The translations under genes were made by a program, and so were the position numbers. The notes beneath the pieces were generated by a model that saw only the letters and a list, made by a program, of their open reading frames with translations, had not been told where the DNA came from and searched no databases. A stretch of 64,000 nt of DNA from a virus, in IMG/VR virus record IMGVR_UViG_3300023174_006147, positions 1-64,000 of that record; one strand, written 5' to 3'. Numbering within the stretch: position 1 is the stretch's first letter; every line of letters starts with the position of its first letter. Below are positions 1 to 64,000 of the stretch, piece by piece.

Positions 1-21
1 AAGAATTCTAGTAATTTCATA

Positions 22-411
22 TTACTTGCCTAAGTCGTATTCGTCTCCGACTACATCCTTGTGAAAGTGTTCAGCCAACCGTTTGCATAAATCAATTCGA
101 AATTTTTTATTAAATATTTCTTTTGGATTTCCCGGAATATCATTTTCTTCGTAATATTTGATACATCCAGAGTTTACCATAGGTTTCCAAACTTTGTAAT
201 CGTGAAGATCGTGCTCATCATCAAGTGTTTTTTTAAGCTCTCTGGCGATTGGCATAAAGTATTTTTTATACAAGTCGTCGTCATCGATAATAAACCAAAA
301 TATCTCATCGGATAGTCGGTTTTCTTCTTCTTTATCCATTTTATTAGGATCTTTTTTTGTTTCTTTATTGGCATCATGAGAGATATTGCCAAAAAATTCA
401 CAGAGTTTCAT
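22..411 (-). CDS. hypothetical phage protein
   Basis: 129-aa ORF with ATAAATA motif upstream (436-442). Confidence 0.6.
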   Translation of the reverse strand: MKLCEFFGNISHDANKETKKDPNKMDKEEENRLSDEIFWFIIDDDDLYKKYFMPIARELKKTLDDEHDLHDYKVWKPMVNSGCIKYYEENDIPGNPKEIFNKKFRIDLCKRLAEHFHKDVVGDEYDLGK

Positions 412-447
412 AAAATTAACCTCGATTGATTTATATATTTATGTGAA

Positions 448-915
448 TTAATAATTCAATCGTGCCGATTGTAATGTGCCCTGTCGTATATCAAGACGTA
501 CTCTGCACCATGCATAGTCTCCTGTAAAAATAACAGCAGAAGTATAAGTTGGACGGCTAACTGCGCCACTAAATCCGCCACTAACTCCAGCACTGCCAGT
601 TGTTTCCAGACCAGTGTAAGTGATTCTGGTAGCCGTTAAATCAGTCCAGTCGTTTTCTCCTGGATTAGGAGTTGTCGTAACTTGGATCATACATGAACCT
701 TTGAATGATCCTTCAATGGTATAGGCAACATTATGCAATCTGCTGCCTAACCGAAAATATCCAGTGCCACGAATGGGAGTACTGAATAGAGTGAGTGTGG
801 TAGGAGGTCTTTGTCCATTTACCATTTGCGGCATGGTTATACTGCATTGGGTATTGTGACTATTTCTAGTCAACCATGGATTATAAAACTCAAATGCTTG
901 ACTTATTGATGGCAT
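448..915 (-). CDS. hypothetical protein (beta-rich, possibly virion)
   Basis: 155-aa ORF co-oriented with neighbours. Confidence 0.5.
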   Translation of the reverse strand: MPSISQAFEFYNPWLTRNSHNTQCSITMPQMVNGQRPPTTLTLFSTPIRGTGYFRLGSRLHNVAYTIEGSFKGSCMIQVTTTPNPGENDWTDLTATRITYTGLETTGSAGVSGGFSGAVSRPTYTSAVIFTGDYAWCRVRLDIRQGTLQSARLNY

Positions 916-1610
916 ATATCGTCCTCAGATACACTATTTATTAGTGTACTTCGGACAATATAGTGCTCTGTCTTTAATAAATTTTTACCTAAGTATAGTT
1001 GAATAAATGCCAAGGATTTATCATTTTCTATATCAAATGTTATGTAAGTTCGCCATCTCTTGATTCCTTGAAACCACTCTTTTGTGTAATAAGGAATATC
1101 TATGCTATCTTCATAGTTGATTAACCAGTTGTACATTTTCAATCTGTCATCCACTGGCATTAATTGATTTAGATAAACTCTATACTGAAATTTACCACCT
1201 GGAAGTTTATTGCATAATTTAATATGCTTTTTTTCAAATAACTTGATCAATTCTTCATTGCCGGTAGGCTCGGTAATCTCTGTTATCCAATATGATATAG
1301 CCGTGATGATTTTTTGATGAGTGTCATTATCTGCCGAATAAAACATGATATAACTGCCCTCACATCGTACTTTAATTGATTTATCGTTGAGAATATCTTC
1401 ACTGTTATTGATAAACTTTAGTAGTTCCGCACGAGCATCTACACTGATATCATAACGTTTGCGAATCTCCATTACACTGGTTGGATCACAGTATTTTTTT
1501 GTCGATGCCAATCCAAGTACTCTAATCAAGTATATATTTTTAACTAATGCTTCTACTTTATACGGATATTTTCCGTAATACAGCTTTTTAGTCTTCTGAT
1601 ACTTCATCAA
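903..1610 (-). CDS. hypothetical protein
   Basis: 235-aa ORF overlapping the clpA end. Confidence 0.6.
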   Translation of the reverse strand: MMKYQKTKKLYYGKYPYKVEALVKNIYLIRVLGLASTKKYCDPTSVMEIRKRYDISVDARAELLKFINNSEDILNDKSIKVRCEGSYIMFYSADNDTHQKIITAISYWITEITEPTGNEELIKLFEKKHIKLCNKLPGGKFQYRVYLNQLMPVDDRLKMYNWLINYEDSIDIPYYTKEWFQGIKRWRTYITFDIENDKSLAFIQLYLGKNLLKTEHYIVRSTLINSVSEDDICHQ

Positions 1611-3867
1611 TTTGTTCCTTTACTTTAGGAGTTTTTTTCGCGAGTACATCAATAAAATTAAATTCAAAGTCGTCATCTTTTGCAGTGATTTCCACTACTC
1701 CACCGTTTACTAGTTTACCAAACAGTATTTCTTTGCTCAGTGGCTTTTTGATAAACTCATCAATTGTACGACCAAGTGGTCTTGCGCCCATTTTGCTATT
1801 GAATCCCTTTTTGATGAGCAATTCTACAGCATCCGGAGTTGGCTTGACAAACACATTCTTGTCCTTGATCTGTGCATTTAGGCTGTCAATAAATTTCTTG
1901 ACAATTTTGATCATGACTACATGATCTAACTTGCCAAATTCAACAATGCCATCTAGGCGATTGCGGAATTCTGGTTTAAAGAAGCTGTTAACTGCGTTTG
2001 TTATTTCTCCAGTTCGATCTTGATTGCCAAATCCTACACCATTTTTCTCGGCATCACTTGCTCCTAGATTTGAGGTAAGAATAATTGTACAATTTCTACC
2101 GTCTGCCTTTTTGCCATTAGATCCTGTTACGATGCCACTGTCCATTAGGCCAAGTAATATATTACTTACACTAGGATGTGCCTTCTCAATTTCATCAAAC
2201 AGTAGTACGCAGTTAGGATGCTCCTGTAGTTTGGTTATCAATTGTCCAGCATTATCTTCAAATCCTACATATCCTGGAGGAGCGCCGATAAACTTAGCAA
2301 CGGAGTGTGATTCTTGAAACTCACTCATATCAAACCGTATAAGTTGTACATTCAACGATTCCGCAAGTGCTTTTGCAGTTTCAGTTTTGCCGCATCCAGT
2401 TGGACCAACAAACAAAAAGCTACCTATTGGCTTATCATGTGCTTTTAATCCAGCTCGTGCAATAAAAATCTTATCTAATAGAATATCAATTGCATTGTCT
2501 TGTCCATACACTCTTGTGCGCATGTTCTTCTCAAGATTCTTGAGATTCTTGTTTTCTTTGGCAGCAATTTGTTCAACTGGCAAATTTGCCTGCTTTGCAA
2601 CTTCAAAAACAATTTCATCGTGATCGACTATTCCACCAGTCTCGTCTCTGATTTTAAATCTAGCACATGCACTATCAATCAAGTCAATTGCCTTGTCTGG
2701 AAGATGCCGATCAGTTAGATATTTGGAACTATATGTCACAGCATCGGTGATTGCTTGATTTGTGATTTTAACGTCATGATGCTTTTCATAAAATTTCTTA
2801 AGTCCTTTGATGATTTTAATTGCCATTGCTTCGGATGGCTCATCAATAATGACTCGTTGAAATCTACGCATTAATGCACGATCTTTTTCAAAGTGCTTTC
2901 GGAATTCTTCCCATGTAGTTGATGCAATTACTTTGAGTGTTCCCTTACTCAGTGCTGGCTTAATCATGTTACTCATATCATTGGGACCACCACCAACTGC
3001 ACCCGCTCCGCTCATCATGTGTGCCTCATCAATGAACACAATGCAGTTCTTTCGCTTTTCCAGTGCATTAATAACTGCCTTGAGACGCTCTTCAAAGTCA
3101 CCTCGATATTTTGAACCTGCAAGCATTGCACTGATATCTAGGTTATAAATTGTATGATTTTTTATATAGTTTGGAACAGTGCCTTCGACGATTTTACGAG
3201 CCAATCCTTCGGCGATTGCAGTTTTACCAACACCGGGTTCACCAATCATCATGACACTGGACTTTTGACGCCTTGCCAGTACAAGTAGAATGTCATCGAT
3301 TTCTTTTTCTCGACCAATTACTGGATCAATTTGCTTTTCAAGTACTTTGGCATTAAGATTTGTGCAAAACTGTACCAGAACTTTTTCAATTTGACTTAGA
3401 CTTGAATCCTCGTCAGTTTCGTTTGGTGTATCAAATGAGCTTTTATTCAGATAGCTGATAAATGCATCTTGATCTATATTTGCCAGTTTGATGAAATGTA
3501 CGGCATGACTTTTCTTTTCTGAAAATATTGCAAGAAAACAATCTCTTGGCTCAATTACCGTCCGACCAGCAAACAAAACTTGAGTGAATGCACGATTAAG
3601 AACACGTTCAACACTATTGGTCTTTCGTGGTCTTCCTTCAAGCTTTTCGACCTTGATGTCTCCAAGGTCGTTTTTAATATACTCATTCAAATTGTTTTTT
3701 AGAGAATTCGTATCTACGCCAAAATCAATCAACAACTCATTAAATTTATTGTCGGTTACTATACTATGAAGCAAATGTTCTAACGTGACGTATTCGTGTT
3801 TATTTTTGGTTGCAATTTTAATTGCTCGTTCAAAAATTGCAGCCAGATCTGGCGTTGGTTCTAACAT
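1588..3867 (-). CDS. clpA: ATP-dependent Clp protease ATP-binding subunit (ClpA-type)
   Basis: Clp N-domain, two AAA+ modules ([16 protein letters not shown]), [23 protein letters not shown]. Confidence 0.93.
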
Positions 3868-3878
3868 TTAAACTCCTT

Positions 3879-4718
3879 TTAGTTTATGTTCATGGTTTTT
3901 AGAAGATTCTTTTGATCTTCGGTCAATTTGGGTATGGTAATTTTTACTTTTACTAACAGTCTTCCTCTTTGAGAGGGATTATTAAAATTAGGCATACCGT
4001 GTCCTGATATTCCTAGAATAGTTTCATTTTGTACGCCGGAGGGAATAGTTGTTTCAAGGATCTTATTATCGATTCCTTCGACAGTTATGGTGCATCCAGT
4101 CATTGCATCAATGCAGTTAATCTCAACTTCTTGAATAAGATCATCGCCAGACCGTTTAAACTTTGCATGATTTTCAATATGCACAGTTAGGAGTATATCT
4201 CCCCTAGGCGCATTAGGAACTCGATCATCTCCTATTCCTGAAAGTTTGAGAGTTAATCCCTCATGAACTCCTCTTGGAATTTTTACATTAATTTCCTGCT
4301 CTTTGCCACTTGGCAAGGTCACATTTGCAAATAATTCTTTGCCGTTAAACGCATCTTCCAGTGAAATTGAAGTTTGTAATTGAATATTTTGATTAGTTGG
4401 ACCACGTCTGTGAAAACCAAACATATCGCCGAATGGATTTCCATTTCCAAAAAACTGCTCAAACCCACCTGGTCCACCAAACTCAAAGTGAAATCCTCCA
4501 GGTCCTTGATGAAACTGTGATTGGGGAGAGTCATATTCTGTTCTTTTTTGAGGATCTCCTAGAACAGAATATGCTTCTTGAATTTTTTGAAATTGTTCAG
4601 CATCGCCGCCTCGATCTGGATGATGCTTCATTGCCAGTGAGCGAAAAGATTGTTTAATTTCTTGCTCACTGGCATTTTTACTTACGCCTAAAATTTCATA
4701 ATAATTGTTCATAAACAT
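3879..4718 (-). CDS. dnaJ: DnaJ/CbpA-type co-chaperone (class B, no Zn finger)
   Basis: J-domain with HPD, G/F-rich linker, DnaJ C-terminal domain. Confidence 0.9.
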   Translation of the reverse strand: MFMNNYYEILGVSKNASEQEIKQSFRSLAMKHHPDRGGDAEQFQKIQEAYSVLGDPQKRTEYDSPQSQFHQGPGGFHFEFGGPGGFEQFFGNGNPFGDMFGFHRRGPTNQNIQLQTSISLEDAFNGKELFANVTLPSGKEQEINVKIPRGVHEGLTLKLSGIGDDRVPNAPRGDILLTVHIENHAKFKRSGDDLIQEVEINCIDAMTGCTITVEGIDNKILETTIPSGVQNETILGISGHGMPNFNNPSQRGRLLVKVKITIPKLTEDQKNLLKTMNIN

Positions 4719-4763
4719 AATCCGTTATAATTTTTCTTATTATAATTGATTTTGTCATCGTTG

Positions 4764-5168
4764 TCAAGTGGATAGTATAGGATGAATTCTTCCAGTATCA
4801 AGGAGTTCCAGTTCATTTTCTCTATCAATGTATTTGTATTCTACTTTAGTAGGTTCAAATGGCTCAATTGCTGCAAATACATCCTGAATGTTTAAAGCAC
4901 TACATGTATATACATCTAGCTGCATCATTGCAGGCTCGCATTCGTCCCATACATGCATTGCAATATGGCTAGTTTCAATAATAGTCACGGCGGTCAGTCC
5001 GCGATTACCGACCATGTCAGAATATACAGCGTAGGGGCCCATTAAAATTTTCATATCGATTTGACCTACTAGATTTTTCATCCAGTCTTGAATCGCTTCG
5101 GCACATTGTGGTGGATTATTTAACTCTGCTCTGACGATAAGATGCTTGTGTTCAAGTACTTTACCCAT
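4764..5168 (-). CDS. speD: S-adenosylmethionine decarboxylase proenzyme
   Basis: HLIV...IETSHIAMHVW...LDVYTC motifs; start moved to MGKVLEH behind GGAAGG. Confidence 0.8.
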   Translation of the reverse strand: MGKVLEHKHLIVRAELNNPPQCAEAIQDWMKNLVGQIDMKILMGPYAVYSDMVGNRGLTAVTIIETSHIAMHVWDECEPAMMQLDVYTCSALNIQDVFAAIEPFEPTKVEYKYIDRENELELLDTGRIHPILST

Positions 5169-5258
5169 TTCATACCTTCCCTGTTTAAATGGTGATATCC
5201 GCATGGATAGAAATCGTCCGCGGTGTTTTATTTATTCTTTTTTATAGATAAATTTAAT

Positions 5259-6110
5259 TTACCAAGTGTTTTTTGTAATTATAACAGCTTTTTCACCATT
5301 TCTGATCAAGAAATGGTCTTCTATTTTATGAATTTCATAGTTGCCTAAATACTTATTCAGGTATAATACTTGATTTTGACTCTGTTCGTCAAGTTGAATA
5401 GCACCTGAAAGTTCATTTTTTAATATGGCATATTCTCCAATTGCAACTACGTTTGCTGTCAATCGTCCAGCATATGGCTTGTTAAAAGAGATATTCCTAT
5501 TTTCGTCGATTTCAACGGAATCAATTGCTCCTTGGTTAAAAAACTCGCCAATTTCAGAAACATCCGAATTTTTAGTTGCGGTGTTATATTTTTCCGGTGT
5601 TAACGGTACATATTTGGCAAATGTTTCCCTGTCAAAATCGTGACCAACTGCGTCCTTGTACCAACGAAATCGCCAGTTATCAATATCACATAGTTCTGAT
5701 ATTCCATTTAGTAATTCTGATACATGCTTGTCAGCATCATCATTTCTTTCTATTTCTACAAAAACACTATATGCACCATTTTTCTCTTCTCCTGAGCTTA
5801 TGTCAGAATCCAATACAAATGCATATCCCTTTTCAATGAACTCCATCAAATCAATTGCAGGTTCTTTGTTAAATGCGTGAAACTTTAAAACAATAGTGTC
5901 TTCGTCGTTTCCCATTTTACTCTGATATTGATCTACCGTAAAAATTCGATTGATCGCATCGCTGAGGTCTCCTGCATGAAGGCCTTCGGATAAATTAGGA
6001 ACTTTGTGCTGGGAGTTCATTTGAGACTGGTTCATTGGGTAGAGCTTCCTGTGCTGCTTCATTTGGATTGATTGCTTCATTTTTGTCAATGTCGATATGA
6101 TCTTTGACAT
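5259..6110 (-). CDS. hypothetical phage protein
   Basis: long ORF; real start probably downstream of the annotated one. Confidence 0.55.
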   Translation of the reverse strand: MSKIISTLTKMKQSIQMKQHRKLYPMNQSQMNSQHKVPNLSEGLHAGDLSDAINRIFTVDQYQSKMGNDEDTIVLKFHAFNKEPAIDLMEFIEKGYAFVLDSDISSGEEKNGAYSVFVEIERNDDADKHVSELLNGISELCDIDNWRFRWYKDAVGHDFDRETFAKYVPLTPEKYNTATKNSDVSEIGEFFNQGAIDSVEIDENRNISFNKPYAGRLTANVVAIGEYAILKNELSGAIQLDEQSQNQVLYLNKYLGNYEIHKIEDHFLIRNGEKAVIITKNTW

Positions 6111-6540
6111 ACTCGCTTTGTTGGCGTTTTTGGCCCTGGTATATGTCTTGCATTAATTTCTTTGGTATAGTTAATTTTACTAACCATATAGGCTGAGTGT
6201 CTATTTTGCCTTTTTTTGTTCCCGGACGAAAATCGTTGGGTGTATATATTTTTCTGGGAACCATAAGATTAGATTTTTGATAAGAGATTTTACATCCATA
6301 ATCTAGGAGTCGTTCTCCTCCAACTGGATCTGGCATATTTTTTTCTGGCCACATGAAAGTGCATGACACTGTATGCCTATGCACCTCTGGTCCCATCATC
6401 AATTCACCATCTTCCCAGTTTTTAAAAACATATATATCAAGATCGTCCAAGACTCTTTCAAAGTCCTTTAGGATCTTGAACGCATTGTCATTTGTGGTCA
6501 ATGCTTCGATTGTTTTGATAATATCTACTATGTCATGCAT
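5995..6540 (-). CDS. hypothetical phage protein
   Basis: 181-aa ORF, TATAAATA upstream. Confidence 0.65.
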   Translation of the reverse strand: MHDIVDIIKTIEALTTNDNAFKILKDFERVLDDLDIYVFKNWEDGELMMGPEVHRHTVSCTFMWPEKNMPDPVGGERLLDYGCKISYQKSNLMVPRKIYTPNDFRPGTKKGKIDTQPIWLVKLTIPKKLMQDIYQGQKRQQSEYVKDHIDIDKNEAINPNEAAQEALPNEPVSNELPAQSS

Positions 6541-6656
6541 GGTGTTTCTCTTTTTTGTATCAATATTTATATAATTTCAAAAAAATGGTGTTTGGTTAGG
6601 TTTTTTAGAAATTCAGATAATTAAGTGTGCAGGTCGAAAACTTTAGGAGATACAAT

Positions 6657-7409
6657 TTGTCTAGACTAAAGAAACGCAATGGTACTTATAATAACCAGAC
6701 AAATTCGCAGCGCGATGAGTCACCTAATCTCATCGAAATTAAAAACTATATTAAGAAAAAACAGAATGTTCAAATTATTCCTCGCAACACTAGTCAGGAA
6801 AATTATTTAGAACTTTTGAGAAATCCCCGAAAATATATTATCTTTGCTATCGGTCCTGCCGGTACGGGTAAAACTATGCTCGGGGTACAGCATGCCATCA
6901 AGCAATTCAAAGAGGGGGTGGTTGACAAAATAGTCATTACACGGCCTGCTGTATCAGTTGACGAAGAACATGGATTCTTGCCAGGAACATTAGAACAAAA
7001 AATGGAACCTTGGACAAGGCCTATATTTGACGTTTTTAAGGAATACTATCATCCAAAAGAAATTACTGCCATGTTAGAAAGTGGAGTGGTGGAAATAAGT
7101 CCACTTGCTTATATGCGCGGTAGAACATTTAAGGATGCATACATAGTAGCGGATGAAATGCAGAATGCTACTCCTAGCCAAATGAAAATGTTACTTACTC
7201 GTATTGGCGAAAACAGTCGAATGATTGTTACTGGAGATTTGCAGCAGGCGGACAGGCCCACTACTAATGGTCTTTTAGATTTTATCGAAAGAATCAAAGG
7301 ACATTCCGGTCATAAAATGATCGATATCGCAAGATTTGAAACTAAAGATATTGAACGTCATCCTGCGGTAAAAGAAATATTATCAATCTATAAGGAGCTT
7401 GATGACTGA
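6657..7409 (+). CDS. phoH: PhoH-like ATPase
   Basis: GPAGTGKT, ITRPAV, GFLPG, YMRGRT, DEMQN, GDLQQ; TTG start after AGGAG. Confidence 0.93.
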   Translation: MSRLKKRNGTYNNQTNSQRDESPNLIEIKNYIKKKQNVQIIPRNTSQENYLELLRNPRKYIIFAIGPAGTGKTMLGVQHAIKQFKEGVVDKIVITRPAVSVDEEHGFLPGTLEQKMEPWTRPIFDVFKEYYHPKEITAMLESGVVEISPLAYMRGRTFKDAYIVADEMQNATPSQMKMLLTRIGENSRMIVTGDLQQADRPTTNGLLDFIERIKGHSGHKMIDIARFETKDIERHPAVKEILSIYKELDD

Positions 7410-7436
7410 TAAATTATAACCCCTAGCCGATATATG

Positions 7437-7482
7437 AAACCCGCGTAACAATCGACCTGCAAATCAAGTTACGCGGGTTTTC
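7437..7482. terminator. hairpin between convergent phoH and clamp-loader genes
   Basis: aaacccgcgtaac...gttacgcgggttt inverted repeat. Confidence 0.6.
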
Positions 7483-7483
7483 A

Positions 7484-8404
7484 TTATTGAAGTCTGGCTA
7501 GTTTTACTAAAGTTGCTGCTAGATTCAATTCTGGATCGGCAATAATTGTATGATCTACTAGTCCCTGTTTAATAATTAACAGAGCCTGATCTTTAGTTTC
7601 ATCGTCTTTGCCAAAAAGATCAAGATTATCATACATCCATCTGTAGATTTCTCCCATCTCTTCTGGTCGAACCGCTCCACATAGTAGTTTTCGTGCTGCC
7701 TGAATTTTTCCAGCTTTGAATAATTCAACCATTTCAATTTTATAATCGCTAATACCGCTATCTTCGGCTTTTGGATTAATTAGAATTTTTTCAAAACTGT
7801 TCTGCTGTAGTAGATTGATGCACTTTCGAAGGTCAGGATAAGTTGCCTTGACATATGTATCTAATGTATCAAGATTAAACTCAATGCCTTCATTTACAAG
7901 AATCGTTGCAGCACGAGCAGTGAATTCAACTTGATCAATGCTAGCAAAGTGCATTTGTTGACATCTACTGTGTAATGCAGGTATAATTCTACTAGGCGTA
8001 TTACAAGTTAAAATGAATCTACACGTTGAAGAATATTCCTCAATAATACCTTTCAGTGAATCTTGTGCTTGAATACTCAATCGATCGGCTTCGTCTAGTA
8101 ATACTGTTTTAAATGGTCCAAATGGAATCATACTTACAAAAGGTACAATTTTATTTCGAATGAAGTCGATGCCAGTTTCTCTACTAGCATTAACTTCTAG
8201 AATATCATATACTTCGATTCCGATTTGATTGAGTAACAATTTTGCCAATGTAGTCTTGCCAATGCCTGGACTGCCACTGAGAAGTAGATGCGGAATAGAT
8301 CCTTCTTTGATCCATGCTAGAATCTGTTTCTTCTGATTTTCGTCTCGGAAAACATATCCATCTACTGTATTTGGCCTATATTTTTCTACCCATAATTCGT
8401 TCAT
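7484..8404 (-). CDS. sliding-clamp loader AAA+ subunit (T4 gp44/RFC-like)
   Basis: LWVEKYRP, GSPGIGKT, NAS, DEAD, SRC motifs. Confidence 0.92.
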   Translation of the reverse strand: MNELWVEKYRPNTVDGYVFRDENQKKQILAWIKEGSIPHLLLSGSPGIGKTTLAKLLLNQIGIEVYDILEVNASRETGIDFIRNKIVPFVSMIPFGPFKTVLLDEADRLSIQAQDSLKGIIEEYSSTCRFILTCNTPSRIIPALHSRCQQMHFASIDQVEFTARAATILVNEGIEFNLDTLDTYVKATYPDLRKCINLLQQNSFEKILINPKAEDSGISDYKIEMVELFKAGKIQAARKLLCGAVRPEEMGEIYRWMYDNLDLFGKDDETKDQALLIIKQGLVDHTIIADPELNLAATLVKLARLQ

Positions 8405-8829
8405 GTGTGATCCTTCTTTAATGCTTCAAAAGTTTTAAATTTTTCAATAAGTTTATCATATTCATCATATGTTAGGGCAGCTAATTCTGGAAATTTCTTT
8501 TCTAAGTATTGATTCCTGTGATCTAATTTATATCTAATTGCTTGTGATTCACATAAATGTGGATCACCTTCAAAATCGGTATATGGAATCCTTGTTGTTC
8601 TTTCATTTATACTAAAGCTTAAATATTCTTTTTGAATAACAATTCTTCCATCACCTTTACACTGATTACAAGTATGTCGTTGTGTATAGTATTCACGCTT
8701 ATGATAATCACCAAGTTCTTCCGTAGTATATGTGCCAATGCCCTTGCATCGATCACACGCAGTGACTTCATTTTTGCAATTAAAATATCCTGAAATAGAC
8801 TGTGGCAACTTGTCGATAGGCATTGACAT
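8401..8829 (-). CDS. hypothetical protein with DnaJ-type CxxCxGxG zinc finger
   Basis: CDRCKGIG and CNQCKGDG. Confidence 0.6.
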   Translation of the reverse strand: MSMPIDKLPQSISGYFNCKNEVTACDRCKGIGTYTTEELGDYHKREYYTQRHTCNQCKGDGRIVIQKEYLSFSINERTTRIPYTDFEGDPHLCESQAIRYKLDHRNQYLEKKFPELAALTYDEYDKLIEKFKTFEALKKDHT

Positions 8830-9119
8830 TAAAAAATCTCAACATGTGTTGAATGATCAGGTTTATTTCTACCTTCTCTGTATCTCTTAATAGTAGTGGT
8901 AATTTTAATGCTACCATTTTCAAGACGCTCATATGTCTTTGATTCTTCTTGTAGCAGTGTAGTAGGTTGACTATGCGCGCCATGTGTGGGCCTCGCGGTT
9001 ATAATAAGAGGCGGTGCGTCCGAAATATTGTTAGATGAAATGTGGTAATTGAAATCGTCGTCTAGTGGTTTATTCATAAAAAACTCCTTGATTTTTTGCA
9101 ATTGTACATTAGAATACAA
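8829..9119 (-). CDS. hypothetical protein
   Basis: ORF abutting its neighbour. Confidence 0.45.
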   Translation of the reverse strand: MYSNVQLQKIKEFFMNKPLDDDFNYHISSNNISDAPPLIITARPTHGAHSQPTTLLQEESKTYERLENGSIKITTTIKRYREGRNKPDHSTHVEIF

Positions 9120-9137
9120 AAAAAATCAAGGAGTTTA

Positions 9138-9335
9138 TTAAGGGTTTAGTACAAAATTAAAAAATTTGGTGTTATTTAATATTTCACTTCGTTCTGATTC
9201 GGATACCAGAAGCAAATGAGATTCTTCATGATATTCATTAAATGGACAAGTCCAAGTTCCTTGTCTTTGAGGATTTTCATTAGGAGTATACTTGTGAAGT
9301 ATTTTGCATTTAGTGCAAAAACTTGGACCTAACAT
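9138..9335 (-). CDS. small hypothetical protein
   Basis: 65 aa, directly after the MazG-like gene. Confidence 0.45.
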   Translation of the reverse strand: MLGPSFCTKCKILHKYTPNENPQRQGTWTCPFNEYHEESHLLLVSESERSEILNNTKFFNFVLNP

Positions 9336-9773
9336 TTAGAGATCGCCGTCTTTTCGATTCTCCGAATAATGTGCATCAAATTTGCCACCAGGATAACGAG
9401 CTTCTAGTTTACGAACATTTTCGGCAATAACATCATTAGGATCTAATCCTAATGCATTACAAGCATTTGTCCAATACCAGATTACATCGCCTAATTCACG
9501 CTTCATATGAAACAATGCGTCTTCGTCCAATTGCTTGCCTTGAAAGAAAATCTTCTTTGGAATTTCACAGAATTCACCTGTTTCGGCAGCCATTCCAATT
9601 GCGGAAGTTAGTAGTAACGGTACATTAACATCCGGACCGTAACTCTGTGTCTTTGGATCAAATCCTTCATCAACTAAGTCAAGTCTATCCGTAAATGTAG
9701 TAAGGTCTTTACTCGCGTCACTGCATACAGCGAGGACAAATTCTTTATACTTGTTTAAATCAATTTTACTCAA
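9336..9773 (-). CDS. MazG-like NTP pyrophosphohydrolase
   Basis: AETGEFCE...KK...ELGDVIWY, NxxKLxxRYP. Confidence 0.85.
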   Translation of the reverse strand: MSKIDLNKYKEFVLAVCSDASKDLTTFTDRLDLVDEGFDPKTQSYGPDVNVPLLLTSAIGMAAETGEFCEIPKKIFFQGKQLDEDALFHMKRELGDVIWYWTNACNALGLDPNDVIAENVRKLEARYPGGKFDAHYSENRKDGDL

Positions 9774-9782
9774 TGTTGCCTC

Positions 9783-10169
9783 TTATATAAAATCTTCTGG
9801 ACGATGTTGTACGCCAGGTGATGTGTCAATTTCGTCGCCAAATATAACATCAGAGTTTGGTTTCTCAGATTGCCATCCTAAAATACTTTCTGCTTCTACC
9901 ATTCGAATCTCAACGACTCCGTTGCCTTCGTTTAGTTTAAATCCTCGTGTCCAGCGACCATGTTCTACTAGAATCCAGTCGCCGATTTTATATTCATCTT
10001 CATTCATGCGTCCTTTTGCGTGAACTTTTGCCCAACGGGGATAAATTCCTCGAGTTGATCCATCATCATCTTTGATGATAATACCACCTTTGGATTTCTG
10101 TTCACCAAAATACATGTCTGTGACAATTACACGATCAAGAACAGGAGTGAGTTTTCCATTAACTATCAT
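9783..10169 (-). CDS. groES: GroES-like co-chaperonin
   Basis: LTPVLDRVIV...KSKGGII...GDWILV. Confidence 0.8.
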   Translation of the reverse strand: MIVNGKLTPVLDRVIVTDMYFGEQKSKGGIIIKDDDGSTRGIYPRWAKVHAKGRMNEDEYKIGDWILVEHGRWTRGFKLNEGNGVVEIRMVEAESILGWQSEKPNSDVIFGDEIDTSPGVQHRPEDFI

Positions 10170-10177
10170 TGGTAACC

Positions 10178-10381
10178 TTACTGTTTTGGAGTTTGTTGAT
10201 TATAGTGATCGTTGACAATATCTTCACGTTTGCGAATAATAGTACCACCTGGTCCCAATTCATCTCCGCGTGCGTTCATTCTGACATTTCCAACCGCTGG
10301 CATAGTTTCATTTCTTGCAGCCAATGATTCCATGTCAACTGTTTTACCTTGCATTGTTTTATAAATTTTGCGTTCGGCCAT
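10178..10381 (-). CDS. small hypothetical phage protein
   Basis: 67 aa with SD, NARGDELGPGG. Confidence 0.55.
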   Translation of the reverse strand: MAERKIYKTMQGKTVDMESLAARNETMPAVGNVRMNARGDELGPGGTIIRKREDIVNDHYNQQTPKQ

Positions 10382-10393
10382 TTCATCTTTTCC

Positions 10394-10915
10394 TTATTTT
10401 AAAAATTCTTTGATGTCTAAATCATATTTTAAACTATCAATTTTGTGTACGCCTAAAAGATATAGACAGTAGCTTGCAACACTACTTCCTCTTCCTACGC
10501 CCCATACCACATTGTTGGAGCGCATTGTGTCTACTAAGTATTTAAGATATTTCAAAACATCAATGAGATTATGATGAATGAACATAGATAGTTCCATCTC
10601 AACACGGTCAATTTCTGTTTTAGTTTTGCATTTTGATATTAGAAAATTTTGAATATCAAATGACTTGTATTTCTCTGGCATGAACCAATTTTGCTGTTTA
10701 CTGGCGTCAAACTCTGTTATGTCAACATCGGATGTTGTGAATACCTTCAAATGGGAAAATCTATCAGCATTGCTTTTACATGCTGAATTGAATTGATTTA
10801 CTAGGCAGGGATCTTCAATGTTTAATTGTGACAAATCATTGATGGTATCGGTATAAAGTCCTTTTAGGATGTCAGTATCGTCAACAATAATTTCGCCAAA
10901 TTTATTTGATTTCAT
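10394..10915 (-). CDS. stand-alone DNA polymerase III alpha (DnaE)-like fragment
   Basis: RVEMEL...GVGRGSSVASYCLYLLGVHKID matches the DnaE GRGS segment. Confidence 0.7.
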   Translation of the reverse strand: MKSNKFGEIIVDDTDILKGLYTDTINDLSQLNIEDPCLVNQFNSACKSNADRFSHLKVFTTSDVDITEFDASKQQNWFMPEKYKSFDIQNFLISKCKTKTEIDRVEMELSMFIHHNLIDVLKYLKYLVDTMRSNNVVWGVGRGSSVASYCLYLLGVHKIDSLKYDLDIKEFLK

Positions 10916-10946
10916 TAGTTAATCATAGCAGAAAACACTACTCATG

Positions 10947-11189
10947 TCAACCAACATTGATTAATCCGTCTAAGTCTTTATTTTGCTTTTCAAATAATCG
11001 CTTATTTGCATCAGCTTGTCTTTTTGTGATTTCTGCTCTAATTGCCTCGATAATGACAACTATTTGGCGAGCAGCTCCGCTATTGCCCATTCTCATTGCA
11101 ATTGTATATTTTTTGTTAAGATCGGTGAGCTTGTTATCTAGCTCGGTGTCTTTTAATGGCGAAAGGTCTTCTAATAAAGGATTAAACAT
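10947..11189 (-). CDS. hypothetical protein
   Basis: 80-aa helical ORF. Confidence 0.55.
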   Translation of the reverse strand: MFNPLLEDLSPLKDTELDNKLTDLNKKYTIAMRMGNSGAARQIVVIIEAIRAEITKRQADANKRLFEKQNKDLDGLINVG

Positions 11190-11681
11190 TTAGATATTTC
11201 CAACGAAATACCACTTAGAGGTATCGTATATAAGAGGAGAATACCTAGATGATATTATCGTGCCTGTGCTTGAAATATTTCCACTTGTAGTTATTGAAAA
11301 CACTTGATTTTCACTTAGTGCCCTGATATATATTAGTTGGCCATTGGTTCCGTTTGTAATAGTTGATATTGAATCGGTGGGATTTAGAGAATAAACAGCG
11401 TATAGTGAGTTAGTATTATTTACAGCTATGGTATTATTTGTGATTAGTATTGATGTTGAACTACTTTGTATATTTCCTATTACCAAATTAGTTAATGTTG
11501 ACAGTGTGACTTGAGTATTAGATTGTATACTTTGAATATTTGTGATTTCAGTTGCTGCTACATTAAGTGCTGATCGTATTAGACTATAATTATCACGAAA
11601 TCCCTGTGTGTCATTATCTTGGCCCTGAATAGGAAAGACAATGTTTATACTTGTGCTATAAGTTGTGATTGTTGAAGACAT
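11190..11681 (-). CDS. putative virion structural protein
   Basis: N-terminal FPIQGQDNDTQGFRDNY shared with 13371-14318; S/T-rich; ATAAATA upstream. Confidence 0.6.
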   Translation of the reverse strand: MSSTITTYSTSINIVFPIQGQDNDTQGFRDNYSLIRSALNVAATEITNIQSIQSNTQVTLSTLTNLVIGNIQSSSTSILITNNTIAVNNTNSLYAVYSLNPTDSISTITNGTNGQLIYIRALSENQVFSITTSGNISSTGTIISSRYSPLIYDTSKWYFVGNI

Positions 11682-11708
11682 GATGTTATTTATCTCAATT
11701 TTTAACAG

Positions 11709-13367
11709 TTATCGTTTTATTTTAGAACGGGGATACATTACACCTGTGCTAGGTCTAGTTTTTCTGTTTGTTGAAGGATAAACATTTCCTGAACTGGGCC
11801 TTTCAATGTAGTAATAGAGATATCGATTATTTGATGCATCTCCTAGACTAAAATATGGCGAAGTATTAATTGTGCCCGTTGAATCTATTTGTGATTTTTT
11901 AGAATATTGAACAACATAGTCAAGTGCTTCTGATTGTGTTATTCTTGGATAAATTTCAGCTAAACACGCAATATATCCAGATACCTGTGGCGAAGACATA
12001 CTAGTTCCACTGACAGCTCCTAACCTATAACTTGAATTTCTGGGATCGTTAGCTAATGTTATACCAAATTCAGTTGCTGCGGCAGAATTGTAAACTGAGC
12101 TGATGATGTTGACTCCTGGTGCCCAAATATCAACACGGCTTCCGTAATTACTAAAATTGCCTTTAAATTCTTGTTTTTCTACCCCAATTGCACCTACACA
12201 GATTACTCCTTCGGAAGATCCAGGGCTGGATCCTCTAGAATGATAAATTGTTGTTGTTCCGCTTGGAAATATTGCGACTATATTATTATTGTAGTTTGAA
12301 TCAGATGGTGTTACTATATTCCAATAACTATTCCCGGCAGACGCAACTACAATTACACCATCATTAATTGCGTCGATTACATCAGCATTTAGCGCAGGAT
12401 AGTAAGATGGAGTTCGATACAAAGATGTTCCTAGTGGAACTGGCACGCCATTTGCTTCTAAAATTGATTTTCTGTTAAAGTCGATTCCGGTAACTGATGT
12501 GGTTGTTCCAAGATAAGTGACTGAGGTCACGCTAGTAAGTGGTATACTATTAAACACATATCCCCAGCTATGATTGGTCACGGTTGGATTACGAAGGCCG
12601 GTAACAGGATTAATTGGTTTATTTTTATGAAATGCTCTTAAATAATCAAAAATATACAGTTGCCAATTTGTTGGACTATTGGCTGCGGTATAATTAAATT
12701 CTATGTTGTAAATATTTGCATCTCTGGCCCATCCTTGAGTATTACCGGCAACTGTTCCAGCAACATGTGTTCCATGATTATTTAAAATAATGCTATAGCT
12801 GTAGCTGCCAGTTGTAACGATGCCTACAATGTTACTAAGAGAAAACCAATTATATTGAATTACCCTAGATCCTCCAGTGCCGTTAATATTAACTGCAAAT
12901 TCCGGATGATTTACATTAATGTGTGCATCTACAATAACAACATCAACATTTTTTCCACTATATGGAACAGATATAGTTGCAGTGGTCTGTGTAAAAGTGC
13001 CATTAGTGCCCCAGTCTGAAATTGAATTACCAGATGCCACCCTGAGTAATCCCCAGTTTTTGTCATTAGAGTCAATAACAGCTGATTTTTCAAAATTTCC
13101 AGTTTGAGTCCAATGTGGAACAACTTCTATGCCTAGTTCGGACGGCAATAGCTCTACTGCAAGTACTCTAGGATCTTGTCGTATAGATTCAGCTTCCTCA
13201 CCGGTTAATAAGTAGTGTGTATTTCTACTCAATGGCCTGCGTTGAACCAAATCCACTTCTCTATCTGGTATAAACTCAGGTCCGCCAATAGTTTCCATGT
13301 CATTGTAAAATTCTTCAGAATCTGAAAAATTCTTTAATGTTACAATGTATTCTTTTAATTCTGACAT
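11709..13367 (-). CDS. subtilisin-like S8 serine protease (probably virion-associated)
   Basis: VVIVD, HGTHVAG, ASAGN, GTSMSSP; I9-like propeptide. Confidence 0.9.
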   Translation of the reverse strand: MSELKEYIVTLKNFSDSEEFYNDMETIGGPEFIPDREVDLVQRRPLSRNTHYLLTGEEAESIRQDPRVLAVELLPSELGIEVVPHWTQTGNFEKSAVIDSNDKNWGLLRVASGNSISDWGTNGTFTQTTATISVPYSGKNVDVVIVDAHINVNHPEFAVNINGTGGSRVIQYNWFSLSNIVGIVTTGSYSYSIILNNHGTHVAGTVAGNTQGWARDANIYNIEFNYTAANSPTNWQLYIFDYLRAFHKNKPINPVTGLRNPTVTNHSWGYVFNSIPLTSVTSVTYLGTTTSVTGIDFNRKSILEANGVPVPLGTSLYRTPSYYPALNADVIDAINDGVIVVASAGNSYWNIVTPSDSNYNNNIVAIFPSGTTTIYHSRGSSPGSSEGVICVGAIGVEKQEFKGNFSNYGSRVDIWAPGVNIISSVYNSAAATEFGITLANDPRNSSYRLGAVSGTSMSSPQVSGYIACLAEIYPRITQSEALDYVVQYSKKSQIDSTGTINTSPYFSLGDASNNRYLYYYIERPSSGNVYPSTNRKTRPSTGVMYPRSKIKR

Positions 13368-13370
13368 AAA

Positions 13371-14318
13371 TTATGCTTCTAGTTGCACGATGACTAACGA
13401 CACTGTAACAGCAACGGTGGAATTACTTTGGTTAGTTACTGAAATTGGTATGGACGTAGTTGGCGATGTCTCATCATTAAATCCAAATACTCCTGGAGAT
13501 ACGAGTATTGGAGCAGTTGATGTTGTTATAAATTCTGCAATAACTCCGCTACTCGGCAATGGGTCGGTATTTATTGATCTTGTGGAGTCTGATGATCTTG
13601 CAGCATCACTGGAATATAATCTAATCCAACTTGAAGTAGACGCAGTTATTTTATAAAGTATGTATCCTTTTTCACCTGCTATAAAGGTGGTTGCAGTAGA
13701 ACCCGGTGATAACACTGAAGTAGCGGTTGATACTGTCTTTCTACTAGTTAATCCTAATCCTCCGCCGCCAGCCGCACTGATGGTTCCGTCTGCTGTTATA
13801 GAGATGCCTGTCCCTATTTTTACTCCGCCTAGGGAGTTTGATGTTGCAGTAGTAAGTATATAATTTCCAGGAGGAACACTGATCATTCCTTCTGCATCTA
13901 CTGATATTCCTGATCCTATTTTGACACCTCCTAGAACACTAGCAGTTGCACGAGGCAGATTGTAGACATATGTTGCACTGAGAGTTCCGTTTCCGGTAAT
14001 TGATAATCCTGAACCGATTCTAACTCCACCTAGAGAGTTTGATGTTGCAGTAGTAAGTGTGTAATTTCCAGGAGAAACACTAATTACACCGTTGTTAGTT
14101 ACATTAATTCCTGAACCAATTCTTACAATACCAGCTGTTATTGTAGACGCAACTGATATTCCAGCCGGAAAACTTTGTAAATTTGTTATCTCATTGGCGG
14201 CAATGTTTAGTGCCTGTGCTATGTATCCAAAATTGTCTCTAAATCCTTGGCTAGGATTGTCTTTTCCCTGTACAGGAAAATTGGTATTAATATTCACAGT
14301 GCTTATATTGCTGGCCAT
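13371..14318 (-). CDS. putative fibre/structural protein with ATxxxLGGVKIGSG repeats
   Basis: four LGGV(K/R)IG-type repeats; FPVQGKDNPSQGFRDNF N-terminus. Confidence 0.7.
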   Translation of the reverse strand: MASNISTVNINTNFPVQGKDNPSQGFRDNFGYIAQALNIAANEITNLQSFPAGISVASTITAGIVRIGSGINVTNNGVISVSPGNYTLTTATSNSLGGVRIGSGLSITGNGTLSATYVYNLPRATASVLGGVKIGSGISVDAEGMISVPPGNYILTTATSNSLGGVKIGTGISITADGTISAAGGGGLGLTSRKTVSTATSVLSPGSTATTFIAGEKGYILYKITASTSSWIRLYSSDAARSSDSTRSINTDPLPSSGVIAEFITTSTAPILVSPGVFGFNDETSPTTSIPISVTNQSNSTVAVTVSLVIVQLEA

Positions 14319-14347
14319 AGTTTAAACCCTTATTTATATGATATTTA

Positions 14348-16702
14348 TTATCTTTCAGTTGGATAAAATAGCCAACCACTTTGATCGGAATCCAACGGAG
14401 TCTCTACAATTATTCTGTCTGTGTCAAAATTGAATTGTAGAAAGTCAAATTTACTACTTTTTATTCTGGAAATTATTTTTGCCGAATTTCCTGGTAATGC
14501 ATAGCATAACACCACTGCCTTGATAAAACCTAGAGGCACACCGTTAGATTTAAGGGTATTCATATACCTAGGTCTAAGGCCCTCGTCAGTCGATATATTT
14601 TCGTCAGAAATCATAATTGATTCTAATTGAAATTGTATGTTTCCAAGAGAATTCACGGTCGATGGGCTGTATGTTCCTATCATTTGGTCATCAATTATGT
14701 CAATATATACTAGTTCATAAATGATATTGCCTAGGTCATCGGTTGCATTAACACTTTTAACCTCTCCAAAGTAAAACTTTTTTCTATAGAAATAAGAATT
14801 TAAGGCAGAAGAATAATCATCCAGACTAAGTTTCTGTATGCCAGTTTCAAGTAACATTTTTATTTCTCTTTGTGATCCAAATTCTAAATCGTTTGGTCTA
14901 TAAAGAAGAGACGAATCAAATATAGTAGAATCATTTATAAATTCTTCATAAATTACTCTTTTATTAACTGGCATAAATGGTTTTACAAACATTCTAGTGT
15001 ATTCAGTTCTTGAATTTTCTAAAATAGTTATACTAAACTCTTGATCAATTAGATTAGATCGGTAAACATCAGATGCTCGGACAGTAAACTTCCAATTTTT
15101 ATCAACGGTAGTAGTGCCTCCATCCATCATTAGGGATGATAGTGAATTGGTAGAACTAAAGTCAAATATAGTTTGAGAATTGTAATTAATTTTGCCTTGA
15201 ATATTACCATCTGGCAACAGTGTTAGACCAGAAGGCAAATTACCTCCAATTAATGAATATTGAACTGAATACTCTGAATTGACATTTTTGGCAATAACCG
15301 ATAACTCGCTTATCTGGCCAGGCATTAAAGTGCCTAGTGATCCAGTACTAACAAATTGAATATAACTATCAATGTCTCCTTTTATTCTTAGTAAAAATAT
15401 CTGAGGAGTGACACTAGATGACGACGATGCGGTATCAGTTTTATTGAGGTCTACCGTAAACTTGTAATCTATACTGTATGATGGCTGATATGGTATTTGT
15501 CCATATAGAACGCCACTGTTAGTGTCAAGTGATATGCCTGGAGGATGAACGCTCAGTGAACCTACAAAAATCATTAGATTATTGGGAATAGTTCCAAAAA
15601 GAGGTTTATCAATATTGATAAATCCTTCTGTGTCTCCTGTTTTAACAACTCCAGTTATTTGATAAGTTGTTGAATTAAATCCATCAACATACAAATTTAG
15701 TTGAACAGCCATTCCCACAATGGGAAAGATTACAGTGTTATTAAAATATATAGAAGTTGATCCCTGGAGATTTTTAGTAGAATTTTTACTATCTGTAATC
15801 AATCTGATTTCTGGATTGACTGTTCTTTCCCAATTCCAGACAAGTGGACCAGAATATGGATAAGGATCATACTCATTTAATTCTATCACAAGTGGTCTAT
15901 TTGCTCGTACAGTTCCTAAATTTGCAGTTTTTGACAATCTTCCGCCATATGGATCAAGCCATATTGGCTGAGGAATCAGTCCTTCGCCTAGATTAGCAGG
16001 ATCTACTACTTCAATACCGAATAGTCTATCTATTCCTTGAACTCCGTCGGTCACCGTTACTTGAAATTGATACAGTCTATTGACAGCTTTTGGAATAAAT
16101 GCAGTAGTAACATTGCTTACCATTGCATGATCATAGGGATATTGATCGTATCGCTCGTCATCATACCCACCGGATTCACTTACTTCCCAGTCTAATTGAA
16201 GTTGATCTGCAACAATTCCGTATATTCTTCCCGATGGTGTTAATGTCAGGCCAGGAGGCAATGTTCCTTTGCCATCTGCTATGTAATATTTTAAAGAATT
16301 TCCGCCAGTGAGTAATATATTTTCTGCACGAAGTTGAAAATCCACATATTCTAAGTTTATCGTGTAATATTCGCCGTTAAGGCCTACTGGCAATAGTCCA
16401 TTAGATGTTATCCAATTTGGTAAATTTGATCCAGTAACTAATAAGGAGAACGATCGGTCTTTTATTCCATGTGTATTTGAGGCACGGGTCACAAATGTTG
16501 ATAATGTTTCAACAGAAACAGAAACGGGTGTACCTGATATGATTCCAGTGGATGAATTTAGATATATACCTGGCGGTACTTCTCCAGAAATTATTGAATA
16601 TGAAATACCCGTCCCAGTTGCAAAGACAGCAGTGGACGTACTCCTTAGTTGAGTAAGTGTGCCTAAAAACCCTGACGGGGTGATCCATACTGGAGAGGTC
16701 AT
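14348..16702 (-). CDS. large structural protein with He_PIG-like Ig repeats (baseplate/tail region)
   Basis: repeated LPPGL.L...G.I.G motifs; ATAAATA upstream. Confidence 0.7.
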   Translation of the reverse strand: MTSPVWITPSGFLGTLTQLRSTSTAVFATGTGISYSIISGEVPPGIYLNSSTGIISGTPVSVSVETLSTFVTRASNTHGIKDRSFSLLVTGSNLPNWITSNGLLPVGLNGEYYTINLEYVDFQLRAENILLTGGNSLKYYIADGKGTLPPGLTLTPSGRIYGIVADQLQLDWEVSESGGYDDERYDQYPYDHAMVSNVTTAFIPKAVNRLYQFQVTVTDGVQGIDRLFGIEVVDPANLGEGLIPQPIWLDPYGGRLSKTANLGTVRANRPLVIELNEYDPYPYSGPLVWNWERTVNPEIRLITDSKNSTKNLQGSTSIYFNNTVIFPIVGMAVQLNLYVDGFNSTTYQITGVVKTGDTEGFINIDKPLFGTIPNNLMIFVGSLSVHPPGISLDTNSGVLYGQIPYQPSYSIDYKFTVDLNKTDTASSSSSVTPQIFLLRIKGDIDSYIQFVSTGSLGTLMPGQISELSVIAKNVNSEYSVQYSLIGGNLPSGLTLLPDGNIQGKINYNSQTIFDFSSTNSLSSLMMDGGTTTVDKNWKFTVRASDVYRSNLIDQEFSITILENSRTEYTRMFVKPFMPVNKRVIYEEFINDSTIFDSSLLYRPNDLEFGSQREIKMLLETGIQKLSLDDYSSALNSYFYRKKFYFGEVKSVNATDDLGNIIYELVYIDIIDDQMIGTYSPSTVNSLGNIQFQLESIMISDENISTDEGLRPRYMNTLKSNGVPLGFIKAVVLCYALPGNSAKIISRIKSSKFDFLQFNFDTDRIIVETPLDSDQSGWLFYPTER

Positions 16703-16739
16703 TCATGTTTCCTATAGCTGTGTGCTATTTATTCAAATT

Positions 16740-17561
16740 TTAATCAAAAAGCTGTTCAATTTCCTGTACTAAATCAGGATCACTTGTAGATCCTATTATT
16801 TTGCCACGGTGTTTGCCAATTAACATTTCTCTAGCAGCAATCTCACTCATGCCGCGTGTCTGTAAATAATAGATTTTTTCTGCGTCTAAGTAATCGGTAC
16901 TTGTTATGCAATTTATTCTGGCAGATTCGGTTACATTATATGATTCAGGAATACTATGACATTTGCCGCCTGGTTCAGTAATTAAATTTGCCAAGTCCAT
17001 GCTGATTTGTGTGTGTCTTGAATGTTCCGCGACACTCGACATGCAATGAACAACTGTTTGGCTTTTTGATCCAGCTTCACATGAAATCATTTGATTACTT
17101 GCACTATAGCTACCTTGATGATCTATCTTGGTAATTATTTCACAATCTCCTCCAGATCTACTCATGATGTATCCATAGGAATTAAAGGTAGCCAAATCAT
17201 CTAGCGTGACTTCAAAAATATGCTTATTAAGCTTTCCACCTTTGATAAACATTCCCATATTTAATGTTGCGCCATCCCTCAGAATGATATCATATATAAA
17301 GACCTGTTGAAGTTTATCAAAAGCATCATTTATAATAGTAAGATCCAATGAAGCACCTTCTCTGACATCAATTTTGATATGTTTTGCCAACAATTCACGT
17401 TCATTAGGAGATTGGCGCAATACCATATATTCTGTCTTGTTCGGTCCAAGTTCTAATAAACTTGCATCTACTATTTTAAATTCTTTATCAAAATACTGAT
17501 CTGGAGTAAACGCCCAATCAGGATCGCCTTTTTTTGCCTTAAGAAAGCTCTGAATACCCAT
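16740..17561 (-). CDS. SufB/SufD-like beta-helix protein
   Basis: C-terminal YYLQTRGMSEIAAREMLI; follows the SufC-like gene. Confidence 0.75.
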   Translation of the reverse strand: MGIQSFLKAKKGDPDWAFTPDQYFDKEFKIVDASLLELGPNKTEYMVLRQSPNERELLAKHIKIDVREGASLDLTIINDAFDKLQQVFIYDIILRDGATLNMGMFIKGGKLNKHIFEVTLDDLATFNSYGYIMSRSGGDCEIITKIDHQGSYSASNQMISCEAGSKSQTVVHCMSSVAEHSRHTQISMDLANLITEPGGKCHSIPESYNVTESARINCITSTDYLDAEKIYYLQTRGMSEIAAREMLIGKHRGKIIGSTSDPDLVQEIEQLFD

Positions 17562-18261
17562 TTTCTACGATCCTCTTACATAATTCGCCATCGCCAGACA
17601 TGGTAATTTTTCCCGAGGTCATTACATGAATATGCGTGGGGTTTATTAAACTTAAAAATAATTGATTTCTTGTAATGATCAATGCACTGCATTTATTAAT
17701 TGCGATTGCTTCGTTGACTACATTTGCAAATAATTTGACCTCATTTTCTGAAAGGCCGTCATCAATTTCGTCTAAAATGATTAATTTTGGATCTGACATT
17801 AACATATGAACTATTTCATTGTATTTGAAATGAGATAATAACATTGGACCATCGATGTTAATTTTATCACCATGTGATTCCGTTAATCCCATCATCTGGC
17901 AACATGCTAAATATCCAGCTTGCATCTTGTCTATGTCTTGTAAAGATGCCTTGATAAAATTTTCAAATAGTTCCCAGTTGGTAAAATTCTCAAAGTCTGG
18001 TGGATTTTGAAAACCGATAAAAATTCCACGCTTGCTTCGTTCTTGTGCTGAAAGTTTATTGATTTTTTTTCTGTCAAATGTGATATTGCCACTTTCAATG
18101 ACCAGACTTGGATGTCCAGTAATAATGTGTGCCAATGCTGATTTTCCGCTATGAACTGGTCCAGTTACTACATGGATTTCTCCAGAATTTATAGATAAAT
18201 TTATATCAGTTAATAATGGCTGATTTTCTGCAACTACAAATAAGTTGTTAATTTTTAACAT
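17539..18261 (-). CDS. sufC: SufC-like ABC ATPase (degenerate)
   Basis: LKINNL, GEIHVVTGPVHSGKS, ERSKRGIFIGFQNP, ILDEIDDGL. Confidence 0.75.
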   Translation of the reverse strand: MLKINNLFVVAENQPLLTDINLSINSGEIHVVTGPVHSGKSALAHIITGHPSLVIESGNITFDRKKINKLSAQERSKRGIFIGFQNPPDFENFTNWELFENFIKASLQDIDKMQAGYLACCQMMGLTESHGDKINIDGPMLLSHFKYNEIVHMLMSDPKLIILDEIDDGLSENEVKLFANVVNEAIAINKCSALIITRNQLFLSLINPTHIHVMTSGKITMSGDGELCKRIVENGYSELS

Positions 18262-18264
18262 AAT

Positions 18265-18843
18265 TTATCTTGAAATCCCTAACTCTGGCATCCTTTGCTC
18301 AATTGATTCCCAGTTAATTATCTTCCAAATATTTTTTAAATATCTTGCCTTATCTGATTGATAATCCAATGCCCATGCATGTTCCCACCAATCTATCAAA
18401 ATTACTATATCTGACCTAATTTCATGATTTTTAATTGTTTTTATTTTTCCAGTTGTGGACAAATATACCCATCCTGACCCCTGAATAGGCATTGCTGCTT
18501 CCTCAAACGCCTTTTTTAGTTCATCAAAATCAGAAAAATGTTTATTAATGAAATTTGAAATTTTCTCTGTAGGCTTATTTGATCCTGAAGGTGCATGAAA
18601 TTGACCAAAATATATGTTATGTAAAAACGCACCCGCCTTGTTAAACTTCAAATCGCCTTCACTTTTGTTATACCGTTCGACATAAGATTTGTAAAGTTTG
18701 CCGTAATGATAGTCCATGGTGCTTTCTGACATTATTGGATCTAATTCATCTCGGGAATATGATAATTTTAATTGCGTTAAAATTTCACCATCTGATGATT
18801 TTGATTCTTGTAAAATAAAATCTTTTATGAAGTTTTGAGTCAT
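18265..18843 (-). CDS. sod: Fe/Mn superoxide dismutase
   Basis: YHYGK, FLHN, QGSGW, DWWEHAW. Confidence 0.88.
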   Translation of the reverse strand: MTQNFIKDFILQESKSSDGEILTQLKLSYSRDELDPIMSESTMDYHYGKLYKSYVERYNKSEGDLKFNKAGAFLHNIYFGQFHAPSGSNKPTEKISNFINKHFSDFDELKKAFEEAAMPIQGSGWVYLSTTGKIKTIKNHEIRSDIVILIDWWEHAWALDYQSDKARYLKNIWKIINWESIEQRMPELGISR

Positions 18844-18905
18844 GCATATATTTATGGGATTAAATACATGAGCGCAGTATTTTAGCGCATAAAAGGAGAT
18901 TATTA

Positions 18906-19166
18906 ATGTTTGAATTTTTAAAAAAATTGTTTGGATTTAATAAATCGGCACCTCTGTCAGAAGCAGTTGCACCGATTATTAAAGATATTGAAGATAAGTT
19001 TGCTGATAAGATCGAAGAACTAGTTGTACCTGCTCGCGAACGAGTTATTGAAAAAGTTGTAGAAGCTGTTGACGCCGTGGAAACTGCTGTTCCTGCACTT
19101 GAGCCGGTCATTCAGGAAGTGGCTAAGAAAGTTCGTAAGCCACGTAAGCCAAAGACTCCTAAGTAA
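18906..19166 (+). CDS. small hypothetical protein with basic tail
   Basis: AAGGAG SD, 86 aa. Confidence 0.6.
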   Translation: MFEFLKKLFGFNKSAPLSEAVAPIIKDIEDKFADKIEELVVPARERVIEKVVEAVDAVETAVPALEPVIQEVAKKVRKPRKPKTPK

Positions 19167-20172
19167 CTAGGTTGGCTAGAGCAAAACTAGCCAAGTTCTT
19201 CCCCTTGCTTTCGCACATGATATCATGTGTGTCTAGAAAACTCAGTGCCCATTGATTTACGGAATTATTCCAGAAAAAATCAGAATGGGCCCTGAGTTTA
19301 CCTTTTTTAAAGCCAGTTTCTAACAGTGAGTTAAGATCGGGTCTAGTGTCCCTGCAGTGGTCAACGAGCAAGTCTTCTCTGGAAACTGAGTAATGACAAA
19401 CAGGACGCACACCGCGCCAGCTATCAATAATCCTTTTAACACGATCATCAGTATTTTCAATGTATTCTCCTGTGGCTACCCAATGATGATGTATGTCTAG
19501 GACTAATGCACAATCATTGACTAATTCAAGACTGTGATCTACTCCCCACGTCATTTCATCATTCTCAATCGTAATCATGTTACGTGCCTCTGCCGAGAGC
19601 CTTGACAAAGCAGCACGAATTCCGTCCGGACCTAAGCGACCAGAAACATGAACATTAATTTTGAAGTCTTGAAAAGTTTTGCCATATCCCATCCACCTGG
19701 CAACATCTGTGTGATATTCAAACTCTTCAATACTGCTATCTACAATTCTAGGATTATCGGATGCCAAAACTGTAAACTGCCCTGGATGCATCGATAGACG
19801 CACATCATGTTTTCTTGCAATTTCTCCAATTAATGCAAGATTTTTTTCACAATAGTCTATGACATCAGGTCTTTTATAGAACCATGACCAGTCAGCGTGT
19901 GTATAAACTGGAAAAACATCACTTGTAAGACGAACCATGCGCAAGTTTGGATCTAGCGTGGCAACCTTGCTAACAAGATTCTTGATTGAGTCAATGTTTT
20001 GTACCATTATGTCCCAAAGACGTTCTTCGGCAATATCACGGGATTGCCTACTAAGCCATGCGACAGTGGTTGTACCACTGTTATACTTTTTGCATTCATC
20101 GGTAGATTTAATTCCATTAACCTGCTCTGGAAAATCAATATACTTACAAGCAAATCCGACACGTTTAATCAT
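19159..20172 (-). CDS. uvsE: UV-damage endonuclease
   Basis: RVGFAC, RLSMHPGQF, IENDE, LDIHHH, RAHSD, MCESKGK. Confidence 0.92.
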   Translation of the reverse strand: MIKRVGFACKYIDFPEQVNGIKSTDECKKYNSGTTTVAWLSRQSRDIAEERLWDIMVQNIDSIKNLVSKVATLDPNLRMVRLTSDVFPVYTHADWSWFYKRPDVIDYCEKNLALIGEIARKHDVRLSMHPGQFTVLASDNPRIVDSSIEEFEYHTDVARWMGYGKTFQDFKINVHVSGRLGPDGIRAALSRLSAEARNMITIENDEMTWGVDHSLELVNDCALVLDIHHHWVATGEYIENTDDRVKRIIDSWRGVRPVCHYSVSREDLLVDHCRDTRPDLNSLLETGFKKGKLRAHSDFFWNNSVNQWALSFLDTHDIMCESKGKNLASFALANLVT

Positions 20173-20384
20173 GAGTTTTTAATAATCCTAAAAATGTGAT
20201 GATAGCTATTTTGTGTTTGTTGTAATGCCCAGTTTAACTGTTTTGCAGGCATTTTGTCAACTACTAAATTGATATCTTTGTCCAAATCAAAAGGAGAGTA
20301 CATTCGCATAAAGATATTGCGATTACCATCAGTCAACTTGGGAAGGATGCGTTTAATTTCAGTCCGCTTCTGCTTCGGGGTCAT
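20169..20384 (-). CDS. hypothetical protein
   Basis: 71 aa, coupled to uvsE. Confidence 0.5.
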   Translation of the reverse strand: MTPKQKRTEIKRILPKLTDGNRNIFMRMYSPFDLDKDINLVVDKMPAKQLNWALQQTQNSYHHIFRIIKNS

Positions 20385-20420
20385 CTTTGAGTTACTTGCT
20401 TCTGCATAGTAAAGTAATCT

Positions 20421-20597
20421 TTAAGCAGTTTCATCGTCAGCCTTTCTTAGTGTCCAAGAGCCATCTTCATTGTCGAGCCATTCAAGAGTATCTCCCTCTT
20501 GCCAGCCTACGCTTTCGAGTAAGCCGTCAGGAAAGGGAAGAACAATATCTTCTCCATCTTCTATTACTGTTACTGTCCATGTTGTAGTATTTGTCAT
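20421..20597 (-). CDS. small AbrB/MazE-like protein (not in the ORF track)
   Basis: hand translation MTNTTTWTVTVIEDGEDIVLPFPDGLLESVGWQEGDTLEW..., 58 aa, sigma70-like promoter upstream. Confidence 0.65.
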   Translation of the reverse strand: MTNTTTWTVTVIEDGEDIVLPFPDGLLESVGWQEGDTLEWLDNEDGSWTLRKADDETA

Positions 20598-20628
20598 GTT
20601 GCAATTATAGCAACATTATTGTAGTGTG

Positions 20629-20838
20629 TCAAGTGAACCTGGCTACGACGATTACGCCATAGCGATACATTTCGGTTATACATCCGATTCTTTGTGTGAC
20701 CAAATTTACCAATGAGATCATTTTAGGGCTATTACCGCATATAATTGTAAGTGGAAAACTTCCCTGGTTTAATAGGATGAAGTTTTCCACTATCATATCT
20801 ACATCTTGGTGTTTAACGCCATGAAGGTCAAGCTTCAT
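20629..20838 (-). CDS. Smr-like small domain protein
   Basis: LDLHG...IICG. Confidence 0.6.
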   Translation of the reverse strand: MKLDLHGVKHQDVDMIVENFILLNQGSFPLTIICGNSPKMISLVNLVTQRIGCITEMYRYGVIVVARFT

Positions 20839-20840
20839 TT

Positions 20841-21152
20841 TTATAGCTTGTTGAAATCATTTTTAATGTCATTAATAGCCTTGCCAGCTTCTATTAATTG
20901 TTCTATTTCCGTCTGACGATATGTCAGCATTAATTTAACAGTGCGCATTACCCAAAACCACCATGCACTGGTTAGTAAGATTCCCAAACTCGCAACAATC
21001 CATTCGGAATTATAATATGAAATATCATTCCATTTATAGATAATAATTAAAATTATTAATGAGACAATTCCACTTGATCTGATCCAAAACTGATACTCGC
21101 TGTTCAGTTTTTTAAGAGTGAGGAGTATGTATTCTGGTGACATTTTTTTCAT
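20841..21152 (-). CDS. membrane protein
   Basis: two hydrophobic segments. Confidence 0.55.
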   Translation of the reverse strand: MKKMSPEYILLTLKKLNSEYQFWIRSSGIVSLIILIIIYKWNDISYYNSEWIVASLGILLTSAWWFWVMRTVKLMLTYRQTEIEQLIEAGKAINDIKNDFNKL

Positions 21153-21221
21153 ATCGCACCTCCTACTAGTTTCTCAATAGTAATTATCTTGAGTTTATAT
21201 ATTATTAACTTGATATAGATT

Positions 21222-21824
21222 TTAAGACCTTTTATTGACAACCTGGTCAATCAATCCATAATCAAGCGCCTCTTGGGAATTCATAAAGGTGTCACGATCC
21301 ATATCTCGCTCAAATTCTTCGTATGTTTTTCCCTTTGAATTGTGATTAACATAAATTTGAGTAAGCTCTTGCTTCATTTTAGTGATTTCTTTGTATTGTA
21401 TCTCAATATCACTCTGCATGCCACTTGCACCTCCTGATGGTTGGTGGATCATGTGCCGTGCATAAGGCAACATAAATCTTTTGCCAGGAGCTCCGGCTTG
21501 TGCAAGTAGGGATCCCATTGAACATGCTTGGCCCATGACATATGTTGCAACATCTGGTCCAATAAATTGCATAGTGTCATAAATGCTCATTCCCGCAGTG
21601 ACAACGCCACCCGGTGAGTTAATATAAAAGTTAATATCTCTACTACTGTCCTCGCTCTCGAGGTGAAGTAACTGTGCAACAATTAGGTTTGCGCTATAAT
21701 CATCTACGGGCCCATTAAGGAATATAATTCTGTTATTGAGAAGCCTGCTATAAATGTCAAATGCACGTTCGCCTGTGCTGGTCTTTTCAATAACCATTGG
21801 TACTAGACTGTTATTCATATTCAT
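21222..21824 (-). CDS. clpP: ATP-dependent Clp protease proteolytic subunit
   Basis: DIYSRLL, YINSPGG, ACSMG, MIHQP, DRD. Confidence 0.95.
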
Positions 21825-21827
21825 TCC

Positions 21828-22202
21828 TTATACTAGATTTGCTAACATTTTATATTGTTCCCACGCTTTTTTGACAGCAGGATTCTCATCTTTTACTTCA
21901 TTGGTAAGAATTAAATCATACCAAATTTCTCTTGACCTGCTTGCGTATGCACCAAACTGTCGAGGCTGATGTATTTGGCCATTGTCATACATTCGTTTAG
22001 TTAACTCATGAAATTCCTGTTCACGATCTACATATCCTGACCATTCTCGCATTGTAGTATATCCGAGCCAGATTCCTTGCCATTGCTTGTCATCATGTGG
22101 GTTAAAATCAGTTCGTGTAACGATTACCATTACATCTTCTTCGTCAACTTTGCCATCGATGATATCGAGAATGCAACGGCTATATGACGTTCCAATTTTC
22201 AT
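21828..22202 (-). CDS. hypothetical phage protein
   Basis: 124-aa ORF in operon. Confidence 0.6.
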   Translation of the reverse strand: MKIGTSYSRCILDIIDGKVDEEDVMVIVTRTDFNPHDDKQWQGIWLGYTTMREWSGYVDREQEFHELTKRMYDNGQIHQPRQFGAYASRSREIWYDLILTNEVKDENPAVKKAWEQYKMLANLV

Positions 22203-23440
22203 TTGTATGCCTTTAAAATCATAACTTCGGAGTTGATGCGTCCGTTCATTGTTGTGCCGATTGTTTTAATACCGTCAAACCAGGTCTGTGTTCGTTTTTG
22301 TGTACCAATCGCTTTCAATTCTTTAATTTGAATTTCTGGCTTACGCAATGTCTTTTGAATACTCGTCCTTTCATCAAATCCGATAATGGTTGATCCTTTG
22401 ACCGCCAGTACCTGTGCTCCTTTATCTGCATAGTACACGCCGATTTTTCGAGTTTTCGTGTTAAGTACTACTACAGTAGATGCGCCAATAATCTGAGAAG
22501 GAGGAACACTAGCAACACCGTACCGATCATCAGTTGCTTTAAACTTGATATTCTTAGTTTGATCTTCTGGACTTTTTACCTTGATTTTACGAGGCAATCG
22601 TGTGATTTTAGCCTCGCCTGCAATTTGATCACATGCGTTAGTAATTTGTGTCAGAAAGTCGTGAAACTTCTTGATGTTCTTCTTGCCATAAACTGTATAG
22701 CCTTCCATCAAATCCTTGGGACAATCTGAACTTATAAGTTGTGTATATTCTTCTAGATCCTTGGTGTAAAGACTTTTAATCAACCGTGCATGGCCTGCTT
22801 TGGTTTGTTTACCTCGTAATGTTGCCGCAATCTTGTAAGATGCAGGATCAAATGCCTCGGGATCAATAATGTATGAATCAATTGCTTCTTCGATAAACTC
22901 GGACATTTCATGCGCGACTTCTCTCATACGTTCTTGAATTGAAGGAACATACACGTTCTTTTTCTTTTCAGTACTGGATTCTTTGATTACCATGCTATTG
23001 CCTCGTTCGATTGAATGAGCAATGTGCAATTTAATAAATTCTGAATGAGGCTTTACAATGCCAGATGTGCCAGGCAAAGATTCCCAATATGCAGCATATG
23101 CAGCATTGTAGTCAGGCATTCCGTCTCGAAGAAGCTTGCAAGTAATTCCTACAGACATGCTAATACCATACGCCTTAGCAGCTTTGATATCGTTCGTAGT
23201 ATATTCTTGAGTCCTCATCCATTCCCATACATCCGGTTCAAGATCGGCAGGTTGATAGTTTTCATAATAAAAATCACGCGCCTTCTGTTGATTTTTCATG
23301 TAATCACTAGGAGACCAGGATTCCCATCCATCAAAGCTAGGTCCAATCTTTTTACCATTGCGGCGAGCAACTGGTAATTTTGCAGTTTTCTTTTTGCGTA
23401 CAGTAAGGCCTTTTGGTGCTGATTTGGCTCTGAGTGCCAT
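22199..23440 (-). CDS. hypothetical phage protein
   Basis: 413-aa ORF with SD. Confidence 0.7.
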   Translation of the reverse strand: MALRAKSAPKGLTVRKKKTAKLPVARRNGKKIGPSFDGWESWSPSDYMKNQQKARDFYYENYQPADLEPDVWEWMRTQEYTTNDIKAAKAYGISMSVGITCKLLRDGMPDYNAAYAAYWESLPGTSGIVKPHSEFIKLHIAHSIERGNSMVIKESSTEKKKNVYVPSIQERMREVAHEMSEFIEEAIDSYIIDPEAFDPASYKIAATLRGKQTKAGHARLIKSLYTKDLEEYTQLISSDCPKDLMEGYTVYGKKNIKKFHDFLTQITNACDQIAGEAKITRLPRKIKVKSPEDQTKNIKFKATDDRYGVASVPPSQIIGASTVVVLNTKTRKIGVYYADKGAQVLAVKGSTIIGFDERTSIQKTLRKPEIQIKELKAIGTQKRTQTWFDGIKTIGTTMNGRINSEVMILKAYK

Positions 23441-23481
23441 GATTTATCCTTTAAATTAAATGATTTTCTATTATATTACAA

Positions 23482-24159
23482 TCAATCTGTGATGTCAATA
23501 GTTGCAATTGTCCAACCTAGTTGCTTAAAGTCTTCTTTGATTTCGCCTGTTACTATACCTTCGTCGCCTGTACAATACCAATCAATATAGTCACCTTCTT
23601 GGCGCATGTGCGCAATAATGCCACCTGCATATCTCCAACTACATGACCATTTTCTTTCTTTAAGAATAGACCATAGATCTAATTTTATAAAATCATTGTT
23701 GCATAATGCGGCATACAAATCTTTTGCATAACTATCAGAATTGCGAACTTTTTCTAAAATCCACTGAGTAGAACGGAGATCATATTCTAAACTATATTCT
23801 CTCCATTCCGATGTGCTTTCTTTAATAATTTGCCTAGTATGAATGTCTTTATACATTTGAATAATAGAATCGTCTACTGGTAAATCCCGTTCTTGTTGAT
23901 TTTTAATGTAACAATCTAATTGAAATGTATCTCTGTCCGGACTAGTACTGATATCCAGGTTCTTCGTCATAATCTTCTGGACCTTCGTAAATTTCAGTTT
24001 CATTATCTTTGAGAACTTTGATAAACGTGAATATAACATCTTCACTCTCGACATAAAACCCACCATCGTCTTCAAGGTCATCTCCGTTATAAGAAATTCC
24101 GGAAAATAGATACCATCCTTCGATCTCACTATACATAATAGAAAGTTTTGATGGATCAA
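23482..24159 (-). CDS. hypothetical phage protein
   Basis: LYAALCNN...WSCSWRYAGG...YIDWYC; real start probably MTKNLD (~23970). Confidence 0.55.
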   Translation of the reverse strand: MIHQNFLLCIVRSKDGIYFPEFLITEMTLKTMVGFMSRVKMLYSRLSKFSKIMKLKFTKVQKIMTKNLDISTSPDRDTFQLDCYIKNQQERDLPVDDSIIQMYKDIHTRQIIKESTSEWREYSLEYDLRSTQWILEKVRNSDSYAKDLYAALCNNDFIKLDLWSILKERKWSCSWRYAGGIIAHMRQEGDYIDWYCTGDEGIVTGEIKEDFKQLGWTIATIDITD

Positions 24160-24622
24160 ACGGCGCTTTAAGGTCTATCTCCTTTTCAAAGAATGTGCCC
24201 TTCATGTCACTTTGACCGTAAAATACCGTTGTTTCTGGAGAAAGGTCCTCAACCATGCACTCATTGACACAGTCAACATTGCATCCAGCTTCTTCAAGGA
24301 CATCTGGAGACATCGTGCTTGACCAAATAGTTTCACCTTCAGAATTTCTAACTTCTATAAATGATTTTTCATCCATTTCTGCACCGTGCTCGTGTGCAAT
24401 GTCATTGCATTCAAGCCAATTGTGTGGAGCATACGGCTGAAACTCAGTAGGAACGCTTACTGCGTGAATATCATATGAATACTCAAAAATATCAATTGAG
24501 TTGTTCTTGAAGTGTTCATATGTTCCAGGTGAAATAGTTCCTATAACTACTTCGCCTCCGTTTCCATGTATAGTAATAGTATGAATTTTAGAAGATTCTA
24601 CTTGTGCTTCATGAGTTGTCAT
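23942..24622 (-). CDS. acidic hypothetical protein
   Basis: 226-aa D/E-rich ORF. Confidence 0.6.
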   Translation of the reverse strand: MTTHEAQVESSKIHTITIHGNGGEVVIGTISPGTYEHFKNNSIDIFEYSYDIHAVSVPTEFQPYAPHNWLECNDIAHEHGAEMDEKSFIEVRNSEGETIWSSTMSPDVLEEAGCNVDCVNECMVEDLSPETTVFYGQSDMKGTFFEKEIDLKAPFDPSKLSIMYSEIEGWYLFSGISYNGDDLEDDGGFYVESEDVIFTFIKVLKDNETEIYEGPEDYDEEPGYQY

Positions 24623-24626
24623 TTCT

Positions 24627-24986
24627 TTACCTTTCGTTACGGTGCAAAATTAATGTCTTTAATTCTTCAAATGGAACAATTTTCCAATCGGTATTGGATG
24701 CAATTCCGCCCCTATCTGTTACCAGAAATACATGATCTGGAAATCTAGACTTTATTACGGAAATAACTTCATCGTCATTTTTACCCTGTGCTAAAAACAA
24801 TGACTTATCAATATCAAACCAATAATCAATACCATCAATTTTTTCTATGCTCACTGAATGAACAATGTTGTTAAGATAATCAATTAATTGAGTTTTTCTA
24901 GTACTATTGGCCGTATGATACAAGTGCCTGATATAAAATACTATGAGAACTATAATAGCGCAAGTTATAAATGTCATCAAGTCCAT
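24627..24986 (-). CDS. membrane-anchored hypothetical protein
   Basis: N-terminal TM helix. Confidence 0.5.
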   Translation of the reverse strand: MDLMTFITCAIIVLIVFYIRHLYHTANSTRKTQLIDYLNNIVHSVSIEKIDGIDYWFDIDKSLFLAQGKNDDEVISVIKSRFPDHVFLVTDRGGIASNTDWKIVPFEELKTLILHRNER

Positions 24987-25792
24987 AGGCCATTCCTCAC
25001 TTTGATTAATCTGATCATCATTTCTTCGTCTTCTGCTTCATATTTTGCTTCAAGGTCATGCAGTGTATTTAAAAGCCTGCGAGATTCTTCCTTATTCTCC
25101 AGCGGATCGGTTTCGAGAACGTCAATACCGCGCTTACGCTTTTCATCGCAGTATGCACTCCAACCGCTTACATCGTAGGGATCCGGACGGTTAGGATAGA
25201 CTTCAGTCCACCAAAGGTAAAGCGCCTTGATTTCCATTGCCTGCAAGGCTTGACGTGTAGGCTTACCGTAGTTAGGATCGTCTTCGCTGACCCATTCTTC
25301 GTTGTGGGTAAGGCTAGCAGCCCAATCAAGGTGTGCGAGTCCTGCTTCACGACTGCGCCATGTACGCCAGCCCTGACGACGGAGCCATGAAGTTTTGTAT
25401 TTTTTACTGGCTTTCTCGTCCCAAACAACATTCATCCAGGCGGTTTCGATTTCAACAAAGTCAACCAACTCATTAAATAGGCAAGGAAGGAATCTATCCC
25501 CCACATCACGCCAACTACCAGGACAAATATCCCGGCGATGAGCAGTAAGAGCATGGCTCCTAGTAATAAACCGATTGTTAATATAATATCGAACACTGCG
25601 AATTTTATCCGGGACATACATGTAAACATCTTGTAAATAATCTAACCCCTCTTCTGCAATCCACCATCGAATAGGATGTGCTGCCTTAGCCTTGATTTTC
25701 CATTCTTTCCAATCGTCGCCTGTGCCCCATTTAGGCTTGGCGGTGCCACGAAGCCAGTCAGCAAACGGACCACATGTCCAATAATTTCTCAT
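24977..25792 (-). CDS. Trp-rich hypothetical phage protein
   Basis: 271-aa ORF coupled to neighbours. Confidence 0.65.
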   Translation of the reverse strand: MRNYWTCGPFADWLRGTAKPKWGTGDDWKEWKIKAKAAHPIRWWIAEEGLDYLQDVYMYVPDKIRSVRYYINNRFITRSHALTAHRRDICPGSWRDVGDRFLPCLFNELVDFVEIETAWMNVVWDEKASKKYKTSWLRRQGWRTWRSREAGLAHLDWAASLTHNEEWVSEDDPNYGKPTRQALQAMEIKALYLWWTEVYPNRPDPYDVSGWSAYCDEKRKRGIDVLETDPLENKEESRRLLNTLHDLEAKYEAEDEEMMIRLIKVRNGLWT

Positions 25793-26214
25793 CGTTTAAA
25801 CTCCTTGATATCGGTGATTGCTCGTTTAAGTGCCTCTGCGTAATTCAGTGCCTGCTGCTCACGCATAATGAGTGCAACATTATATTTAATAGTACCTTTT
25901 GTTAAAAGTTGCCAAATCAACTTCCAACGAGAAATTCTCCACGAGGGAGTTTCCGCAGTTGTCCAAATTTCTACAGTAACTCCAAAATCTTCGTCAGCTG
26001 ATACATCTACGGTATGTGCATGGTTAGGATCAGTGCATTCACATTCAACGTGGTAGGTTTTAGCATTACCCCAATCTCGTTGGAGTAAAATACCTTCTGC
26101 CGGTAATTGCGAGTTCATCGTGGATTCCTTAATTGATTGTTTTAGGAGACTTGTTAAAAATTTCTCTAATCTCTTCTGCCTCGTCATCTTCAATGATTTC
26201 GACATTATCATCAT
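25789..26214 (-). CDS. hypothetical protein
   Basis: real start probably MNSQLP (~26118). Confidence 0.5.
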   Translation of the reverse strand: MMIMSKSLKMTRQKRLEKFLTSLLKQSIKESTMNSQLPAEGILLQRDWGNAKTYHVECECTDPNHAHTVDVSADEDFGVTVEIWTTAETPSWRISRWKLIWQLLTKGTIKYNVALIMREQQALNYAEALKRAITDIKEFKR

Positions 26215-26338
26215 TCAATTTGCTCAAAAAGCCATCACTACTGAGCAATTCTGTGATCTTGGCAACAAATGCATCCAGTTCCGACTGGGTACCTTCAAAA
26301 TCATCAAATGATCCTGGCTCAAATATAATTTTAGTCAT
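26129..26338 (-). CDS. small acidic protein
   Basis: 69 aa. Confidence 0.5.
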   Translation of the reverse strand: MTKIIFEPGSFDDFEGTQSELDAFVAKITELLSSDGFLSKLNDDNVEIIEDDEAEEIREIFNKSPKTIN

Positions 26339-26340
26339 TA

Positions 26341-26880
26341 TTAAAAACTCCCACTACGCATTAAGTATAACATATGATTATATATCCTAAAAGTATTTTC
26401 TGCATCCGTTTGTGCATCGTGTGCTTCACCTTGGAATTTTAGACCAAATCGTTTCATGGTAGTACTAAGTCCGCCACTGAGTACTCGATCCTCGCGAACG
26501 ATCATTCTGGTCACTGCAACAGTTTTTGCATCAATCCACCTACGCCCAAAACACCAATCAGTGCGAACAGTAGGATCAAGTTGATCAAATAACTCTTGAC
26601 TATCAGCACCACCCCATGTCACTGGATTAATAAAGTCCGCATTTTTGTGAAAATCTTTTAATTGAATGTATGCTTCTTCTAAACTTAGACCATTATCAAC
26701 TTGCTCTTGTGAGATTTTACACAAATTTATAATATCTGGATTAAGGAGCTCATTGGGATTTACATAAATTCGAAGTCGCCCAGAAATAACTCCAGAACTG
26801 GTGTCGCCAATAACTGCACCAATTTGAATTATCTTGCCACTTGGCTGATTCATTTCAAGGTCTAGACAGGTTAGTTTCAT
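26341..26880 (-). CDS. DEDDh 3'-5' exonuclease (DnaQ-like)
   Basis: LDLE, D, HDAQTDA. Confidence 0.85.
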   Translation of the reverse strand: MKLTCLDLEMNQPSGKIIQIGAVIGDTSSGVISGRLRIYVNPNELLNPDIINLCKISQEQVDNGLSLEEAYIQLKDFHKNADFINPVTWGGADSQELFDQLDPTVRTDWCFGRRWIDAKTVAVTRMIVREDRVLSGGLSTTMKRFGLKFQGEAHDAQTDAENTFRIYNHMLYLMRSGSF

Positions 26881-26916
26881 CTAGGTATTTTAACAACTAA
26901 TGTATTGTAAGTCAAG

Positions 26917-27246
26917 CTATTTCCATTTAAGATAATACATGGTCTTTGTAGGTTCAGCAAACGTTGCTACGATTTTGAATTGTTCTCCATTGCGATCATA
27001 TTCTTTATAGCTATTGTACCATAGGTCATTATATGAGTTTTCTAGAACCCATTTACCTTTGTCAGAATTTAGAAACATGTTAAACATTTCTGCAATATGA
27101 TTGAGAGAATTAAAATTTCTAATATCATCAGGAACAAAGAACTGGTAGACAACGCATTGACTTAATTTAATTAGTCGGTTGTCTACCAGTTTATATTCTT
27201 TGAATTCACTTGCATTACGCCAATGTATTAGCGATTTTTCTTCCAT
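26917..27246 (-). CDS. hypothetical protein
   Basis: 109 aa. Confidence 0.5.
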   Translation of the reverse strand: MEEKSLIHWRNASEFKEYKLVDNRLIKLSQCVVYQFFVPDDIRNFNSLNHIAEMFNMFLNSDKGKWVLENSYNDLWYNSYKEYDRNGEQFKIVATFAEPTKTMYYLKWK

Positions 27247-27659
27247 TAAGATGATTTTTTCTTCTTACGATAATAGTGTTTTTTATTATTTTTAGGAAGA
27301 ACTGTAGTCGAAGTGTTTGCAGATTTGGTAGTATTTGAATCATGCCATTCCTCAAATTGAGGAATTGGCAATCCTACTTTTCGCAGAAAACGATTAGCGC
27401 CTACTAATCCCTCTCTACGAAAAAGTGCAATTGGTCCCTGAGAATCTGGACTAATTTGCGCAAATTCTCTGACTTCATATACTGGATCGATTCCAGTTTG
27501 TACTTGAATTACATAAAATTCGTTGTCTGGACTATGCCCCTCATTGAGGTGTTCAAAGTCGATAATCTCAACAATACGACCTTTGGTGAGTTTTTTCTCT
27601 CCCATATGAATCCAGACTGTGTCTTTAATGTTATATTCTTTTTTTATAATATCAGGCAT
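27246..27659 (-). CDS. hypothetical protein
   Basis: 137 aa. Confidence 0.5.
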   Translation of the reverse strand: MPDIIKKEYNIKDTVWIHMGEKKLTKGRIVEIIDFEHLNEGHSPDNEFYVIQVQTGIDPVYEVREFAQISPDSQGPIALFRREGLVGANRFLRKVGLPIPQFEEWHDSNTTKSANTSTTVLPKNNKKHYYRKKKKSS

Positions 27660-27819
27660 CGTCTAATACTTTCCCTTCGAGTAAATCTTTGACAAATTTT
27701 AGTGCTTTTTTTGTAGTATCAAACACGTATTCATCGTCCTCGTCGATGGTGCGCAAAGCAATAACGACGCCATTTTTGACTTTACGCAACTCGACTGATT
27801 CAAACTCCATATAGGATCC

Positions 27820-28542
27820 TTATTGTGGAACTGATAAATTATAATTAAAGTGAAAAATTCCAATATGTGAAATTTCTTTGCTTAACTCGTGGTCACACCA
27901 CACTTGGAATCCATTTTCTCTGGCTTTCCTGCAGAAATAAATGTCTTCTCCAATTTCAAGATTCATATCTGGTACAAAGTCCTGAATATAATGAGGCTGT
28001 GGAATTTTTTCATATACTGAGCGATGCACCAAAACACATCCGTGTGGAAGCACATCAACGTCTTGCATTGCGGGGCTATTGTCGTCGGTAATCAGTTCTT
28101 GGAAGTTGCCAGGCTGACCCATCATTCCAGTAAATCCTGGATTTGGAAATCTACGGCGACGATAATTAGCTCCAACTAGTGGAACATTACGATTTAATAG
28201 ACGAATTGGCGCGTCGATTGGAAACTTCATGTCTGAGTCTACCCACCATGCATAGTCAAAATCACTTTTCATAAAAATGTCAGTGAGGTTTCGTCTTGCA
28301 ATTGTAATCACACTTCCGATATTAAATGCACAATTAATTTTAATTCCGTTTGCAACTAGATTGGCACATGCCATGGCAAGATGCTGTGCAAACTCTGCGT
28401 TTACCATTTCCATTGCAGGAACCAGTATCATCACGCTAGGTTGTTTGTTATTCTGCGGTTGCATTACGGGATTAGGAGTGGCCGCTTGCGGAACTGGTGA
28501 AGCTTTGCGAGCGGGAATTTGTAGTTTGCCTTTGTTTTTCAT
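27820..28542 (-). CDS. GT-A/GT2-like glycosyltransferase
   Basis: ARRNL, WVDSDM (DxD), GEDIYFC, IGIF. Confidence 0.7.
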   Translation of the reverse strand: MKNKGKLQIPARKASPVPQAATPNPVMQPQNNKQPSVMILVPAMEMVNAEFAQHLAMACANLVANGIKINCAFNIGSVITIARRNLTDIFMKSDFDYAWWVDSDMKFPIDAPIRLLNRNVPLVGANYRRRRFPNPGFTGMMGQPGNFQELITDDNSPAMQDVDVLPHGCVLVHRSVYEKIPQPHYIQDFVPDMNLEIGEDIYFCRKARENGFQVWCDHELSKEISHIGIFHFNYNLSVPQ

Positions 28543-28585
28543 GTTAGTCCTTTTTTAACATTCTATTATCTTAAACCAAATCTGT

Positions 28586-29263
28586 CTATTTGTCAAGCTT
28601 TTTGTATACTTTTTTGAGTAATCGTCGTAAAATTGGCTGTGTTAAATCACTTCCAAACACATTAAAATATACCCAGAGATTTATGCTTTCTTTAATGGTT
28701 ATTTTTGACGGTTGATTTAATTTTTCTAAAATTATTGCACTGTCATTCAATTCGGTTGCAATATTATGTGCATATGCGTCAATTTCATCTGGATTTGCTA
28801 GATATTCAAATCCTTCATCGGAATAATATTGGCATCGATGATCTATTTCAATAAAATCTCTTGTTCTTGCCTGTTTCATATGAATCAGTTCATGAGCAAG
28901 TGCGTCTGATAAATTATTGACAAATCGTTTATAACAATCTTTGTCAAAAATTATACATGTTTCTCTGGGATGTGTTATCAAAACAATATCTATAGAAATT
29001 TTACATGCTTCATCTTCTTCAGAGTCATAGTATGCGTTTAAATTAACATCTCCTGGATCAACTTCTGGAGATGTGGCACAAAAAACGTTTACACTAAACC
29101 TGTTGGCAATAAATTCACCAATTTCTTTGACAAAATCATCGACCGCAAAAACTCGATTTATTGCCAGATCTTTGATATCATTGAATACGTTATGTATAAT
29201 TTCTCTTGTGGGAATTTTTACACGCTCATCAAATTTTGGTGCACAATTAAATCTAGTCGCCAT
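28586..29263 (-). CDS. HEXXH zinc-metallopeptidase-like protein
   Basis: AHELIH...EIDAYA. Confidence 0.6.
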   Translation of the reverse strand: MATRFNCAPKFDERVKIPTREIIHNVFNDIKDLAINRVFAVDDFVKEIGEFIANRFSVNVFCATSPEVDPGDVNLNAYYDSEEDEACKISIDIVLITHPRETCIIFDKDCYKRFVNNLSDALAHELIHMKQARTRDFIEIDHRCQYYSDEGFEYLANPDEIDAYAHNIATELNDSAIILEKLNQPSKITIKESINLWVYFNVFGSDLTQPILRRLLKKVYKKLDK

Positions 29264-29683
29264 TTAAAGTTTCTCTACAGATACATTAGACTTTTTTAAG
29301 AATTGAATTCCGGAGTCGTCTCTATATACCGTTTTATAATAAACGCTTTTGATACCAGATTGAAGAATCAATTTTGCACAATCAAGGCAAGGACTTAGCG
29401 TAATATAAAGATCCGCGTTCTCGCCTGATTCAGTGGATTTTGCTAATTTTGCAATACAGTTGCTTTCTGCGTGAAGTACTTCTGGTCGTGTTAGTAAAGA
29501 ACCATCATCTAATTCAATTTCGCAGTTGTTATCCCATCCACTGGGCATTCCGTTCCACCCAGTTGATATAATTCTACCATTTTTGACAATAATAGATCCT
29601 ACTTTACGCCTACGTGCATGACTTTCTTGTGCAACTCGTTCCGCAATATCAATATACAGAGAGTGCCGAGGTCTGTCGGTCAT
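29264..29683 (-). CDS. dCMP deaminase
   Basis: GWNG, HAESN, PCLDC; start moved to MTDRP because the ORF-track start lies in the tRNA-like gene. Confidence 0.9.
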   Translation of the reverse strand: MTDRPRHSLYIDIAERVAQESHARRRKVGSIIVKNGRIISTGWNGMPSGWDNNCEIELDDGSLLTRPEVLHAESNCIAKLAKSTESGENADLYITLSPCLDCAKLILQSGIKSVYYKTVYRDDSGIQFLKKSNVSVEKL

Positions 29684-29698
29684 TTTATACCTTTGTAA

Positions 29699-29802
29699 TG
29701 GTGCGGCCGGGAGGGCTTGAACCTCCAAGGACTGTGTCTAAGACGTTGTCCCATCCTCGTCCAGAAGGATCGAGAGCTTTGCCATAATTTGCTCACGGCC
29801 GC
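29699..29802 (-). ncRNA. atypical Leu-like tRNA-like RNA (104 nt)
   Basis: GCGGCCG/CGGCCGC acceptor + ACCA, T arm GGTTCAAGCC, aberrant 8-nt anticodon loop, long arm. Confidence 0.6.
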
Positions 29803-29832
29803 ATATAATATATAATTATACAAAATTTTACT

Positions 29833-30204
29833 TTAATCCGCAACTGATTTTTGACTATCGCCTGGCATTACGCGATAATTGTCTTCGACACTATCTGGAG
29901 TACTTACTTCAATGATTGTTCCTGCTTCGATACAAGTAACTCGGTGTGGAACTAATGGAGGAATGTGTTGTGTATTGCCTTCGATCAGCGTAATTTTTCT
30001 TATACTAGCATCTTTTGTATCAATCATTTCGACTTCAAATACGCCACTTAGTACAAACCAAGTTTCATCTTTTTCACAGTGAAAGTGCATGGAAAATTTT
30101 GAACCTTTATTAAATTCCATCATTTTTCCGCAATACTTGTCGTTAGTTGCCCATATTAATTCATGGCCCCAACCTTTTTTTACAAAACCTTCTAACCGAG
30201 TCAT
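29833..30204 (-). CDS. cupin (sugar isomerase-like)
   Basis: SMHFHCEKDETW...PHR. Confidence 0.75.
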   Translation of the reverse strand: MTRLEGFVKKGWGHELIWATNDKYCGKMMEFNKGSKFSMHFHCEKDETWFVLSGVFEVEMIDTKDASIRKITLIEGNTQHIPPLVPHRVTCIEAGTIIEVSTPDSVEDNYRVMPGDSQKSVAD

Positions 30205-31004
30205 TTTATTTCCTTTAATCTAGGTGCATATACTCCGGGATGTTGTACTGTGAGAGCACTAGCACGATTTGCAAAATCCATGGAGTCTGCTATGCTATTA
30301 GTATTTAAATAGCTGTAAACTATGGCAGCTAAAAATGTATCACCAGCACCGCACACGTCAACTACTTCGGTAGGAGCAGCAGCATAAATCTTTCCTTGGT
30401 ATTCAGAACCACGATCTCCTAGTGTAGTGATAATATTACTACATATACTTGTAGCCGCTGCTCGTTCTTTTTCATTTATTTTAACGTAGCAACCTTCAAA
30501 ATATTCCAAATCTGTTTTTTTAGTGTCAACAAAAATAGGACCGGTGAATGTATCTCGTAAATCTCGTATTGAAGTATACCCTATAAATCCTTTGTTATAA
30601 TCACTGATAACTATGGCATCAAAGTCATGTATATTACTGATTTTAGATTCAATGTATTCAATAGTCACCGGATCACTGGCAACATCATCGTCTAATCTTA
30701 ATAAATGTTGTCCTGACCTACTGTCGATCATTCTAGTTTTTTTACTGGAGTTTCCAGTAATACAAACAACATTGCAATTTAAATTTAATAGATTAATTTC
30801 TACATTACTTGCCATTCCTGGCAAAGTATATTCATGTGTAAATTTAAATACAGGAACAGGTGCTTCTGGACTAATTCTGTCCACAACTCCGTACTTGTAT
30901 ACGTCTAAACACGTATCACCTAGAAGTAATATCCTGAATTTTTTTGGTTGTTGAAAAATGCTTAAGTCGCTCATAAAAATAAATTTCTTTACAGTATTCT
31001 GCAC
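30201..31004 (-). CDS. hldA: HldE/RfaE kinase domain (HldA-like, PfkB family)
   Basis: RISPEAPVP, SDYNKG, DVCGAGDTF. Confidence 0.85.
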   Translation of the reverse strand: MQNTVKKFIFMSDLSIFQQPKKFRILLLGDTCLDVYKYGVVDRISPEAPVPVFKFTHEYTLPGMASNVEINLLNLNCNVVCITGNSSKKTRMIDSRSGQHLLRLDDDVASDPVTIEYIESKISNIHDFDAIVISDYNKGFIGYTSIRDLRDTFTGPIFVDTKKTDLEYFEGCYVKINEKERAAATSICSNIITTLGDRGSEYQGKIYAAAPTEVVDVCGAGDTFLAAIVYSYLNTNSIADSMDFANRASALTVQHPGVYAPRLKEIK

Positions 31005-31320
31005 CTAAAATCATGGTGCCACGATAATCACTGCCTTTGACCATTACGTCTGGATCAAATGCACGAATATTAGCAACGAGTTCTTCGTCACTGTCAAAAG
31101 TATTTACATAGTCAACATACCTTAGTGCCAATAACATGATTTTACGTTCTTCGGCAGTATTGATTGGTCTGCTCGGACCCTTGAGTTCGCTGACTCTTCT
31201 ATCTGAATCAATTAAAACCAATACTCCTGAATTGGGATATGCAGTTTTTGCATGTCGGAGCAATTCAAGATGTCCGACATGCAAAATATCAAAGGTACCG
31301 TTTACTACAACTCTAGTCAT
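30916..31320 (-). CDS. hldC: HldE nucleotidyltransferase domain (HldC-like)
   Basis: NGTFDILHVGH, LKGPSRP, KGSDY, STT. Confidence 0.85.
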   Translation of the reverse strand: MTRVVVNGTFDILHVGHLELLRHAKTAYPNSGVLVLIDSDRRVSELKGPSRPINTAEERKIMLLALRYVDYVNTFDSDEELVANIRAFDPDVMVKGSDYRGTMILGAEYCKEIYFYERLKHFSTTKKIQDITSR

Positions 31321-31810
31321 TGCCTAGTACTAGGCCCTTAAGGATATCTAAGGTTTCTAGCAGGTTGCCTGTGTGCAAGATGCCATTGCCGCCAACTTCA
31401 GTCCATTCGACGATATTGCTGGGCTTGTCGTCGATAAGAATATCGCCCGGCTTACAGTGATCCTTCTTGTTCTTGGCAAACGGGCCAAAGTGAACAGGAA
31501 TATCCGGATAATGCTTCTGTCCCCAGAGCACCTTATCGTAAAACGCCCAATGAACATCGTTGCCCTTGGGAACAGCAGTTAAGAACAACAGTTCATAATT
31601 GCGGGTGTCTCGTAAATACCGACAGTATTCGACCAACGCATCTGCTTCCTTTGTTTTTTCAAGAAGAAAGTAGATGCGAGGATCGCGGATAATGCTGCTC
31701 CAGACTTCATCAGGCCAGCGCCCATCAGGAGCAGGTTGTCCAAGTACCTTGCTGGCGTAGCCGTCAAAATCGGCAACTACACCATCCATGTCCAGAAAAA
31801 TTGTGGTCAT
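31313..31810 (-). CDS. 5'(3')-deoxyribonucleotidase (NT5C-type HAD)
   Basis: FLDMDGVVADF...LIDD. Confidence 0.8.
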   Translation of the reverse strand: MTTIFLDMDGVVADFDGYASKVLGQPAPDGRWPDEVWSSIIRDPRIYFLLEKTKEADALVEYCRYLRDTRNYELLFLTAVPKGNDVHWAFYDKVLWGQKHYPDIPVHFGPFAKNKKDHCKPGDILIDDKPSNIVEWTEVGGNGILHTGNLLETLDILKGLVLGND

Positions 31811-31814
31811 AATT

Positions 31815-32324
31815 TTAATTCCCTTCTAAAACTTCCACGTCTGCAAAAGAATTCACTACCGTAATTTCACGAAATCCTTCATCATGCGTAGGAAACTGAA
31901 ACGATGCAAGCATGGACTGAATCACGTTTCCAGGAATCGTCTTACCCGGACGCGAGTTTAGGCGACGATTCCATTCCGAGCGATCTTCAGGAACATCAAA
32001 CACCACAGCGTTGAAAGTGTATCCATACTTTGCAAGAAAATCAATAAACTTACGACGGCTCTTTCTGCTCATGTTAGTACGATCAATGATAATCGGATCA
32101 CCGTCCTCGGCGGTCATCTTAAGATCATTCCACATGACCTTGTCAGCGAAACCAACAAGTTCTTTGAACCCGTCATCGTAGGTCATGCCATATTCATGAG
32201 CAATATCTTCGATGATTGAATCAGTGGATGCAACATAGGTATTTTCAATCCACGGCAAATTATCGACCCAGGTGCTTTTACCCGAGCAAGGAGCGCCGAC
32301 GAGAATAGTACAAATCTTAGTCAT
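31815..32324 (-). CDS. polynucleotide kinase-like P-loop protein (AAA_33)
   Basis: GAPCSGKSTW, STD, IIDRTN. Confidence 0.75.
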   Translation of the reverse strand: MTKICTILVGAPCSGKSTWVDNLPWIENTYVASTDSIIEDIAHEYGMTYDDGFKELVGFADKVMWNDLKMTAEDGDPIIIDRTNMSRKSRRKFIDFLAKYGYTFNAVVFDVPEDRSEWNRRLNSRPGKTIPGNVIQSMLASFQFPTHDEGFREITVVNSFADVEVLEGN

Positions 32325-32708
32325 CTTACATCCTTTCTGTTGGTTGTTAGTGTATTATACACACTTTCTATTGAGAATACAAATAATTTATCGAGACTCG
32401 CCTATTTCCTTCATGAGAATTTGCAAGGCAGTTTCTCTGCGCTTTAAGGCAAATTCATAAGTGGGTCCCCAACTGAAGTCTTCTTCATCAGGCCCACACT
32501 CAAGCAGTGAATCGTAGACACGCTGTAGGTCTTCCTTGGTCATTGTCAAACTTCTTTTTTGGTGCTAATCACAAAAACTGCCTTATTCTTGACAGGATCA
32601 ACATAGTGATCAATTCCAACGATTTCGGACCCATCCTGCATTGTGAATTCCTTGCCCCAAGCCCATAGAATCTCGTCCAGTGATACAACAGAAGTATGTT
32701 GCTTATAT

Positions 32709-33002
32709 TCAGTCGTCATCTTCGTCCCAATCCCAGCTATTGCTGCCCCATTCTTCCTCCATTTGCTGACGAAACGCCTCTTCACGTTCGCGTTCCTCTG
32801 CGGCCCACTTTTGTCTACACATTTCGTCATAGACTGCGTTAGAACCATTACCCCAATAGTTGCATTCCATGCCACAGTCGGGACAGTATTCACGGCTCAC
32901 AGTTTCGCGAAAGTTTTCGCTCCCACAATTGGGACAAGGATTGTTATGCAGCTTCTTGCCGTTATCTACCCAGCCGTTGTGTTCATTGTAATAACTAGTC
33001 AT
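32709..33002 (-). CDS. zinc-ribbon hypothetical protein
   Basis: CPNC...CPDC. Confidence 0.55.
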   Translation of the reverse strand: MTSYYNEHNGWVDNGKKLHNNPCPNCGSENFRETVSREYCPDCGMECNYWGNGSNAVYDEMCRQKWAAEEREREEAFRQQMEEEWGSNSWDWDEDDD

Positions 33003-33635
33003 CTAACCTATCCAAATAATCTTGCCATTCGACTTCTGCCGAACCACCGGCTTGGTATCCGGCATCCCATGCTGCCTTTGCTACTTGAGAATAGCTGTCA
33101 TTTTCCAAATCGGGCTTACTGCCATACTCTTTCTCAAACCAACGTTCAAAAGTCATATCAAATATCCTCTACAGTTAGATTTTCACGAGAGGCTTCCCAA
33201 GCAGATTTACAAATCTCATAGCATTGGATCCGATCCTTGGCAGATTCATCGTCATAATCTTGAGGAAACTGTTCGTTGAACCATTGATCAAAGGTCATGT
33301 CTTGTCCCTTTCGTCTTGCCAGATTAGTTGACATTCACGAGCAGGGCAAATGTTCTTTGCGGACTCATACCCTTGATCGTATCCAGTTTCCTATGCTGCA
33401 CGAGCAATGTTGATCCAAAAGCGATATGCGCTGGTAAGACTACTCCGGTCAGCAGGATGACATTTATCCTGAGTTGCGATCCATTCATCAAAAGTCATTG
33501 TTCGTCCTTAAAGTTAGAGGAGAATAATTTTCTGTATAAATAAGTATAGCATAAAACAAGATGCAGTCAAGAAAAAAGTCCTTCGCGGTTCGGCAAAACC
33601 CAAGGACACTAACAGTTGTAAAGGAACTATCAGCA

Positions 33636-34334
33636 ATGTATTTATTCATATATAAAACAACCCATAAAAATGGCAAATATTATATTGGTCGTCATGAAAC
33701 TGAAAATTTAAATGACGGATATTTAGGTTCTGGAAATTGGATTAAAAATATAAAAGATAAATCTACACTTTCTAGAGAAATCATAGCAGAAGCATCAACA
33801 TTTGATGAGTTGTGTAAACTAGAAGAGTATTTCATTTCTCAACACTATGACGATCCAAACTGCATGAATTATAAAAGAGGAAGTATAGGCTGGACGTCTA
33901 AAGACGCGAGAGAGCAATTAGAAAAAGGAATACATCCTTTTTCTAAAGGAAGAAATCCAGGACCCGCAGCAACTAGTCGAAGAATGAAAAATGGGTCTCA
34001 TAATTTTATTGGTGAATCTAATCCGGTGCATAAACAATTAGAAAAAGGAATACATCCTTTTGTAGGAGGCGAATTTCAGAGATCAAGAGTTGCTGATGGC
34101 ACACATAATTTCTTAGGTGAAAATAATCCTAATTACGAAAGACTGATTAATGGAACACATAATTTCTTGGGCGAAAAGAATCCCGGCGGCGAGGCCAGCA
34201 GACGAAGAGTTGCCGATGGCACACATAATTTTCAAAAAATGTGGACTTGTCCACATTGTGGGAAAACCGGCCAAGGGACAAGTAATTTTGCCCGTTGGCA
34301 CGGCGATAATTGTAAATTAATTATTAAGAAATGA
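33636..34334 (+). mobile_element. GIY-YIG (Seg-like) homing endonuclease with GxHNF/GxHPF repeats
   Basis: FIYKTT...YYIG...YLGSG; six GxH(N/P)F repeats; opposite strand to the operon, TATAAATA upstream. Confidence 0.75.
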
Positions 34335-35192
34335 CCGAATATATTCCAATCTGGATTGTTCGTCCATTTCGTTAAACTGGTCCTTTATCTCGGACAGATG
34401 AGTAACAAGTGGATAAAATTCTTCATTTACTAAAGTTTTGTTTAGATTCATGATATCTTTTTTCCTTGACAATGCCTTCTTAACCAAATAATACGGCGAC
34501 TTGATCTTGAATGCATCACCTGATTCAGTGTATGCAACGAATCCTTCGTGGCGGACGGTCTTCACAGCCTTACGCAGGTCACCTACTGTAGTACGGAAAC
34601 CTTCTACCGGCAAGCAGCCGAACTGAATACCAAATACCGCAAGAGCATGAGAATCAACCTTTACAGGACTATCCCATTCCTTCAAACGGTAACCGATCAA
34701 GTACATGCCTTCCTCTTCAGGAATGATGTGCGGATCATTACGATGCACACATTCAAACATAAAAGTCAGGCGCGGATTTGCACGACAAATCTCACGATAT
34801 GCGCCCACGTCAATAAGCTCACGAGCCATTGCACAGAAGTCGCTGTCCAGGCTACCGGTAGTGCTCACAAGGATATCTCCATCGTGCCAGGTAACCGAAA
34901 CCATGAAGCCGTTGATCTTGCGATAAGCATCAACAACAGTATCGTCACTGAGCTTAGGAGCCTGCTTCTCAATACCGTAGTTGTACACTTTCGTAAATGG
35001 CCGCGAAATGAGGTTGAAGTCCTTGTCAATCACAGTGCCGCGACATTCCTCAAGGAAACGATTCCACAAATTTTTATAAAATACGGTTTTGGAATACTTG
35101 AGCACAAACAAGCCTGGATAGTTCACACTTTCGCGCATCTTAACCAGCTTGGGATTCTTTTCAACCCAATTCTTAAGTTCGATCTTGTTCAT
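34317..35192 (-). CDS. RNA ligase 1 (T4 Rnl1-like)
   Basis: ECRG, RPFTK, motif I KING, FE, EGFV, KIKS. Confidence 0.85.
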   Translation of the reverse strand: MNKIELKNWVEKNPKLVKMRESVNYPGLFVLKYSKTVFYKNLWNRFLEECRGTVIDKDFNLISRPFTKVYNYGIEKQAPKLSDDTVVDAYRKINGFMVSVTWHDGDILVSTTGSLDSDFCAMARELIDVGAYREICRANPRLTFMFECVHRNDPHIIPEEEGMYLIGYRLKEWDSPVKVDSHALAVFGIQFGCLPVEGFRTTVGDLRKAVKTVRHEGFVAYTESGDAFKIKSPYYLVKKALSRKKDIMNLNKTLVNEEFYPLVTHLSEIKDQFNEMDEQSRLEYIRSFLNN

Positions 35193-35467
35193 GTCTGTGT
35201 CCTTGTGTGTTTAACTTACTTGCACAGTATACTGATTTTACCAGAGGGCGTCAAGCTATGTTTTAATTAAACCATCCCATCCAATCGCAGAACAAAAATA
35301 CAGGAAAGACAGGTACCCACCAAAACATGATGATCATGAAATCAGTAGCTCGTTCATCACCTGGTGCCTCATACGACTCAGACCATTCAAGATAATCTTG
35401 ATAGTCTGCTTCCCATTCTTTCTGTATCGCTATCCACCTTTCCTTATAATCATCCATTGCGGATCCT

Positions 35468-35866
35468 TTAGTTGTTCTTGGGGAAAATAATGTGACAAGG
35501 TTTGCTTTTTTTAACAGCATAATCATTGGTATACCAGGTGCCGCCTTGACTCTGGTGACTGTCCTGATAGGGTACAACAAGCAGCACATCAGTCTCGTCT
35601 ACAATGTTGCGATTTCTAGCAAAATAGGACTTAGGTTCACGAATCTCATCTGACTTGTGATAAGCACGAAGCTCATCTTTAACAGGAGGATGACACACTG
35701 TACGCCAGCCCAACTTTTCAGCAATCTTAGCTGCCTCAACATCAACACCGACGCAATCCCCGTGATGGAATTCGCCGGTGCCGAGTTCGGTTAAGAGTTC
35801 AGTAAACTCTTGTTTTTGACGCTTGTTCATTCCTGAACGTGTGCCAGTTACGCCGACTTTGACCAT
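35468..35866 (-). CDS. SLOG/DprA-like Rossmann protein
   Basis: GVTGTR, HGDCVGVD, RNRNIVD, GGTW. Confidence 0.65.
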   Translation of the reverse strand: MVKVGVTGTRSGMNKRQKQEFTELLTELGTGEFHHGDCVGVDVEAAKIAEKLGWRTVCHPPVKDELRAYHKSDEIREPKSYFARNRNIVDETDVLLVVPYQDSHQSQGGTWYTNDYAVKKSKPCHIIFPKNN

Positions 35867-36408
35867 TAGTGATGTCCCTTAATCGCACCCTTGGCAGCAT
35901 CGGCACAGATGTCGTCCAGCAGTGTAACAACATTGCCAGTAGCATCCATGCCCACATCCCGGGCACGATATGCTTCTAAGCCGCTAACACCACCATGAAC
36001 GTGTCCGAACAGGTGGATAGCACCGTGATGCATACGATCCCACTCGGCGATTGGGTAATGAAACATGATCACAGGCTTCTTGTCGTAGCGCACGGTGTCC
36101 AAGTAAACATGAACTTCTTTAAAGCAACGACGGAATACAGGATCCTTGAGCAGCTTCCGATCGTGATTGCCTTCAATCAGGATCTTATCACCATTCAGCT
36201 GATTCAAGATTGCCACAGCTTTGTTTGAAGGCAGGAACGCAAAGTCGCCCAGGATGTAGACAGTGTCCTCTGGAGCAACCTTGGCATTCCACTCGCGAAT
36301 CATGCTCTGATTCATATCTTCAACGTCCTTGTACTTTCGAGTCTCAGGACAAAATTTCATGATGTTAGTGTGACCAAAGTGCAGATCACTTGATACCCAA
36401 GTTTTCAT
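35866..36408 (-). CDS. calcineurin-like metallophosphoesterase
   Basis: SDLHFGH, LGD, GNHD, GHVH. Confidence 0.9.
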   Translation of the reverse strand: MKTWVSSDLHFGHTNIMKFCPETRKYKDVEDMNQSMIREWNAKVAPEDTVYILGDFAFLPSNKAVAILNQLNGDKILIEGNHDRKLLKDPVFRRCFKEVHVYLDTVRYDKKPVIMFHYPIAEWDRMHHGAIHLFGHVHGGVSGLEAYRARDVGMDATGNVVTLLDDICADAAKGAIKGHH

Positions 36409-36419
36409 TATCTAATTCC

Positions 36420-36641
36420 TTAATCTACGATCTTGCAGTAGCGAACCTGAAAGCCGAATGCATCCTTACGCATTTTGCCAAACTTTGATTCGTGCCACAC
36501 ATAATCTTCGTTAATTTCTACGATAGTAACTTCGTAGTCGCTACCATCCGCTGGCGCCCAACGCTGACCAACCTTAACCTCACTAGCAGGAAAAATGTGT
36601 CCGCATACGAGCTTTCGTTCATTTACAACTTCAATACGCAT
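36420..36641 (-). CDS. small hypothetical protein
   Basis: SD and sigma70-like promoter upstream. Confidence 0.55.
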   Translation of the reverse strand: MRIEVVNERKLVCGHIFPASEVKVGQRWAPADGSDYEVTIVEINEDYVWHESKFGKMRKDAFGFQVRYCKIVD

Positions 36642-36701
36642 AACAATCTCCTGTGCGTTGTTTACTTACATATTATATTAGGTTTAAACACACCAGTCAA
36701 C

Positions 36702-36736
36702 AAAAAAGCCCTGCTAAATTAATAGCAGGGCCTTTT
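36702..36736 (-). terminator. intrinsic terminator
   Basis: gccctgcta/tagcagggc stem with U-tract on the minus strand. Confidence 0.7.
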
Positions 36737-36870
36737 AAATTAGTTAGTTGTAGTATTCTTCTTACGGTTCTTGAACATGTAACGTAAAAACAACACCGAA
36801 GTTAGTACAACACCTGCAATAAAACTAAAAAAGTTATATTCAAGTACACTTGAGAATGCAGTACAAAGCA

Positions 36871-37527
36871 TTATCGATTGTTCCTGATGTAGTTACGAAT
36901 CTTAACAAAGATCCAAACAAGTGCAGCAATAAATGCAATCAGTGTAAGCAGGTTAACAAAACCCCAAAAGATCATTCCAAAGAATCCAGGACCACTGTTG
37001 ACTACAGGAGCACCGCCTACATAACCTCCTTCGTTATACATAGGAGGCTGTGCATAACCACCGCCGTTAACAACGACCGGAGCAGCGTGGTGACCATCTC
37101 CAAAAATCATGTTACCAAGAATAGACCCGGTAAAAGCGCCGCCAAACGAACTGGCAAATCCACCGCCGCCGAATCCACCGCCGCCAAATCCGCCACCATT
37201 GTTGTTATAGTTGTTATAGGTATTACCGCCGCGATTGTAACCATTGTATGGACGCTGAACTACACGAGTCTGCGCAGGTCGCGAAGTATTGTAGGAAGGT
37301 CCCGAACTAAAGCGCGGCTGGGTTGCGGCAGGCCGTGAATACGAAGAGCTAGGACGATAGCTGCTCTGATAGCTTCTACTGGGACGATAGCTTGAGCCCG
37401 AACTATAGCTGCGCGAGCTAGAATACGAACTTCGGCTACTGGAAGAACTACTACCATACTTTCCGGCAAGTGCAGGCTGAGCAATCATAAGAGCGGCCAT
37501 AAAGCCAATAACAAACTTCTTAAACAT
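36871..37527 (-). CDS. Ser/Gly-rich membrane protein with signal peptide
   Basis: signal peptide (ALA), low-complexity S/G/Y, C-terminal TM. Confidence 0.7.
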   Translation of the reverse strand: MFKKFVIGFMAALMIAQPALAGKYGSSSSSSRSSYSSSRSYSSGSSYRPSRSYQSSYRPSSSYSRPAATQPRFSSGPSYNTSRPAQTRVVQRPYNGYNRGGNTYNNYNNNGGGFGGGGFGGGGFASSFGGAFTGSILGNMIFGDGHHAAPVVVNGGGYAQPPMYNEGGYVGGAPVVNSGPGFFGMIFWGFVNLLTLIAFIAALVWIFVKIRNYIRNNR

Positions 37528-37538
37528 AATAAAATTCC

Positions 37539-37766
37539 TTATTCAGGGGGGAGGATAGTGAGGATCTTGCCTAAGATGTCTGACTTAGACTCAAAACCAT
37601 TGGATTCATCAAGTTGGTTAAAATAATCAACTAGCTGGTTGAGAGTATTTTCCTTACCCTCGAGGTACTCAATATAATTCTGCGCTTCATCGATGACCTT
37701 GCCAACTGCATAGGGCTGTGTTGAGCGAATGTTATTAAAGTCTTCAAACAAACCTTCGTAATTCAT
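37539..37766 (-). CDS. hypothetical protein
   Basis: 75 aa with SD. Confidence 0.5.
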   Translation of the reverse strand: MNYEGLFEDFNNIRSTQPYAVGKVIDEAQNYIEYLEGKENTLNQLVDYFNQLDESNGFESKSDILGKILTILPPE

Positions 37767-37778
37767 CTTAATTTCCTT

Positions 37779-38129
37779 TTACCAAGAGCCACTATCACAA
37801 CTAGAACTGCTGTCAGAACTACAGCTGGAATCATAACTGGAACCGCTGTCATAACTTGAACTTGAAAGCATATTAGATATTGCTACAGAAGTAAGTATAT
37901 CGGTTGTGCTATCATTATATGATGGCGAAGAATAATTTTCACGACTTGCGGGATGAACAATTCCTTTTGACTTTACATCTGATCTGAATTTGTTTGCTTC
38001 TTTTTCAGTTAATGGCTTCATATGAGGAGCCACAGTGGGTTCTATAACAGAAACTAGTTCTTTTTTCTTCTTACGCTTAAAAAATGAAAACATAAATGTT
38101 CCTTTATTGTTTACACATATAGTATACAA
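37779..38129 (-). CDS. hypothetical protein with Ser/Asp tail
   Basis: real start probably MFSFF. Confidence 0.5.
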   Translation of the reverse strand: MYTICVNNKGTFMFSFFKRKKKKELVSVIEPTVAPHMKPLTEKEANKFRSDVKSKGIVHPASRENYSSPSYNDSTTDILTSVAISNMLSSSSYDSGSSYDSSCSSDSSSSCDSGSW

Positions 38130-38152
38130 AACTTATTACATGGAGTCAAGAC

Positions 38153-38188
38153 AAAAAAATAGCTCTGGCAAATTAATGCCAGAGCTAT
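38153..38188 (-). terminator. intrinsic terminator after the Ro-like gene
   Basis: aatagctctggca/tgccagagctatt + U-tract. Confidence 0.75.
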
Positions 38189-38198
38189 TAGGGAAGGA

Positions 38199-39617
38199 TT
38201 AGATATCGTAACGAGGATTCATGATGGCCTTCATCATAATTCCAGTAGGAGTAAACTCCTGCATATCAGCAGCAAGCAGTGCCTTGACAATGCTTGGGCT
38301 GAAACCGCTCACGAGTGCAGCACCCGACTTGTCTGCTTTCACCGGAACGTTATCACTAGCGTTCAGGTTCCAGAAGACAACCTGCGGAACAGTATAACCT
38401 GCTTCTGCGTACTTACGTTCGATCATCTGAATTGCAGTGTCGTCGTAGTTACTGCAACAATTAAACTGCATGTCCGAGAGGATAAGCAGCATTTCAGGCA
38501 TTTCACCCTGAGGTACACCGTTCTTGACTGCAACATCAAGGATCTTGTTGAATGCAGCGTGTAGGTTAGTACTCATGCCCCATTCGCTCTTGGCCATCTG
38601 TGCAGCCTTTTCAACAACATTGCCCTTGAGAGTAACTAGTTGAGGACTGGAACTGAAAGTAAGGAAAGTGTCCTTGAACTTGCCAGTGTTCTTGTCCGCA
38701 AGATAGAGACCCAGTGAAACTGCAACGTCAAGGCAAGTAACCTCACTCTTAGAAGAGCTACCACCTGCACGACAAGTCATAGAACCCGAAACATCAACAA
38801 GTGGAAGAATGTTTGCATCCCCAACATAGTTAGGAAGTGCATTCCACTGTGCCACAACGTGATCAAGCTCAGTCTTACCCAGCGAAGGACCATAGTGACG
38901 AATGACGCCCTTAAGAACATCATACGGATATACTGCACCAGCGTTGACCTTGGCAGTAGGATCACCCTTTACCAGCTTGGCAACGTACTCAGCAAACTTA
39001 GGAGTATTGCGAGTAAATGCCTTCTTGTAGCGCGAAGCTGCAAGACTAGGAACATGGTTAAAGTTGATGTTGTCCCAATCCTTAGCACACATCTGAGTTT
39101 CAACAACCTTGGTCAGGTTAACCAGAGTCTTACGATACTGCTTAGGGCTCATACCAAGTGCAGATCGAAGTTCTGCTGCCACTGCGCCCTTGCGAGGCAT
39201 CCACTTGGCGCAAAGACCATTGCCACTGGCAAGTGCTTCTGCGATCAGTGCGTATGCTTCGGTCTTGAGATCGATGGTTTCAAAGACGAGTAGATCGTCC
39301 CATCGGCCAATTTCTGGTACCTTTGCAAGAAGTGCCTTTGCTGCATCGGGGTCAGTCTTTTCCAGCTGAACAAGGATGTCACGGAAAATCTTACGTTCGC
39401 CTGCACCGCCACGAGCGTCACGCGCCCACTGTGCAACGCGCAGTGCAATTTCTCGATTTTCCACGAATGCACCAGTAAAGGCAGGGACGATATTCTTGCC
39501 ACGGCTCGCGCCAATTGCAAAGAAAAGGTCAACGTTCTTGGACGCTGACGACTTAAGAGCCCGCATGCCGTTAGTGGTACGAGCTTCCTGGTTTGCTACT
39601 GCTTCTACAAAATTCAT
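38199..39617 (-). CDS. Ro60/TROVE-like DUF2828 protein with C-terminal vWA domain
   Basis: TTNG, RDARGGAGER, GRWDDL, AKWMPR, MIDAS DVSGSM, SDMQF, VFWNL, SGFS. Confidence 0.8.
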   Translation of the reverse strand: MNFVEAVANQEARTTNGMRALKSSASKNVDLFFAIGASRGKNIVPAFTGAFVENREIALRVAQWARDARGGAGERKIFRDILVQLEKTDPDAAKALLAKVPEIGRWDDLLVFETIDLKTEAYALIAEALASGNGLCAKWMPRKGAVAAELRSALGMSPKQYRKTLVNLTKVVETQMCAKDWDNINFNHVPSLAASRYKKAFTRNTPKFAEYVAKLVKGDPTAKVNAGAVYPYDVLKGVIRHYGPSLGKTELDHVVAQWNALPNYVGDANILPLVDVSGSMTCRAGGSSSKSEVTCLDVAVSLGLYLADKNTGKFKDTFLTFSSSPQLVTLKGNVVEKAAQMAKSEWGMSTNLHAAFNKILDVAVKNGVPQGEMPEMLLILSDMQFNCCSNYDDTAIQMIERKYAEAGYTVPQVVFWNLNASDNVPVKADKSGAALVSGFSPSIVKALLAADMQEFTPTGIMMKAIMNPRYDI

Positions 39618-39630
39618 GTTTATTTCCTTT

Positions 39631-39683
39631 CAGGTTAATTTGGTTTGCTTTATGAATGCAAGTTTCTGTGCTGTTTTTAACCT
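39631..39683 (-). ncRNA. scaffold RNA A1 (payload: CAU anticodon-like hairpin), in the leader of the Ro-like gene
   Basis: AGGTTAA-AAA-CAGCA...TTGCA TTCATAA AGCAA...TTAACCTG. Confidence 0.65.
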
Positions 39684-39710
39684 ATTAAACAATGTGCTTA
39701 ATATGTGTGT

Positions 39711-39739
39711 ATTATAGTGTATTGTGTTGACTGCGTCAA
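39711..39739 (-). promoter_or_regulatory. sigma70-type promoter for A1 and the Ro-like gene
   Basis: TTGACG-N17-TATAAT. Confidence 0.75.
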
Positions 39740-39750
39740 CATATATTTTA

Positions 39751-39856
39751 CAGGATGTTGTGACATTAAAAGACCGGGAGTCGAACCCATTGTCACTGTC
39801 CCCACTGGACTGGCCCGCTAGTTTTGAGAGCGAATAATGATTGCGGTAATCATCCT
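39751..39856 (-). ncRNA. scaffold RNA A2 (payload includes a T arm)
   Basis: AGGATGA-TTA-CCGCA...GGGTTCGACTCCC...CATCCTG. Confidence 0.65.
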
Positions 39857-39876
39857 AAAATATGATTTGAATTAAA

Positions 39877-39940
39877 CAGGATGCCTTTTTTGCTTTTTTG
39901 ATTACAAGTCAAGTGCATAAAGGTTTGCTGCAGGCATCCT
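39877..39940 (-). ncRNA. scaffold RNA A3 (payload: Thr-UGU anticodon arm)
   Basis: AGGATGC-CTG-CAGCA...TTGA CTTGTAA TCAA...GCATCCTG. Confidence 0.7.
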
Positions 39941-39948
39941 TAAACTTA

Positions 39949-40347
39949 TTAGGTAAACGTCTTTAACGCTTTGATATCGTCACCAACATTGTCTTCCAAA
40001 ATTGGTCCAAGACCTAAGCAAGTAGTTGTTGGTTCATCGAATACTGTGAAACCAGCATCAGTCACAAGACTAGTACCACAGATATCCTTGTACTTTTCTT
40101 GTAGAGCCTTAAGCTCTTCGACGGTATCGACAATTAAGGTAATTTTATAAGCACGATCACCATTCTGGTACTTTTCTGCATCACTAGGTTCGTCAATGGC
40201 AAATCCATGTTCACCAGGAAATCTTTTTACAGAATCCCAAAAACTGTGAAGATAGGCGTGTCCTGCCTGAGTACACATCTTACCACGAATACCGTTCATT
40301 TTCTTTACCGATTCAAGGGCAAAGATACAGTACATTTTAACTTTCAT
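39949..40347 (-). CDS. pth2: peptidyl-tRNA hydrolase, Pth2 type
   Basis: GKMCTQAGHA, KITL, DAGFT, TCLGLGP; start moved to MKVKMY. Confidence 0.85.
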   Translation of the reverse strand: MKVKMYCIFALESVKKMNGIRGKMCTQAGHAYLHSFWDSVKRFPGEHGFAIDEPSDAEKYQNGDRAYKITLIVDTVEELKALQEKYKDICGTSLVTDAGFTVFDEPTTTCLGLGPILEDNVGDDIKALKTFT

Positions 40348-40365
40348 ATCTCTACCTTTCAAAAT

Positions 40366-40443
40366 TGGAGCGCCGGGCGTGATTCGAACACGCGGTGTTA
40401 CTGCTTTGCAGGCAGTTGCATTGGGCCTCTCTGCCACCGACGC
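40366..40443 (-). tRNA. tRNA-Cys(GCA)
   Basis: cloverleaf, U73, CCA. Confidence 0.9.
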
Positions 40444-40456
40444 ATTATTTAAATTC

Positions 40457-40544
40457 TGGCGGAGCGTGTGGGAATCGAACCCACTCTACCCATTTAGGTA
40501 GTACAGATTAGCAGTCTGCTGCATTACCGGCCTGCCCACGCTCC
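40457..40544 (-). tRNA. tRNA-Ser(GCT)
   Basis: long variable arm, CCA. Confidence 0.9.
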
Positions 40545-40596
40545 GTATTTGTTGTTGCAATTATAGTACTATTTATTAGTAGTGTCAACGCTAAAT

Positions 40597-41013
40597 TTAC
40601 AATCCTGCCTTTTTTACTAACTCTTTATATCCAGCCCAGCTAGGATGAATATGATCAGGTTGTACACGCTTAGTTGCAATAATCTGATCGCCATATTCGT
40701 GTGCTAGTTTCTCAACAATTGCATTTACATTTGCTTTACAAAACTTTTCATTGCAGGGCGGCATAATCCATACAACACGATTCGAGTGGACACGATTTCG
40801 CATCTTACGAAGTTCTGCTTCAGTATGAATGAACTGATGATCATTAGTGCCAAGACTAATGACAACTAGCTTAGAATCAAGAGCAGTATTGCCCCACTTC
40901 TTGTTCCACTGCCACGTGTTATATCCACCTTTAGCATATGAAACACATTGCTTAGGTGCAAACATTTCAGTACCAACGGCGATACTATCGCCGATAATTA
41001 AACATTCCAACAT
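40597..41013 (-). CDS. SGNH/GDSL hydrolase
   Basis: IGDSI, LGTND, DHIHP. Confidence 0.8.
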   Translation of the reverse strand: MLECLIIGDSIAVGTEMFAPKQCVSYAKGGYNTWQWNKKWGNTALDSKLVVISLGTNDHQFIHTEAELRKMRNRVHSNRVVWIMPPCNEKFCKANVNAIVEKLAHEYGDQIIATKRVQPDHIHPSWAGYKELVKKAGL

Positions 41014-41247
41014 TAATCATCCTTTACTGTTTTTGCTTTGCCGTCTTTTACTAGCTTGTGCCTAGCTTTGTTGACCTTTGGTGTAGGCGCATCGCCACCG
41101 GCAAATTCATGCTTGGTAAGCAATAGGTCTTTATGTTGAATAAATTCTTCCATTATTTTAAAATCGCAATCAGCAGCAATATAAATGCCATTATGGGATG
41201 TGAAGGAAAAATTACAAATGCAATAATTAACAACAAACAGCCCACTA

Positions 41248-41655
41248 TTACCTCCGCATCTTTGCAATTTCTTCCGCGTCACTTTGTTCAAAAATTGGCA
41301 CCATATTTGATTTATGCATCGTGCCAATTCCAATTAGTTTGCGCGCACCGGAATATTGCATTGGCGCCTTGGCAAATCCATTACCCACGCCGTTGCCGCT
41401 GGGGATAACAGGACTTGATCGACGGTATGTTTCTGTTTTGAATGGATCTTTGACGATCTTAGGTGTATACTTACTCTTGCCCTGCTTGTAGGCAATGTAC
41501 TCATCAACCGTCTTTTCCTTGAGACCAAGTCTGCGCATCTGCTTGTTATAAGTGCGAAACTCTTCTGCAAGTTTTGCAGTTATTGTAACAGGCTTAGACT
41601 TTTTACGCTTAGTAGAAGTAGTTGATAATCCTGGTCCACAAAGATGCATACTCAT
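41248..41655 (-). CDS. hypothetical phage protein
   Basis: basic, ends GIGTMHKSNMVPIF...AKMRR. Confidence 0.6.
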   Translation of the reverse strand: MSMHLCGPGLSTTSTKRKKSKPVTITAKLAEEFRTYNKQMRRLGLKEKTVDEYIAYKQGKSKYTPKIVKDPFKTETYRRSSPVIPSGNGVGNGFAKAPMQYSGARKLIGIGTMHKSNMVPIFEQSDAEEIAKMRR

Positions 41656-41664
41656 AAAAATTCC

Positions 41665-42384
41665 TTATATACTAAATTCTTTGCATTGTTGCAAGGTAGT
41701 TATTATAACAATATTGTTATACTGGGTCAATAGTATATCTAATTTTTCTTTCTGAACTTTAAATGCATGTGGATTTTTCGGATCTAAATATAAATTATGT
41801 TCTGGTAAATAAAAATCCGGAAAGTAATGATGCTCGATTCCACTATTATCAATCCATTTTAGTGGAGCAGGCCTCGTCCATTTTACATTAATACTGTCTA
41901 AACGTCTTGCAAGTTCTAATTCCCAAGTGGAATCTAACAATACGCCATTATACATTACTGTATGTTTCTTTAACCTTCTATGAGGTGAAGAAAGTGCTTT
42001 ATCACGTAGTATCTTTTTTGTTTTATCTGTATGTGTTTTTCCAAGAAATGTTTTGCGATCAATATGGTCATATTTTCCTTCTGCATGGGCCAGTGATATG
42101 GAAATAGAACATTTCTTTTTAGATTCCTCAGTTATTCCAGCTCTCATTTTTTCAGTATTTTTATTATACTGATCACGCATTGGATTTTTTTTACACCATC
42201 TTGAATGATTTGCCATCCATCCTAGTGACTTGGTGGTCAAATCAAAGAATTCATTACAATGAATGCAAATTCCTTTAGATTCTGGATTTTTATAATTTCC
42301 TGAACATGCATCATAATGCCGTAAAAAATTGCCGCCTCTGTTTGAGAATTCAAATCCACATTTATCACATTTAATCTTTTTCAT
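41665..42384 (-). mobile_element. putative PD-(D/E)xK homing endonuclease with Zn fingers and NUMOD3
   Basis: GKTHTDKTK, STWE, YFPDFYL...LDPK; next to tRNA-Arg. Confidence 0.7.
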
Positions 42385-42400
42385 AGTATCTCTGTAAAAT

Positions 42401-42476
42401 TGGTGCCCTTACCAGGACTCGAACCTGGAACACAAGTTTAGAAGACTAGGATGATCTCCGGTTTCACCATAAGGGC
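42401..42476 (-). tRNA. tRNA-Arg(TCT)
   Basis: cloverleaf + CCA. Confidence 0.88.
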
Positions 42477-42527
42477 GGTAATCTTATTTATATAAATTAA
42501 GCCTGATACTATATCCAAATAAGCTAA

Positions 42528-42716
42528 CTATGCCTGACCGTTTTTCCAGTCATCTTCGGTGATTTCAAAATCGGCATTTTTAACAGACTTAATGGCTCTA
42601 AACACGGTTACTGCACCTAAACACACAGCACCGGTTACACCAAATACTGCAAGAAATGCAATCTTTGGACCCAGAGTCCTTGCCTGTTCATATACTAAAT
42701 GTTTGATCTGTTTCAT
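42528..42716 (-). CDS. small membrane protein
   Basis: MKQIKHLVYEQARTLGPK + TM. Confidence 0.55.
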   Translation of the reverse strand: MKQIKHLVYEQARTLGPKIAFLAVFGVTGAVCLGAVTVFRAIKSVKNADFEITEDDWKNGQA

Positions 42717-42830
42717 TGCGATAACCTTATTTACTCATCAAGTAAAACACACCAAATACTGCAAGAACTGCAATCTTTGGACCTAGAATTCTTGCTTGTT
42801 CATATACTGCATGTTTGATCTGTTTCATTG
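42640..42830. repeat. ~80-bp tandem duplication (two paralogous small ORFs; second at 42727-42828)
   Basis: caccaaatactgcaagaa...gtttgatctgtttcattg occurs twice. Confidence 0.8.
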
Positions 42831-42937
42831 TGGTAGCCTTTGTAATTGCTATTTACTTGACAAGTATAAAACACCATGATGGTATTGTCAATATTAAAAT
42901 TAATAAATAGTATGATTACATTGGAGAAATGTGTACC

Positions 42938-43414
42938 ATGAATATTAAAGAACTTCTTAACATTTCCGAAGGAGAAATTGTTGATTTTGATACCGCAAAA
43001 CAAGACAAAGAATTGCGCGGATTTCATAAAGATTTCATGGGAAAAGTTCAACAACGTGCCGGTGGCATGAATGCAGTAATGTCAGTGATGAAAGAAAAAG
43101 GAATCTTTGATGATCTTCCTGTTGGAACTAGAATTCGTCTACCAAAAGGCGGAAGTTACAAAGTTATCCGACATGGCGTAACACGATCAAAAACTGGCAT
43201 GGAAAACTCATTCTCAGCAAATTTTCGAAAAGAGCATGGATTCGGACCAGCTTATTTTTTGCCTACAGAAGACGGATTCTATACACCACTAGTGTATCTT
43301 AGGAAAGAAGAATCAAACGGCGATTATGAAGAAGGTGGTTTTAATCTTGATAGACTTGTGAATTTTGAAACTGGTGAAAAACGTTACACTAAGTTTACCG
43401 GTCCGCAACGGTAA
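42938..43414 (+). CDS. late protein with MNIKELL leader (candidate internal head protein)
   Basis: ATAAATA at 42903, leader motif. Confidence 0.6.
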   Translation: MNIKELLNISEGEIVDFDTAKQDKELRGFHKDFMGKVQQRAGGMNAVMSVMKEKGIFDDLPVGTRIRLPKGGSYKVIRHGVTRSKTGMENSFSANFRKEHGFGPAYFLPTEDGFYTPLVYLRKEESNGDYEEGGFNLDRLVNFETGEKRYTKFTGPQR

Positions 43415-43415
43415 T

Positions 43416-43492
43416 TGGTGCTCCTAACAGGATTCGAACCTGTGGCCTCAAGATTAGGAATCGTGCGCTCTATCCTGCTGAGCTATAGGAGC
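43416..43492 (-). tRNA. tRNA-Arg(CCT)
   Basis: cloverleaf + CCA. Confidence 0.88.
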
Positions 43493-43494
43493 AT

Positions 43495-43568
43495 TGGTGC
43501 CTCATGACAGGATCGAACTGCCGTACTCTGATTACGAAACAGATGTAATACCACTATACGAATGAGGC
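43495..43568 (-). tRNA. tRNA-Thr(CGT)
   Basis: cloverleaf + CCA. Confidence 0.88.
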
Positions 43569-43569
43569 G

Positions 43570-43654
43570 TGGTGCGCCCGGCCGGACTCGAACCGGCACT
43601 CCCGAAAGAACGAGATTTTAAGTCTCGCGTGGCTACCTATTTCACCACGAGCGC
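43570..43654 (-). tRNA. tRNA-Leu(TAA)
   Basis: long arm + CCA. Confidence 0.9.
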
Positions 43655-43671
43655 ATGTACTACTATTTAAC

Positions 43672-43757
43672 TGGAGGAAGATGATGGCATCGAACCATTG
43701 ACCTTTCAGTCACTACTGCTTTCGAAACAGTGTGGGGAGCCAACCCCAGCATCTTCC
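43672..43757 (-). tRNA. tRNA-Ser(CGA), atypical D arm
   Basis: loop TTCGAAA, long arm, 5-bp D stem TGGGG/CCCCA. Confidence 0.75.
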
Positions 43758-43764
43758 ATTAATT

Positions 43765-43847
43765 TGGTGCCCAGGAAGGGGATCGAACCCTCAAACATAT
43801 CACTTGACTCTCGACCAAGCCGCTTTACCAGAATTGCGTACCTAGGC
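43765..43847 (-). tRNA. tRNA-Leu(GAG), C33
   Basis: loop TCGAGAG, CCA. Confidence 0.8.
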
Positions 43848-43854
43848 ATTTTAT

Positions 43855-43942
43855 TGGAGGAGTCGGAGGGATTCGAACCCTCGGTACCTTTCGGTACGCT
43901 ACCTTTCCAAGGTAGTTCAATCGGCCGCTCTGACACGACTCC
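43855..43942 (-). tRNA. tRNA-Ser(GGA)
   Basis: long arm + CCA. Confidence 0.9.
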
Positions 43943-43951
43943 AAAATTTCT

Positions 43952-44692
43952 TTATTTTGTAATAACAGGCTGTCCTGCGGCACCTACCGCTTGAGTAGTT
44001 GCAGTCTTTCCGACATTAGCTCCAAATGATAGTTTTCCTTTAACATAAGTTAAAATGTCTAAGAAATACTTTTTCACAGTTGCCATATGATCGAAAAATC
44101 CCATAAATCCTGGCATAGTAACATTTGTAATGATTCCTGCAAATTCTTTAACTTTGTCTACTATAACATCGGTGGCTGTTGAAATTGCAGTTTGAGTCAT
44201 AGTTGCTGCTTTTAATAGCATATCTTTAAGATAGCTTAAGAAGCCATATAGTCCCAATTTTGCCAAAAATCCTTTCCATCCAGTAGTTTGCATAAAACTA
44301 TTAATAGAAGGTTGTAACATATTCCATAATTTTTCAACAACAGGCGAAATTGCAGGAATTTTTGTTTTAATTTCAGTAATTAATGCAACTACTGTTTTTT
44401 GTACATTACGGCACTGTTTGCCTAATTGCGCTACTGTACTGTCCATCATTGCTTGATCGGAAACAACGTCTTTGATCAAAATTGCCGCAGTTTTAACATC
44501 CGTTATAGCACCCTTGATATCATTGACGGTTTTCGTATACTGATTGCCCAAGTATTGTTTGGCCGAATCTAAAAATCCCTCATAGATTATTTGCTCGGTT
44601 AATATACTTTTACTGTAGTAAACACCTTCGCAAAGGTATAGATTTTTTAATACAGTATTCTGATTTTCGTAAAGGATTTCATTTATACGCAT
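43952..44692 (-). CDS. late helical protein with MRINEIL leader
   Basis: ATAAATA 4 nt before ATG. Confidence 0.65.
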   Translation of the reverse strand: MRINEILYENQNTVLKNLYLCEGVYYSKSILTEQIIYEGFLDSAKQYLGNQYTKTVNDIKGAITDVKTAAILIKDVVSDQAMMDSTVAQLGKQCRNVQKTVVALITEIKTKIPAISPVVEKLWNMLQPSINSFMQTTGWKGFLAKLGLYGFLSYLKDMLLKAATMTQTAISTATDVIVDKVKEFAGIITNVTMPGFMGFFDHMATVKKYFLDILTYVKGKLSFGANVGKTATTQAVGAAGQPVITK

Positions 44693-44702
44693 CAACTATT
44701 TA

Positions 44703-44882
44703 TTAATCAATATCAATGTTGCGGTTCAGCAAGTGGCGAGCTACGCGATGTTCAAGTTTCTTATCGCGGCTACGAGCCTTCTTTGAACGACGATTGTTAT
44801 AAGTTTCAGTGGGGAAAGTATCATGTCCAGGGCAGCAACGACCGATGCTACCGGGCTTGGCAAAATGGATATCACGCTTCAT
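44703..44882 (-). CDS. small basic protein (MKRDIHF...CCPGHD)
   Basis: AGGAG SD; ORF-track start lies inside tRNA-Val. Confidence 0.55.
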   Translation of the reverse strand: MKRDIHFAKPGSIGRCCPGHDTFPTETYNNRRSKKARSRDKKLEHRVARHLLNRNIDID

Positions 44883-44898
44883 TTTACTTCTCCTATAA

Positions 44899-44973
44899 TG
44901 GTGTGCGATGAGGGATTTGAACCCCCGACTTTCACCGTGTCGAGGTGACACTCTACCGCTGAGTTAATCGCAC
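44899..44973 (-). tRNA. tRNA-Val(GAC), C33
   Basis: loop TCGACAC, CCA. Confidence 0.85.
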
Positions 44974-44980
44974 ATTAAAT

Positions 44981-45105
44981 TGGTGGACCCGACTGGATTT
45001 TCACCAGTATCTCTGTTGTTCATCGGCACTAAGTTTATCCGGAAATCTCAATGTCGGTATCTGGTGCTTTGATTACTTCCGTCGAAGGTTTTAAGCTACA
45101 GGCCC
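44981..45105 (-). ncRNA. expanded tRNA-like RNA (125 nt)
   Basis: GGGCCTG/CGGGTCC + ACCA, TAGC D-start, T arm ACTGG-TGAAAAT-CCAGT, no standard anticodon arm. Confidence 0.6.
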
Positions 45106-45111
45106 ATAATT

Positions 45112-45196
45112 TGGTAGGGGTAGAGGGACTTGAACCCCCACGCCTTGCGGCAAAGCATTTTGAGTGCTCCGAGTCTACCGATTTCACCATACCCCC
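45112..45196 (-). tRNA. tRNA-Leu(CAA)
   Basis: long arm + CCA. Confidence 0.9.
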
Positions 45197-45232
45197 ATTT
45201 ATTCTTTAAAATCTATTAGTGTTCTTTGACAA

Positions 45233-45320
45233 TGGAGGAAGCGCAGGGATTCGAACCCTGGGTACCTTGCGGTACTTCTGATTTCAAGTCAGACGCAATC
45301 GGCCTCTCTGCCACGCTTCC
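45233..45320 (-). tRNA. tRNA-Ser(TGA)
   Basis: long arm + CCA. Confidence 0.9.
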
Positions 45321-45360
45321 GGTTAATATGTTATTATTATAATACAGACATTGTCGTCTG

Positions 45361-46092
45361 TCAAGAATTTTTGTTTAAAATTCCAAGAATATGTAATGTT
45401 GCCAAGTATTTGCCATGGCGATCACCTAGGCCCCGTAATGCACTGTTGATAGACCGTGTTGCGGCCTGTGTATTGTCAAAATTGTCAATTTTAGGACTGA
45501 CCCGATTTTTCCAATACCAAACCGAAACTTTTGCGGCAACTTCTGGTTTTTCAAGAAGTTCAGGATGTTGCTCAAGTGGCAATCCCAGTGCATTGCCTGC
45601 TTTGCGATAATTCTCTCTGCCAGTTAATTGAATATATCCTCTACCTATATACCGTTGACCGTCTCCTGGCCGAGTATTGCCTAATCTTTTTGCTTTTTCA
45701 GGATTATGTTTTATATCGTATTTTTTAAAATATGCACTATTGCCTATTTCTCGCAATTTCGAAAAATTTAAAGATTCATGTGCGCATTGTGCTAAAAATT
45801 GTGCAAGTTCTCTGCCCTTTAATCCGGCACCTCGCGCAGCACTGACTAAGGTCTTTCCAGCAACGGTATTAAAAGCAGCTAACAACTCACTGACCTTTTC
45901 AGGATTAGCTTTAATTTTTGGTATTTCCAATTTAACGGAGCTAGATTTTTCCGATGCAGGAGTTGGATTATTTTGCATTGCTGCATATCCTCCAAGTGCA
46001 GCAGTGCCTAATGCTCCTGCTGCAACTGCACCCTTGGCCCATTTAGACAGAGCTTCGTCAATTTGCTCTTCTATGAGTTCTGAAATTCGCAC
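45361..46092 (-). CDS. GH19 lysozyme/chitinase-like muralytic enzyme with MRISELIE leader and Ala/Gly hydrophobic segment
   Basis: [12 protein letters not shown]...[20 protein letters not shown]. Confidence 0.85.
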
Positions 46093-46095
46093 TAA

Positions 46096-46653
46096 TTATC
46101 TGGAGTTTGCTATACTGGTCAACAGTGCTTTTACTCTTCCAAATGGCATTTTGTCAATATTCTGAATGAATTTTGGATCAAATGGCAACTTTGTTAGTGT
46201 TTGTTGCACAGATTGCAGTGATGCCAGTGTTTTCTTTGCTGTTGCACGTTGTTCGCCTGCTTGATATGTATTAGCAATTCCTTGTGCTGCTCCAGTTGCT
46301 GCTCCGCCAATTGCTTTTCCTGCCTGCTGTGCTGCTCCAGATGCTGCCTGACCTGCTTGCTGTGCTGCGCCGCCAATTGCCTGTCCTGCTTGCTTCAATG
46401 CACCACCAACTGCTTGACCAGCGCCTGCAGCTGCCTGACCGACACGGCTTGCCGCGCCGCCCACTGCTCTTGAAGCTGCTCCACCAAGCGCACTAAGGCC
46501 ACCCAATAATTCACTCAATTCAGCTTCTGATAATTCACCGGATTCGATCATCTGGGTGATTCTGTTGGACTCTGAAAGTGCTTGTGTTTTTACATCAGGC
46601 GCAACATCTTCCATTGTTTCAATAAATTTAACTAAATCTCTCATGGAATCCAT
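46096..46653 (-). CDS. Ala/Gly/Gln-rich late protein
   Basis: ATAAATA + AGGAG; 11-aa-like repeats. Confidence 0.6.
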   Translation of the reverse strand: MDSMRDLVKFIETMEDVAPDVKTQALSESNRITQMIESGELSEAELSELLGGLSALGGAASRAVGGAASRVGQAAAGAGQAVGGALKQAGQAIGGAAQQAGQAASGAAQQAGKAIGGAATGAAQGIANTYQAGEQRATAKKTLASLQSVQQTLTKLPFDPKFIQNIDKMPFGRVKALLTSIANSR

Positions 46654-46713
46654 GACAATATCTCCTTTTATTTTATTTATGCGATTAAACACATAATATA
46701 AAATTAGAAGAAA

Positions 46714-46785
46714 TGGTAGCTCGTGCAGGTACTGCCCCTGCCTAGACTCCCGTATGAGAGGAATCCGTCCACTTAGACCCGAGCC
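46714..46785 (-). tRNA. non-canonical tRNA(CAT)
   Basis: loop CTCATAC, T loop GGCAGTA, short D arm, CCA. Confidence 0.6.
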
Positions 46786-46813
46786 ATGGTTTTAAGAATT
46801 AGTTCACTGATTT

Positions 46814-48172
46814 TTATGACCAGTCGTCTTTGGGAACTTCTTTTTTATAGCTTTGAAGATGCTTGACAATCTTTTTCAAATATAGCTTCCAAACTTTTAA
46901 AAATTGAAGTTCTCTAGCAGATGGATTTGAATTTTGCATTGCCTGCTTTGCTGTAGGAGCAATTATTGATGGATAAGTATTATTTGGAAAATATCCCCAC
47001 TTGACATCCTCAATCGCCGAATCAACGAATTCATTGACCTGACGCTGTTTATCATTTGTGGAATATGAATATCGAAAAGGCTCATTAGAGATGAAGTCCG
47101 AGTACAACTGGGTGGCAGCGTGTGAAGCATGTGCTTCAATTTCGTTGACAGAACCTAAATATGCTGCCCAGCGATCTACATTGTATCCAAAATTGTCAGC
47201 ATCATATGCATTTTGACCTCTCCTACCACCACGATATTTTCGGCGCCAGTCGTCCTTTTGACTGTCTTTTCCTCGCTGATCATTCTTGTCAGAAGCATAA
47301 AGTTTCGGCCTAGGAACACTTGGATCAGGAATCTTGGTGTAATCGCCTTTTCCAAATCCACGGTCAGATGACTGCATCTTGATATTAGCACGAGCATTCT
47401 GATCCATGTGAACAACTTCGTGTACGTAAGTACTGACTAATTCTTTAAGAAATGCAGGGACAGGATTATCAACGCCACTATCTCCATAACGATTTACGGA
47501 ATCCCTTTCCAATAATCTGTGGGTTAATACAGTCCATAATTTTTCTTTAGAAGTATATATATTGATGTGCTGCGCAAGATCGTTCTGCCAATCAATTTGC
47601 TGTGATGATCTGCTATGTAAAGTGGATTTTTGTGGATGACGCTGAAAATACCCGCCACCAGTCTTTGGTTCGCCAGTGTGTTTATTTTTGCCAGTTGTAT
47701 CAAGTTGAACAATGATGTGCTGAAGCCAATACAGGTTCTTCTTTCTGTTTTCTTCCCATGGCTCATCATTTTTATATTGTTCAATCTTACCAAACTGTGC
47801 TTCCATGTAATCACGAGCCAAATCCTGTAGATGAAGTTCCATTACATCAATGAATTCATCTACAATATCAGTATTCGGCTCACTTTTGTATAGTTTTGAT
47901 TGCACGATGCCACTGAGATCTTGTGACTTATATTGAAGATTGGATACAAGTTTATCTTCCTCACGCCAATCTAATCCACGGCCACGAATTTCTTCAACTC
48001 TATTTTCAAGAGAACTCATCTTTTTTAAGTAATCGCCTTCTCCTACTGAATCAAAAATAGATTCAGCATTCCACCTAATAAATTGATCGATTTCTCGGGT
48101 AAGAAGATCATATGTAGCCTGAGTTAAGCCTGCTGTTTGATCGATTGCTTCTATGAGTTCTGTAATACGCAT
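46814..48172 (-). CDS. HEXXH metallopeptidase-like late protein with MRITELIE leader
   Basis: HEVVH...NEIEAHA; ATAAATA 4 nt before ATG. Confidence 0.65.
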   Translation of the reverse strand: MRITELIEAIDQTAGLTQATYDLLTREIDQFIRWNAESIFDSVGEGDYLKKMSSLENRVEEIRGRGLDWREEDKLVSNLQYKSQDLSGIVQSKLYKSEPNTDIVDEFIDVMELHLQDLARDYMEAQFGKIEQYKNDEPWEENRKKNLYWLQHIIVQLDTTGKNKHTGEPKTGGGYFQRHPQKSTLHSRSSQQIDWQNDLAQHINIYTSKEKLWTVLTHRLLERDSVNRYGDSGVDNPVPAFLKELVSTYVHEVVHMDQNARANIKMQSSDRGFGKGDYTKIPDPSVPRPKLYASDKNDQRGKDSQKDDWRRKYRGGRRGQNAYDADNFGYNVDRWAAYLGSVNEIEAHASHAATQLYSDFISNEPFRYSYSTNDKQRQVNEFVDSAIEDVKWGYFPNNTYPSIIAPTAKQAMQNSNPSARELQFLKVWKLYLKKIVKHLQSYKKEVPKDDWS

Positions 48173-48185
48173 GTTGTATTTATCA

Positions 48186-48261
48186 TGGTGCTGTATGACG
48201 GAATCGAACCGCCGACATCCTGATTACTAAACAGGTACTCTACCAACTGAGTTAATACAGC
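48186..48261 (-). tRNA. tRNA-Thr(AGT)
   Basis: CCTGT-TTAGTAA-TCAGG, CCA. Confidence 0.85.
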
Positions 48262-48269
48262 ATTAATTT

Positions 48270-48346
48270 TGGTGGGCCCGGAGAGATTCGAACTCCCGAC
48301 ATCCTGGTTCGAAGCCAGGCGCTCTATCCAGCTGAACTACGAGCCC
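48270..48346 (-). tRNA. tRNA-Arg(TCG)
   Basis: cloverleaf + CCA. Confidence 0.9.
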
Positions 48347-48363
48347 ATTTTTTATATGATAAT

Positions 48364-48552
48364 TTATCGAAAAGTTTTTCGACGAGGACCTTTGTCCCTA
48401 TTAGGAATGGCATGATGTCTGGCCCAGGCCTCGTCTGTAAAACCAGGACCGTACTTTGCCAGAAGAACTTCTGCTTCACCTGAACTTACCAGAGACATCC
48501 ATTCCTGATGATCATATCGTACTCCTGACTTTGATAATGTAATAGCTGGCAT
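48364..48552 (-). CDS. small hypothetical protein
   Basis: SD AAGGAAG. Confidence 0.5.
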   Translation of the reverse strand: MPAITLSKSGVRYDHQEWMSLVSSGEAEVLLAKYGPGFTDEAWARHHAIPNRDKGPRRKTFR

Positions 48553-48571
48553 TCTTTCTTCCTTTATTTGA

Positions 48572-48647
48572 TGGTGCGCATGGCAAGAGTTGAACTTGCG
48601 ACCTACGAGTTATCAGCTCGTTGCTACTACCACTGAGCTACACGCGC
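48572..48647 (-). tRNA. tRNA-Ile(GAT)
   Basis: cloverleaf + CCA. Confidence 0.9.
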
Positions 48648-48653
48648 ATTTAA

Positions 48654-48851
48654 TTAGTTTTCAATTATTCCTGTTACCCAATTTTCAGCAGTATCTTCTG
48701 CGTACCGCATTGAATGTTCAGAAACATCGATAAGTTTAACTGGATATTGTTGAACATAACATTCAACTTTTAATCCCGCTTCGTCTTTGAAAATAATGGC
48801 ACTGCGATCACTGTTATCAGAATCGCCATTATACTTTGAAATAATTTCCAT
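48654..48851 (-). CDS. small hypothetical phage protein
   Basis: ends YAEDTAENWV. Confidence 0.55.
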   Translation of the reverse strand: MEIISKYNGDSDNSDRSAIIFKDEAGLKVECYVQQYPVKLIDVSEHSMRYAEDTAENWVTGIIEN

Positions 48852-48869
48852 TACTTAACTTTCATATTT

Positions 48870-48945
48870 TGGATCGGCCACTAGGGTTCGAACCTAGAGT
48901 CTCCAGAATCAAAATCTGGCGTGTTGCCAATTACACTATGGCCGA
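48870..48945 (-). tRNA. tRNA-Gln(TTG)
   Basis: cloverleaf + CCA. Confidence 0.9.
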
Positions 48946-49000
48946 ATGAATCTTTAATTGCTTGTATATTATATACTGTTGACCAAGTTGTCAACTGATA

Positions 49001-49666
49001 TTATTCAAATTTTTTTATAATTCTTCCTTTATTCCAGCCAGGTGGAATAATATCTGTTTTTTTAATTTTTTTATTTACGTGACCATTCGTGATCCAAATA
49101 GATCCAAATTGAGAATTGTTTTTGCCCTTATTTTTTGATTTTCGAAGTTTTGCTAAAGTTTCTTCTGAATGCTTTTTACCAAAAAATGGATTACCACTTC
49201 CTGCATTTCTTTTCTTTGCAGCCAAGGAACGAGCTTCGCGATTTCTTTTTGCCCATTCTCCGTTTTCTTCTTTAAGTTTTTTTTGAGTATCTCTGCCTCT
49301 TTTTAGAGCATCTATAAAAATGAGCCGATATTCTGTAATTTTCATAGTGTTTTCGGTTCCGTTTCTGATATCCGACTTGTTTATATGACCAAATCCTCCT
49401 TGACCTCCAACACATAAGTTATATGTGTCGTCCCGATCACAAAATTCCTCCGTCACTAATTCTTTCTCTTTAACATTCATCTCGAATTCAGAATCAAATA
49501 TATATAATAGCTCTTTTTTAAAATTTTCTATTCCGTACTTTTTAATCGCAGCTTTTAATAATTTCCCGGATCCCATATACTCGTCATCTAGGTTCATAGT
49601 CTGATGCTTGCCTATGTAAATTTTATTATTGATTATATTTGTTATTTGATATATCGTGTAAAACAT
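49001..49666 (-). mobile_element. GIY-YIG Seg-like homing endonuclease with NUMOD3
   Basis: IYQITN..NKIYIG..YMGSG, NPFFGKKHSEET; between the two tRNA-Gln genes. Confidence 0.85.
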
Positions 49667-49704
49667 TTTTATTCCTCACGATATTTATCATTGTAAAGTT
49701 AGTG

Positions 49705-49777
49705 ATGCTCTCCCAGGGGTCGAACCTGGAACCTTCTGAGTCAGAGTCAGACGTGCTGCCAATTGCACCAGAGAGCA
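49705..49777 (-). tRNA. tRNA-Gln(CTG), CCA not encoded
   Basis: loop CTCTGAC. Confidence 0.85.
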
Positions 49778-49782
49778 ATAAA

Positions 49783-50262
49783 TTATTTTTCTTGCCTTGA
49801 GGAAAAAACTTCTATTGCGGCTAGAATGTGTTCATCCCGCAGGCCTTCACCGTCTTCAATATACACTAGCCGTTTAGATTCAGTAAACTTTCTGTCATCA
49901 AAGCAAACCCAATCGCATTCACCATTGTCAGCGATCCACTGATTAATGGCAATTAATCTACCAATACCACGAACAGTGCTTGTCACATCTGTATAATCAA
50001 TGTTTGGAAAAATTGTTCTCCAATCATTGTGAAAATGTGTTGGATCAATCCCCCAATGTATTAAATCTTCTTTTAAAGTTTTTCCATAGGGCAAGTGATA
50101 ATTGTGCATTGAGTTGGTTACAATTTTTGCACCAGACTCAATGCACAGATCATTGAGCAATTGAATTGAAACTTTATTACAAGCTAACCGCAGTTCAGAT
50201 ACCATGACTGGAGAACTTACATTAATTATTGGACCATCAATATCTAAAAATATTATTCTCAT
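49783..50262 (-). CDS. HAD phosphatase, Swiss-army-knife RNA-repair type (HAD_SAK_2-like)
   Basis: IFLDIDG...VCFDD...GL. Confidence 0.7.
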   Translation of the reverse strand: MRIIFLDIDGPIINVSSPVMVSELRLACNKVSIQLLNDLCIESGAKIVTNSMHNYHLPYGKTLKEDLIHWGIDPTHFHNDWRTIFPNIDYTDVTSTVRGIGRLIAINQWIADNGECDWVCFDDRKFTESKRLVYIEDGEGLRDEHILAAIEVFSSRQEK

Positions 50263-51140
50263 CTTTTAATTAATTCTTCTGTTAAGTCTATAAAACGAGA
50301 AAAGTCATGTAGCTTGTTCTTCCAATCATCAGGAATTCCAGTCAGTCCATAAAATGCACCAGCAATTTGTCCTGTGACAGCGCCAACAGTATCAGCATCG
50401 TCCCCGAGGTTAACTGCCTGCAAGATAGCATCCTTAAAGTTATCCGTGTGATACACGCACCATAGGGCAGCATGAAGAGTATGGATAACATATCCAGACG
50501 AAGAAACATATTCGCGGCTAACTTCAAGTGAAGTGAGAATGTTCTTTACATCTTCTACCCAATGATCTTTAGCAGTTACATTAAAAATCCGACTCTTTTC
50601 AGTGGTGTAGATTGCATTAAGTAACACTTCCGCCATAAGTTCACATGAATGCAAACAAGCAGGTGAAGCATGAGTTGTCTCACTCTGCACGAGTGCAGTT
50701 GCCTTTGCCTTTTCTTCGTCATCGTAATGCGCAAGTACTGCTGGACTAAGTCGCATAATTGAACCATTGCCTGCGCCGAAGAAATCTGGATTATTTTTAG
50801 TTTCACCGGTTTTTTTAAAGTTAGAAATTGCAGTGCGAGTAGTGTTGCCAATATCAAAGCACCGGCCAGTAGACGAGTTTGCACCGTTATAATACCAGTC
50901 TGCAAAGCGATTAAGAAGATCGGTTTTATCAAGGTCTCGATTAGAAACTAGACTATCTGCAAGGCAAAGTGCCATACTAGTATCGTCAGTCCAATAACCT
51001 ACAGGAAGATTGAACGGTCCACCACCAAGCATGTCAGTAACCGGTTCAAAAGTATCACGATCTCTAAATTCTACAGTGGTACCAATGGCATCACCCACAG
51101 CAAGCCCAATAAATGCTCCAGCTAATTTGTCTTTTAACAT
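50259..51140 (-). CDS. ADP-ribosylglycohydrolase (DraG/ARH family)
   Basis: GDAIG, WTDDT, GNGSIMR, GDDADT. Confidence 0.92.
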   Translation of the reverse strand: MLKDKLAGAFIGLAVGDAIGTTVEFRDRDTFEPVTDMLGGGPFNLPVGYWTDDTSMALCLADSLVSNRDLDKTDLLNRFADWYYNGANSSTGRCFDIGNTTRTAISNFKKTGETKNNPDFFGAGNGSIMRLSPAVLAHYDDEEKAKATALVQSETTHASPACLHSCELMAEVLLNAIYTTEKSRIFNVTAKDHWVEDVKNILTSLEVSREYVSSSGYVIHTLHAALWCVYHTDNFKDAILQAVNLGDDADTVGAVTGQIAGAFYGLTGIPDDWKNKLHDFSRFIDLTEELIKR

Positions 51141-51172
51141 GATAACTCCTAGTGTAAAAAAATATTATAACA

Positions 51173-53728
51173 CTAGAATGAATTGCTGTCAACTATCTCC
51201 ATGCCAAGATTTGCTATATAAGCCATTAACTCTTCAATCTCTTGACTGGTTGGATTTAATGTGCCAATAGCTTGATCTAATTGATCAACAGTTATTTTAT
51301 TTGACCGTGCTGCACTCTTAATCAATTGTTGAACAGCAGGTAAATCTCCCAATGGTGTTTTTTTCTTAGCAATATCCTGTATTGGAAAATCTAAAAGTTG
51401 CAATTGTTTGAACCCAATATACTTGGTAGAGCCATCTGAAAAGGTTACATCTGCGATTTTCATTATATTGCCTACATTAGCTATCTTACCAGTTTTGCCG
51501 GCAGCAGGCCCATCAATAACTTTAACAGAATCGCCTTGTTTAAACGAATGGACAGGTATTACTTCAGGTTCAGAAGTTTTAATTTTTTCAATTTCATTAG
51601 GATAAAGAAATGTCTTATCATCAGAATCGTCTAATTTTACTATAACATTGCCACTTTTTTGAATCTGAGTTATTGTGCCAGTTTTTCCTGTATTGTGCGT
51701 TCCTATGATTTTTACCTTATCGCCCTCTGAATATTGTTTAGGTGTTTTTACTTCTGGCTCTGGTTCCCACTTGAGATTGTCTAAGTTCAAATCTGGATCA
51801 TTTTTATCGGGGTTATCAAGTTTTTTAACAGTGAATGTATCATCACCGTATTCGTCTATAGCCTGATCATATTCATTCTGAGTGAGGAATTGTCCCTGAT
51901 AAAGCGGTGTAAGTCCTGGCATAGTAACTTCATAAGCAGCATCTATTAAATTAGGATTTTCAGCTTCGGCTTTAATCTTTTCAATATTTTTTAAGGGAAC
52001 ATCGATGGCAACCTTATTATCAAATTCTACATCAACTAGTGGCTTTGTAGAATAAGCGTATGATACTTCACCAGTTTTACCGGTGTATTTATGATTACCG
52101 ATGATCATAACCTTATCACCGTTTTTAACATCACCAATTTCTAGAGACTTTGGAGCAGCGCCGACTTTTTCAAGACTTGCCAAAGGAACATCATACAATT
52201 TTTTACCGTTGTCCAATTCTAATGTAGTATCTTTAAAAGAATCATGTACATCGGTAACAGTAGCGATATCACCTGCGTTAGAATGCTTGCCAATAATTTT
52301 TACTTTATCGCCTTTTTTAATTTTATCATTGTCAGTTTTTGTATCTAGTATTTTAACTTGGTGTGGCTTAAGAAGACCGTACTCGCCACCCTTGAAGAAT
52401 ATCTCGATGTTACCAGAAGTATACATGTGGGATATAGTTCCAGATTGACCATAGTATGCACTTTTAGTGTCAATAACTTCAACTAAATCACCATATTTAG
52501 GATCAGGAGTTTCTGAATCAGCTTCACTTTCGTGTTTAATATCTTTAATCTTGAAGTCGTTGGTCCAATTTTCACCATCCAACTTCACTGATACTTCGTC
52601 ATAATTGGTGTAAACATACTGTACTTCACCGGACAGCCCGTAATAGTGATTACCCTTGGATTTAACAGTAACACGGTCACCAATTTCATATTTTCCAGGT
52701 GTAATGATTTTAGGCTTGCCTTCGGGATAAACTTGTAGTTCTAGAAACTTCATGATATTTTTCATGAGACTTTCTTGAACAGCATAATATGCACCACGAA
52801 TAAAGACTTCATTTCCAGAAGCAATAGCCCCCGTCAGATCTTCTTGATCTAAATCAAATCCTTTGACTATTCCTTCAGGAGTCATGATGTTTTCAAGCTC
52901 AGTTAAAGGCATGAATTCTTTTGGGATGTCACCTGCTTCAATAGCTTTTTTAATTGAGTTAAGATTGTATTCTAGATTATATTCCCCAAAGAGATTATTA
53001 AAGATAAAATCATATTTTGCTCCTAGTTTTTCTCGATTGGTTAACACGAAATCTTTTAAAGGAGCAAGTAGTTCGTAGTCCAACATTTTTGGATAGGATC
53101 CTCTATCTAAAATTAAATCCTTGGTGTTTCGACTCCAGCTAAATGAAAATCCATCTTTGGGAAACATTACATATACTTTGCCATATCCCGAAGCCTGACT
53201 TTTATCACCTGATACGAATGATGAATTATCTCTTCTTGCTTCGAATCCAGCTGCTTCCATGCCTTTGTTAAAAATATCACTAAGGCGTGAACTACTGCTC
53301 ATTACACGGCGCTCATCAAATGGTTTACCATAGAGAGCATCTTCAGTGGACTTGATGCCGCGATAAAATACTTTGGCTTCAGAAGTTTTAAAATCTGGAT
53401 TTAAATCAGTATAAACTTTGACGATTTCTGTACAATTTTTTGCAATCCTCGTCATTAAATTATAAAATTGGATTGGAAGATTATTCTTTTCACTTTTAAG
53501 ATTTGACTTCTGTTGTTTTAGGGAATCAATTTCTGCATAGAGTCCCTGCTTCATTTTTTCATATTCAGCAGCAACTGAATCAGGCACTTTCATATTATTT
53601 GCAAGGGCCGCGCTTTCTTCATAATCAGTGATTTTCTTCAGCAGTTTTTCTAGTTTTGGCAAGTTAAGGGACATTCCCTTGCGCTCACCCGGCTTCAGTT
53701 CGGATTTAAAGATTTCTATAATTCTCAT
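51173..53728 (-). CDS. putative ADP-ribosyltransferase with KOW repeats, RpoC-like insert and C-terminal sigma70 region 1.1-like domain
   Basis: FYRG / SFVS / NEV triad; about 7 GDxV.I.G...G..G KOW repeats; MRIIEIF leader. Confidence 0.6.
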   Translation of the reverse strand: MRIIEIFKSELKPGERKGMSLNLPKLEKLLKKITDYEESAALANNMKVPDSVAAEYEKMKQGLYAEIDSLKQQKSNLKSEKNNLPIQFYNLMTRIAKNCTEIVKVYTDLNPDFKTSEAKVFYRGIKSTEDALYGKPFDERRVMSSSSRLSDIFNKGMEAAGFEARRDNSSFVSGDKSQASGYGKVYVMFPKDGFSFSWSRNTKDLILDRGSYPKMLDYELLAPLKDFVLTNREKLGAKYDFIFNNLFGEYNLEYNLNSIKKAIEAGDIPKEFMPLTELENIMTPEGIVKGFDLDQEDLTGAIASGNEVFIRGAYYAVQESLMKNIMKFLELQVYPEGKPKIITPGKYEIGDRVTVKSKGNHYYGLSGEVQYVYTNYDEVSVKLDGENWTNDFKIKDIKHESEADSETPDPKYGDLVEVIDTKSAYYGQSGTISHMYTSGNIEIFFKGGEYGLLKPHQVKILDTKTDNDKIKKGDKVKIIGKHSNAGDIATVTDVHDSFKDTTLELDNGKKLYDVPLASLEKVGAAPKSLEIGDVKNGDKVMIIGNHKYTGKTGEVSYAYSTKPLVDVEFDNKVAIDVPLKNIEKIKAEAENPNLIDAAYEVTMPGLTPLYQGQFLTQNEYDQAIDEYGDDTFTVKKLDNPDKNDPDLNLDNLKWEPEPEVKTPKQYSEGDKVKIIGTHNTGKTGTITQIQKSGNVIVKLDDSDDKTFLYPNEIEKIKTSEPEVIPVHSFKQGDSVKVIDGPAAGKTGKIANVGNIMKIADVTFSDGSTKYIGFKQLQLLDFPIQDIAKKKTPLGDLPAVQQLIKSAARSNKITVDQLDQAIGTLNPTSQEIEELMAYIANLGMEIVDSNSF

Positions 53729-53731
53729 AAA

Positions 53732-53745
53732 CATATTTATAAATA
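53732..53745. promoter_or_regulatory. palindromic bidirectional late promoter
   Basis: atatttataaatat gives TATAAATA on both strands, 5-6 nt before two divergent ATGs. Confidence 0.7.
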
Positions 53746-53751
53746 TATATT

Positions 53752-54507
53752 ATGAAAATAAAAGATCTTTTAAATGAAACCGCCATACAAGAGGGTCCGT
53801 ATGATCCTCACATTTTTAAAGCAGTTTTTATGGCCGGAGCACCAGGTGCTGGTAAAACAACTACCGCTAAAAAGCTACTCTCTGGTACAGGTCTAAGACA
53901 CCTCAATGTTGATGATTTTTATAATCTTATGAGACATAAAGGACGCGCTAGTGGCGATCAAAACAAGGATTACGAAGCATCTTGGAAAACGTATCGCGGC
54001 CTAGAAGAATTACTTCGTCAAGGTCGAATTGGTTTAATCATTGATGGTACTGCGAAGAATCCAGAAAAGATGGCTGATGTTAAAGCAGACCTAGAAGAAA
54101 TGGGTTATGAGACTGCAATGATTTTCGTTAACTCATCATTAGAAACAAGTCTCAAAAGAGCTACTGAACGTTCACAACGTCCTGGTCCAGACTTTGGAAG
54201 AGTAACTTCACCAAAACATATTGAAGATACCTGGAATAAGGTGCAAAAGGGAATAGGTTCATTACAGAACTTATTTGGAGCAAGGTTCTTTGTTATCGAT
54301 GCTGAACGTCCCGATGCCAACATTAACTATGTTGACAAGAGTATTAGATCTTGGCTTAACACGCCAGTTAAAACACAGGCAGCACGACAGTGGTTATCTG
54401 ATCCTAAAGCTGCACAAAAGCAAACAAGCACAAAGCCAGCAAAAGATGAACCTGCACAAACAACAGGTCAACGCCCTGCTGAACCGGAAACTCCCAAAGA
54501 AGTATAA
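53752..54507 (+). CDS. P-loop kinase (zeta-toxin/AAA_33-like) with MKIKDLL leader
   Basis: GAPGAGKT, NVDD, IIDGT. Confidence 0.7.
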   Translation: MKIKDLLNETAIQEGPYDPHIFKAVFMAGAPGAGKTTTAKKLLSGTGLRHLNVDDFYNLMRHKGRASGDQNKDYEASWKTYRGLEELLRQGRIGLIIDGTAKNPEKMADVKADLEEMGYETAMIFVNSSLETSLKRATERSQRPGPDFGRVTSPKHIEDTWNKVQKGIGSLQNLFGARFFVIDAERPDANINYVDKSIRSWLNTPVKTQAARQWLSDPKAAQKQTSTKPAKDEPAQTTGQRPAEPETPKEV

Positions 54508-54510
54508 AAA

Positions 54511-54612
54511 CAGGATTGTGTTTTTTGGACGGGATTTGAACCCGCTCAGTTTGCGTTGAAAGCAAATGCTCTACCATTGAGCTACCATAAGGTTTTTTGC
54601 TGAAACAATCCT
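54511..54612 (-). ncRNA. scaffold RNA A4 (D + anticodon UCA + T arms, no acceptor stem)
   Basis: AGGATTG-TTT-CAGCA...TAGCTCAATGGTAGAGC-TTTGC TTTCAAC GCAAA-CGGGTTCAAATCCCG...CAATCCTG. Confidence 0.75.
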
Positions 54613-54627
54613 AGAACTTAAATTAAA

Positions 54628-54752
54628 CAGAGTGTATTGTTCTTTACGTGCTCTACCAGCTGAGCTACCTCCCCGCAGTTGGTGGGGAGAGTTGGACTCG
54701 AACCAACGACACCGTCCTTTTCATGGATAGAATTTTATGCTGAAAACACTCT
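54628..54752 (-). ncRNA. scaffold RNA A5 (circularly permuted, YrlA-like tRNA domain)
   Basis: AGAGTGT-TTT-CAGCA...T arm-TCTCCCC ACCA ACTGC GGGGAGG-D arm...ACACTCTG. Confidence 0.8.
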
Positions 54753-55256
54753 AAAACTTTTTACATCATCTTCTGCGACATAAGATCCTAAACTTAGTAC
54801 AATTCTAGGTTTTTCGCCCTGTACAGGAGTTGATTGATGTTGCCATTCACTGGCTAAATTTAGCCAACATTGATCTTCGACAACCGTGTACTCTTGACCT
54901 TCAATAACAGGCTGACCACCACTGTGAGGTAAACTTAGTATAAAGTTTAATCTTACATGCAGCATGCCTTGATTGCTTCTAGGATCACGGTGAGGATGCA
55001 CAAAAGCACCTCGTGTGTTTACTCCTATGAAATTACCAAACATTGGTTCTTCAACTACTGAAATGCCGTAATTGCCATAGCAGTAGTTGGAAAATTCTCG
55101 TACTTTTTGAGATAATTGGGAATCTATTCTATTGAGATTACAAAATCTGCGACCTTGTCCATTGTTGACAAAATAATCAACACCACTGTTTAAGGCAAAA
55201 TCAATTATTTGCTGTTTTAAACTTTCAGGAATGGATAAGTTGGGACTTATAAACAC
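54735..55256 (-). CDS. 2OG-Fe(II) oxygenase
   Basis: HPHRD, WQH, PRIVLS; GTG start; ORF-track start lies within tRNA-Gly. Confidence 0.7.
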   Translation of the reverse strand: MFISPNLSIPESLKQQIIDFALNSGVDYFVNNGQGRRFCNLNRIDSQLSQKVREFSNYCYGNYGISVVEEPMFGNFIGVNTRGAFVHPHRDPRSNQGMLHVRLNFILSLPHSGGQPVIEGQEYTVVEDQCWLNLASEWQHQSTPVQGEKPRIVLSLGSYVAEDDVKSFRVFSA

Positions 55257-55270
55257 AGTAAATCCTAAAA

Positions 55271-55345
55271 TGGAGCGGACGAAGGGGGTCGAACCCTCGA
55301 CATCGACCTTGGCAAGGTCGCGCTCTACCACTGAGCTACGTCCGC
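55271..55345 (-). tRNA. tRNA-Gly(GCC)
   Basis: cloverleaf + CCA. Confidence 0.92.
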
Positions 55346-55509
55346 ATTAATAATATTTAGTTTACTCTCTAAGGCAATGTCTCTTATTTGAAGAGAACGG
55401 TTTTTACATACTTCACATACCCTATTATAAGACGCTAACGCAACTTAATCGTGCCTCTTCTTATAAGTCAAAGGGTCGATATGCCGGACTTCACCGAAAA
55501 CCGGTAAAT

Positions 55510-55586
55510 TGGAGGACCCGCTCGGACTTGAACCGAGAACTTACCGCTTAAAAGGCGGTTACTCTGACCTATTGAGTTACGGGTCC
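55510..55586 (-). tRNA. tRNA-Lys(TTT)
   Basis: cloverleaf + CCA. Confidence 0.9.
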
Positions 55587-55643
55587 ATAAGACTCTCAAT
55601 ATCGGCTGCAACCTTGGCCTAAACCAAGGATTTTATCTAAAAT

Positions 55644-56294
55644 TTATAGTTCAACAGTTTTTGAAATACCAGTTTGAATTGACTTATAAACATTTGTTCT
55701 TGTTGCCATCAACGGCAACAACGTATGGCGAACAAAGTTTCTGTCATACTTCTCAACGATATTAGTACTATCTTCGTTCCATATCAACTTAAAATGCAAT
55801 GCTTGATTGACAATAGTTTCTTTATCAACTTCTAAAAATGGCTTATAACGATAAAAACCATTTACCATAGTTAAAGGTCGCATTGTTAGACTATGATGCG
55901 GATCACCACGCATAAGCCTAATGAGTACATTTTCAACTTGATCATCTGCGTGATGTGCAGTCATGATATAGGTGAATCCGCGATTCCTTGCAATTTCTTC
56001 AATAAACTGCCATCTTGCCGTTCTAGCATCGACTTCATTTGAGTCTTTGGTAAGAGGACTAGTTTTATTTGTCCATAGAACTAGATTATGTTTTTGCGCA
56101 TATTCTGAAATCAAGTAGAAGTCTTTACACGAGTCTTCTCTCATATTGTGATCATAATGAACAATTTCAATGTAAACAGCACTTTTTACCAAAAAGTCTA
56201 ACAAGAAAATTGAATCAACTCCGCCTGAAACGCAGACAAGATATTTGTCGGCAGTAAACTCAATTTGTTTACGAATCTTACGCCAAGCGGTCAT
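55644..56294 (-). CDS. tilS: tRNA(Ile)-lysidine synthetase, minimal form
   Basis: SGGVDS, DHNMR, TAHHADDQ.E, EDSTN, RNFVR. Confidence 0.88.
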   Translation of the reverse strand: MTAWRKIRKQIEFTADKYLVCVSGGVDSIFLLDFLVKSAVYIEIVHYDHNMREDSCKDFYLISEYAQKHNLVLWTNKTSPLTKDSNEVDARTARWQFIEEIARNRGFTYIMTAHHADDQVENVLIRLMRGDPHHSLTMRPLTMVNGFYRYKPFLEVDKETIVNQALHFKLIWNEDSTNIVEKYDRNFVRHTLLPLMATRTNVYKSIQTGISKTVEL

Positions 56295-56312
56295 ATATAT
56301 GATCCTTAATGT

Positions 56313-56388
56313 TGGTGCTCCCGCAGGGATTTGAACCCCGAACCTATCGCTTATGAGGCGACTGCTCTCACCATTGAGCTACAGGAGC
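56313..56388 (-). tRNA. tRNA-Ile2(CAT)
   Basis: CAT anticodon, directly upstream of tilS. Confidence 0.8.
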
Positions 56389-56446
56389 ATAATGCTTTCT
56401 ATGTGCTAATTGTAGCGTAGTAAGCATGTTGTGTCAATAAAATAAA

Positions 56447-56582
56447 CGGGATGCTTTTGGTTTTGGACGGCCGCGTCTACCATTCCGCCATAGTCGCAAC
56501 AAGTACGACTAGTGGGACTCGAACCCACACATCCATTACAGATAGCTGTTTATCATTCCTAAAGTATGCAGAATGCATCCCT
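56447..56582 (-). ncRNA. scaffold RNA A6 (permuted tRNA domain, Leu-type D arm)
   Basis: GGGATGC-ATT-CTGCA...GTGGGTTCGAGTCCCAC-TAGTCG..CGACTA-TGGCGGAATGGTAGACGC...GCATCCCG. Confidence 0.75.
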
Positions 56583-56586
56583 AAAC

Positions 56587-56772
56587 TTATTGTGTAATCA
56601 TTTCTCGCATTTTGTCGGCGGATATTGTATCCGGTCGCCGATACCACAAATACTTGTGGTTATGATGATTGTAAGTTGCTATGCCTTCAATCAAGCAATA
56701 TATTGCGAACTTGCCGCCCTCAAATTCGCGAGTGCTTAGTGCATTCTGTTGAAGATATTCTAAATGCGTCAT
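56587..56772 (-). CDS. small hypothetical protein
   Basis: 61 aa. Confidence 0.4.
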   Translation of the reverse strand: MTHLEYLQQNALSTREFEGGKFAIYCLIEGIATYNHHNHKYLWYRRPDTISADKMREMITQ

Positions 56773-56924
56773 AGTTTTTTCATTTCATCTTTTGAGAGAC
56801 AATCAAGAATAAACTTCTTGACTTTGCCACGAAATCCACGTTCAGACTTCATTTTCTTACGAGCCTTCTCGTATCGCCGATGAAGCTCTTTGCTTGTGGG
56901 ATACATGATATCTCCTAAATTAAA

Positions 56925-57012
56925 CAGGATTACAGTTTTGAAGGGTTTGAACCTTCTCGTTTTTGAGTTGAAGTCAAAAATTTATCCATAAGATAAGTGC
57001 TGAAATAATCCT
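56925..57012 (-). ncRNA. scaffold RNA A7 (mini D, anticodon UCA, T arm)
   Basis: AGGATTA-TTT-CAGCA...TTTTTGA CTTCAAC TCAAAAA..GAAGGTTCAAACCCTTC...TAATCCTG. Confidence 0.7.
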
Positions 57013-57025
57013 TAAACTTAAAAAT

Positions 57026-57101
57026 TGGTACCCGGTGCAGGTTCTGCCCCCGCCGCCTCCTGCGTGTAAAGCAGGCGCTCTCCTGAATGAGCTAACCGGG
57101 C
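57026..57101 (-). tRNA. tRNA-Val(TAC), non-canonical T loop
   Basis: loop TTTACAC, T loop GGCAGAA. Confidence 0.85.
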
Positions 57102-57110
57102 ATATTAAAA

Positions 57111-57188
57111 TGGTCGGGCATGTAGGATTCGAACCTACGATCTCCTGGTCCCAAACCAGGCGCCTTAGCCAGACTAGGCCAATGCCCG
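57111..57188 (-). tRNA. tRNA-Pro(TGG)
   Basis: cloverleaf + CCA. Confidence 0.9.
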
Positions 57189-57190
57189 TT

Positions 57191-57313
57191 AAACTATTTA
57201 GAAGAACATTCCTGAACAGGATCTATTCGTTTTACAACACTCGTCTATGGGTGCAACCGTATCTATGCATTGCTAGCTTAATGCAAGACCTCGAATGTTC
57301 ATCTAAACAGTCT
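57191..57313 (-). ncRNA. family-B helix RNA B1
   Basis: AGACTGTTTAGA-T-GAACATTC...GAATGTTC-T-TCTAAATAGTTT. Confidence 0.6.
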
Positions 57314-57316
57314 AAT

Positions 57317-57380
57317 AATATTATAAGAACACACTAGTCTTTAACTACCGGCGACAGAACCAATGTGTTCGTATAATACT
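57317..57380 (-). ncRNA. family-B helix RNA B2
   Basis: AGTATTATA-C-GAACACATT...AGTGTGTTC-T-TATAATATT. Confidence 0.6.
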
Positions 57381-57384
57381 ACAA

Positions 57385-57454
57385 TTTCAAAGAACTAACA
57401 AAGCATTGCTGCTTTGTATGTGCTTATTATAATGTACTTATCAACATGTGTCAA
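57385..57454 (-). promoter_or_regulatory. consensus sigma70 promoter + boxB-like hairpin + boxA-like element
   Basis: TTGACA-N17-TATAAT, ACAAAGCA-GCAA-TGCTTTGT, GTTCTTTGAAA. Confidence 0.75.
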
Positions 57455-57706
57455 CAACTAATTTCAGAGTGGCAGTAGTTTGTTACTAGTCTCTCTGACG
57501 ATATCAACTCCAGGTTTACTAGTGTTTGTCACTGCACGAAGCTTAATCCTCTGAAGATTAGCTTGCCGATATCGTTGTTTATAACAAATCCACCGACCCA
57601 GTTGTAATTTTGAAACTCTGTAAGTTTCTGCTAGAACATCTTAGAGTGTACAAGACTCTCCGTTCCTGATGCTTGCTTGTACTGCCGGTGAACTATGTTC
57701 ACTAAA

Positions 57707-57783
57707 TGGTGGCCCCATCGGGACTCGAACCCGGTTCTCCAGCTTGAGAGGCTAGTGTCCTAACCATGTCAGACGCTGGGGCC
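57707..57783 (-). tRNA. tRNA-Glu(CTC)
   Basis: cloverleaf + CCA. Confidence 0.85.
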
Positions 57784-57790
57784 ATTAAAA

Positions 57791-57897
57791 TGGTGGACGC
57801 AACTGGATTCGAACCAGTAAGGCTGCGCGGGCCCGTCCCAATTACATCTCGACACCCATTCGATACGTTGGCTTCGACCCAACCCAATGCTACGCCC
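57791..57897 (-). ncRNA. tRNA-like RNA (acceptor + T arm + CCA, non-tRNA core)
   Basis: GGGCGTA/TGCGTCC ACCA; ACTGGTTCGAATCCAGT. Confidence 0.65.
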
Positions 57898-57906
57898 ATT
57901 TAAATT

Positions 57907-57967
57907 TGGAGGTCTATGTGGGAGTCTAACCCACTTTCAACTATGTTGATTAACAACACGTAAGACC
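57907..57967 (-). ncRNA. minimal tRNA-like RNA
   Basis: GGTCT/AGACC TCCA; T-like arm GTGGGTTAGACTCCCAC. Confidence 0.5.
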
Positions 57968-57971
57968 CATA

Positions 57972-58047
57972 TGGTGGAGCCTATCGGTATCGAACCGATC
58001 GCCTACACAATGCCATTGTGTCGCTCTCCCATCTGAGCTAATGCCCC
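57972..58047 (-). tRNA. tRNA-Ala(GGC)
   Basis: G3:U70, CCA. Confidence 0.85.
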
Positions 58048-58143
58048 AGTGTAGGATTCACACTTGCCAGAACATTTCGTTCTACCCTCCATTACATGAC
58101 CGGGCTGTGTTGATACGCTGTGCGTTCCTACTTCATCAATAAT

Positions 58144-58259
58144 TGGTGTGCAGCACTGGAGTCGAACCAGCCAATAACAAAACCATTAACATAGCGTATT
58201 TGTTTATATAACGCTACTGTGGATTTATCTGCTTCCCTTCCCAGAGGATTTCACTACAC
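58144..58259 (-). ncRNA. tRNA-like RNA (acceptor + T arm + CCA)
   Basis: GTGTAGT/GCTGCAC ACCA; CTGGTTCGACTCCAG. Confidence 0.6.
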
Positions 58260-58266
58260 ATAAAAA

Positions 58267-58360
58267 TGGCGGGACTTTTGGAATCGAACCATAACATGAT
58301 ACATGTTGCTGAAAACATTCGTTGGACGGAATGCTCCTACACCCAAGTAGGTTGAGTCCC
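58267..58360 (-). ncRNA. CCA-ending tRNA-like RNA with internal permuted family-A module
   Basis: GGGACT/AGTCCC GCCA; GCATTC..GAATGT-TTT-CAGCA. Confidence 0.7.
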
Positions 58361-58368
58361 ATTAAAAT

Positions 58369-58461
58369 TGGTGGAGGGAATTGGAGTCGAACCAATTAAT
58401 TTTGTGATGCGGTAGATATTCACTGGACTGAATACATTCTGCGCCATGCAGGATTCCCTCC
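58369..58461 (-). ncRNA. CCA-ending tRNA-like RNA with internal permuted family-A module
   Basis: GGAGGGA/TCCCTCC ACCA; GTATTCA-GTCCAG-TGAATAT-CTA-CCGCA. Confidence 0.7.
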
Positions 58462-58466
58462 GAAAC

Positions 58467-58544
58467 TGGTCTAGAAGGCAGGATTTGAACCTGCGACCCC
58501 CTCATTCCAAATGAGGTACGCTACCCTGGCTGCGCTACTCCTAG
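58467..58544 (-). tRNA. tRNA-Pro(TGG), second copy (A37)
   Basis: loop TTTGGAA, CCA. Confidence 0.85.
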
Positions 58545-58552
58545 ATAAAAAT

Positions 58553-58642
58553 TGGTGTCAGTGTGGGAATTGAACCCACTCGGACTCTACCCTCTCGACG
58601 CCTGAGAAAGAAGGGAGCCGGTTAAGCCTAACCAATACTGAC
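58553..58642 (-). ncRNA. tRNA-like RNA (acceptor + T arm + CCA)
   Basis: GTCAGT/ACTGAC ACCA; GTGGGTTCAATTCCCAC. Confidence 0.6.
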
Positions 58643-58648
58643 ATAAAA

Positions 58649-58779
58649 TGGTGGCAGCATCACCGTTTCAGCATTATTGTAGAGACTTCAAAGTTTTAGA
58701 TGTATGCCTACACCAAACTCTACTGCTTTCACCCGATGGCTTGTTCAATGTTAACTAGTATAGAACAAGTTACGCTGCC
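58649..58779 (-). ncRNA. structured RNA with acceptor-like stem and CCA
   Basis: GGCAGCG/TGCTGCC ACCA; internal CTTGTTC/GAACAAG and GTAGAG/CTCTAC helices. Confidence 0.55.
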
Positions 58780-58791
58780 GTTTTCTTAAAA

Positions 58792-58866
58792 TGGTGGAGA
58801 CGGAGGGAATCGAACCCTCAATTGAAGCTTGCAAAGCTACCGTGTTCCCGTTAGCACTACGCCCCC
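58792..58866 (-). tRNA. tRNA-Ala(TGC)
   Basis: G3:U70, CCA. Confidence 0.9.
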
Positions 58867-58868
58867 AT

Positions 58869-58947
58869 TGGTTGCAGAGGTTGGATTTGAACCAACGATT
58901 TCCGGCTTATGAGACCAGCGAGGACGACCTGACTCCTCTACTCCGCG
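58869..58947 (-). tRNA. tRNA-fMet(CAT)
   Basis: C1:A72 mismatch, CAT. Confidence 0.8.
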
Positions 58948-58963
58948 ATAAAACTTTAAAAAC

Positions 58964-59037
58964 TGGAGCGGGTGAAGGGAATCGAACCCTCATATTCAGC
59001 TTGGAAGGCTGCTGCATTACCACTATGCTACACCCGC
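58964..59037 (-). tRNA. tRNA-Gly(TCC)
   Basis: cloverleaf + CCA. Confidence 0.9.
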
Positions 59038-59041
59038 ATTA

Positions 59042-59127
59042 AAACTTTTTAGAAGAACACACTGCCCGCAGCGTCCCTGGTTCATATCTTGTCAATTCAA
59101 GACCACGGTGTATTCATCTAAAAAGTC
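59042..59127 (-). ncRNA. family-B helix RNA B3
   Basis: AGACTTTTTAGA-T-GAATACAC...GTGTGTTC-T-TCTAAAAAGTTT. Confidence 0.6.
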
Positions 59128-59203
59128 TGGTGCCCGCACGAGGATTCGAACCCCGGACCTACTGATTACAAATCAGTTGCGCTACCAACTGTGCCATACG
59201 GGC
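59128..59203 (-). tRNA. tRNA-Thr(TGT)
   Basis: cloverleaf + CCA. Confidence 0.92.
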
Positions 59204-59222
59204 GTATCAGACTTTATTAAAA

Positions 59223-59279
59223 CAGGATCCGCTTGTTTTTCACCAAAAGAAAAATTTAATTGTTTGCGGTATGGATCCT
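59223..59279 (-). ncRNA. scaffold RNA A8 (payload: Gln-UUG-like anticodon arm)
   Basis: AGGATCC-ATA-CCGCA...TTTTTC TTTTGGT GAAAAA...GGATCCTG. Confidence 0.65.
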
Positions 59280-59359
59280 TAAACTTTATAAAAATCATTA
59301 TATACTAACTTATTTATTATGTCAATATCTTTGTTTACTTAAACAGAATAAATATCTAC

Positions 59360-59959
59360 ATGAAAATTCACGAATTATTTACTGAGTCCGATTTACAAGA
59401 AGTTACTCGGCCATCACTAACACAAGCACATCGAAGGCTTCATCAAGCTGGATATTTCAAACTTGGCGAAGGATATTTTGCATCAGTCTTTTATCGTGAA
59501 GGCGAATCATCCGTTCTAAAACTATTCAGCAACAGGGATCTAGGATATATAGATTTTATTCGTTTAGTGGGTGAGAATCCCAATGTGCATTTTCCAAAAT
59601 TCTCAAGACGTGCAAAAGCTATTAAAATCACAGATGGATATTCTGCAATTCGCATGGAATTTTTAAAACCTCTTCCAGAATCAACTATATATGGCTCAAG
59701 TAGACAACTTGGTGATATTGTTTATCAATATATCTTGAAACTTAAACATGGAAAGATAGGTCCAGGTGATGAGGTGGAAATTGATCCTAAAATCGACATT
59801 GAACAATTCATGTTGAAGCTTGAACGAAAGCAACCTGGATTTATTCAGGCTTGTAAACTTATTGCAAACTCCACCCGCAGTGATAGTAACATTGACATTA
59901 GTGAAGAAAATATCATGCTTCGTGGTGGCACTCTTGTTATCACAGATCCACTTTCTTGA
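59360..59959 (+). CDS. protein kinase-like late protein with MKIHELF leader
   Basis: LGEGYFASV, VLK, ME, DISEENIM, ITDP; ATAAATA 5 nt before ATG. Confidence 0.7.
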   Translation: MKIHELFTESDLQEVTRPSLTQAHRRLHQAGYFKLGEGYFASVFYREGESSVLKLFSNRDLGYIDFIRLVGENPNVHFPKFSRRAKAIKITDGYSAIRMEFLKPLPESTIYGSSRQLGDIVYQYILKLKHGKIGPGDEVEIDPKIDIEQFMLKLERKQPGFIQACKLIANSTRSDSNIDISEENIMLRGGTLVITDPLS

Positions 59960-59969
59960 TAATTTAAAA

Positions 59970-60091
59970 CAGGATATACATTTTTTCGTTGCTCTACCAG
60001 ACTGAGCTACTTCCCCATAGGTGGCGGGGAAGGCAGGATTTGAACCTACGACCAACGGCTTGACATGCTAAAATAATGCTGTAGATATCCT
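59970..60091 (-). ncRNA. scaffold RNA A9 (circularly permuted, YrlA-like tRNA domain)
   Basis: AGGATAT-CTA-CAGCA...CGTTG-T arm-CTTCCCC GCCA CCTAT GGGGAAG-D arm-CAACG...ATATCCTG. Confidence 0.8.
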
Positions 60092-60096
60092 AAATC

Positions 60097-60195
60097 TGGA
60101 GCCGAGACACGGAATCGAACCGTATGTGGATTATACCTGGACTCCAAGTATAATTCCTATTGATTCGTACCAGCAACCTACTGGACTTACTCGGC
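60097..60195 (-). ncRNA. tRNA-like RNA (acceptor + T arm + CCA)
   Basis: GCCGAG/CTCGGC TCCA; ACGGTTCGATTCCGT. Confidence 0.6.
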
Positions 60196-60298
60196 ATTAA
60201 TAATTCATTTGTTAGCTTTGCACTAACTCGGTGGTCCTTGCATTCCGTTTCTTCTAACCAGTTGCCCGGCTATTTGAAGAAATACCACTAAACGAATC

Positions 60299-60375
60299 TG
60301 GCGACCTCGAACGGACTCGAACCGTCAACATCCTCCTGGACAGGGAGGCGCTCTAACCAATTGAACTACGAGGCC
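60299..60375 (-). tRNA. tRNA-Asp(GTC)
   Basis: cloverleaf, G73, CCA. Confidence 0.88.
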
Positions 60376-60378
60376 ATT

Positions 60379-60483
60379 AAACTACTTGAAAGAACACACT
60401 CTCTTTAACATGAGTCCTACGAGTGCAAAAATTGAGTTAACAAACTCACTCCCCAATCTTTCATGTGTTCATCAAAATAGTCT
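60379..60483 (-). ncRNA. family-B helix RNA B4
   Basis: AGACTATTTTGA-T-GAACACAT...GTGTGTTC-TTTCAAGTAGTTT. Confidence 0.6.
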
Positions 60484-60596
60484 AATATAATGTTGTTAAT
60501 AATTAATTTGATAATATTTTAAATTAATAAATAAGAGTGTCCATCGCGATACTGGTAATATCCATGGACTCTAATGCGATAGAGGAGCATCAGTGC

Positions 60597-61451
60597 ATGA
60601 ATATTTATATCTGTAAGGTTTGTGGAAAACAATTTCAATCCGTTTATGCAGAGGTTGGTCACCGTCATACTCATTCTCAAAAATGGATTGAAAAACGAAA
60701 AACAAAAGATATTTTGCAAACTAAACCAAAAAAATTACCTATAACTACATTTTTGGATAACAAGTACACTAAGTGGTACTTAAATATTATTCAAAATGCA
60801 ACAATCAATCAAAGAAATAAACCATATGAAACTCATCATATTTTGCCCCGTTGTATGGGAGGAAATAATGATTTAAGTAATCTCATTAGGCTTACTCCCA
60901 GAGAACATCTAATTTGTCATATTCTTTTAACAAAAATGGTTCCAACAGGAACAACCGAGTCATATAAGCTTCATAAAGCCATAATGAGTATGAATAGACA
61001 ATCCGAAAGTCAAAGCAGAATACTCAATACAAAACTGATTGCAAACGCAAAAATAAGATATTTACAACAACATTCAAAAAACATGTCAGGTAAAGGTAAT
61101 CCTATGTTTGGAATGATATGGATCAGCAATCCAGAGAAGCAAGTGTGCCTTCGTATTCAAAAATCCGAACTATCTAAATTTTTAGATGATGGATATATTC
61201 AGAAAAGAATATTAAACTTTGATCTTTATAAAAAGAAAAAGAAGTTATCTCATAAAAATCTAAAGAAAAATACTATCAAGAAAAATATATCTTTTACAGA
61301 AACTAAAGATTTTTATGAAATTCTACATTTAAAATATATTGAATCGGATTTATCTTTACGAGATTTTGCAAAAATACATTATTCAAAATCTCATGTTAGT
61401 TTATATAAATGGTTTGTTAAATTAGGTTTAGAAATTAAAAATAAGAAATAA
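60597..61451 (+). mobile_element. HNH homing endonuclease with Zn finger and NUMOD-like motif
   Basis: ETHHILPRCMGG..N..LTPREH..CH; NPMFG; start after AGGAG. Confidence 0.8.
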
Positions 61452-61455
61452 AAAC

Positions 61456-61544
61456 TGGCTCCTAGGGTGGGGCACGATCCCACAAACCCGACCAAGGGTG
61501 CTCGATTAACAGTCGAGTGCGTCTACCAGTTCCGCCACCTAGGA
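61456..61544 (-). tRNA. tRNA-Asn(GTT) with long variable arm
   Basis: loop CTGTTAA, U1-A72, G73, Leu-type D arm, 89 nt. Confidence 0.75.
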
Positions 61545-61612
61545 ACACAAACAAACAGCTATTCATTTTAGCAATTGTAATCCTGCGATTGTTGTTTGTT
61601 TTTAAAATATTC

Positions 61613-61697
61613 TGGTGCGGATGAAGGGACTCGAACCCCCACATCTTGCGATACTGGTACCTAAAACCAGGGCGTCTACCAATTCCGCCACATCCGC
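61613..61697 (-). tRNA. tRNA-Leu(TAG)
   Basis: long arm + CCA. Confidence 0.92.
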
Positions 61698-61700
61698 ATT

Positions 61701-61763
61701 AAATTTATTATAAGAACACACTAGCTGACTCGTTGCAGAACAATGTGTTCATATAATAAATCT
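61701..61763 (-). ncRNA. family-B helix RNA B5
   Basis: AGATTTATTATA-T-GAACACATT...AGTGTGTTC-T-TATAATAAATTT. Confidence 0.6.
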
Positions 61764-61767
61764 ACAA

Positions 61768-61829
61768 TTTCAAAGAACTAACTTACTTTGTTATGAACTC
61801 ATTATAAGACAAGCAGAAGACACTGTCAA
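61768..61829 (-). promoter_or_regulatory. consensus sigma70 promoter + boxA-like element
   Basis: TTGACA-N17-TATAAT then GTTAGTTCTTTGAAATTGTAG. Confidence 0.75.
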
Positions 61830-61840
61830 CCGCTAATAAC

Positions 61841-61920
61841 GACTTATTTGAAAAACACACTGACTGGAGACTATGTCTAGGGTCCAGTACGGCATTGCAA
61901 TGTGCTTATCGAATAAGTCT
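61841..61920 (-). ncRNA. family-B helix RNA B6
   Basis: AGACTTATTCGA-T-AAGCACATT...AGTGTGTTT-T-TCAAATAAGTC. Confidence 0.55.
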
Positions 61921-61921
61921 A

Positions 61922-62161
61922 TCATAGTGATAAACTCTTTAGAAATTCGTATACTTCATCTTCCGAATCGTATATTCTGTGACAGGATACAGGATGAGTT
62001 AACGCCACTTGTATTTTATCACCAAACTTCCTAATTATTCCAAATCCTGGAAATCTACCGTGACCTGCGGAACGATTGTTCCACCGAGTGCGATAGGCAT
62101 AAGGAAATGAAACGCAGTTATATTCGGTGCCTAGCAATTCAGCACACCTTTCATAGAACAT
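61922..62161 (-). CDS. hypothetical phage protein
   Basis: MFYERCAELLG...RTRWNNR; start after AAGGGA. Confidence 0.5.
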   Translation of the reverse strand: MFYERCAELLGTEYNCVSFPYAYRTRWNNRSAGHGRFPGFGIIRKFGDKIQVALTHPVSCHRIYDSEDEVYEFLKSLSL

Positions 62162-62424
62162 CGATTTCCCTTTATTTAACGGAGGGTTACTCCAACAACT
62201 ATCAAATATAGTTGTCGCCCACCCACAATGCATTTTGGAATTTAAAACTATCGACCTGTTTCGAGAATCATCGTAGGTCCAATACTCCACGTATCCGCCA
62301 CACAGGCTCGTCCACGATTCGCCGCCTGTAGCTAAGATAGTTTAAGGATAAAGCCACTTTCGACTGTGTCAATACCCTGGGTCGCTGTCTTTGTTCTAGA
62401 ATTTATTACACAGTGACCGTAACT

Positions 62425-62501
62425 TGGTGACCCCAACGGGATTCGAACCCGTGTCGTCGCCGTGAAAGGGCGGTGTCCTGGGCCAACTAGACGATGGGGC
62501 C
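62425..62501 (-). tRNA. tRNA-Glu(TTC)
   Basis: cloverleaf + CCA. Confidence 0.9.
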
Positions 62502-62658
62502 GTTTAATAATATATCAGATGTCCCTTTGGGCAAAAGTCCATAGCCTCCATCCATTCTTTTCGCCTCTTTTTCAAGGCACTGGCTATTTTACGGACTACT
62601 CCTTAGATGATGCACTTTACTCTGGATGCGAGTTGTAGCAACATTTCCGATATTATAT

Positions 62659-62738
62659 TGGTGCCTCCGGACAGGTTCGAACTGCCGACACCTGTGGCTT
62701 CAACACAGTGCTCTACCTAAATACTGAGCTACGGAGGC
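62659..62738 (-). tRNA. tRNA-Phe(GAA)
   Basis: loop TTGAAGC, enlarged D loop. Confidence 0.85.
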
Positions 62739-62745
62739 ATTAAAA

Positions 62746-62821
62746 TGGGGTGATCGACGGGTATCGAGCCCGCAACTCCGGATTCACAATCCAGCATGTA
62801 TCCATTAACACCTCGACCACC
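62746..62821 (-). tRNA. tRNA-His(GTG)
   Basis: G-1:C73, CCA. Confidence 0.88.
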
Positions 62822-62924
62822 ATAATCTGTCAGGAGACTTCGGATTTGTACCGCACCGTTTGAGAGTGGCCCCTGCGCACTCAAGGTATTTTCTCTAGGC
62901 TTATATGTGCAGCCTAGTTTAAAA

Positions 62925-63002
62925 TGGTGAAGCATGAGGGACTCGAACCCTCTTTATTCTGGACTGAAAACCCAGTGACCCAACCCGTTAGCCGTATGCT
63001 CC
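62925..63002 (-). tRNA. divergent second tRNA-Glu(TTC)
   Basis: loop TTTTCAG, CCA. Confidence 0.7.
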
Positions 63003-63006
63003 ATTT

Positions 63007-63132
63007 AAACTACTTAGAAGAACGCTGTGATCCCAAACCTCAACGCAGGATTCGAACCTGACCGCGGGCCGTTAATTCCCTATTGATTACGAGCCTTTGG
63101 GTGGCTCAACACAGCATTCATCAAAATAGTCT
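63007..63132 (-). ncRNA. family-B helix RNA B7 carrying a T arm
   Basis: AGACTATTTTGA-T-GAATGCTGTG...CAGGTTCGAATCCTG...CACAGCGTTC-T-TCTAAGTAGTTT. Confidence 0.6.
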
Positions 63133-63201
63133 ACCCTCGTACAGGATTCGAACCCGCGTTACTCCAATCTTAGGAGCGTCCTGCCGCTAGACGAACGAAG
63201 C
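63132..63201 (-). pseudogene. Glu-bodied tRNA-like sequence with aberrant loop and no CCA
   Basis: D arm CGTCTAGCGGCAGGACG, loop TAAGATT, T arm intact. Confidence 0.55.
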
Positions 63202-63296
63202 AAGGCGTAAAATAAGTATACCGTGATCAAATCGGTCTACTTGCGCCTTGGACTACTCTGCCAGTGTGATCAGCACCAGCAAAAACTATATAAAAT

Positions 63297-63372
63297 TGGC
63301 ACAGGTACTAGGACTCGAACCCAGACGAACGGTTTTGGAGACCGTCATGCTAGCCATTAACATCATACCTGC
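63297..63372 (-). tRNA. tRNA-Trp(CCA)
   Basis: cloverleaf, G73, CCA. Confidence 0.9.
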
Positions 63373-63380
63373 ATTTAAAT

Positions 63381-63456
63381 TGGTGCTCTTACCCCGACTT
63401 GAACAGGGAACTCAAGTTTCGTAGACTTGTATGATATCCAGTTCCACCATAAGAGC
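63381..63456 (-). tRNA. tRNA-Arg(ACG)
   Basis: cloverleaf + CCA. Confidence 0.88.
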
Positions 63457-63607
63457 ATTAAAATTGTATTGCACCCTGATCACTTTAGCTGCACAGCCTG
63501 AGAAGGCATTTATCGGTTTTACCAGCAGCGTTCGGTACTCTATGAATACTTCGGATTCATTAACGGGAGGTCTCGGTTACAGTCCCGAAAGGTGCAAAAT
63601 CAGTTAC

Positions 63608-63790
63608 TTACTGGTGGTTTTCTACATGTTCCTGGCACTTTGGACCACAATCCACAGTGGCATCAGCCTTAACGCTGCCATCTGCATTCAATTCAGGAGC
63701 AGCAGTTGCATTGTCAACAGGAGCAGACTCCGAGCAAGCAGCAAGAGTAGCAAGTGCTGCAATAGCAGCAATAGTAAAGAGATTCTTCAT
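63608..63790 (-). CDS. small lipoprotein
   Basis: signal peptide with LAAC lipobox. Confidence 0.7.
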   Translation of the reverse strand: MKNLFTIAAIAALATLAACSESAPVDNATAAPELNADGSVKADATVDCGPKCQEHVENHQ

Positions 63791-63870
63791 TTAAAATATC
63801 CTTTGTTTGAGTTGAAATAATTCAACTTTTTAATAATAAAGCATTTCATGCCCAATGTCAATCGAAATAT

Positions 63871-63955
63871 TGGAGGACCTGGTCGGGGTCGAACCGACAT
63901 TGCACTAAGCGGCGGAGTAAGAATCCGCTGGGTTTACCTATTCTCCTACAGGTCC
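63871..63955 (-). tRNA. tRNA-Lys(CTT) with long variable arm
   Basis: GCGGA-TTCTTAC-TCCGC, extra arm, 85 nt, CCA. Confidence 0.72.
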
Positions 63956-63965
63956 ATGTATATAT

Positions 63966-64000
63966 TGGTGGGTGTGGATGGATTCGAACCAACTCACCCG
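63966..64000 (-). tRNA. 3' part of a tRNA (truncated by window edge)
   Basis: T arm + ACACCCACCA. Confidence 0.7.

What the first reader, a model, noticed from the sequence alone, without database searches (positions are those of the whole stretch)
38199..60091. Ro60-like (DUF2828) protein with a diversified family of scaffolded tRNA-mimic RNAs
Seen in sequence: nine minus-strand intergenic elements share one architecture, a 7-bp closing helix, 3 nt, CNGCA, then a variable payload, the complementary strand and G. The 5'/3' strands are A1 39631 AGGTTAA/TTAACCT, A2 39751 AGGATG/CATCCT, A3 39877 AGGATGC/GCATCCT, A4 54511 AGGATTG/CAATCCT, A5 54628 AGAGTGT/ACACTCT, A6 56447 GGGATGC/GCATCCC, A7 56925 AGGATTA/TAATCCT, A8 59223 AGGATCC/GGATCCT and A9 59970 AGGATAT/ATATCCT. 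The helix sequence changes with compensation while the CNGCA spacing is fixed. Every payload is tRNA-derived, and three copies sit immediately upstream of the DUF2828/vWA gene. Established: bacterial Ro60 (Rsr) binds the terminal stem of Y RNAs, and YrlA RNAs carry a tRNA-like domain. Inference: this is an analogous RNP with a different protein family and recognition motif, expanded into a modular repertoire. Possible roles are decoys for anticodon nucleases, or adaptors tethering the ring protein to different tRNA-handling enzymes. I do not know of a description of this motif, but I could not search.
Basis: partly seen in the sequence, partly recalled or inferred. Interest (0 to 1): 0.95.

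Follow-up and report, generated by a model that had tools for sequence, protein, structure and literature searches.

The report
Phage Ro60-like protein's handle RNAs
A large freshwater phage encodes a ring protein that folds like the RNA-binding protein Ro60, plus nine small RNAs that share one conserved "handle" and carry different imitations of tRNA parts; the same pairing sits in very different phages and I found no paper or Rfam family describing the RNAs.

Summary
All nine minus-strand elements exist at the stated places. They share a 7-bp closing stem (6 bp in A2), exactly 3 nt, CNGCA, a variable payload, an A-rich stretch, the complementary strand and G.

The 472-aa DUF2828+DUF7788 protein has the full Ro60 fold (pLDDT 91; Z 21.9 to Xenopus Ro60 over 413 residues) with an intact MIDAS site.

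The handle lies beside DUF2828 genes, on the gene strand:
- in 77 of 80 related viral contigs;
- in 13 unrelated named phages tested, infecting Proteobacteria, Firmicutes, Actinobacteria, Cyanobacteria, Campylobacter and Fusobacterium;
- in 56 of 80 bacterial or archaeal assembly loci.

It is absent from five DUF2828-less phages, two of which carry canonical TROVE Ro60.

Payloads are YrlA-type permuted tRNAs (A5, A6, A9), acceptor-less tRNA bodies (A4, A7), hairpins of which A3 and A8 look like anticodon loops (A1, A3, A8), and a multi-hairpin RNA (A2). A1 sits in the gene's 5' UTR against the ribosome-binding site, which suggests autoregulation.

Binding and function are inferred, not shown. 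I read this as an undescribed branch of the Ro60/Y-RNA particle.

A preprint showed that the Bas63 homologue (gp130) counters the Ppl defence, but only guessed at partner RNAs. The handle also resembles Dictyostelium Class I RNAs (sub-threshold).

This scan has reported the same system on many other genomes.

The parts
38199..39617 (-). Gene for the 472-aa Ro60-fold protein (DUF2828 + DUF7788/vWA)
   Evidence: Pfam PF11443 E 4.5e-22 and PF25043 E 2.9e-49. PHROG 850 'RNA-binding protein' E 8.8e-147. AF2 pLDDT 91.2. Ro60 matches: Foldseek E 2.9e-9 and Z 21.9 over 413 residues. MIDAS D275/S277/S279/T350/D382 invariant.
39711..39739 (-). Sigma-70-type promoter (TTGACG-17-TATAAT) upstream of A1 and the gene
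   Evidence: 11 of 12 consensus matches; read.
39625..39629 (-). Shine-Dalgarno AAGGA of the DUF2828 gene, 2 nt after the G that closes A1
   Evidence: Read. The same layout (handle 3' strand, G, AAAGGA, about 21-25 nt to ATG) is seen in relatives.
39631..39683 (-). A1: leader handle RNA in the 5' UTR (AGGTTAA/TTAACCT, AAA-CAGCA), small hairpin payload
   Evidence: R1 34.3 bits, E 8e-6 (it was a training sequence).
39751..39856 (-). A2: handle RNA with a 6-bp stem (AGGATG/CATCCT, TTA-CCGCA); multi-hairpin payload with one T-loop-like hairpin
   Evidence: R1 23 bits, E 0.006. Orthologous payload in L016.
39877..39940 (-). A3: handle RNA (AGGATGC/GCATCCT, CTG-CAGCA) with an anticodon-stem-loop-like hairpin, loop CUUGUAA
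   Evidence: R1 52.8 bits (training sequence).
54511..54612 (-). A4: handle RNA (AGGATTG/CAATCCT, TTT-CAGCA) holding a tRNA body (D, anticodon UCA, T arms) without its own acceptor stem
   Evidence: tRNA model 62.2 bits. ARAGORN 'tRNA-SeC tca'. R1 28.6 bits, E 2e-4, not in training.
54628..54752 (-). A5: handle RNA (AGAGTGT/ACACTCT, TTT-CAGCA) holding a circularly permuted tRNA (T arm, capped acceptor with ACCA, D arm)
   Evidence: YrlA RF02553 35.2 bits, model 23-89 only. R1 27.2 bits, E 4e-4, not in training.
56447..56581 (-). A6: handle RNA (GGGATGC/GCATCCC, ATT-CTGCA) holding a permuted class-II-like tRNA (variable arm, T arm, capped acceptor, Leu-type D arm)
   Evidence: read directly. 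Not reached by R1 or the Rfam YrlA model.
56925..57012 (-). A7: handle RNA (AGGATTA/TAATCCT, TTT-CAGCA) holding an acceptor-less tRNA-like body, anticodon loop CUUCAAC (UCA)
   Evidence: ARAGORN 'tRNA-SeC tca'. tRNA model 24.3 bits, below threshold. R1 32.8 bits, E 1.9e-5, not in training.
59223..59279 (-). A8: handle RNA (AGGATCC/GGATCCT, ATA-CCGCA) with a small hairpin (7-nt loop UUUUGGU); preceded by a TTGACA...TATAAT promoter
   Evidence: R1 52.9 bits (training sequence). RF01414 Dicty Class I 28.8 bits, full length.
59970..60091 (-). A9: handle RNA (AGGATAT/ATATCCT, CTA-CAGCA) holding a permuted tRNA (T arm, capped acceptor with GCCA, D arm)
   Evidence: YrlA RF02553 43.8 bits, model 23-87 only. 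R1 24.1 bits, E 0.0025, not in training.

Best explanation
The nine elements are genes, or processed transcript segments, for small RNAs that partner the neighbouring DUF2828/DUF7788 protein, a Ro60-fold ring with a vWA/MIDAS domain. The shared handle is the protein's docking site, by analogy with the conserved stem of Y RNAs bound by Ro60. The handle is a 7-bp terminal stem of free sequence, an unpaired N-U-N-CAGCA(A) on the 5' side, an A-rich 3' side, and G(UU) after the stem. The variable payload is displayed from that handle and imitates parts of tRNA. It can be an anticodon stem-loop, a tRNA body without an acceptor stem, or a permuted tRNA with a sealed acceptor, as in YrlA. These payloads would recruit or titrate proteins that recognise tRNA, such as anticodon nucleases and repair, modification or decay enzymes. 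The phage benefits during infection, probably in the conflict over tRNA damage and defence. The copy in the gene's own 5' UTR (A1) ends 2 nt before the Shine-Dalgarno sequence, so free protein probably represses its own translation. Shown here: the motif, its covariation and spacing, its strand-specific linkage to DUF2828 genes in many lineages, the Ro60 fold, and the tRNA-like payloads. Inferred: that the protein binds the handle, that the RNAs are discrete and stable, the autoregulation, and the biological role.
For: Motif and statistics. Protein fold: pLDDT 91.2. The top 12 Foldseek hits are all Ro60/TROVE, with 1yvr at E 2.9e-9. Z is 21.9, rmsd 3.9 A over 413 residues to 1yvp, against Z about 10 for vWA-only hits. 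The MIDAS residues are invariant. Linkage in 80 related viral contigs: 363 gene-strand hits against 62 opposite-strand hits; 176 lie within 400 nt upstream of the gene; 77 of 80 loci have at least one there. Adjacent copies on the gene strand occur in Citrobacter Ci1, Synechococcus BUCT-ZZ01, Vibrio 1.081.O, Felixounavirus BPS17W1 and Bas63, Listeria A511, mycobacteriophage LeBron, Campylobacter PC14, Staphylococcus 6ec, Enterococcus UTI-EfS3, Bacillus FADO, Sinorhizobium phiM12 and Fusobacterium phiKSUM. Whole-record model searches of eight named DUF2828 phages give 22 hits at E<=0.05, all on the gene strand and within about 10 kb of the gene. In five further lineages most model hits are again adjacent, but three weak ones (E 0.007-0.05) lie far from the gene. 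T4, T5, K, Bxz1 and CcrColossus (875 kb) give 0 hits; they lack PF11443, and two of them carry TROVE. In 80 bacterial or archaeal assembly loci, 152 gene-strand hits lie within 600 nt of the gene against 6 on the other strand. Payloads: YrlA core matches for A5 and A9. Of 112 short elements in relatives, 55 have a 7-nt loop with U at position 2 and a purine at position 6, against 4 after shuffling. Leader layout. Published work: Bas63 gp130, which I confirmed as a homologue (39% identity, E 2e-101), counters the Ppl defence. Thermus phage Ro60 binds two RNAs encoded upstream of its gene.
Against: No experiment here or in the papers I could read shows that a DUF2828 protein binds these RNAs. 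Bas63 gp130 relieved Ppl defence when expressed alone from a plasmid or from T7, so at least that effect may not need the RNAs. A2 and A6 depart from the consensus. Twenty-four of 80 bacterial loci had no strict hit within 600 nt. In LeBron, the Felix O1-type phages and 6ec the RNAs lie downstream of the gene, so leader autoregulation is not universal. Linkage could reflect co-transcription with tRNA operons and not binding. Expression evidence is only one short contig from a lake RNA library, which may hold DNA.
Confidence: 0.72

Rival explanations
1. The handle is a processing or stability module of tRNA-operon transcripts, recognised by a host or other phage factor such as an RNase or chaperone. 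It sits near DUF2828 only because that gene lives in tRNA islands.
For: Most copies lie among tRNA genes. The flanks are U-rich. gp130 works without the RNAs in T7.
Against: tRNA-rich phages without DUF2828 (T4, T5, Bxz1, CcrColossus) have no copies. In LeBron, 6ec and Fusobacterium phiKSUM the copies hug the gene, with at most one tRNA gene in the stretch fetched. A leader copy sits in the gene's own 5' UTR.
Confidence: 0.12
2. The elements are only cis-regulatory leaders or attenuators of the DUF2828 gene and neighbouring genes, not trans-acting RNAs.
For: A1 lies between the promoter and the Shine-Dalgarno sequence. Leader copies occur in many relatives.
Against: Six of the nine lie 15-20 kb away among tRNA genes, some directly before tRNAs. 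In several phages all copies are downstream of the gene. The payloads are elaborate tRNA mimics.
Confidence: 0.05
3. A5, A6 and A9 are permuted tRNA genes, and A4 and A7 are odd tRNAs, that are processed into working tRNAs. The handle is their processing signal.
For: They have full T and D arms. The acceptor 3' strands of A5 and A9 are followed by ACCA or GCCA. A4 scores 62 bits with the tRNA model.
Against: A5 and A9 have no anticodon arm; a 4-bp stem runs into the handle. A4 and A7 have no pairable acceptor strands. A1, A3 and A8 are only about 50-65 nt. Bacteria lack the splicing endonuclease pathway used for permuted tRNAs (established knowledge).
Confidence: 0.04
4. The elements are miniature mobile elements with terminal inverted repeats and a GTTTAA target duplication.
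For: They have inverted ends and GTTTAA-like flanks on both sides of several copies.
Against: The inner stem positions differ between copies yet stay complementary. CAGCA occurs on one strand only, at a fixed offset. Orientation always follows the gene. Stem sequences differ completely between phage families.
Confidence: 0.02

Closest known systems
Ro60 (Rsr, TROVE + vWA) with Y RNAs, especially bacterial and phage YrlA (Rfam RF02553; Chen et al. 2014, PMC4201824)
   Same: Both have a ring-plus-vWA protein fold and small RNAs encoded beside the gene on the same strand. A terminal stem with an asymmetric internal loop serves as the likely docking site. The payload of A5, A6 and A9 has the YrlA topology: T arm, sealed acceptor, D arm.
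   Different: The protein does not match the Pfam TROVE model and is only 12-16% identical to solved Ro60s. The handle (7 bp, NUN-CAGCAA) is not the YrlA outer stem (cggCga-AUGCu...aAaAcUuG-ucGccg). YrlA scores are below the Rfam threshold. There are many paralogous RNAs per genome with other payloads, such as anticodon-loop mimics, acceptor-less tRNAs and large multi-hairpin RNAs. TROVE-Ro60 phages lack the handle.
Thermus phage phiLo Ro60 with Yrl1 and Yrl2 (PMC12135203; PDB 9KOP, 9L5Y)
   Same: A phage-encoded Ro60-fold protein with two RNAs encoded upstream of its gene. Binding was shown there, and a complex forms with host PNPase.
   Different: phiLo Ro60 is a TROVE-type protein whose RNAs carry a 'CGAA' bulge motif. 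It has no CAGCA handle and no tRNA-mimic repertoire is described.
Bas63 gp130 (PhageMaP preprint, 10.1101/2024.10.10.617714)
   Same: It is a true homologue of the window's protein (39% identity). It was noted as Ro60-like, and the authors guessed that Y RNAs hide among the downstream tRNA genes.
   Different: The RNAs were not identified there. I find four handle RNAs between its tRNA genes. The Ppl-countering effect was obtained with the protein alone.
Dictyostelium Class I RNAs (Rfam RF01414; Kjellin et al. 2021, PMC7919456)
   Same: Both have a short covarying terminal stem joining the 5' and 3' ends, an adjacent unpaired motif ending in CAGCAA with a conserved U three positions before it, a variable A-rich interior, and the 3' end ...CUGU. 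Length is about 55-60 nt, as for A1, A3 and A8.
   Different: The matches are sub-threshold (28.8 against 41.5 bits) and rare: 1 of 9 elements here, and 1 in four related loci that hold at least 12 short elements. There is a 1-nt offset between stem and motif. Class I RNAs are eukaryotic, have their own promoter element and a known direct binder (the RRM protein Rnp1A). I could not test whether dictyostelids have a DUF2828 protein.

Membership tests
DUF2828/DUF7788 protein family (Pfam PF11443 + PF25043; PHROG 850) | Matches to both Pfam models above the curated cut-offs | tested here: met
   78.9 bits (cut-off 29) and 167.8 bits (cut-off 27.1). PHROG 850 E 8.8e-147.
Ro60 / TROVE proteins | HEAT-repeat ring followed by a vWA domain (whole-chain fold) | tested here: met
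   Z 21.9, rmsd 3.9 A, 413 residues aligned to 1yvp_A. All top hits are Ro60/TROVE.
Ro60 / TROVE proteins | Sequence match to Pfam TROVE (PF05731) | tested here: not met
   TROVE is not among the Pfam hits at E<=0.01. A profile search against PDB gives Ro60 only at E 0.14, in the MIDAS stretch.
Ro60 / TROVE proteins | MIDAS motif (DxSxS...T...D) in the vWA domain | tested here: met
   D275, S277, S279, T350 and D382 are invariant in 73 homologues. They align to the Ro60 DVSASM stretch.
Ro60 / TROVE proteins | Binds Y RNA stems on the outer surface and single-stranded RNA ends in the central hole | not testable with these tools
   No protein-RNA docking or experiment was available.
YrlA Y RNA (Rfam RF02553) | Score at or above the Rfam gathering threshold (69 bits) | tested here: not met
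   A9 43.8 bits and A5 35.2 bits. The LeBron element scores 39.8 bits.
YrlA Y RNA (Rfam RF02553) | tRNA-like core: short stem, T arm, sealed acceptor hairpin, D arm | tested here: met
   Alignment of A9 to model positions 23-87 and of A5 to 23-89. A6 by direct reading. This does not apply to A1-A4, A7 and A8.
YrlA Y RNA (Rfam RF02553) | Canonical outer (Ro-binding) stem and internal loop, model positions 1-22 and 88-114 | tested here: not met
   These positions are unmatched in A5 and A9. The consensus shown has no CAGCA.
Dictyostelium Class I RNA (Rfam RF01414) | Score at or above the gathering threshold (41.5 bits) | tested here: not met
   A8 scores 28.8 bits. There is one further 28.8-bit hit in four related loci.
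Dictyostelium Class I RNA (Rfam RF01414) | Short covarying terminal stem plus an adjacent conserved motif (U3, C6, C9, A10, A11), ends AAG...CUGU | tested here: inconclusive
   The consensus AG-stem, NUN-CAGCAA...CCU-GUU fits the published description with a 1-nt offset. I had no Dictyostelium sequences to align.
Canonical tRNA | 7-bp acceptor stem formed by the RNA's own 5' and 3' ends with a free 3' end | tested here: not met
   A4 and A7 have unpairable acceptor strands enclosed by the handle. In A5, A6 and A9 the acceptor is closed by a loop.

The most novel reading that the evidence does not exclude
The CAGCA handle and the Dictyostelium Class I RNA signature are the same ancient RNA module. 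On this reading, DUF2828/DUF7788 proteins (present in phages, bacteria, an archaeon, fungi and plants) are its cognate ring-protein partner. Class I RNAs, orphan for 20 years, would then be Y-like RNAs of a DUF2828 protein. One candidate is the unknown-function protein DDB_G0281243, which was pulled down with Class I RNA DdR-21.
Probability: 0.12. Interest if true: 0.92.

Novelty: new variant of a known kind. Interest (0 to 1): 0.78.

Why it matters
DUF2828 proteins occur in 711 of 50,697 phage records, and more than 6,000 representative proteins matched in the metagenome-scale search. No partner or mechanism is known for them. This analysis gives them a specific, testable RNA partner family and a binding-site hypothesis with clear mutants: the CAGCA box, the 3-nt spacer and the stem. 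It turns a published guess into concrete loci, namely four unannotated RNAs in Bas63, a phage with genetics and a known Ppl phenotype. The interchangeable tRNA-mimic payloads suggest a programmable decoy or adaptor system in the phage-host conflict over tRNAs, next to phage tRNA arrays and RNA-repair genes. These RNAs are also currently mis-annotated as 'tRNA-SeC', pseudo-tRNAs or small hypothetical ORFs. If the Class I RNA resemblance is homology, the reach extends to eukaryotes.

Tried and rejected
- **No informative hits.** Megablast of the region against phage records found nothing. NCBIfam and single-sequence phmmer against PDB found nothing.
- **Chance or unrelated pattern matches.** The pattern match at 8289-8303 lies inside a clamp-loader-like ORF with no 3' partner, so it is chance. 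The scan hit at 58373-58461 is an odd tRNA-like gene whose D arm happens to read CTGCA; it is not a family member.
- **T4 rnaC and rnaD.** I suspected these stable RNAs of the T4 tRNA cluster might belong to the family. They have no handle, and T4 has no model hit.
- **Dicty Class I model (RF01414).** It reaches only 1 of 9 elements here, and 1 element in four related loci that hold at least 12 short elements, always below threshold.
- **Expression.** Only contigs were available. One lake RNA-library run holds short pieces, including a 188-nt contig over 54578-54761 with 8 differences. DNA carry-over cannot be excluded and ends cannot be read. Parts without cover say nothing.
- **Dictyostelium protein link, untested.** Avesson et al. 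2011 is not held. DDB_G0281243 appears in one preprint only. The supplements hold nothing on it. The longer-protein search returned fungi and plants only. The Atlas search gave no amoebozoan cluster.
- **Complex prediction** was not used, because it cannot model RNA.
- **Chen et al. 2014** supplementary phage table is not held.

Full report
**What the window is.** The window is the first 64 kb of an 84-kb IMG/VR virus record, estimated 22% complete. DNA runs that hold the stretch come from lake and freshwater metagenomes. It carries at least 40 tRNA genes, all on the minus strand. No close relative is in the named-phage collection.

**Observation.** I read all nine elements on the minus strand. 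Each has a 7-bp closing stem (6 bp plus an A/A mismatch in A2), exactly three nucleotides, C-N-G-C-A, a payload of about 30-110 nt, an A-rich stretch, the complementary strand and a G. Most are followed by UU.
- A mechanical scan recovered eight elements with perfect stems on the minus strand. Composition-preserving shuffles gave about four matches per 64 kb over both strands, with unrelated stems.
- Two further matches are not members. The one at 8289 lies in a coding sequence with no partner strand. The one at 58373-58461 is an unusual tRNA-like gene.
- A covariance model (R1) built from 56 short elements of many phages finds A1, A3 and A8 (training sequences) and also A4, A5, A7 and A9 (not in training) at E<=0.0025. 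No other hit in the window falls below E 0.3.
- A search of the phage's own 84-kb record lists A2 at E 0.006 and nothing beyond 64 kb; A5 and A9 were not listed in that run. A6 is seen only by the scan and by eye.

**Handle anatomy.** From 274 distinct elements in 80 related viral contigs the consensus is UUU-AGGAUNN-NUN-CAGCAA ... AAAAN-NNAUCCU-GUU.
Of 164 distinct CNGCA sites within 400 nt upstream of DUF2828 genes, 112 (68%) have a 7-bp partner plus G when the 5' strand lies exactly 3 nt upstream. At offsets 0-10 other than 3 the figure is 0-6%, and inside the coding sequence it is 2.3%.
- All seven stem pairs show changes on both sides (125 cells). Sliding the partner by one to three columns drops pairing to 28-44%. 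Pairing was a selection criterion, so only the variety of pairs is informative.
- Between phage families the stems are entirely different while the CAGCA box and spacing stay. Examples are AGACCAA, TGAGCGC, AAGACAC and ATGGTAC.

**Payloads.**
- A9 and A5 match the tRNA-like core of YrlA (Rfam RF02553) at 43.8 and 35.2 bits, but only model positions 23-87 and 23-89. These cover a 4-bp stem, T arm, sealed acceptor hairpin and D arm. Their acceptor 3' strands are followed by GCCA and ACCA, a sign of descent from tRNA genes.
- A6 reads as the same topology built from a class II (Leu-like) tRNA with a variable arm.
- A4 and A7 are tRNA bodies in normal order: D arm, anticodon arm with UCA, T arm. 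Their acceptor strands cannot pair, so the handle replaces the acceptor stem.
- A3 and A8 are hairpins with 7-nt loops. A1 is a small hairpin. A2 is a multi-hairpin RNA with one T-loop-like hairpin.
- In relatives, 86 of 112 short elements have a hairpin with at least 4 bp and a 7-nt loop, against 27 after shuffling. Of these, 55 carry U at loop position 2 and a purine at position 6, mostly as CU-NNN-AA, against 4 after shuffling. Many different 'anticodons' appear: UGA, UUU, UGU, GAA, UCU, CAU and others.
- Relatives also hold 160-230 nt payloads that are not tRNA-like. 'Every payload is tRNA-derived' is therefore too strong, but tRNA mimicry is the dominant theme.

**The protein.**
- ORF 38199-39617 (472 aa) matches DUF2828 and DUF7788 and PHROG 850, 'RNA-binding protein'. 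It does not match Pfam TROVE.
- With an alignment of 73 homologues at 42-84% identity, AlphaFold gives pLDDT 91.2 and pTM 0.90.
- The 12 best Foldseek hits are all Ro60/TROVE chains over the full length (1yvr, E 2.9e-9, TM 0.65). They include Deinococcus Rsr and Thermus phage phiLo Ro60.
- The second aligner gives Z 21.9, rmsd 3.9 A and 413 residues to Xenopus Ro60. vWA-only proteins stop near Z 10.
- The MIDAS residues are invariant.
- This is a very divergent Ro60-fold protein. SEA-PHAGES annotators already call the mycobacteriophage members 'Ro-like RNA binding protein'.

**Co-occurrence.**
- In the 80 related viral contigs there are 363 hits on the gene strand against 62 on the other. Of these, 176 lie within 400 nt upstream of the start codon, and 77 of 80 loci have one to four there.
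- In named phages sharing only 30-50% protein identity, the handle lies directly beside the gene on its strand. It is upstream in BUCT-ZZ01 (3 copies), Listeria A511 (3), Campylobacter PC14 (2), Enterococcus UTI-EfS3 (3), Bacillus FADO (4), Sinorhizobium phiM12 and Fusobacterium phiKSUM; in the last, U replaces the closing G. It is downstream in LeBron (3), Staphylococcus 6ec (3), Felixounavirus BPS17W1 and Bas63 (4 each) and Citrobacter Ci1. In Vibrio 1.081.O it lies in the tRNA island a few kb upstream.
- Whole-record searches with R1 of eight named DUF2828 phages gave 22 hits at E<=0.05, all on the gene strand and within about 10 kb of the gene.
- In five further lineages most R1 hits are again adjacent, but three weak ones (E 0.007-0.05) lie far from the gene. 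The Enterococcus phage has no R1 hit, although the scan finds three copies upstream.
- Five phages without DUF2828 (T4, T5, K, Bxz1, CcrColossus; 875 kb) gave none. A positive control shows the DUF2828 search works, and Bxz1 and CcrColossus carry canonical TROVE Ro60. The handle therefore tracks DUF2828, not tRNA islands or Ro60 in general.
- In 80 loci from bacterial and one archaeal genome assembly, 152 gene-strand hits lie within 600 nt of the gene against 6 on the opposite strand, and 56 loci have at least one. Many of these contigs may be prophages or binned phages.

**Regulatory layout.**
- A near-consensus promoter (TTGACG-17-TATAAT, 39739-39711) precedes A1. The closing G of A1 is 2 nt from the AAGGA Shine-Dalgarno sequence and 13 nt from the ATG.
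- The same arrangement, ending 21-25 nt before the ATG, recurs across relatives and in phiM12, phiKSUM, PC14 and BUCT-ZZ01. It is the classic layout of a translational operator. I infer feedback repression by free protein. It is not universal, because several families place all RNAs downstream of the gene.
- A8 has its own promoter and heads a tRNA transcript. A6 is followed by a promoter for tRNA-Met.

**What is known.**
- Chen et al. 2014 found YrlA RNAs beside TROVE-annotated genes only.
- phiLo Ro60 binds two upstream RNAs with a different ('CGAA') motif and forms a complex with host PNPase.
- The PhageMaP preprint found that Bas63 gp130 is Ro60-like in structure and counters the Ppl defence. 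This held even when the protein was expressed alone or from T7. The authors guessed that some downstream 'tRNA genes' might be Y RNAs. I confirmed gp130 as a homologue. I located four unannotated handle RNAs between its tRNAs, one of them YrlA-like, partly under spurious small ORFs.
- LeBron gp53 is moderately toxic when overexpressed.
- A search for 'DUF2828' returned no phage paper, and Rfam 15 has no family for the handle.
- Earlier notes of this scan describe the same system on more than 100 other genomes and pointed me to the Class I RNA resemblance. One of them was later checked: the observation stood and its bold reading got 6/100.

**Class I RNAs.**
- A8 aligns over the full Rfam Dicty_Class_I_RNA model at 28.8 bits (threshold 41.5). 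The model consensus is GaUcuC-CUUACAGCAA ... AAAAAcCCUuG-agAuC-UG.
- Kjellin et al. describe a 6-bp covarying stem, an adjacent 11-nt unpaired motif with invariant U3, C6, C9, A10 and A11, and ends AAG...CUGU. They report the class as unique to Dictyostelia. That description fits the phage consensus with a 1-nt offset.
- The CM-level signal is weak and rare. I could not test whether dictyostelids encode a DUF2828 protein.
- Eukaryotic DUF2828+DUF7788 proteins do exist in fungi and plants.
- The preprint version lists an unknown-function protein, DDB_G0281243, among four proteins pulled down with a Class I RNA. Its family is worth checking.
- I treat this link as a lead, with probability about 0.1.

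**Mechanism and rivals.**
- Most likely (0.72): the handle is the docking site of the Ro60-fold protein, the payload is a displayed tRNA mimic, and A1 is an autoregulatory operator.
- The biological role is inferred. Supporting context includes the gp130 phenotype and the neighbourhood in this window: a PP-loop ATPase, a HAD domain of 'Swiss Army Knife' RNA-repair proteins, an ADP-ribosylglycohydrolase and a Zeta/AAA_33 kinase. A511 has RtcB and an RNA ligase next to the gene. This points to the conflict over tRNA damage. The RNAs could act as decoys or adaptors for anticodon nucleases, or for repair or decay enzymes. I give this about 0.35.
- The rivals each fail on specific observations, listed in their entries. 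They are a processing signal unrelated to the protein, purely cis-regulatory leaders, working permuted tRNAs, and mobile elements.

**Limits.** No binding or expression experiment exists for this RNA family.

Noticed in passing
window 58373-58461 (-): An unusual 89-nt tRNA-like gene. It has acceptor GGAGGGA/TCCCTCC followed by ACCA, and a T arm, but a long odd interior. Neither ARAGORN nor the Rfam tRNA model calls it.
   Followed up: partly
window 58555-58644 (-): A 90-nt tRNA-like sequence ending in ...ACTGACACCA. It gives only a weak tRNA-Sec model hit (24.5 bits, threshold 47).
   Followed up: no
window 57029-57101 and 57710-57783 (-): Two tRNA-model hits (45.2 and 46.4 bits) that ARAGORN did not report. 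The array therefore holds more than 40 tRNA genes.
   Followed up: no
window 55644-56294 (-): A PP-loop ATPase (PF01171, E 3e-40) inside the tRNA array. This is the family of tRNA(Ile)-lysidine synthase (TilS), and two CAU-anticodon tRNAs are nearby, so it may be a phage TilS.
   Followed up: no
window 49783-51140 (-) and 53752-54507 (+): Three neighbouring genes form an RNA-repair-like neighbourhood inside the tRNA island: a HAD domain of 'Swiss Army Knife' RNA-repair proteins (PF18143), an adjacent ADP-ribosylglycohydrolase (PF03747, E 6e-74), and a Zeta-toxin/AAA_33 P-loop kinase on the opposite strand.
   Followed up: no
window 51173-53734 (-): An 853-aa ORF with several weak KOW/SH3-like repeat matches and a sigma-70 region 1.1-like C-terminus. 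Its function is unknown.
   Followed up: no
window 49001-49666 (-): A GIY-YIG/NUMOD3 homing-endonuclease-like gene between tRNA genes, as with segB in the T4 tRNA cluster.
   Followed up: no
L108 2327-3001 (Enterococcus phage UTI-EfS3): Each of the three handle RNAs upstream of the DUF2828 gene is preceded by a repeated unit of about 50 nt containing a GTTCC...GGAAC-type hairpin. It may be a processing or promoter module.
   Followed up: no
L093 3465-4016 (Listeria phage A511): A ROOL RNA match (87.5 bits, threshold 99.1) lies about 1 kb upstream of the DUF2828 gene. RtcB and an RNA ligase lie downstream.
   Followed up: no
L097 27749-28023 (Bas63) and L009 7988-8101 (Citrobacter phage Ci1): Annotation artefacts around handle RNAs. 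The small minus-strand 'hypothetical protein' bas63_0137 overlaps the handle RNAs at 27695-27762 and 27782-27907. In Ci1 a 'tRNA-Pseudo' feature lies just upstream of, and does not overlap, the handle element at 8118-8248.
   Followed up: partly
L098 2909-3172 (phage T4 rnaC, rnaD): The two stable RNAs of the T4 tRNA cluster, whose function is still unknown, have tRNA-like 3' parts but no CAGCA handle. They are a different kind of RNA.
   Followed up: partly

Follow-up and report, generated by a model that had tools for sequence, protein, structure and literature searches.

The retuning of host RNA polymerase by phage ADP-ribosyltransferases (ARTs) is a classic theme, and how these enzymes find their targets is poorly understood. 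A long reading frame in a 64,000-nt viral sequence (the window, meaning the whole stretch of DNA analysed) bears on this question. The first-pass annotation had described its product as an ART-like protein assembled from captured parts of the transcription machinery, namely KOW repeats, a fragment of the polymerase subunit RpoC (beta') and sigma-70 region 1.1 (r1.1). What is this protein actually built of, and what might such a combination do?

The gene and its phage

The features of the locus are collected in Table 1. Translation probably starts not at the first ATG but at the third codon, the ATG at 53728, yielding an 851-residue product (MRIIEIF...), because MRI... is how the orthologs begin and the first ATG lies partly within a TATAAATA box; ortholog P0002 is also 851 aa long. 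The box belongs to a palindrome whose two TATAAATA boxes stand 4–6 nt ahead of both divergent start codons, and the same ATAAATA-N4-5-ATG layout was seen in orthologs L043–L050. Across the whole window TATAAATA is not enriched (7 sites observed vs 6 expected). The protein and the products of neighbouring genes have a common MRIxE(I/L) N-terminus. Taken as sequence features, this shared N-terminus and the late-promoter-like box are hints only that the protein might be packaged in the virion and injected as T4 Alt is. The conserved PGERK segment just after the MRIxE(I/L) N-terminus was modelled by AlphaFold as a strand of the fold and not as a cleavable leader.

Since the frame recurs in independent lake metagenomes, we conclude that the mosaic is not an assembly chimera; a 2,637-base contig from an independent freshwater study spans it with no differences. 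Contigs from a lake metatranscriptome overlap the gene, an observation that cannot show transcription. Rpb1_1 and Sigma70_r2 gave no match in the 84-kb record (22% of a genome). Sigma70_r2 was likewise not found in the relatives, in a search that gp55-like sigmas could escape, and neither a 93%-complete relative nor Atu_ph07 encodes a beta'-type polymerase domain, in agreement with the literature on group 2.2 jumbo phages. These results fit a jumbo phage dependent on the RNA polymerase of its host.

Table 1. Features of the locus, in window coordinates; residues are numbered from the first ATG.
Feature	Position	Strand	Basis or remark
HAD phosphatase, HAD_SAK_2 type	49783..50262	-	Pfam 4.1e-9; overlaps hydrolase gene end
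ADP-ribosylglycohydrolase, Tri1/DraG (ADP-ribosylarginine hydrolase) type	50259..51140	-	Downstream neighbour; Pfam 5.8e-74
Whole ORF	51173..53734	-	853 aa from first ATG
Sigma-70 region 1.1 homolog, res 795-853	51176..51352	-	Pfam and ortholog profile; net charge -5
KOW repeats 5-6 (res 663-722, 726-788)	51371..51748	-	Profile matches
Acidic linker ending in conserved WEPEPEV (res 656-662)	51749..51817	-	Ortholog alignment
RNA polymerase beta' clamp-toe copy, core res 601-639	51818..51934	-	phmmer and tblastn
KOW repeats 1-4 (res 345-402, 408-468, 469-528, 531-590)	51965..52702	-	Profile matches
ART-like alpha/beta core, res 88-340	52715..53473	-	Invariant columns and AlphaFold model m423ce33866fc
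E309 (NEVFIRG)	52808-52810	-	
Helical insertion, about res 215-294	52853..53092	-	Secondary structure of models; between strand 4 and E309 strand
N170-S171 (NSSFVS)	53207-53227	-	
R125 (FYRG)	53360-53362	-	
Leader at the N-terminus (res 1-23, with conserved PGERKG), then a long helical hairpin (res 24-87)	53474..53734	-	AlphaFold model md6eb2de70cc1
Palindrome TATTTATAAATA	53734..53745	both	T4-late-type TATAAATA box each way
Zeta-toxin/AAA_33 P-loop kinase, divergent	53752..54507	+	Pfam 6.4e-19

The C-terminal 500 residues consist of transcription-machinery modules

Three kinds of module make up the C-terminal 500 residues: six KOW repeats and one copy each of the beta' clamp-toe and of r1.1, the acidic helical domain at the N-terminus of primary sigma factors. 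KOW domains are SH3-like barrels with the motif G-x-x-V-x-[IV]-x-x-G-x-x-x-G. The KOW repeats have their GD.V.I core at residues 352, 415, 475, 539, 671 and 734; the initial description of NusG/L24-like repeats was right as to their identity and too high in its count of about seven. Pfam KOW4_SPT5 places the protein among KOW proteins at 1.2e-7 (31.9 bits vs a cut-off of 27), and a profile of the six repeats matched uL24 and NusG as well as Spt5, the last at 6.7e-8. The WEPEPEV motif at the end of the acidic linker is kept even in orthologs that lack the beta' insert.

By homology, residues 601–639 are a copy of the beta' clamp-toe. When the whole protein was searched against the PDB with phmmer, Caulobacter beta' (7ye1_D) was found at E = 1e-5, with query residues 576–637 aligned to beta' 128–181, and five more beta' sequences matched at the same place. 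With tblastn, identity to Opitutae rpoC was 57–70% over 37 residues; a genome scan for the donor of the clamp-toe likewise pointed to Opitutae rpoC only, a result biased by the exact 8-residue word that the scan required. In E. coli the clamp-toe spans beta' 144/145–179 and forms a small acidic globular protrusion (10.1101/726851; PMC8113463); it binds Crl and the sigma70 non-conserved region. The two ends of the copy coincide with the borders of this domain (the alignment to Vibrio beta' stops at residue 179), and residues 598–637 around it carry a net charge of -7. A word-based homolog search with the beta' insert alone returned just the near-relatives of the protein itself.

The last ~55 residues are, again judging by sequence, homologous to r1.1. 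Pfam Sigma70_r1_1 matched the protein at E = 3.6e-4 (20.9 bits, under the cut-off of 22.5), and its homolog P0043 clears that cut-off with 24.2 bits. A profile of seven orthologous C-termini matched Caulobacter RpoD 26–77 at 6e-8, the Thermotoga r1.1 structure (2k6x) at 5.6e-7 and E. coli sigma70 18–58 at 2.3e-3. Searched against five Opitutae genomes, the r1.1 profile found a match in one (1.9e-4); Caulobacter was matched better. The captured parts named by the first-pass annotation thus all have significant matches, including the RpoC fragment, which it had put at about 51830–51935, close to the borders in Table 1, and the sigma-like C-terminus.

An ART-like domain followed by a KOW array and a C-terminal r1.1 recurs in orthologs down to 26–34% identity. 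Many orthologs carry another KOW at the C-terminus in place of r1.1, and none but the nearest orthologs (P0001, P0003, P0004 and P0005) have the beta' copy; because of this distribution we regard the beta' and r1.1 modules as accessories. In the literature searched, we found neither a description of such an architecture nor a report of a virus-borne copy of a core polymerase subunit domain.

The N-terminal domain probably resembles ARTs in fold

The N-terminal domain belongs to a phage protein family that is large (1,428 clusters at 50% identity) and has no name. AlphaFold modelled the domain with a pLDDT of 92.6 (md6eb2de70cc1). As comparison of this whole model by VIA-align was swamped by the hairpin of residues 24–87, for which the matches were generic helical hairpins only, the core was modelled separately (m423ce33866fc, pLDDT 91.7). 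R125, N170 and E309 are invariant in family alignments of 37 and 43 sequences, and S171, F173 and G185 are conserved in at least 90% of the members. In ARTs of the R-S-E clade (Alt/Mod, C3, Tre1, DraT) the Arg ends strand 1, Ser-x-Ser/Thr lies on strand 2 and the catalytic Glu belongs to an (E/Q)-x-E motif on strand 5. In the core model R125, S171 and E309 fall on strands in the order expected for such ARTs. The E/Q-x-E motif lacks its leading acidic or amide residue, with G, N, K, S or H in its place. The helical insertion ahead of the E309 strand seems, from the models, to sit where classical ARTs have their ARTT target-recognition loop.

All matches that extended across the core of this confident model were ART-fold proteins, with low Z scores within the "common" range of the tool: BC2332 (2aua; Z 6.5, 126 residues, rmsd 4.0), Arr (Z 5.4, 84 residues, rmsd 3.3), a PE-like toxin (Z 3.7, 115 aa, rmsd 4.2), AcrIF11 (Z 3.2, 92 aa, rmsd 7.8) and OspC3 (Z 2.5, 111 aa, rmsd 4.4). 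In a BFVD search the next matches behind the family's own members included several ART-PolyVal proteins (8e-3 to 0.7). Foldseek against the PDB gave nothing at E<=0.001 with either the whole-domain or the core model, and an ESM Atlas search gave just sub-0.9 leads (DUF2441 and DUF3841). At the level of sequence, no ART family in Pfam or NCBIfam matched the protein or 37 family members at E<=1, Pfam found no family common to the members of the N-domain family, a PDB profile search with the N-domain alignment returned coiled-coil noise only, and hhalign against T4 ModA and ModB gave non-significant probabilities of 0.4% and 1.4%. The motifs of the R-S-E pattern noticed at first reading are the conserved positions of the family; as no ART sequence profile matches, relatedness to ARTs can be argued from the fold only. 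With indirect support from the low-Z fold matches, the conserved R/S/E residues and the strictly syntenic Tri1/DraG-type hydrolase, we infer that the domain is a very divergent R-S-E-type ADP-ribosyltransferase in which a large helical insert replaces the target-recognition loop.

A conserved gene block and the readings it admits

The order kinase, ART-like gene, hydrolase and HAD phosphatase is kept in 11/11 orthologous loci. The hydrolase gene lies directly downstream in all 11 KOW-bearing orthologous loci of IMG/VR, a conserved adjacency, and the HAD phosphatase gene keeps its place in every orthologous locus that extends far enough. Among NCBIfam models the hydrolase matched Tri1 (6.2e-99) and DraG (3.2e-56); it covers Tri1 profile positions 67–357, with a score under the equivalog cut-off. 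We read the protein as an RNA-polymerase-directed, ADP-ribosylating modular effector with its own eraser, its activity and target being predictions, and give this reading a probability of about one half.

The same block could instead be a module for RNA-end modification or tRNA repair, which we think unlikely. The kinase and the HAD phosphatase would then share the healing of ends between them, like a T4 Pnkp split in two, the ART-fold domain would act on RNA (2'-phosphotransferase-like, or by 5'-phosphate ADP-ribosyl capping), the KOW repeats would bind RNA and the hydrolase would recycle ADP-ribose products. Such a role would suit the position of the gene in a tRNA island, among 40 tRNA genes, and the "Swiss Army Knife RNA repair" type of the HAD gene. 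It would also suit the kinase, which weakly matches a polynucleotide kinase PHROG (1.9e-8) and is fused to the N-domain family in several other phages (P0004; a 778-aa Zeta-toxin-domain protein of Atu_ph07 in BFVD). Furthermore, the best fold matches, BC2332 and Arr, stand outside the protein-arginine R-S-E group, and KptA-type ARTs are known from jumbo-phage RNA repair. However, the conserved set is R/S/E and not the H-H-h of KptA, the hydrolase is nearest to the protein ADP-ribosylarginine hydrolases Tri1 and DraG, no RNA ligase family was detected among the ~16 window ORFs scanned, and no RNA-repair role is known for r1.1 or the beta' clamp-toe.

We rate as lower still the chance of a structural or catalytically irrelevant protein, in which the N-domain would be no ART but a paralogous packaging or scaffold domain of giant phages and the KOW repeats, r1.1 and clamp-toe would act purely as stoichiometric decoys or plugs, or as baits for host defences that guard the polymerase. 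The family is hugely expanded, with about 13 paralog-sized genes lined up in tandem in Atu_ph07 and several members in BFVD (no N-domain paralog was found in the 84-kb record, 22% of a genome), and T4 Srd and Srh are postulated sigma decoys without enzymatic activity, which together with the lack of an ART profile match would be in keeping with this view. Against it stand about ten polar residues that are invariant or nearly so, and placed as in an active site, across the 37–43 diverse members aligned, as well as the strict coupling to an ADP-ribosyl hydrolase. Least probable is an ADP-ribosylating effector against the translation apparatus whose KOW repeats mimic uL24, S4e or the NusG-S10 contact (cf. 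T4 ModB on S1/EF-Tu): the KOW profiles do match uL24 and S4e besides Spt5 and NusG, the tRNA-island setting fits and the annotation of T4 ModB lists ribosomal targets, but the best KOW scores go to Spt5- and NusG-type domains and r1.1 and the clamp-toe, the most specific of the modules, are parts of sigma and polymerase.

A possible mechanism

If the protein is an effector directed at RNA polymerase, its modules suggest a division of labour. In the holoenzyme region 1.1 sits in the DNA channel. The r1.1 copy and the KOW array would hold the enzyme on RNA polymerase, while the acidic clamp-toe copy would mimic the surface on which the primary sigma normally docks with its basic non-conserved region (in enterobacteria, also Crl) and could therefore bind host sigma or pull it away. 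The enzyme would ADP-ribosylate an arginine of polymerase or of a bound factor, like T4 Alt and ModA. The adjoining hydrolase might, in the manner of Tri1 with Tre1 or DraG with DraT, remove the mark or shield the cell that makes the enzyme. The data fit docking and bait roles, both named at first reading, alike. A more elaborate scheme, in which the clamp-toe and r1.1 copies act as joint mimics so that the non-conserved region of sigma is sequestered or pried off, the DNA channel plugged and the polymerase marked, phage transcription is switched and the hydrolase resets the system, is tentative and less likely than not.

Altogether, the protein looks like a new viral way of directing an enzyme to the transcription machine of the host, or of decoying that machine. 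Its targeting part can be read from sequence, as it consists of recognisable pieces of the machine, one of them copied from a domain of a core subunit, and the protein offers a handle for finding the in vivo partners of the clamp-toe and of region 1.1. It also suggests a testable function for an unnamed family with many paralogs in Atu_ph07-like jumbo phages, and defines a four-gene block (kinase, ART-like protein, ADP-ribosylarginine hydrolase and HAD phosphatase) in freshwater giant phages.

Comparison with known systems

T4 Alt, ModA and ModB are phage mono-ADP-ribosyltransferases whose substrates include RNA polymerase alpha along with further host proteins. The present phage likewise uses the polymerase of its host and encodes an enzyme that probably ADP-ribosylates it, with the same R...S...E order, and Alt is similarly large and multidomain with its ART at one end. 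Unlike in the T4 enzymes, the ART-like part is N-terminal, it is joined to targeting modules derived from polymerase and sigma, a hydrolase gene dedicated to it follows and the E-x-E motif is cut to x-x-E; a sequence relation to ModA and ModB is undetectable by the hhalign values given above. The best structural neighbours of the core are the minimal or divergent ART-fold families of BC2332, Arr and ART-PolyVal, whereas identity to these is 8–12%, their set of catalytic residues is another, and the phage protein adds a helical insert of ~80 residues and an N-terminal helical hairpin. The adjacent, strictly syntenic hydrolase recalls Tre1-Tri1 and DraT-DraG, being of the same NCBIfam families, but it lacks the extension found at the N-terminus of Tri1, the writer has no sequence relation to Tre1 and DraT, and the setting is a phage and not type VI secretion or nitrogenase control.

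Other phage proteins that redirect polymerase do so by resembling sigma parts, as T4 Srd and Srh are postulated to do as host sigma decoys, or by acting beside them: T7 Gp2 and Ocr are reported to work jointly with region 1.1 in the DNA channel of the polymerase (10.1101/822460). In contrast to these, the present protein contains true homologs both of region 1.1 and of the clamp-toe of a core subunit, fused to an enzyme-like domain and a KOW array. That tandem array is shared with the multi-KOW elongation factor Spt5, whose KOW domains are the best profile matches, but the phage protein has no NGN domain, is bacterial-viral and carries repeats that are close paralogs of one another.

An intact domain mosaic on a jumbo phage fragment

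The 84-kb IMG/VR source record is estimated at 22% of a genome, carries 40 tRNA genes and encodes a protein found in identical form on a 334-kb contig; the locus therefore belongs to a jumbo phage, of which the record covers a part. The domain mosaic is not an assembly chimera: one 2,637-base contig from an independent freshwater metagenome study bridges 50487-53123 with 0 differences, running from the hydrolase gene through the sigma-like end, KOW repeats and beta' insert into the N-domain, and 50200-54600 recurs at 90-100% identity in a number of independent metagenome studies of fresh water and lakes (runs X2, X3, X6 and X11). Short contigs from a lake metatranscriptome library overlap 50200-54600. 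The protein probably starts at the ATG at 53728 (MRIIEIF...), MRI... being the N-terminus of orthologs.

Coordinates of the studied gene and of features within and around it
Feature	Position	Strand	Remark
DUF2828 + DUF7788 protein	38199-39617		472 residues; just upstream of tRNA island
40 tRNA genes	40366-63955	minus	two calls with UCA anticodon
GIY-YIG/NUMOD3 homing-endonuclease-like gene	49001-49666		flanks four-gene block
ADP-ribosylglycohydrolase gene	50259..51140		next to studied gene; Pfam 5.8e-74
Studied ORF	51173..53734	minus	853 codons
L.WEPEPEV motif	51749-51769		residues 656-662, acidic linker
KOW repeat ends, DVPL..(I/L)EK(I/V)	51974-52009; 52163-52195		
Palindrome TATTTATAAATA	53734-53745	both	back-to-back T4-late-type TATAAATA boxes
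Zeta-toxin/AAA_33 kinase	53752-54507		divergent to studied gene
PP-loop protein (ATP_bind_3, TilS-like)	55644-56294		flanks four-gene block

An N-terminal domain with a predicted ART-like fold

The N-domain belongs to a very large, unnamed family, whose clusters number 1,428 by their representatives (E<=1e-3) and include many stand-alone members of ~320-350 residues; it matches PHROG 11975, which has no function annotated. No sequence profile of Pfam, NCBIfam or the PDB matched the domain, alignment to T4 ModA and ModB with hhalign was not significant, and Foldseek against the PDB gave zero matches for the confident AlphaFold models (pLDDT 92.6 for residues 1-345, 91.7 for 88-345). VIA-align scores for the core model were low, and all matches spanning the beta core were ART-fold proteins: BC2332 (2aua; Z 6.5, 126 aa aligned), Arr (Z 5.4, 84 aa), PE-like toxin (Z 3.7, 115 aa), AcrIF11 (6kyf; Z 3.2, 92 aa) and OspC3 (Z 2.5, 111 aa). 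Arr is the rifampin ADP-ribosyltransferase, and the entry title pairs it with rifampicin; OspC3 has an ART-like fold; and the aligned part of PE-like toxin we read, going by its chain range, as the catalytic domain. BC2332 is placed in the SCOP ADP-ribosylation superfamily d.166.1.6 (PMC3000352) with a diphtheria-toxin-like site (PMC3024214), and AcrIF11 is an ART (10.1101/2024.08.26.609590). The 30 top-ranking hits in a library of viral structures were unnamed or generically named phage proteins, taken to be members of the same family, and the first named family beyond them was ART-PolyVal (E 8e-3 to 0.7).

The R-S-E motifs by which the first-pass annotation had proposed an ART fall on conserved positions of the family: R125, R142, S147, R168, N170 and E309 are invariant, and S171, F173 and G185 nearly so. 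In the AlphaFold core model these putative catalytic residues lie on strands in R...S...E order, and an ~80-residue helical insert sits where the target-recognition loop would be. Of the usual E/Q-x-E motif, the family does not conserve the first position. We judge an ART-like fold likely and an active NAD-using transferase more likely than not.

Captured polymerase and sigma segments around a KOW array

When the full-length protein was run with phmmer against every PDB sequence, the best match was Caulobacter beta' (7ye1_D, E=1e-5, query 576-637 against beta' 128-181); the same query position also matched beta' of Francisella and Vibrio and RNA polymerase entries 6j9e, 7xya and 7f0r. A species-genome scan gave 40 rpoC loci with 57-70% identity across 37 residues; the RpoC fragment noticed earlier is confirmed. 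Strong similarity spans residues 601-639 and ends at residue 179 (Vibrio numbering). That segment is the clamp-toe (E. coli beta' 144-179), a protrusion that is small and acidic. Crl binds to it (10.1101/726851), and so does the sigma70 non-conserved region, through its basic face, as the closed complex forms and during promoter escape (PMC7822876; PMC8113463). Residues 598-637 carry a net charge of -7, and the copy ends at the domain's own end; the captured piece is a discrete domain, not a random stretch of beta'. Upstream similarity is weaker (DVPLKNIEKI against DMPLKDIERV of beta', within LDMPLKDIERV) and may be coincidence, because DVPLKNIEKI is also the usual KOW repeat tail; the likeness could be chance or the seam where the insert was acquired. 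In the species-genome scan, which is biased, the closest likeness to the clamp-toe copy was Opitutae rpoC; Caulobacter sequences resemble its PGLTPL stretch, and also the region 1.1 copy, more closely.

The C-terminus scored 1.6 bits short of the Pfam Sigma70_r1_1 cut-off. A profile built from the C-termini of seven orthologs bore out the suggested sigma70 region 1.1: primary sigma factors head its match list, with Caulobacter RpoD 26-77 (6e-8), the solved Thermotoga region 1.1 (5.6e-7), C. difficile SigA (7.7e-5) and E. coli sigma70 18-58 (2.3e-3). The extreme C-terminus of a 1,694-residue homolog (34% N-domain identity) exceeds Pfam's own cut-off. The KOW array also stands, with six repeats (common core GD.V.I...G..G) instead of about seven; their profile matched Spt5 at 6.7e-8, then archaeal Spt5/NusG, uL24 and S4e, and the Pfam KOW4_SPT5 match exceeds its cut-off. 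The linker motif (columns ~1200-1215 and 1440-1460 of alignment A1) is kept across subfamilies, also those without the beta' insert, occurs twice in some proteins, and may be a docking peptide.

N-domain and KOW array are common to 22/22 full-length relatives, and this distribution of modules makes them the family core. The region 1.1 end occurs in 8 of the 22, plus more distant homologs; those without it have one more KOW at the terminus. Only the four closest relatives (P0001, P0003, P0004, P0005) have the clamp-toe copy, diverged yet intact in P0005 (46% identical). The polymerase and sigma copies read as accessories under selection in this lineage.

Gene neighbourhood and late-type boxes

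The gene is coupled to a hydrolase of arginine type: among curated families this hydrolase matches ADP-ribosylarginine hydrolase Tri1 (6.2e-99) and DraG (3.2e-56) best, both partners of arginine-specific ARTs. The gene after it encodes a HAD phosphatase of the 'Swiss Army Knife' kind known from RNA repair. The order kinase / studied gene / hydrolase (/ HAD) is kept in 11/11 KOW-bearing orthologous IMG/VR loci, with N-domain identity down to 33%. The kinase is fused to the N-domain family in P0004 and in a 778-residue Atu_ph07 protein (MF403008.1 39484-41820), and probably at related loci L062 and L064; Zeta-toxin-like kinases repeatedly are fused to or adjoin this family. Beside the Atu_ph07 fusion lies a tandem array of ~13 genes of paralog size (41844-53137; L066), consecutive, of 250-490 codons and all annotated hypothetical, several being family members by structure search. 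A beta'-type polymerase domain is absent from Atu_ph07 and a 93%-complete relative, which agrees with published host-polymerase use in this group of jumbo phages, where ARTs are often encoded (PMC7824862). The four-gene block lies inside the tRNA island.

One TATAAATA box stands 4-6 nt ahead of the ATG at 53728 and another ahead of the kinase's ATG; orthologous loci (L043-L050, near 5970-6000) show ATAAATA-N4-5-ATG as well. Several window genes have ATAAATA with an ATG 4-6 nt on (further sites 11687, 44697, 48177, 59348), and their products begin M(R/K)I.E(L/I). With such spacing, the late mRNAs may have no leader or almost none. The window as a whole has 7 such boxes where 6 are expected, so there is no enrichment. 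Only the promoter-like box and the shared N-terminus hint at late expression and packaging.

A tentative model and related systems

We tentatively propose, at about even odds, that the N-domain would ADP-ribosylate an arginine on polymerase or a bound factor, tethered to polymerase by the KOW array together with the region 1.1 copy; the clamp-toe copy would compete for proteins docking on the real clamp-toe, the primary sigma factor foremost; and the hydrolase would remove the mark or shield late transcription in the producing cell. A more novel and less likely reading, with a probability of about 0.3, is spare-part mimicry of polymerase by the captured domains. A role in RNA-end or tRNA repair, the main rival, would suit the pairing of kinase and HAD genes and the setting in a tRNA island. 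Against it stand the hydrolase, which is of protein-arginine type, and what the two captured parts are, and we consider it improbable.

KOW fusions go unmentioned in the searched papers on jumbo phages and on NAD/ADP-ribose systems of viruses, and nowhere in the literature searched was a copy of region 1.1, or of a domain from a core subunit, described in a phage. The protein lies outside every curated ART family. By function, the nearest known systems are T4 Alt and ModA, Tre1-Tri1 and DraT-DraG as pairs of writer and eraser, and T4 Srd and Srh, sigma decoys postulated by annotation.

What the first reader, a model, noticed from the sequence alone, without database searches (positions are those of the whole stretch)
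54628..60091. Three circularly permuted tRNA domains (T arm, closed acceptor stem, D arm), two retaining an internal NCCA
A5, A6 and A9 read T arm first, then the acceptor 3' strand, a short loop, the acceptor 5' strand, then the D arm. The anticodon stem opens into the scaffold (CGTTG/CAACG in A9; TGGATG/CGTCCA in A6). This is the YrlA topology. A5 (TCTCCCC-ACCA-ACTGC-GGGGAGG) and A9 (CTTCCCC-GCCA-CCTAT-GGGGAAG) keep discriminator + CCA in the loop. RNase P cleavage plus 3' trimming would therefore give a two-piece, potentially chargeable, anticodon-less RNA, as happens for permuted two-piece tmRNA. A6 has a Leu-type D arm, which suggests independent origins from different tRNAs.
Basis: partly seen in the sequence, partly recalled or inferred. 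Interest (0 to 1): 0.85.

Follow-up and report, generated by a model that had tools for sequence, protein, structure and literature searches.

The report
Handle-tagged permuted tRNAs of phage Ro-like protein
The three odd sequences are real, conserved small RNA genes of a giant phage: whole tRNAs in rearranged order, each fused to a shared "handle". They belong to a large phage RNA family missing from Rfam, which sits beside genes for a Ro60-like ring protein and is probably that protein's partner RNA.

Summary
On the minus strand, A5 (54623-54758), A6 (56442-56586) and A9 (59965-60096) each read T arm, 7-bp closed acceptor hairpin, UA, D arm. A5 has ACCA and A9 has GCCA directly after the acceptor 3' strand.

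They are not decayed tRNA junctions. Orthologues in phages whose neighbouring TilS-like protein is only 57-64% identical are almost unchanged, and their few changes keep the pairing. A model built from 27 relatives finds 80 distinct members in phage tRNA arrays, and only one of the 84 matches overlaps an ARAGORN tRNA. All share a handle: a basal stem followed by ACAGCA(A/U).

The family co-occurs with DUF2828 genes and often lies directly upstream of them. The window has such a gene at 38199-39617. Its model matches only Ro60/TROVE structures over the full length. In one complete phage the RNAs abut a canonical TROVE gene instead.

- A5 and A9 are not anticodon-less. They keep a split 5-bp anticodon stem and a 7-nt loop (GAA with A73; GUC with G73), as do 44 of 72 relatives.
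- An internal NCCA is a family trait (23 of 72, about 1 expected).

RNase P opening is plausible, with M. smegmatis YrlA as precedent, but untested. This scan has noted the same RNA-protein pairing many times on other DNA.

The parts
54623..54758 (-). A5: handle RNA carrying a permuted tRNA-Phe-like body. P1 AGAGTGT (54752-54746) pairs with ACACTCT (54635-54629). Handle motif CAGCA at 54742-54738. Anticodon loop ATGAAAA at 54724-54718 (GAA at 54722-54720). T arm 54707-54691. Acceptor 3' strand 54690-54684. ACCA 54683-54680. Linker ACTGC 54679-54675. Acceptor 5' strand 54674-54668. D arm 54665-54650. Stub CGT 54648-54646.
   Evidence: Sequence read. R1 116.4 bits. Rfam YrlA 35.2 bits. Orthologues L239:11617-11751 and L244:2921-3057. 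Split anticodon stem found.
56442..56586 (-). A6: handle RNA with a degenerate permuted tRNA body. P1 GGGATGC (56581-56575) pairs with GCATCCC (56454-56448). Variant handle CTGCA at 56571-56567. T arm 56528-56512. Acceptor hairpin TAGTCGT / loop ACTTGTT / GCGACTA at 56511-56491. 3-bp-stem D arm 56488-56473. No CCA and no canonical anticodon loop.
   Evidence: Sequence read. R1 48.3 bits, E 1e-8, full length. Orthologue L243:3128-3268 has a compensatory acceptor change and an unchanged loop and handle.
59965..60096 (-). A9: handle RNA carrying a permuted tRNA-Asp-like body. P1 AGGATAT (60091-60085) pairs with ATATCCT (59977-59971). Handle CAGCA at 60081-60077. Anticodon loop ATGTCAA at 60066-60060 (GTC at 60064-60062). 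T arm 60049-60033. Acceptor 3' strand 60032-60026. GCCA 60025-60022. Linker CCTAT 60021-60017. Acceptor 5' strand 60016-60010. D arm 60007-59991. Stub ACG 59989-59987.
   Evidence: Sequence read. R1 112.3 bits. Rfam YrlA 43.8 bits. Orthologue L239:5887-6017. Close relative L188:3634-3765 has a covarying acceptor and a GTG loop.
38199..39617 (-). Gene for a 472-aa DUF2828 + DUF7788 protein, predicted to be a Ro60-like HEAT-repeat ring plus vWA domain. It is the proposed protein partner of the handle RNAs. A TTGACG-N17-TATAAT promoter-like site lies just upstream, at about 39745-39715.
   Evidence: Pfam hits: PF11443 4.5e-22 and PF25043 2.9e-49. AlphaFold model pLDDT 89.7. The top 12 PDB matches are all Ro60/TROVE, E 5e-8 to 3e-5, TM 0.39-0.63 (0.50 or more except D. 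radiodurans Rsr) over the full length. The promoter was read by eye.
39872..39945 (-). X1: a handle RNA with no tRNA body (stem GGATGCCT, then GCAGCAA, ... AGGCATCC, then TGTTT). It lies upstream of the DUF2828 gene on the same strand.
   Evidence: Sequence read. R1 29.8 bits, E 2.9e-4.
39746..39861 (-). X2: a handle RNA (variant motif CCGCAA) whose only tRNA-like part is a T-arm-like GGGTTCGACTCCC. It lies directly upstream of the DUF2828 promoter.
   Evidence: Sequence read. R1 18.3 bits, E 0.16, which is weak.
54506..54617 (-). Handle RNA with an ordinary-order tRNA-like body (anticodon UCA) and a poorly paired acceptor. It lies immediately 3' of A5.
   Evidence: ARAGORN and Rfam tRNA, 62 bits. 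R1 25.8 bits. Acceptor 4 of 7 pairs, read by eye.
56920..57017 (-). Second handle RNA with an ordinary-order tRNA-like body (UCA).
   Evidence: ARAGORN. Rfam tRNA 24.3 bits, below threshold. R1 23.2 bits.
59218..59284 (-). Empty handle hairpin (GGATCC...GGATCC, then TGTTTT).
   Evidence: R1 27.6 bits. Sequence read.

Best explanation
A5, A6 and A9 are genes for small non-coding RNAs of one modular family. Each RNA has two parts.

- A conserved 'handle'. The 5' and 3' ends pair into a 7-10 bp basal stem. On the 5' side the stem is followed by single-stranded (Y)ACAGCA(A/U). On the 3' side it is followed by CUGUU.
- A cargo. Here the cargo is a tRNA in circularly permuted order.

In A5 and A9 the whole tRNA is present. 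The handle enters through a break in the 5' strand of the anticodon stem, at about position 28/29 or 29/30. The anticodon loop (GAA or GUC), T arm, D arm and 7-bp acceptor stem can therefore all form. The acceptor end is closed by RCCA plus a 5-nt linker.

By analogy with Ro60 and its Y RNAs, I infer that the handle is bound by the phage's own Ro60-like DUF2828 protein. The tRNA-shaped cargo would then be the effector module that engages tRNA-recognising factors. Candidates are RNase P, modification enzymes, synthetases, and possibly host tRNA-targeting nucleases or repair enzymes.

A5 and A9 are good candidates for opening by RNase P at the linker/G+1 junction and trimming back to CCA. That would give a two-piece RNA held together by the acceptor, anticodon and basal stems.

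Shown here: the sequence anatomy, the conservation and covariation, the family, the genomic association with Ro-like genes, and the Ro60-like fold prediction.

Inferred: protein binding, processing, and the biological role.
For: - Anatomy read directly from the sequence.
- Partial Rfam YrlA matches to the tRNA-like module only, model positions 23-87/89 of 114.
- Orthologues in phages whose neighbouring TilS-like protein is 57-64% identical are nearly unchanged. Their changes preserve structure: A5 acceptor TCTCCCC to CCTTCCC, T stem GTTGG/CCAAC to GGTGG/CCATC, A6 acceptor TAGTCGT/GCGACTA to TAGACGT/ACGTCTA.
- Covariation on 27 members: 97.3% of cells paired against 67% when shuffled. The covariation score is 0.84 against 0.22, and it collapses when the partners are slid. 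The 3-bp stub helix, which I did not select for, is 92.6% paired and all 3 of its pairs covary.
- Model R1 finds 84 matches (80 distinct) in phage tRNA arrays. Only 1 overlaps an ARAGORN tRNA.
- 44 of 72 members have a split 5-bp anticodon stem and a 7-nt loop in the exact tRNA register, against 0-3 of 72 in shifted registers. 34 of these have U33 and R37.
- NCCA starts the acceptor loop in 23 of 72 members (19 of 66 clusters, about 1 expected, p about 1e-19 to 1e-25). CCA occurs at no later place in these loops; the only other cases are two loops that begin with CCA and have no discriminator.
- Partner gene: DUF2828 is in the window with two handle RNAs directly upstream on the same strand.
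- Among 39 large IMG/VR phage records, 17 of 19 with a strong RNA match have DUF2828, against 5 of 20 without one (Fisher p 7e-5). RNAs abut the gene in G042, G033, G031, G024, G008, G020 and Vibrio phage BUCT194.
- In complete record G022, which has no DUF2828, three family RNAs lie directly upstream of a canonical TROVE gene.
- The DUF2828 model (pLDDT 89.7) matches Ro60/Rsr/phage phiLo Ro60 over its full length and nothing else beyond vWA domains.
- Precedents: Ro60 binds the 5' strand of the Y RNA stem, and M. smegmatis YrlA is cut by RNase P and gets CCA (PMC4201824). Phage phiLo Ro60 binds phage Y-like RNAs (PMC12135203).
Against: - No binding, expression or processing data exist for these RNAs.
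- The handle motif ACAGCA differs from the GNCGAA(N)G / CGAA motif of YrlA and the phiLo Yrl RNAs. No element reaches Rfam's YrlA threshold of 69 bits.
- A5, A6 and A9 lie 15-21 kb from the DUF2828 gene, inside the tRNA array.
- The co-occurrence sample was drawn with sequence patterns, and its records are not phylogenetically independent.
- Part of the pairing statistics is circular. I selected members for at least 6 of 7 acceptor pairs and for a basal stem, and the D arm and part of the T arm were fixed by the search pattern.
- The internal RCCA could be a relic of origin from tandem tRNA genes with encoded CCA rather than a selected feature. Many loops look like one-step decays of ACCA (ACCT, ACAA, ACTA, ACTG).
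- Single-sequence folding energies are only weakly better than shuffles, z -1.3 to -1.7.
Confidence: 0.7

Rival explanations
1. A5 and A9 are true permuted tRNA genes. The handle is excised, and the two ends are ligated to restore the anticodon stem through a circular intermediate. RNase P and 3' trimming then open the acceptor end. The product would be ordinary tRNA-Phe(GAA) and tRNA-Asp(GUC) that work in translation, as for the permuted tRNA genes of Cyanidioschyzon.
For: - Complete tRNA bodies are present. The two parts of the anticodon stem add up to exactly 5 bp, the loops are canonical (U33, R37), the acceptor is 7 bp, and RCCA is encoded with the discriminator expected for Phe (A73) and Asp (G73) (sequence; the identity rules are from general knowledge).
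- The same design recurs with many different anticodons.
- RNA-repair-type genes lie nearby: a HAD_SAK_2 domain protein, an AAA_33/zeta-type kinase and PTH2.
- Wang et al. (bioRxiv 10.1101/312249) raised this possibility for YrlA.
Against: - The phage already has standard tRNA-Phe(gaa) at 62659-62738 and tRNA-Asp(gtc) at 60299-60375.
- No bacterial or phage enzyme is known that would excise such a handle.
- The handle is conserved in sequence, not only in structure, and also occurs with no cargo, with a T arm only, or with bodies that lack an anticodon loop or CCA (A6, X1, X2; 28 of 72 relatives).
- The handle RNAs track Ro-like genes.
Confidence: 0.1
2. The tRNA-shaped cargo acts on its own as a decoy or sponge for host tRNA-targeting defence nucleases or for tRNA-modifying enzymes. 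In this reading the Ro-like protein is only co-inherited or plays a minor stabilising role.
For: - Intact anticodon loops with diverse anticodons are displayed on otherwise non-decoding RNAs.
- The elements sit in phage tRNA arrays, which are thought to offset host attacks on tRNA (general knowledge).
- A5, A6 and A9 are 15-21 kb from the DUF2828 gene.
Against: - It does not explain the conserved handle sequence shared by cargo-less members.
- It does not explain the frequent placement directly upstream of Ro-like genes of two different families.
Confidence: 0.12
3. They are non-functional leftovers: junctions of two decayed tandem tRNA genes, that is tRNA pseudogenes, as the relatives in KVP40 are annotated.
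For: - RCCA plus a short linker looks exactly like a tRNA-tRNA junction in this array.
- KVP40 annotates its relatives as tRNA-Pseudo-3/4/5.
Against: - The elements are nearly identical in phages whose neighbouring TilS-like protein is only 57-64% identical.
- There are compensatory changes in four helices.
- There are 80 distinct members sharing a non-tRNA handle.
- The family is consistently associated with Ro-like genes.
Confidence: 0.03

Closest known systems
YrlA-type bacterial and mycobacteriophage Y RNAs bound by Ro60/Rsr (Rfam RF02553; Chen et al. 2014, PMC4201824; structure in Wang et al. 2018, bioRxiv 10.1101/312249)
   Same: - Modular RNA whose 5' and 3' ends pair in a stem that carries a single-stranded motif near the 5' end.
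- The effector module is a tRNA mimic in permuted order: T arm, closed acceptor stem, D arm.
- The genes often lie upstream of a Ro-like gene on the same strand.
- M. smegmatis YrlA, with a 7-bp acceptor, is cut by RNase P and receives CCA.
   Different: - The handle motif is ACAGCA(A/U), not GNCGAAN0-1G.
- None reaches the Rfam threshold, and only the tRNA module aligns.
- The partner is usually a DUF2828/DUF7788 protein, not a Pfam TROVE protein.
- Many members, including A5 and A9, keep the anticodon loop and an encoded RCCA. S. Typhimurium YrlA, the one whose structure is solved, lacks both a free CCA end and an anticodon loop.
- There are several copies per genome with interchangeable cargo, and they are embedded in phage tRNA arrays.
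Thermus phage phiLo Ro60 with Yrl1/Yrl2 (PMC12135203; PDB 9KOP, 9L5Y)
   Same: A phage-encoded Ro60-type ring protein with phage-encoded partner RNAs just upstream of its gene. The structure is among the top fold matches to the window's DUF2828 model.
   Different: The phiLo RNAs were picked by their CGAA motif and stem-bulge-stem shape, and no tRNA body is reported for them. The phiLo protein is named a TROVE domain-containing protein in its PDB entries (9KOP, 9L5Y).
Circularly permuted tRNA genes of Cyanidioschyzon merolae and some other algae and archaea (as cited in bioRxiv 10.1101/312249)
   Same: The 3' half precedes the 5' half. The acceptor end is initially closed by a linker. The termini pair next to the anticodon region.
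   Different: Those are matured into working tRNAs by the eukaryotic/archaeal splicing endonuclease and a ligase at a bulge-helix-bulge motif. Here there is a conserved sequence handle, cargo-less relatives and a Ro-like partner gene, and no known excision enzyme.
Two-piece (permuted) tmRNA
   Same: A permuted gene order gives, after processing, a two-piece RNA with a tRNA-like domain and a free CCA end.
   Different: There is no mRNA-like tag reading frame here. Rfam's tmRNA_permuted gives only chance-level hits elsewhere in the region, 17-19 bits with E above 1.

Membership tests
YrlA (Rfam RF02553) | Score at or above the curated gathering threshold (69 bits) over the whole 114-position model | tested here: not met
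   A9 scores 43.8 bits and A5 35.2 bits, over model positions 23-87/89 only. A6 has no hit. Twelve related phage loci also gave no YrlA hit at threshold.
YrlA (Rfam RF02553) | tRNA-like module in the order T arm, closed acceptor stem, D arm, with the T-loop and D-loop consensus | tested here: met
   Read directly. The cmscan alignments show that all three helices of the module match.
YrlA (Rfam RF02553) | GNCGAAN0-1G motif near the 5' end, the proposed Ro60 contact (PMC4201824) | tested here: not met
   The 5' modules read TTTCAGCATAAAA (A5), ATTCTGCATAC (A6) and CTACAGCATTA (A9). The family consensus is ACAGCAA.
YrlA (Rfam RF02553) | Encoded within about 4 kb of a Ro60/TROVE (PF05731) gene, on the same strand | tested here: not met
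   There is no PF05731 match in the 84-kb contig. The Ro-like gene present is DUF2828-type, 15-21 kb from A5, A6 and A9, although handle RNAs X1 and X2 do abut it.
Ro60/Y-RNA-type ribonucleoprotein (functional class) | The partner protein has the Ro60 architecture: a HEAT-repeat ring plus a vWA domain with a MIDAS motif | tested here: met
   AlphaFold model pLDDT 89.7, pTM 0.89. The 12 best PDB matches are all Ro60/Rsr/TROVE over the full length, E 5e-8 to 3e-5. A profile-to-PDB sequence search also puts Ro60 first, but weakly, E 0.17. This is a prediction only.
Ro60/Y-RNA-type ribonucleoprotein (functional class) | The RNA genes are genomically linked to the Ro-like gene across many genomes | tested here: met
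   17 of 19 RNA-positive against 5 of 20 other large phage records carry DUF2828. The RNAs are directly adjacent to the gene in at least 7 genomes. In G022 they are adjacent to a canonical TROVE gene.
Ro60/Y-RNA-type ribonucleoprotein (functional class) | The protein physically binds the RNA stem or handle | not testable with these tools
   No protein-RNA docking or experimental data are available here.
Permuted tRNA genes that mature into working tRNAs | All tRNA parts are present and can be rejoined into a canonical cloverleaf | tested here: met
   A5 and A9 each have a 5-bp split anticodon stem, a 7-nt loop with U33 and R37, a 5-nt variable loop, T and D arms, a 7-bp acceptor and RCCA. A6 does not.
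Permuted tRNA genes that mature into working tRNAs | A processing signal and enzymes exist to excise the junction and ligate the ends (a bulge-helix-bulge motif and a splicing endonuclease) | not tested
   No such motif or enzyme is known in bacteria or phages. I did not search the contig for RNA ligases. Only 22% of the genome is in hand.

The most novel reading that the evidence does not exclude
A5 and A9 are complete tRNA-Phe and tRNA-Asp bodies that stay tethered, through the handle, to a Ro60-like ring. RNase P opens them at the internal RCCA/linker junction, giving a two-piece tRNA with a free CCA end and an exposed anticodon loop that can be aminoacylated. The phage would then hold a set of protein-bound tRNA baits with interchangeable anticodons. 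It could use them to capture, neutralise or report on host factors that attack or read tRNAs, such as anticodon nucleases, or to feed damaged tRNA-like ends into repair.
Probability: 0.2. Interest if true: 0.85.

Novelty: new variant of a known kind. Interest (0 to 1): 0.66.

Why it matters
Ro60/Y-RNA particles are known from animals, some bacteria and a few phages, and what their tRNA-like modules do is still open. This family shows three things:

- A second, much larger group of Ro-like proteins has its own partner-RNA family. The DUF2828 group has more than 6000 clusters at 50% identity.
- The handle of these RNAs is portable. It is attached to whole tRNAs with many different anticodons, to fragments, or to nothing.
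- A third of the permuted tRNAs keep a purine-CCA exactly where RNase P and 3' trimming would expose it.

This gives concrete, cheap experiments in cultured phages (KVP40, BUCT194, Rhizobium RHph phages) on what a Ro-bound tRNA mimic does during infection. It would also correct annotations that call these genes tRNA pseudogenes or mis-assign them as tRNAs.

Tried and rejected
- A near-identity search of GenBank phages with the 6-kb region found only a tRNA-Thr match, so there is no close cultured relative.
- A single-protein scan of IMG/VR with the TilS-like neighbour found only relatives at about 30% identity. An alignment-based scan was needed.
I could not fetch the contigs of 200-367 kb or more that carry the close homologues (DUF2828 74-85% identical; TilS-like 60-63%).
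- There is no Pfam TROVE match in the 84-kb contig.
- phmmer of the DUF2828 protein against PDB sequences found nothing. A profile search put Ro60 first, but only at E 0.17.
- Single-sequence folding: the MFE structures contain the basal stem, T arm and acceptor hairpin, but the z-scores are only -1.3 to -1.7.
- Expression: one lake metatranscriptome run holds a 188-nt contig that covers all of A5 plus 45 nt beyond it. The contig shows the L239-type, structure-preserving acceptor variant. Contigs cannot show ends, strand or true transcription, and DNA carry-over is possible, so I do not count this as evidence.
- I compared the halves of A5, A6 and A9 with the contig's 41 tRNAs. None is a recent copy of a resident tRNA; the best local scores are 17-23 over 34-47 nt.
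- I considered whether GUN anticodons (the queuosine family) were special. The larger sample shows many other anticodons (UUU, UGU, UGG, GCC, GAU and others), so I dropped the idea.
- I considered whether the NCCA enrichment came from tandem tRNA junctions picked up by the model. Only 1 of 84 hits overlaps an ARAGORN tRNA.
- The R1 hit at 48214-48336 is a genuine tRNA-Arg/tRNA-Thr junction, not a family member.

Full report
**Setting.** The window is the first 64 kb of an 84,474-base IMG/VR virus contig that CheckV rates about 22% complete, so it is a fragment of a giant phage. From about 40 to 64 kb the minus strand carries 40 ARAGORN tRNAs (41 in the whole contig). Small genes are interspersed among them:
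- PTH2-like protein
- GDSL-like lipase/acylhydrolase
- HAD_SAK_2 'RNA repair' domain protein
- ADP-ribosylglycohydrolase
- AAA_33/zeta-type kinase
- TilS-like PP-loop protein
- GIY-YIG and HNH homing endonucleases

**Observation.**
- A5 (54758 to 54623): T arm GTTGGTTCGAGTCCAAC, acceptor 3' strand TCTCCCC, ACCA, ACTGC, acceptor 5' strand GGGGAGG, TA, D arm GCTCAGCTGGTAGAGC.
- A9 (60096 to 59965): GTAGGTTCAAATCCTGC, CTTCCCC, GCCA, CCTAT, GGGGAAG, TA, GCTCAGTCTGGTAGAGC.
- A6 (56586 to 56442): GTGGGTTCGAGTCCCAC, TAGTCGT, loop ACTTGTT, GCGACTA, TG, GCGGAATGGTAGACGC.

Rfam's YrlA model matches the tRNA-like module of A9 (43.8 bits) and A5 (35.2 bits). Only model positions 23-87/89 of 114 align, and both scores are below the 69-bit threshold. 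ARAGORN calls none of the three a tRNA.

**They are conserved genes, not debris.**
- Using an alignment of TilS-like neighbours, I fetched related phage contigs.
- Where the TilS-like protein is only 57-64% identical, the A5 orthologues (L239:11617-11751 and L244:2921-3057), the A9 orthologue (L239:5887-6017) and the A6 orthologue (L243:3128-3268) are almost unchanged.
- Their few changes keep the pairing. The A5 acceptor goes from TCTCCCC to CCTTCCC against GGGGAGG. The A5 T stem goes from GTTGG/CCAAC to GGTGG/CCATC. The A6 acceptor goes from TAGTCGT/GCGACTA to TAGACGT/ACGTCTA.
- ACCA and GCCA are kept, while the linker changes (ACTGC to ACTAT; CCTAT to CTTAT). The sample is too small to prove selection on CCA.

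**A large family with a shared handle.**
- Pattern scans of IMG/VR for 'T loop ... D arm' returned many tandem tRNAs. They also returned permuted, acceptor-closed elements that overlap no predicted tRNA.
- Of the 16 such elements in the first scan, whose pattern did not require any handle, 7 carry the same scaffold as A5 and A9. The scaffold is a 7-10 bp stem made by the two ends, followed on the 5' side by (Y)ACAGCAA and on the 3' side by CUGUU.
- On an alignment of 27 members (A2), the five helices are 97.3% paired against 67% in shuffles. The covariation score is 0.84 against 0.22 and collapses to 0.06-0.18 when partners are slid.
- Part of this is circular. I selected for at least 6 of 7 acceptor pairs and for a basal stem, and the search pattern fixed the D arm. 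The 3-bp stub helix between the D and T arms was not selected, and it is still 92.6% paired with all three pairs covarying.
- A covariance model (R1) scores A5 at 116 bits, A9 at 112 and A6 at 48 (E 1e-8, full length).
- In the same contig R1 also picks up five weaker handle elements: two with no cargo, one with only a T arm, and two with an ordinary-order tRNA-like body bearing UCA.
- Across the loci I hold, R1 finds 84 matches, 80 of them distinct. Only one overlaps an ARAGORN tRNA.
- Cultured phages carry relatives. KVP40 annotates them as 'tRNA-Pseudo-3/4/5'. phi-pp2 mis-calls them tRNA-Phe and tRNA-Asn. Most other records leave them unannotated.

**The partner gene.**
- In Vibrio phage BUCT194 the RNA lies directly upstream of a 'DUF2828' gene.
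- The window itself encodes a 472-aa DUF2828 + DUF7788 protein at 38199-39617 on the minus strand. A TTGACG-N17-TATAAT site and two handle RNAs (X1, X2) lie directly upstream on the same strand.
- Four of five other records with the RNA also have the gene. The fifth is a 9-kb fragment.
- In 39 large IMG/VR records, 17 of 19 with a full-length RNA match of 60 bits or more have a DUF2828 match, against 5 of 20 of the rest. Three of those five have 42-55-bit full-length RNA matches that abut the gene (Fisher p 7e-5 and 1e-6).
- The RNA is immediately upstream of the gene, on the same strand, in G042, G033, G031, G024, G008 and G020.
- G022 is a complete genome with three family RNAs and no DUF2828. 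It has a canonical TROVE gene directly downstream of those RNAs. This links the family to classical Ro/Y systems.
- The records are not phylogenetically independent and were sampled with sequence patterns. The p-values are therefore only indicative.

**The protein is Ro60-like.**
- An AlphaFold model built on 57 diverse homologues has pLDDT 89.7 and pTM 0.89.
- Its 12 best Foldseek matches in the PDB are all Ro60/TROVE proteins aligned over the full length: Xenopus and human Ro60, D. radiodurans Rsr, and Thermus phage phiLo Ro60. E-values run from 5e-8 to 3e-5 and TM-scores are 0.50-0.63 for all but D. radiodurans Rsr (0.39). The next matches cover only the vWA domain.
- Sequence methods barely see the relationship.

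A lead from two other first-stage notes on this genome (e1-6107751, e1-6107752) made me test whether the anticodon arm survives. It does.
- In A5 the segment before the variable loop reads CC-ATGAAAA-GGACG, and the segment after the D arm reads A-CGT. CGT plus CC then pairs with GGACG, giving a 5-bp anticodon stem and a U33-GAA-A37 loop.
- In A9, GC-ATGTCAA-GCCGT pairs with ACG, and the loop carries GUC.
- The handle therefore enters through a break in the 5' strand of the anticodon stem, and the RNAs are whole tRNAs in permuted order.
- Across the family, 44 of 72 members have this split 5-bp stem with a 7-nt loop in the exact tRNA register, against 0-3 of 72 in registers shifted by 1-6 nt. 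34 of them have U33 and R37. The break leaves 2 or 3 distal pairs in 37 of the 44.
- The anticodons are diverse: GAA, GUC, GUG, GUU, GAU, UUU, UGU, GGU, UGG, GCC, UCC and others.
- A6 has neither a canonical loop nor CCA and looks like a more derived member.
- None of the three is a recent copy of a tRNA in the contig.

**The internal NCCA.**
- NCCA begins the acceptor loop in 23 of 72 members and in 19 of 66 sequence clusters, where about 1 is expected (p about 1e-19 to 1e-25).
- The discriminator is a purine in 20 of 23. CCA occurs at no later place in these loops; the only other cases are two loops that begin with CCA directly, with no discriminator.
- The linker after CCA is 1-10 nt long and ends in U in 17 of 23.
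- The junction therefore looks just like a tRNA-to-tRNA junction in a phage array, which RNase P and 3' exonucleases resolve.
- M. smegmatis YrlA, which has a 7-bp acceptor, is cut by RNase P and receives CCA in vivo (PMC4201824).
- Against a strict requirement: two thirds of the family lack RCCA, and many loops look like decayed ACCA. RCCA may be a relic of an origin from tandem tRNA genes, a route already proposed for YrlA (bioRxiv 10.1101/312249). I cannot tell the two apart with these data.

**Mechanism, with what is shown and what is inferred.**
- Shown: the modular RNA anatomy, the conservation, the covariation, the family, the linkage to Ro-like genes of two families, and the predicted Ro60-like fold.
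- Inferred: the Ro-like protein binds the handle, the tRNA body is the effector or bait module, and RCCA-type members such as A5 and A9 are opened by RNase P.
- The biological role is open. Candidates are tRNA surveillance or repair, or countering host attacks on tRNAs. The neighbouring genes fit such a role but do not prove it.

**Comparison with what is known.** The closest described system is Ro60/Rsr with YrlA. The elements work like YrlA but fail three of its four membership features: the Rfam threshold, the GNCGAA motif, and adjacency to a PF05731 gene. I therefore file them as a new variant of the Ro/Y-RNA kind, not as YrlA. I found no paper describing DUF2828 as Ro-like or describing this handle RNA family. 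The library does not hold every paper.

**Earlier notes in this scan.** This scan has noted the same pairing many times on other DNA: 462 notes in at least 339 genomes hold the search words, and several follow-ups reached the same reading. Those notes are not independent evidence. Everything cited above was tested here.

Noticed in passing
window 54506-54617 (-) and 56920-57017 (-): Two elements carry the same handle but an ordinary-order tRNA-like body with a UCA anticodon. ARAGORN calls them 'tRNA-SeC tca'; Rfam tRNA scores them 62 and 24 bits. The acceptor stem pairs poorly (4 of 7 in the first, by eye). They may be handle-tagged opal-suppressor-like tRNAs or mimics.
   Followed up: partly
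window 57200-58800 and 60100-60190 (-): There are many oversized or odd tRNA-like sequences ending in CCA that ARAGORN skips, for example 57790-57900 and 58130-58260. Weak tRNA-Sec-type hits lie at 58373-58461 and 58555-58644. These may be tRNAs with insertions or further mimics.
   Followed up: no
window about 57195-57310, 59045-59125, 60385-60475: A second repeated flank pair (plus strand AGAAGAACAC ... GTTCATCTAAA) brackets roughly 80-110-nt segments just 3' of tRNA-Pro, tRNA-Gly and tRNA-Asp. It may be another structured RNA family.
   Followed up: no
window 39949-40437, 49783-50262, 50259-51140, 53752-54507, 55644-56294: Genes with a tRNA or RNA-repair flavour are interleaved with the array: PTH2-like peptidyl-tRNA hydrolase, HAD_SAK_2 domain protein, ADP-ribosylglycohydrolase, AAA_33/zeta-type kinase, and a short TilS-like PP-loop protein.
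   Followed up: partly
G022:C1:102507-104029 (IMG/VR record behind L136/L271): A complete 167-kb phage has three handle RNAs directly upstream of a canonical TROVE (PF05731) gene instead of DUF2828. It is a natural bridge between the two Ro-like families.
   Followed up: partly
L227 (Vibrio phage KVP40, NC_005083.2 about 179.3-181.2 kb): Family members are annotated as tRNA-Pseudo-3/4/5. In phi-pp2 and phi-Grn1 the same place is annotated as tRNA-Phe and tRNA-Asn. These look like annotation errors that would be worth correcting.
   Followed up: partly
window 55590-55640 (-): A hairpin CCTTGG-TTTA-GGCCAAGG followed by TTGCAGC lies directly 5' of tRNA-Lys(ttt). It looks like a handle-like 5' module attached to a genuine tRNA.
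   Followed up: no
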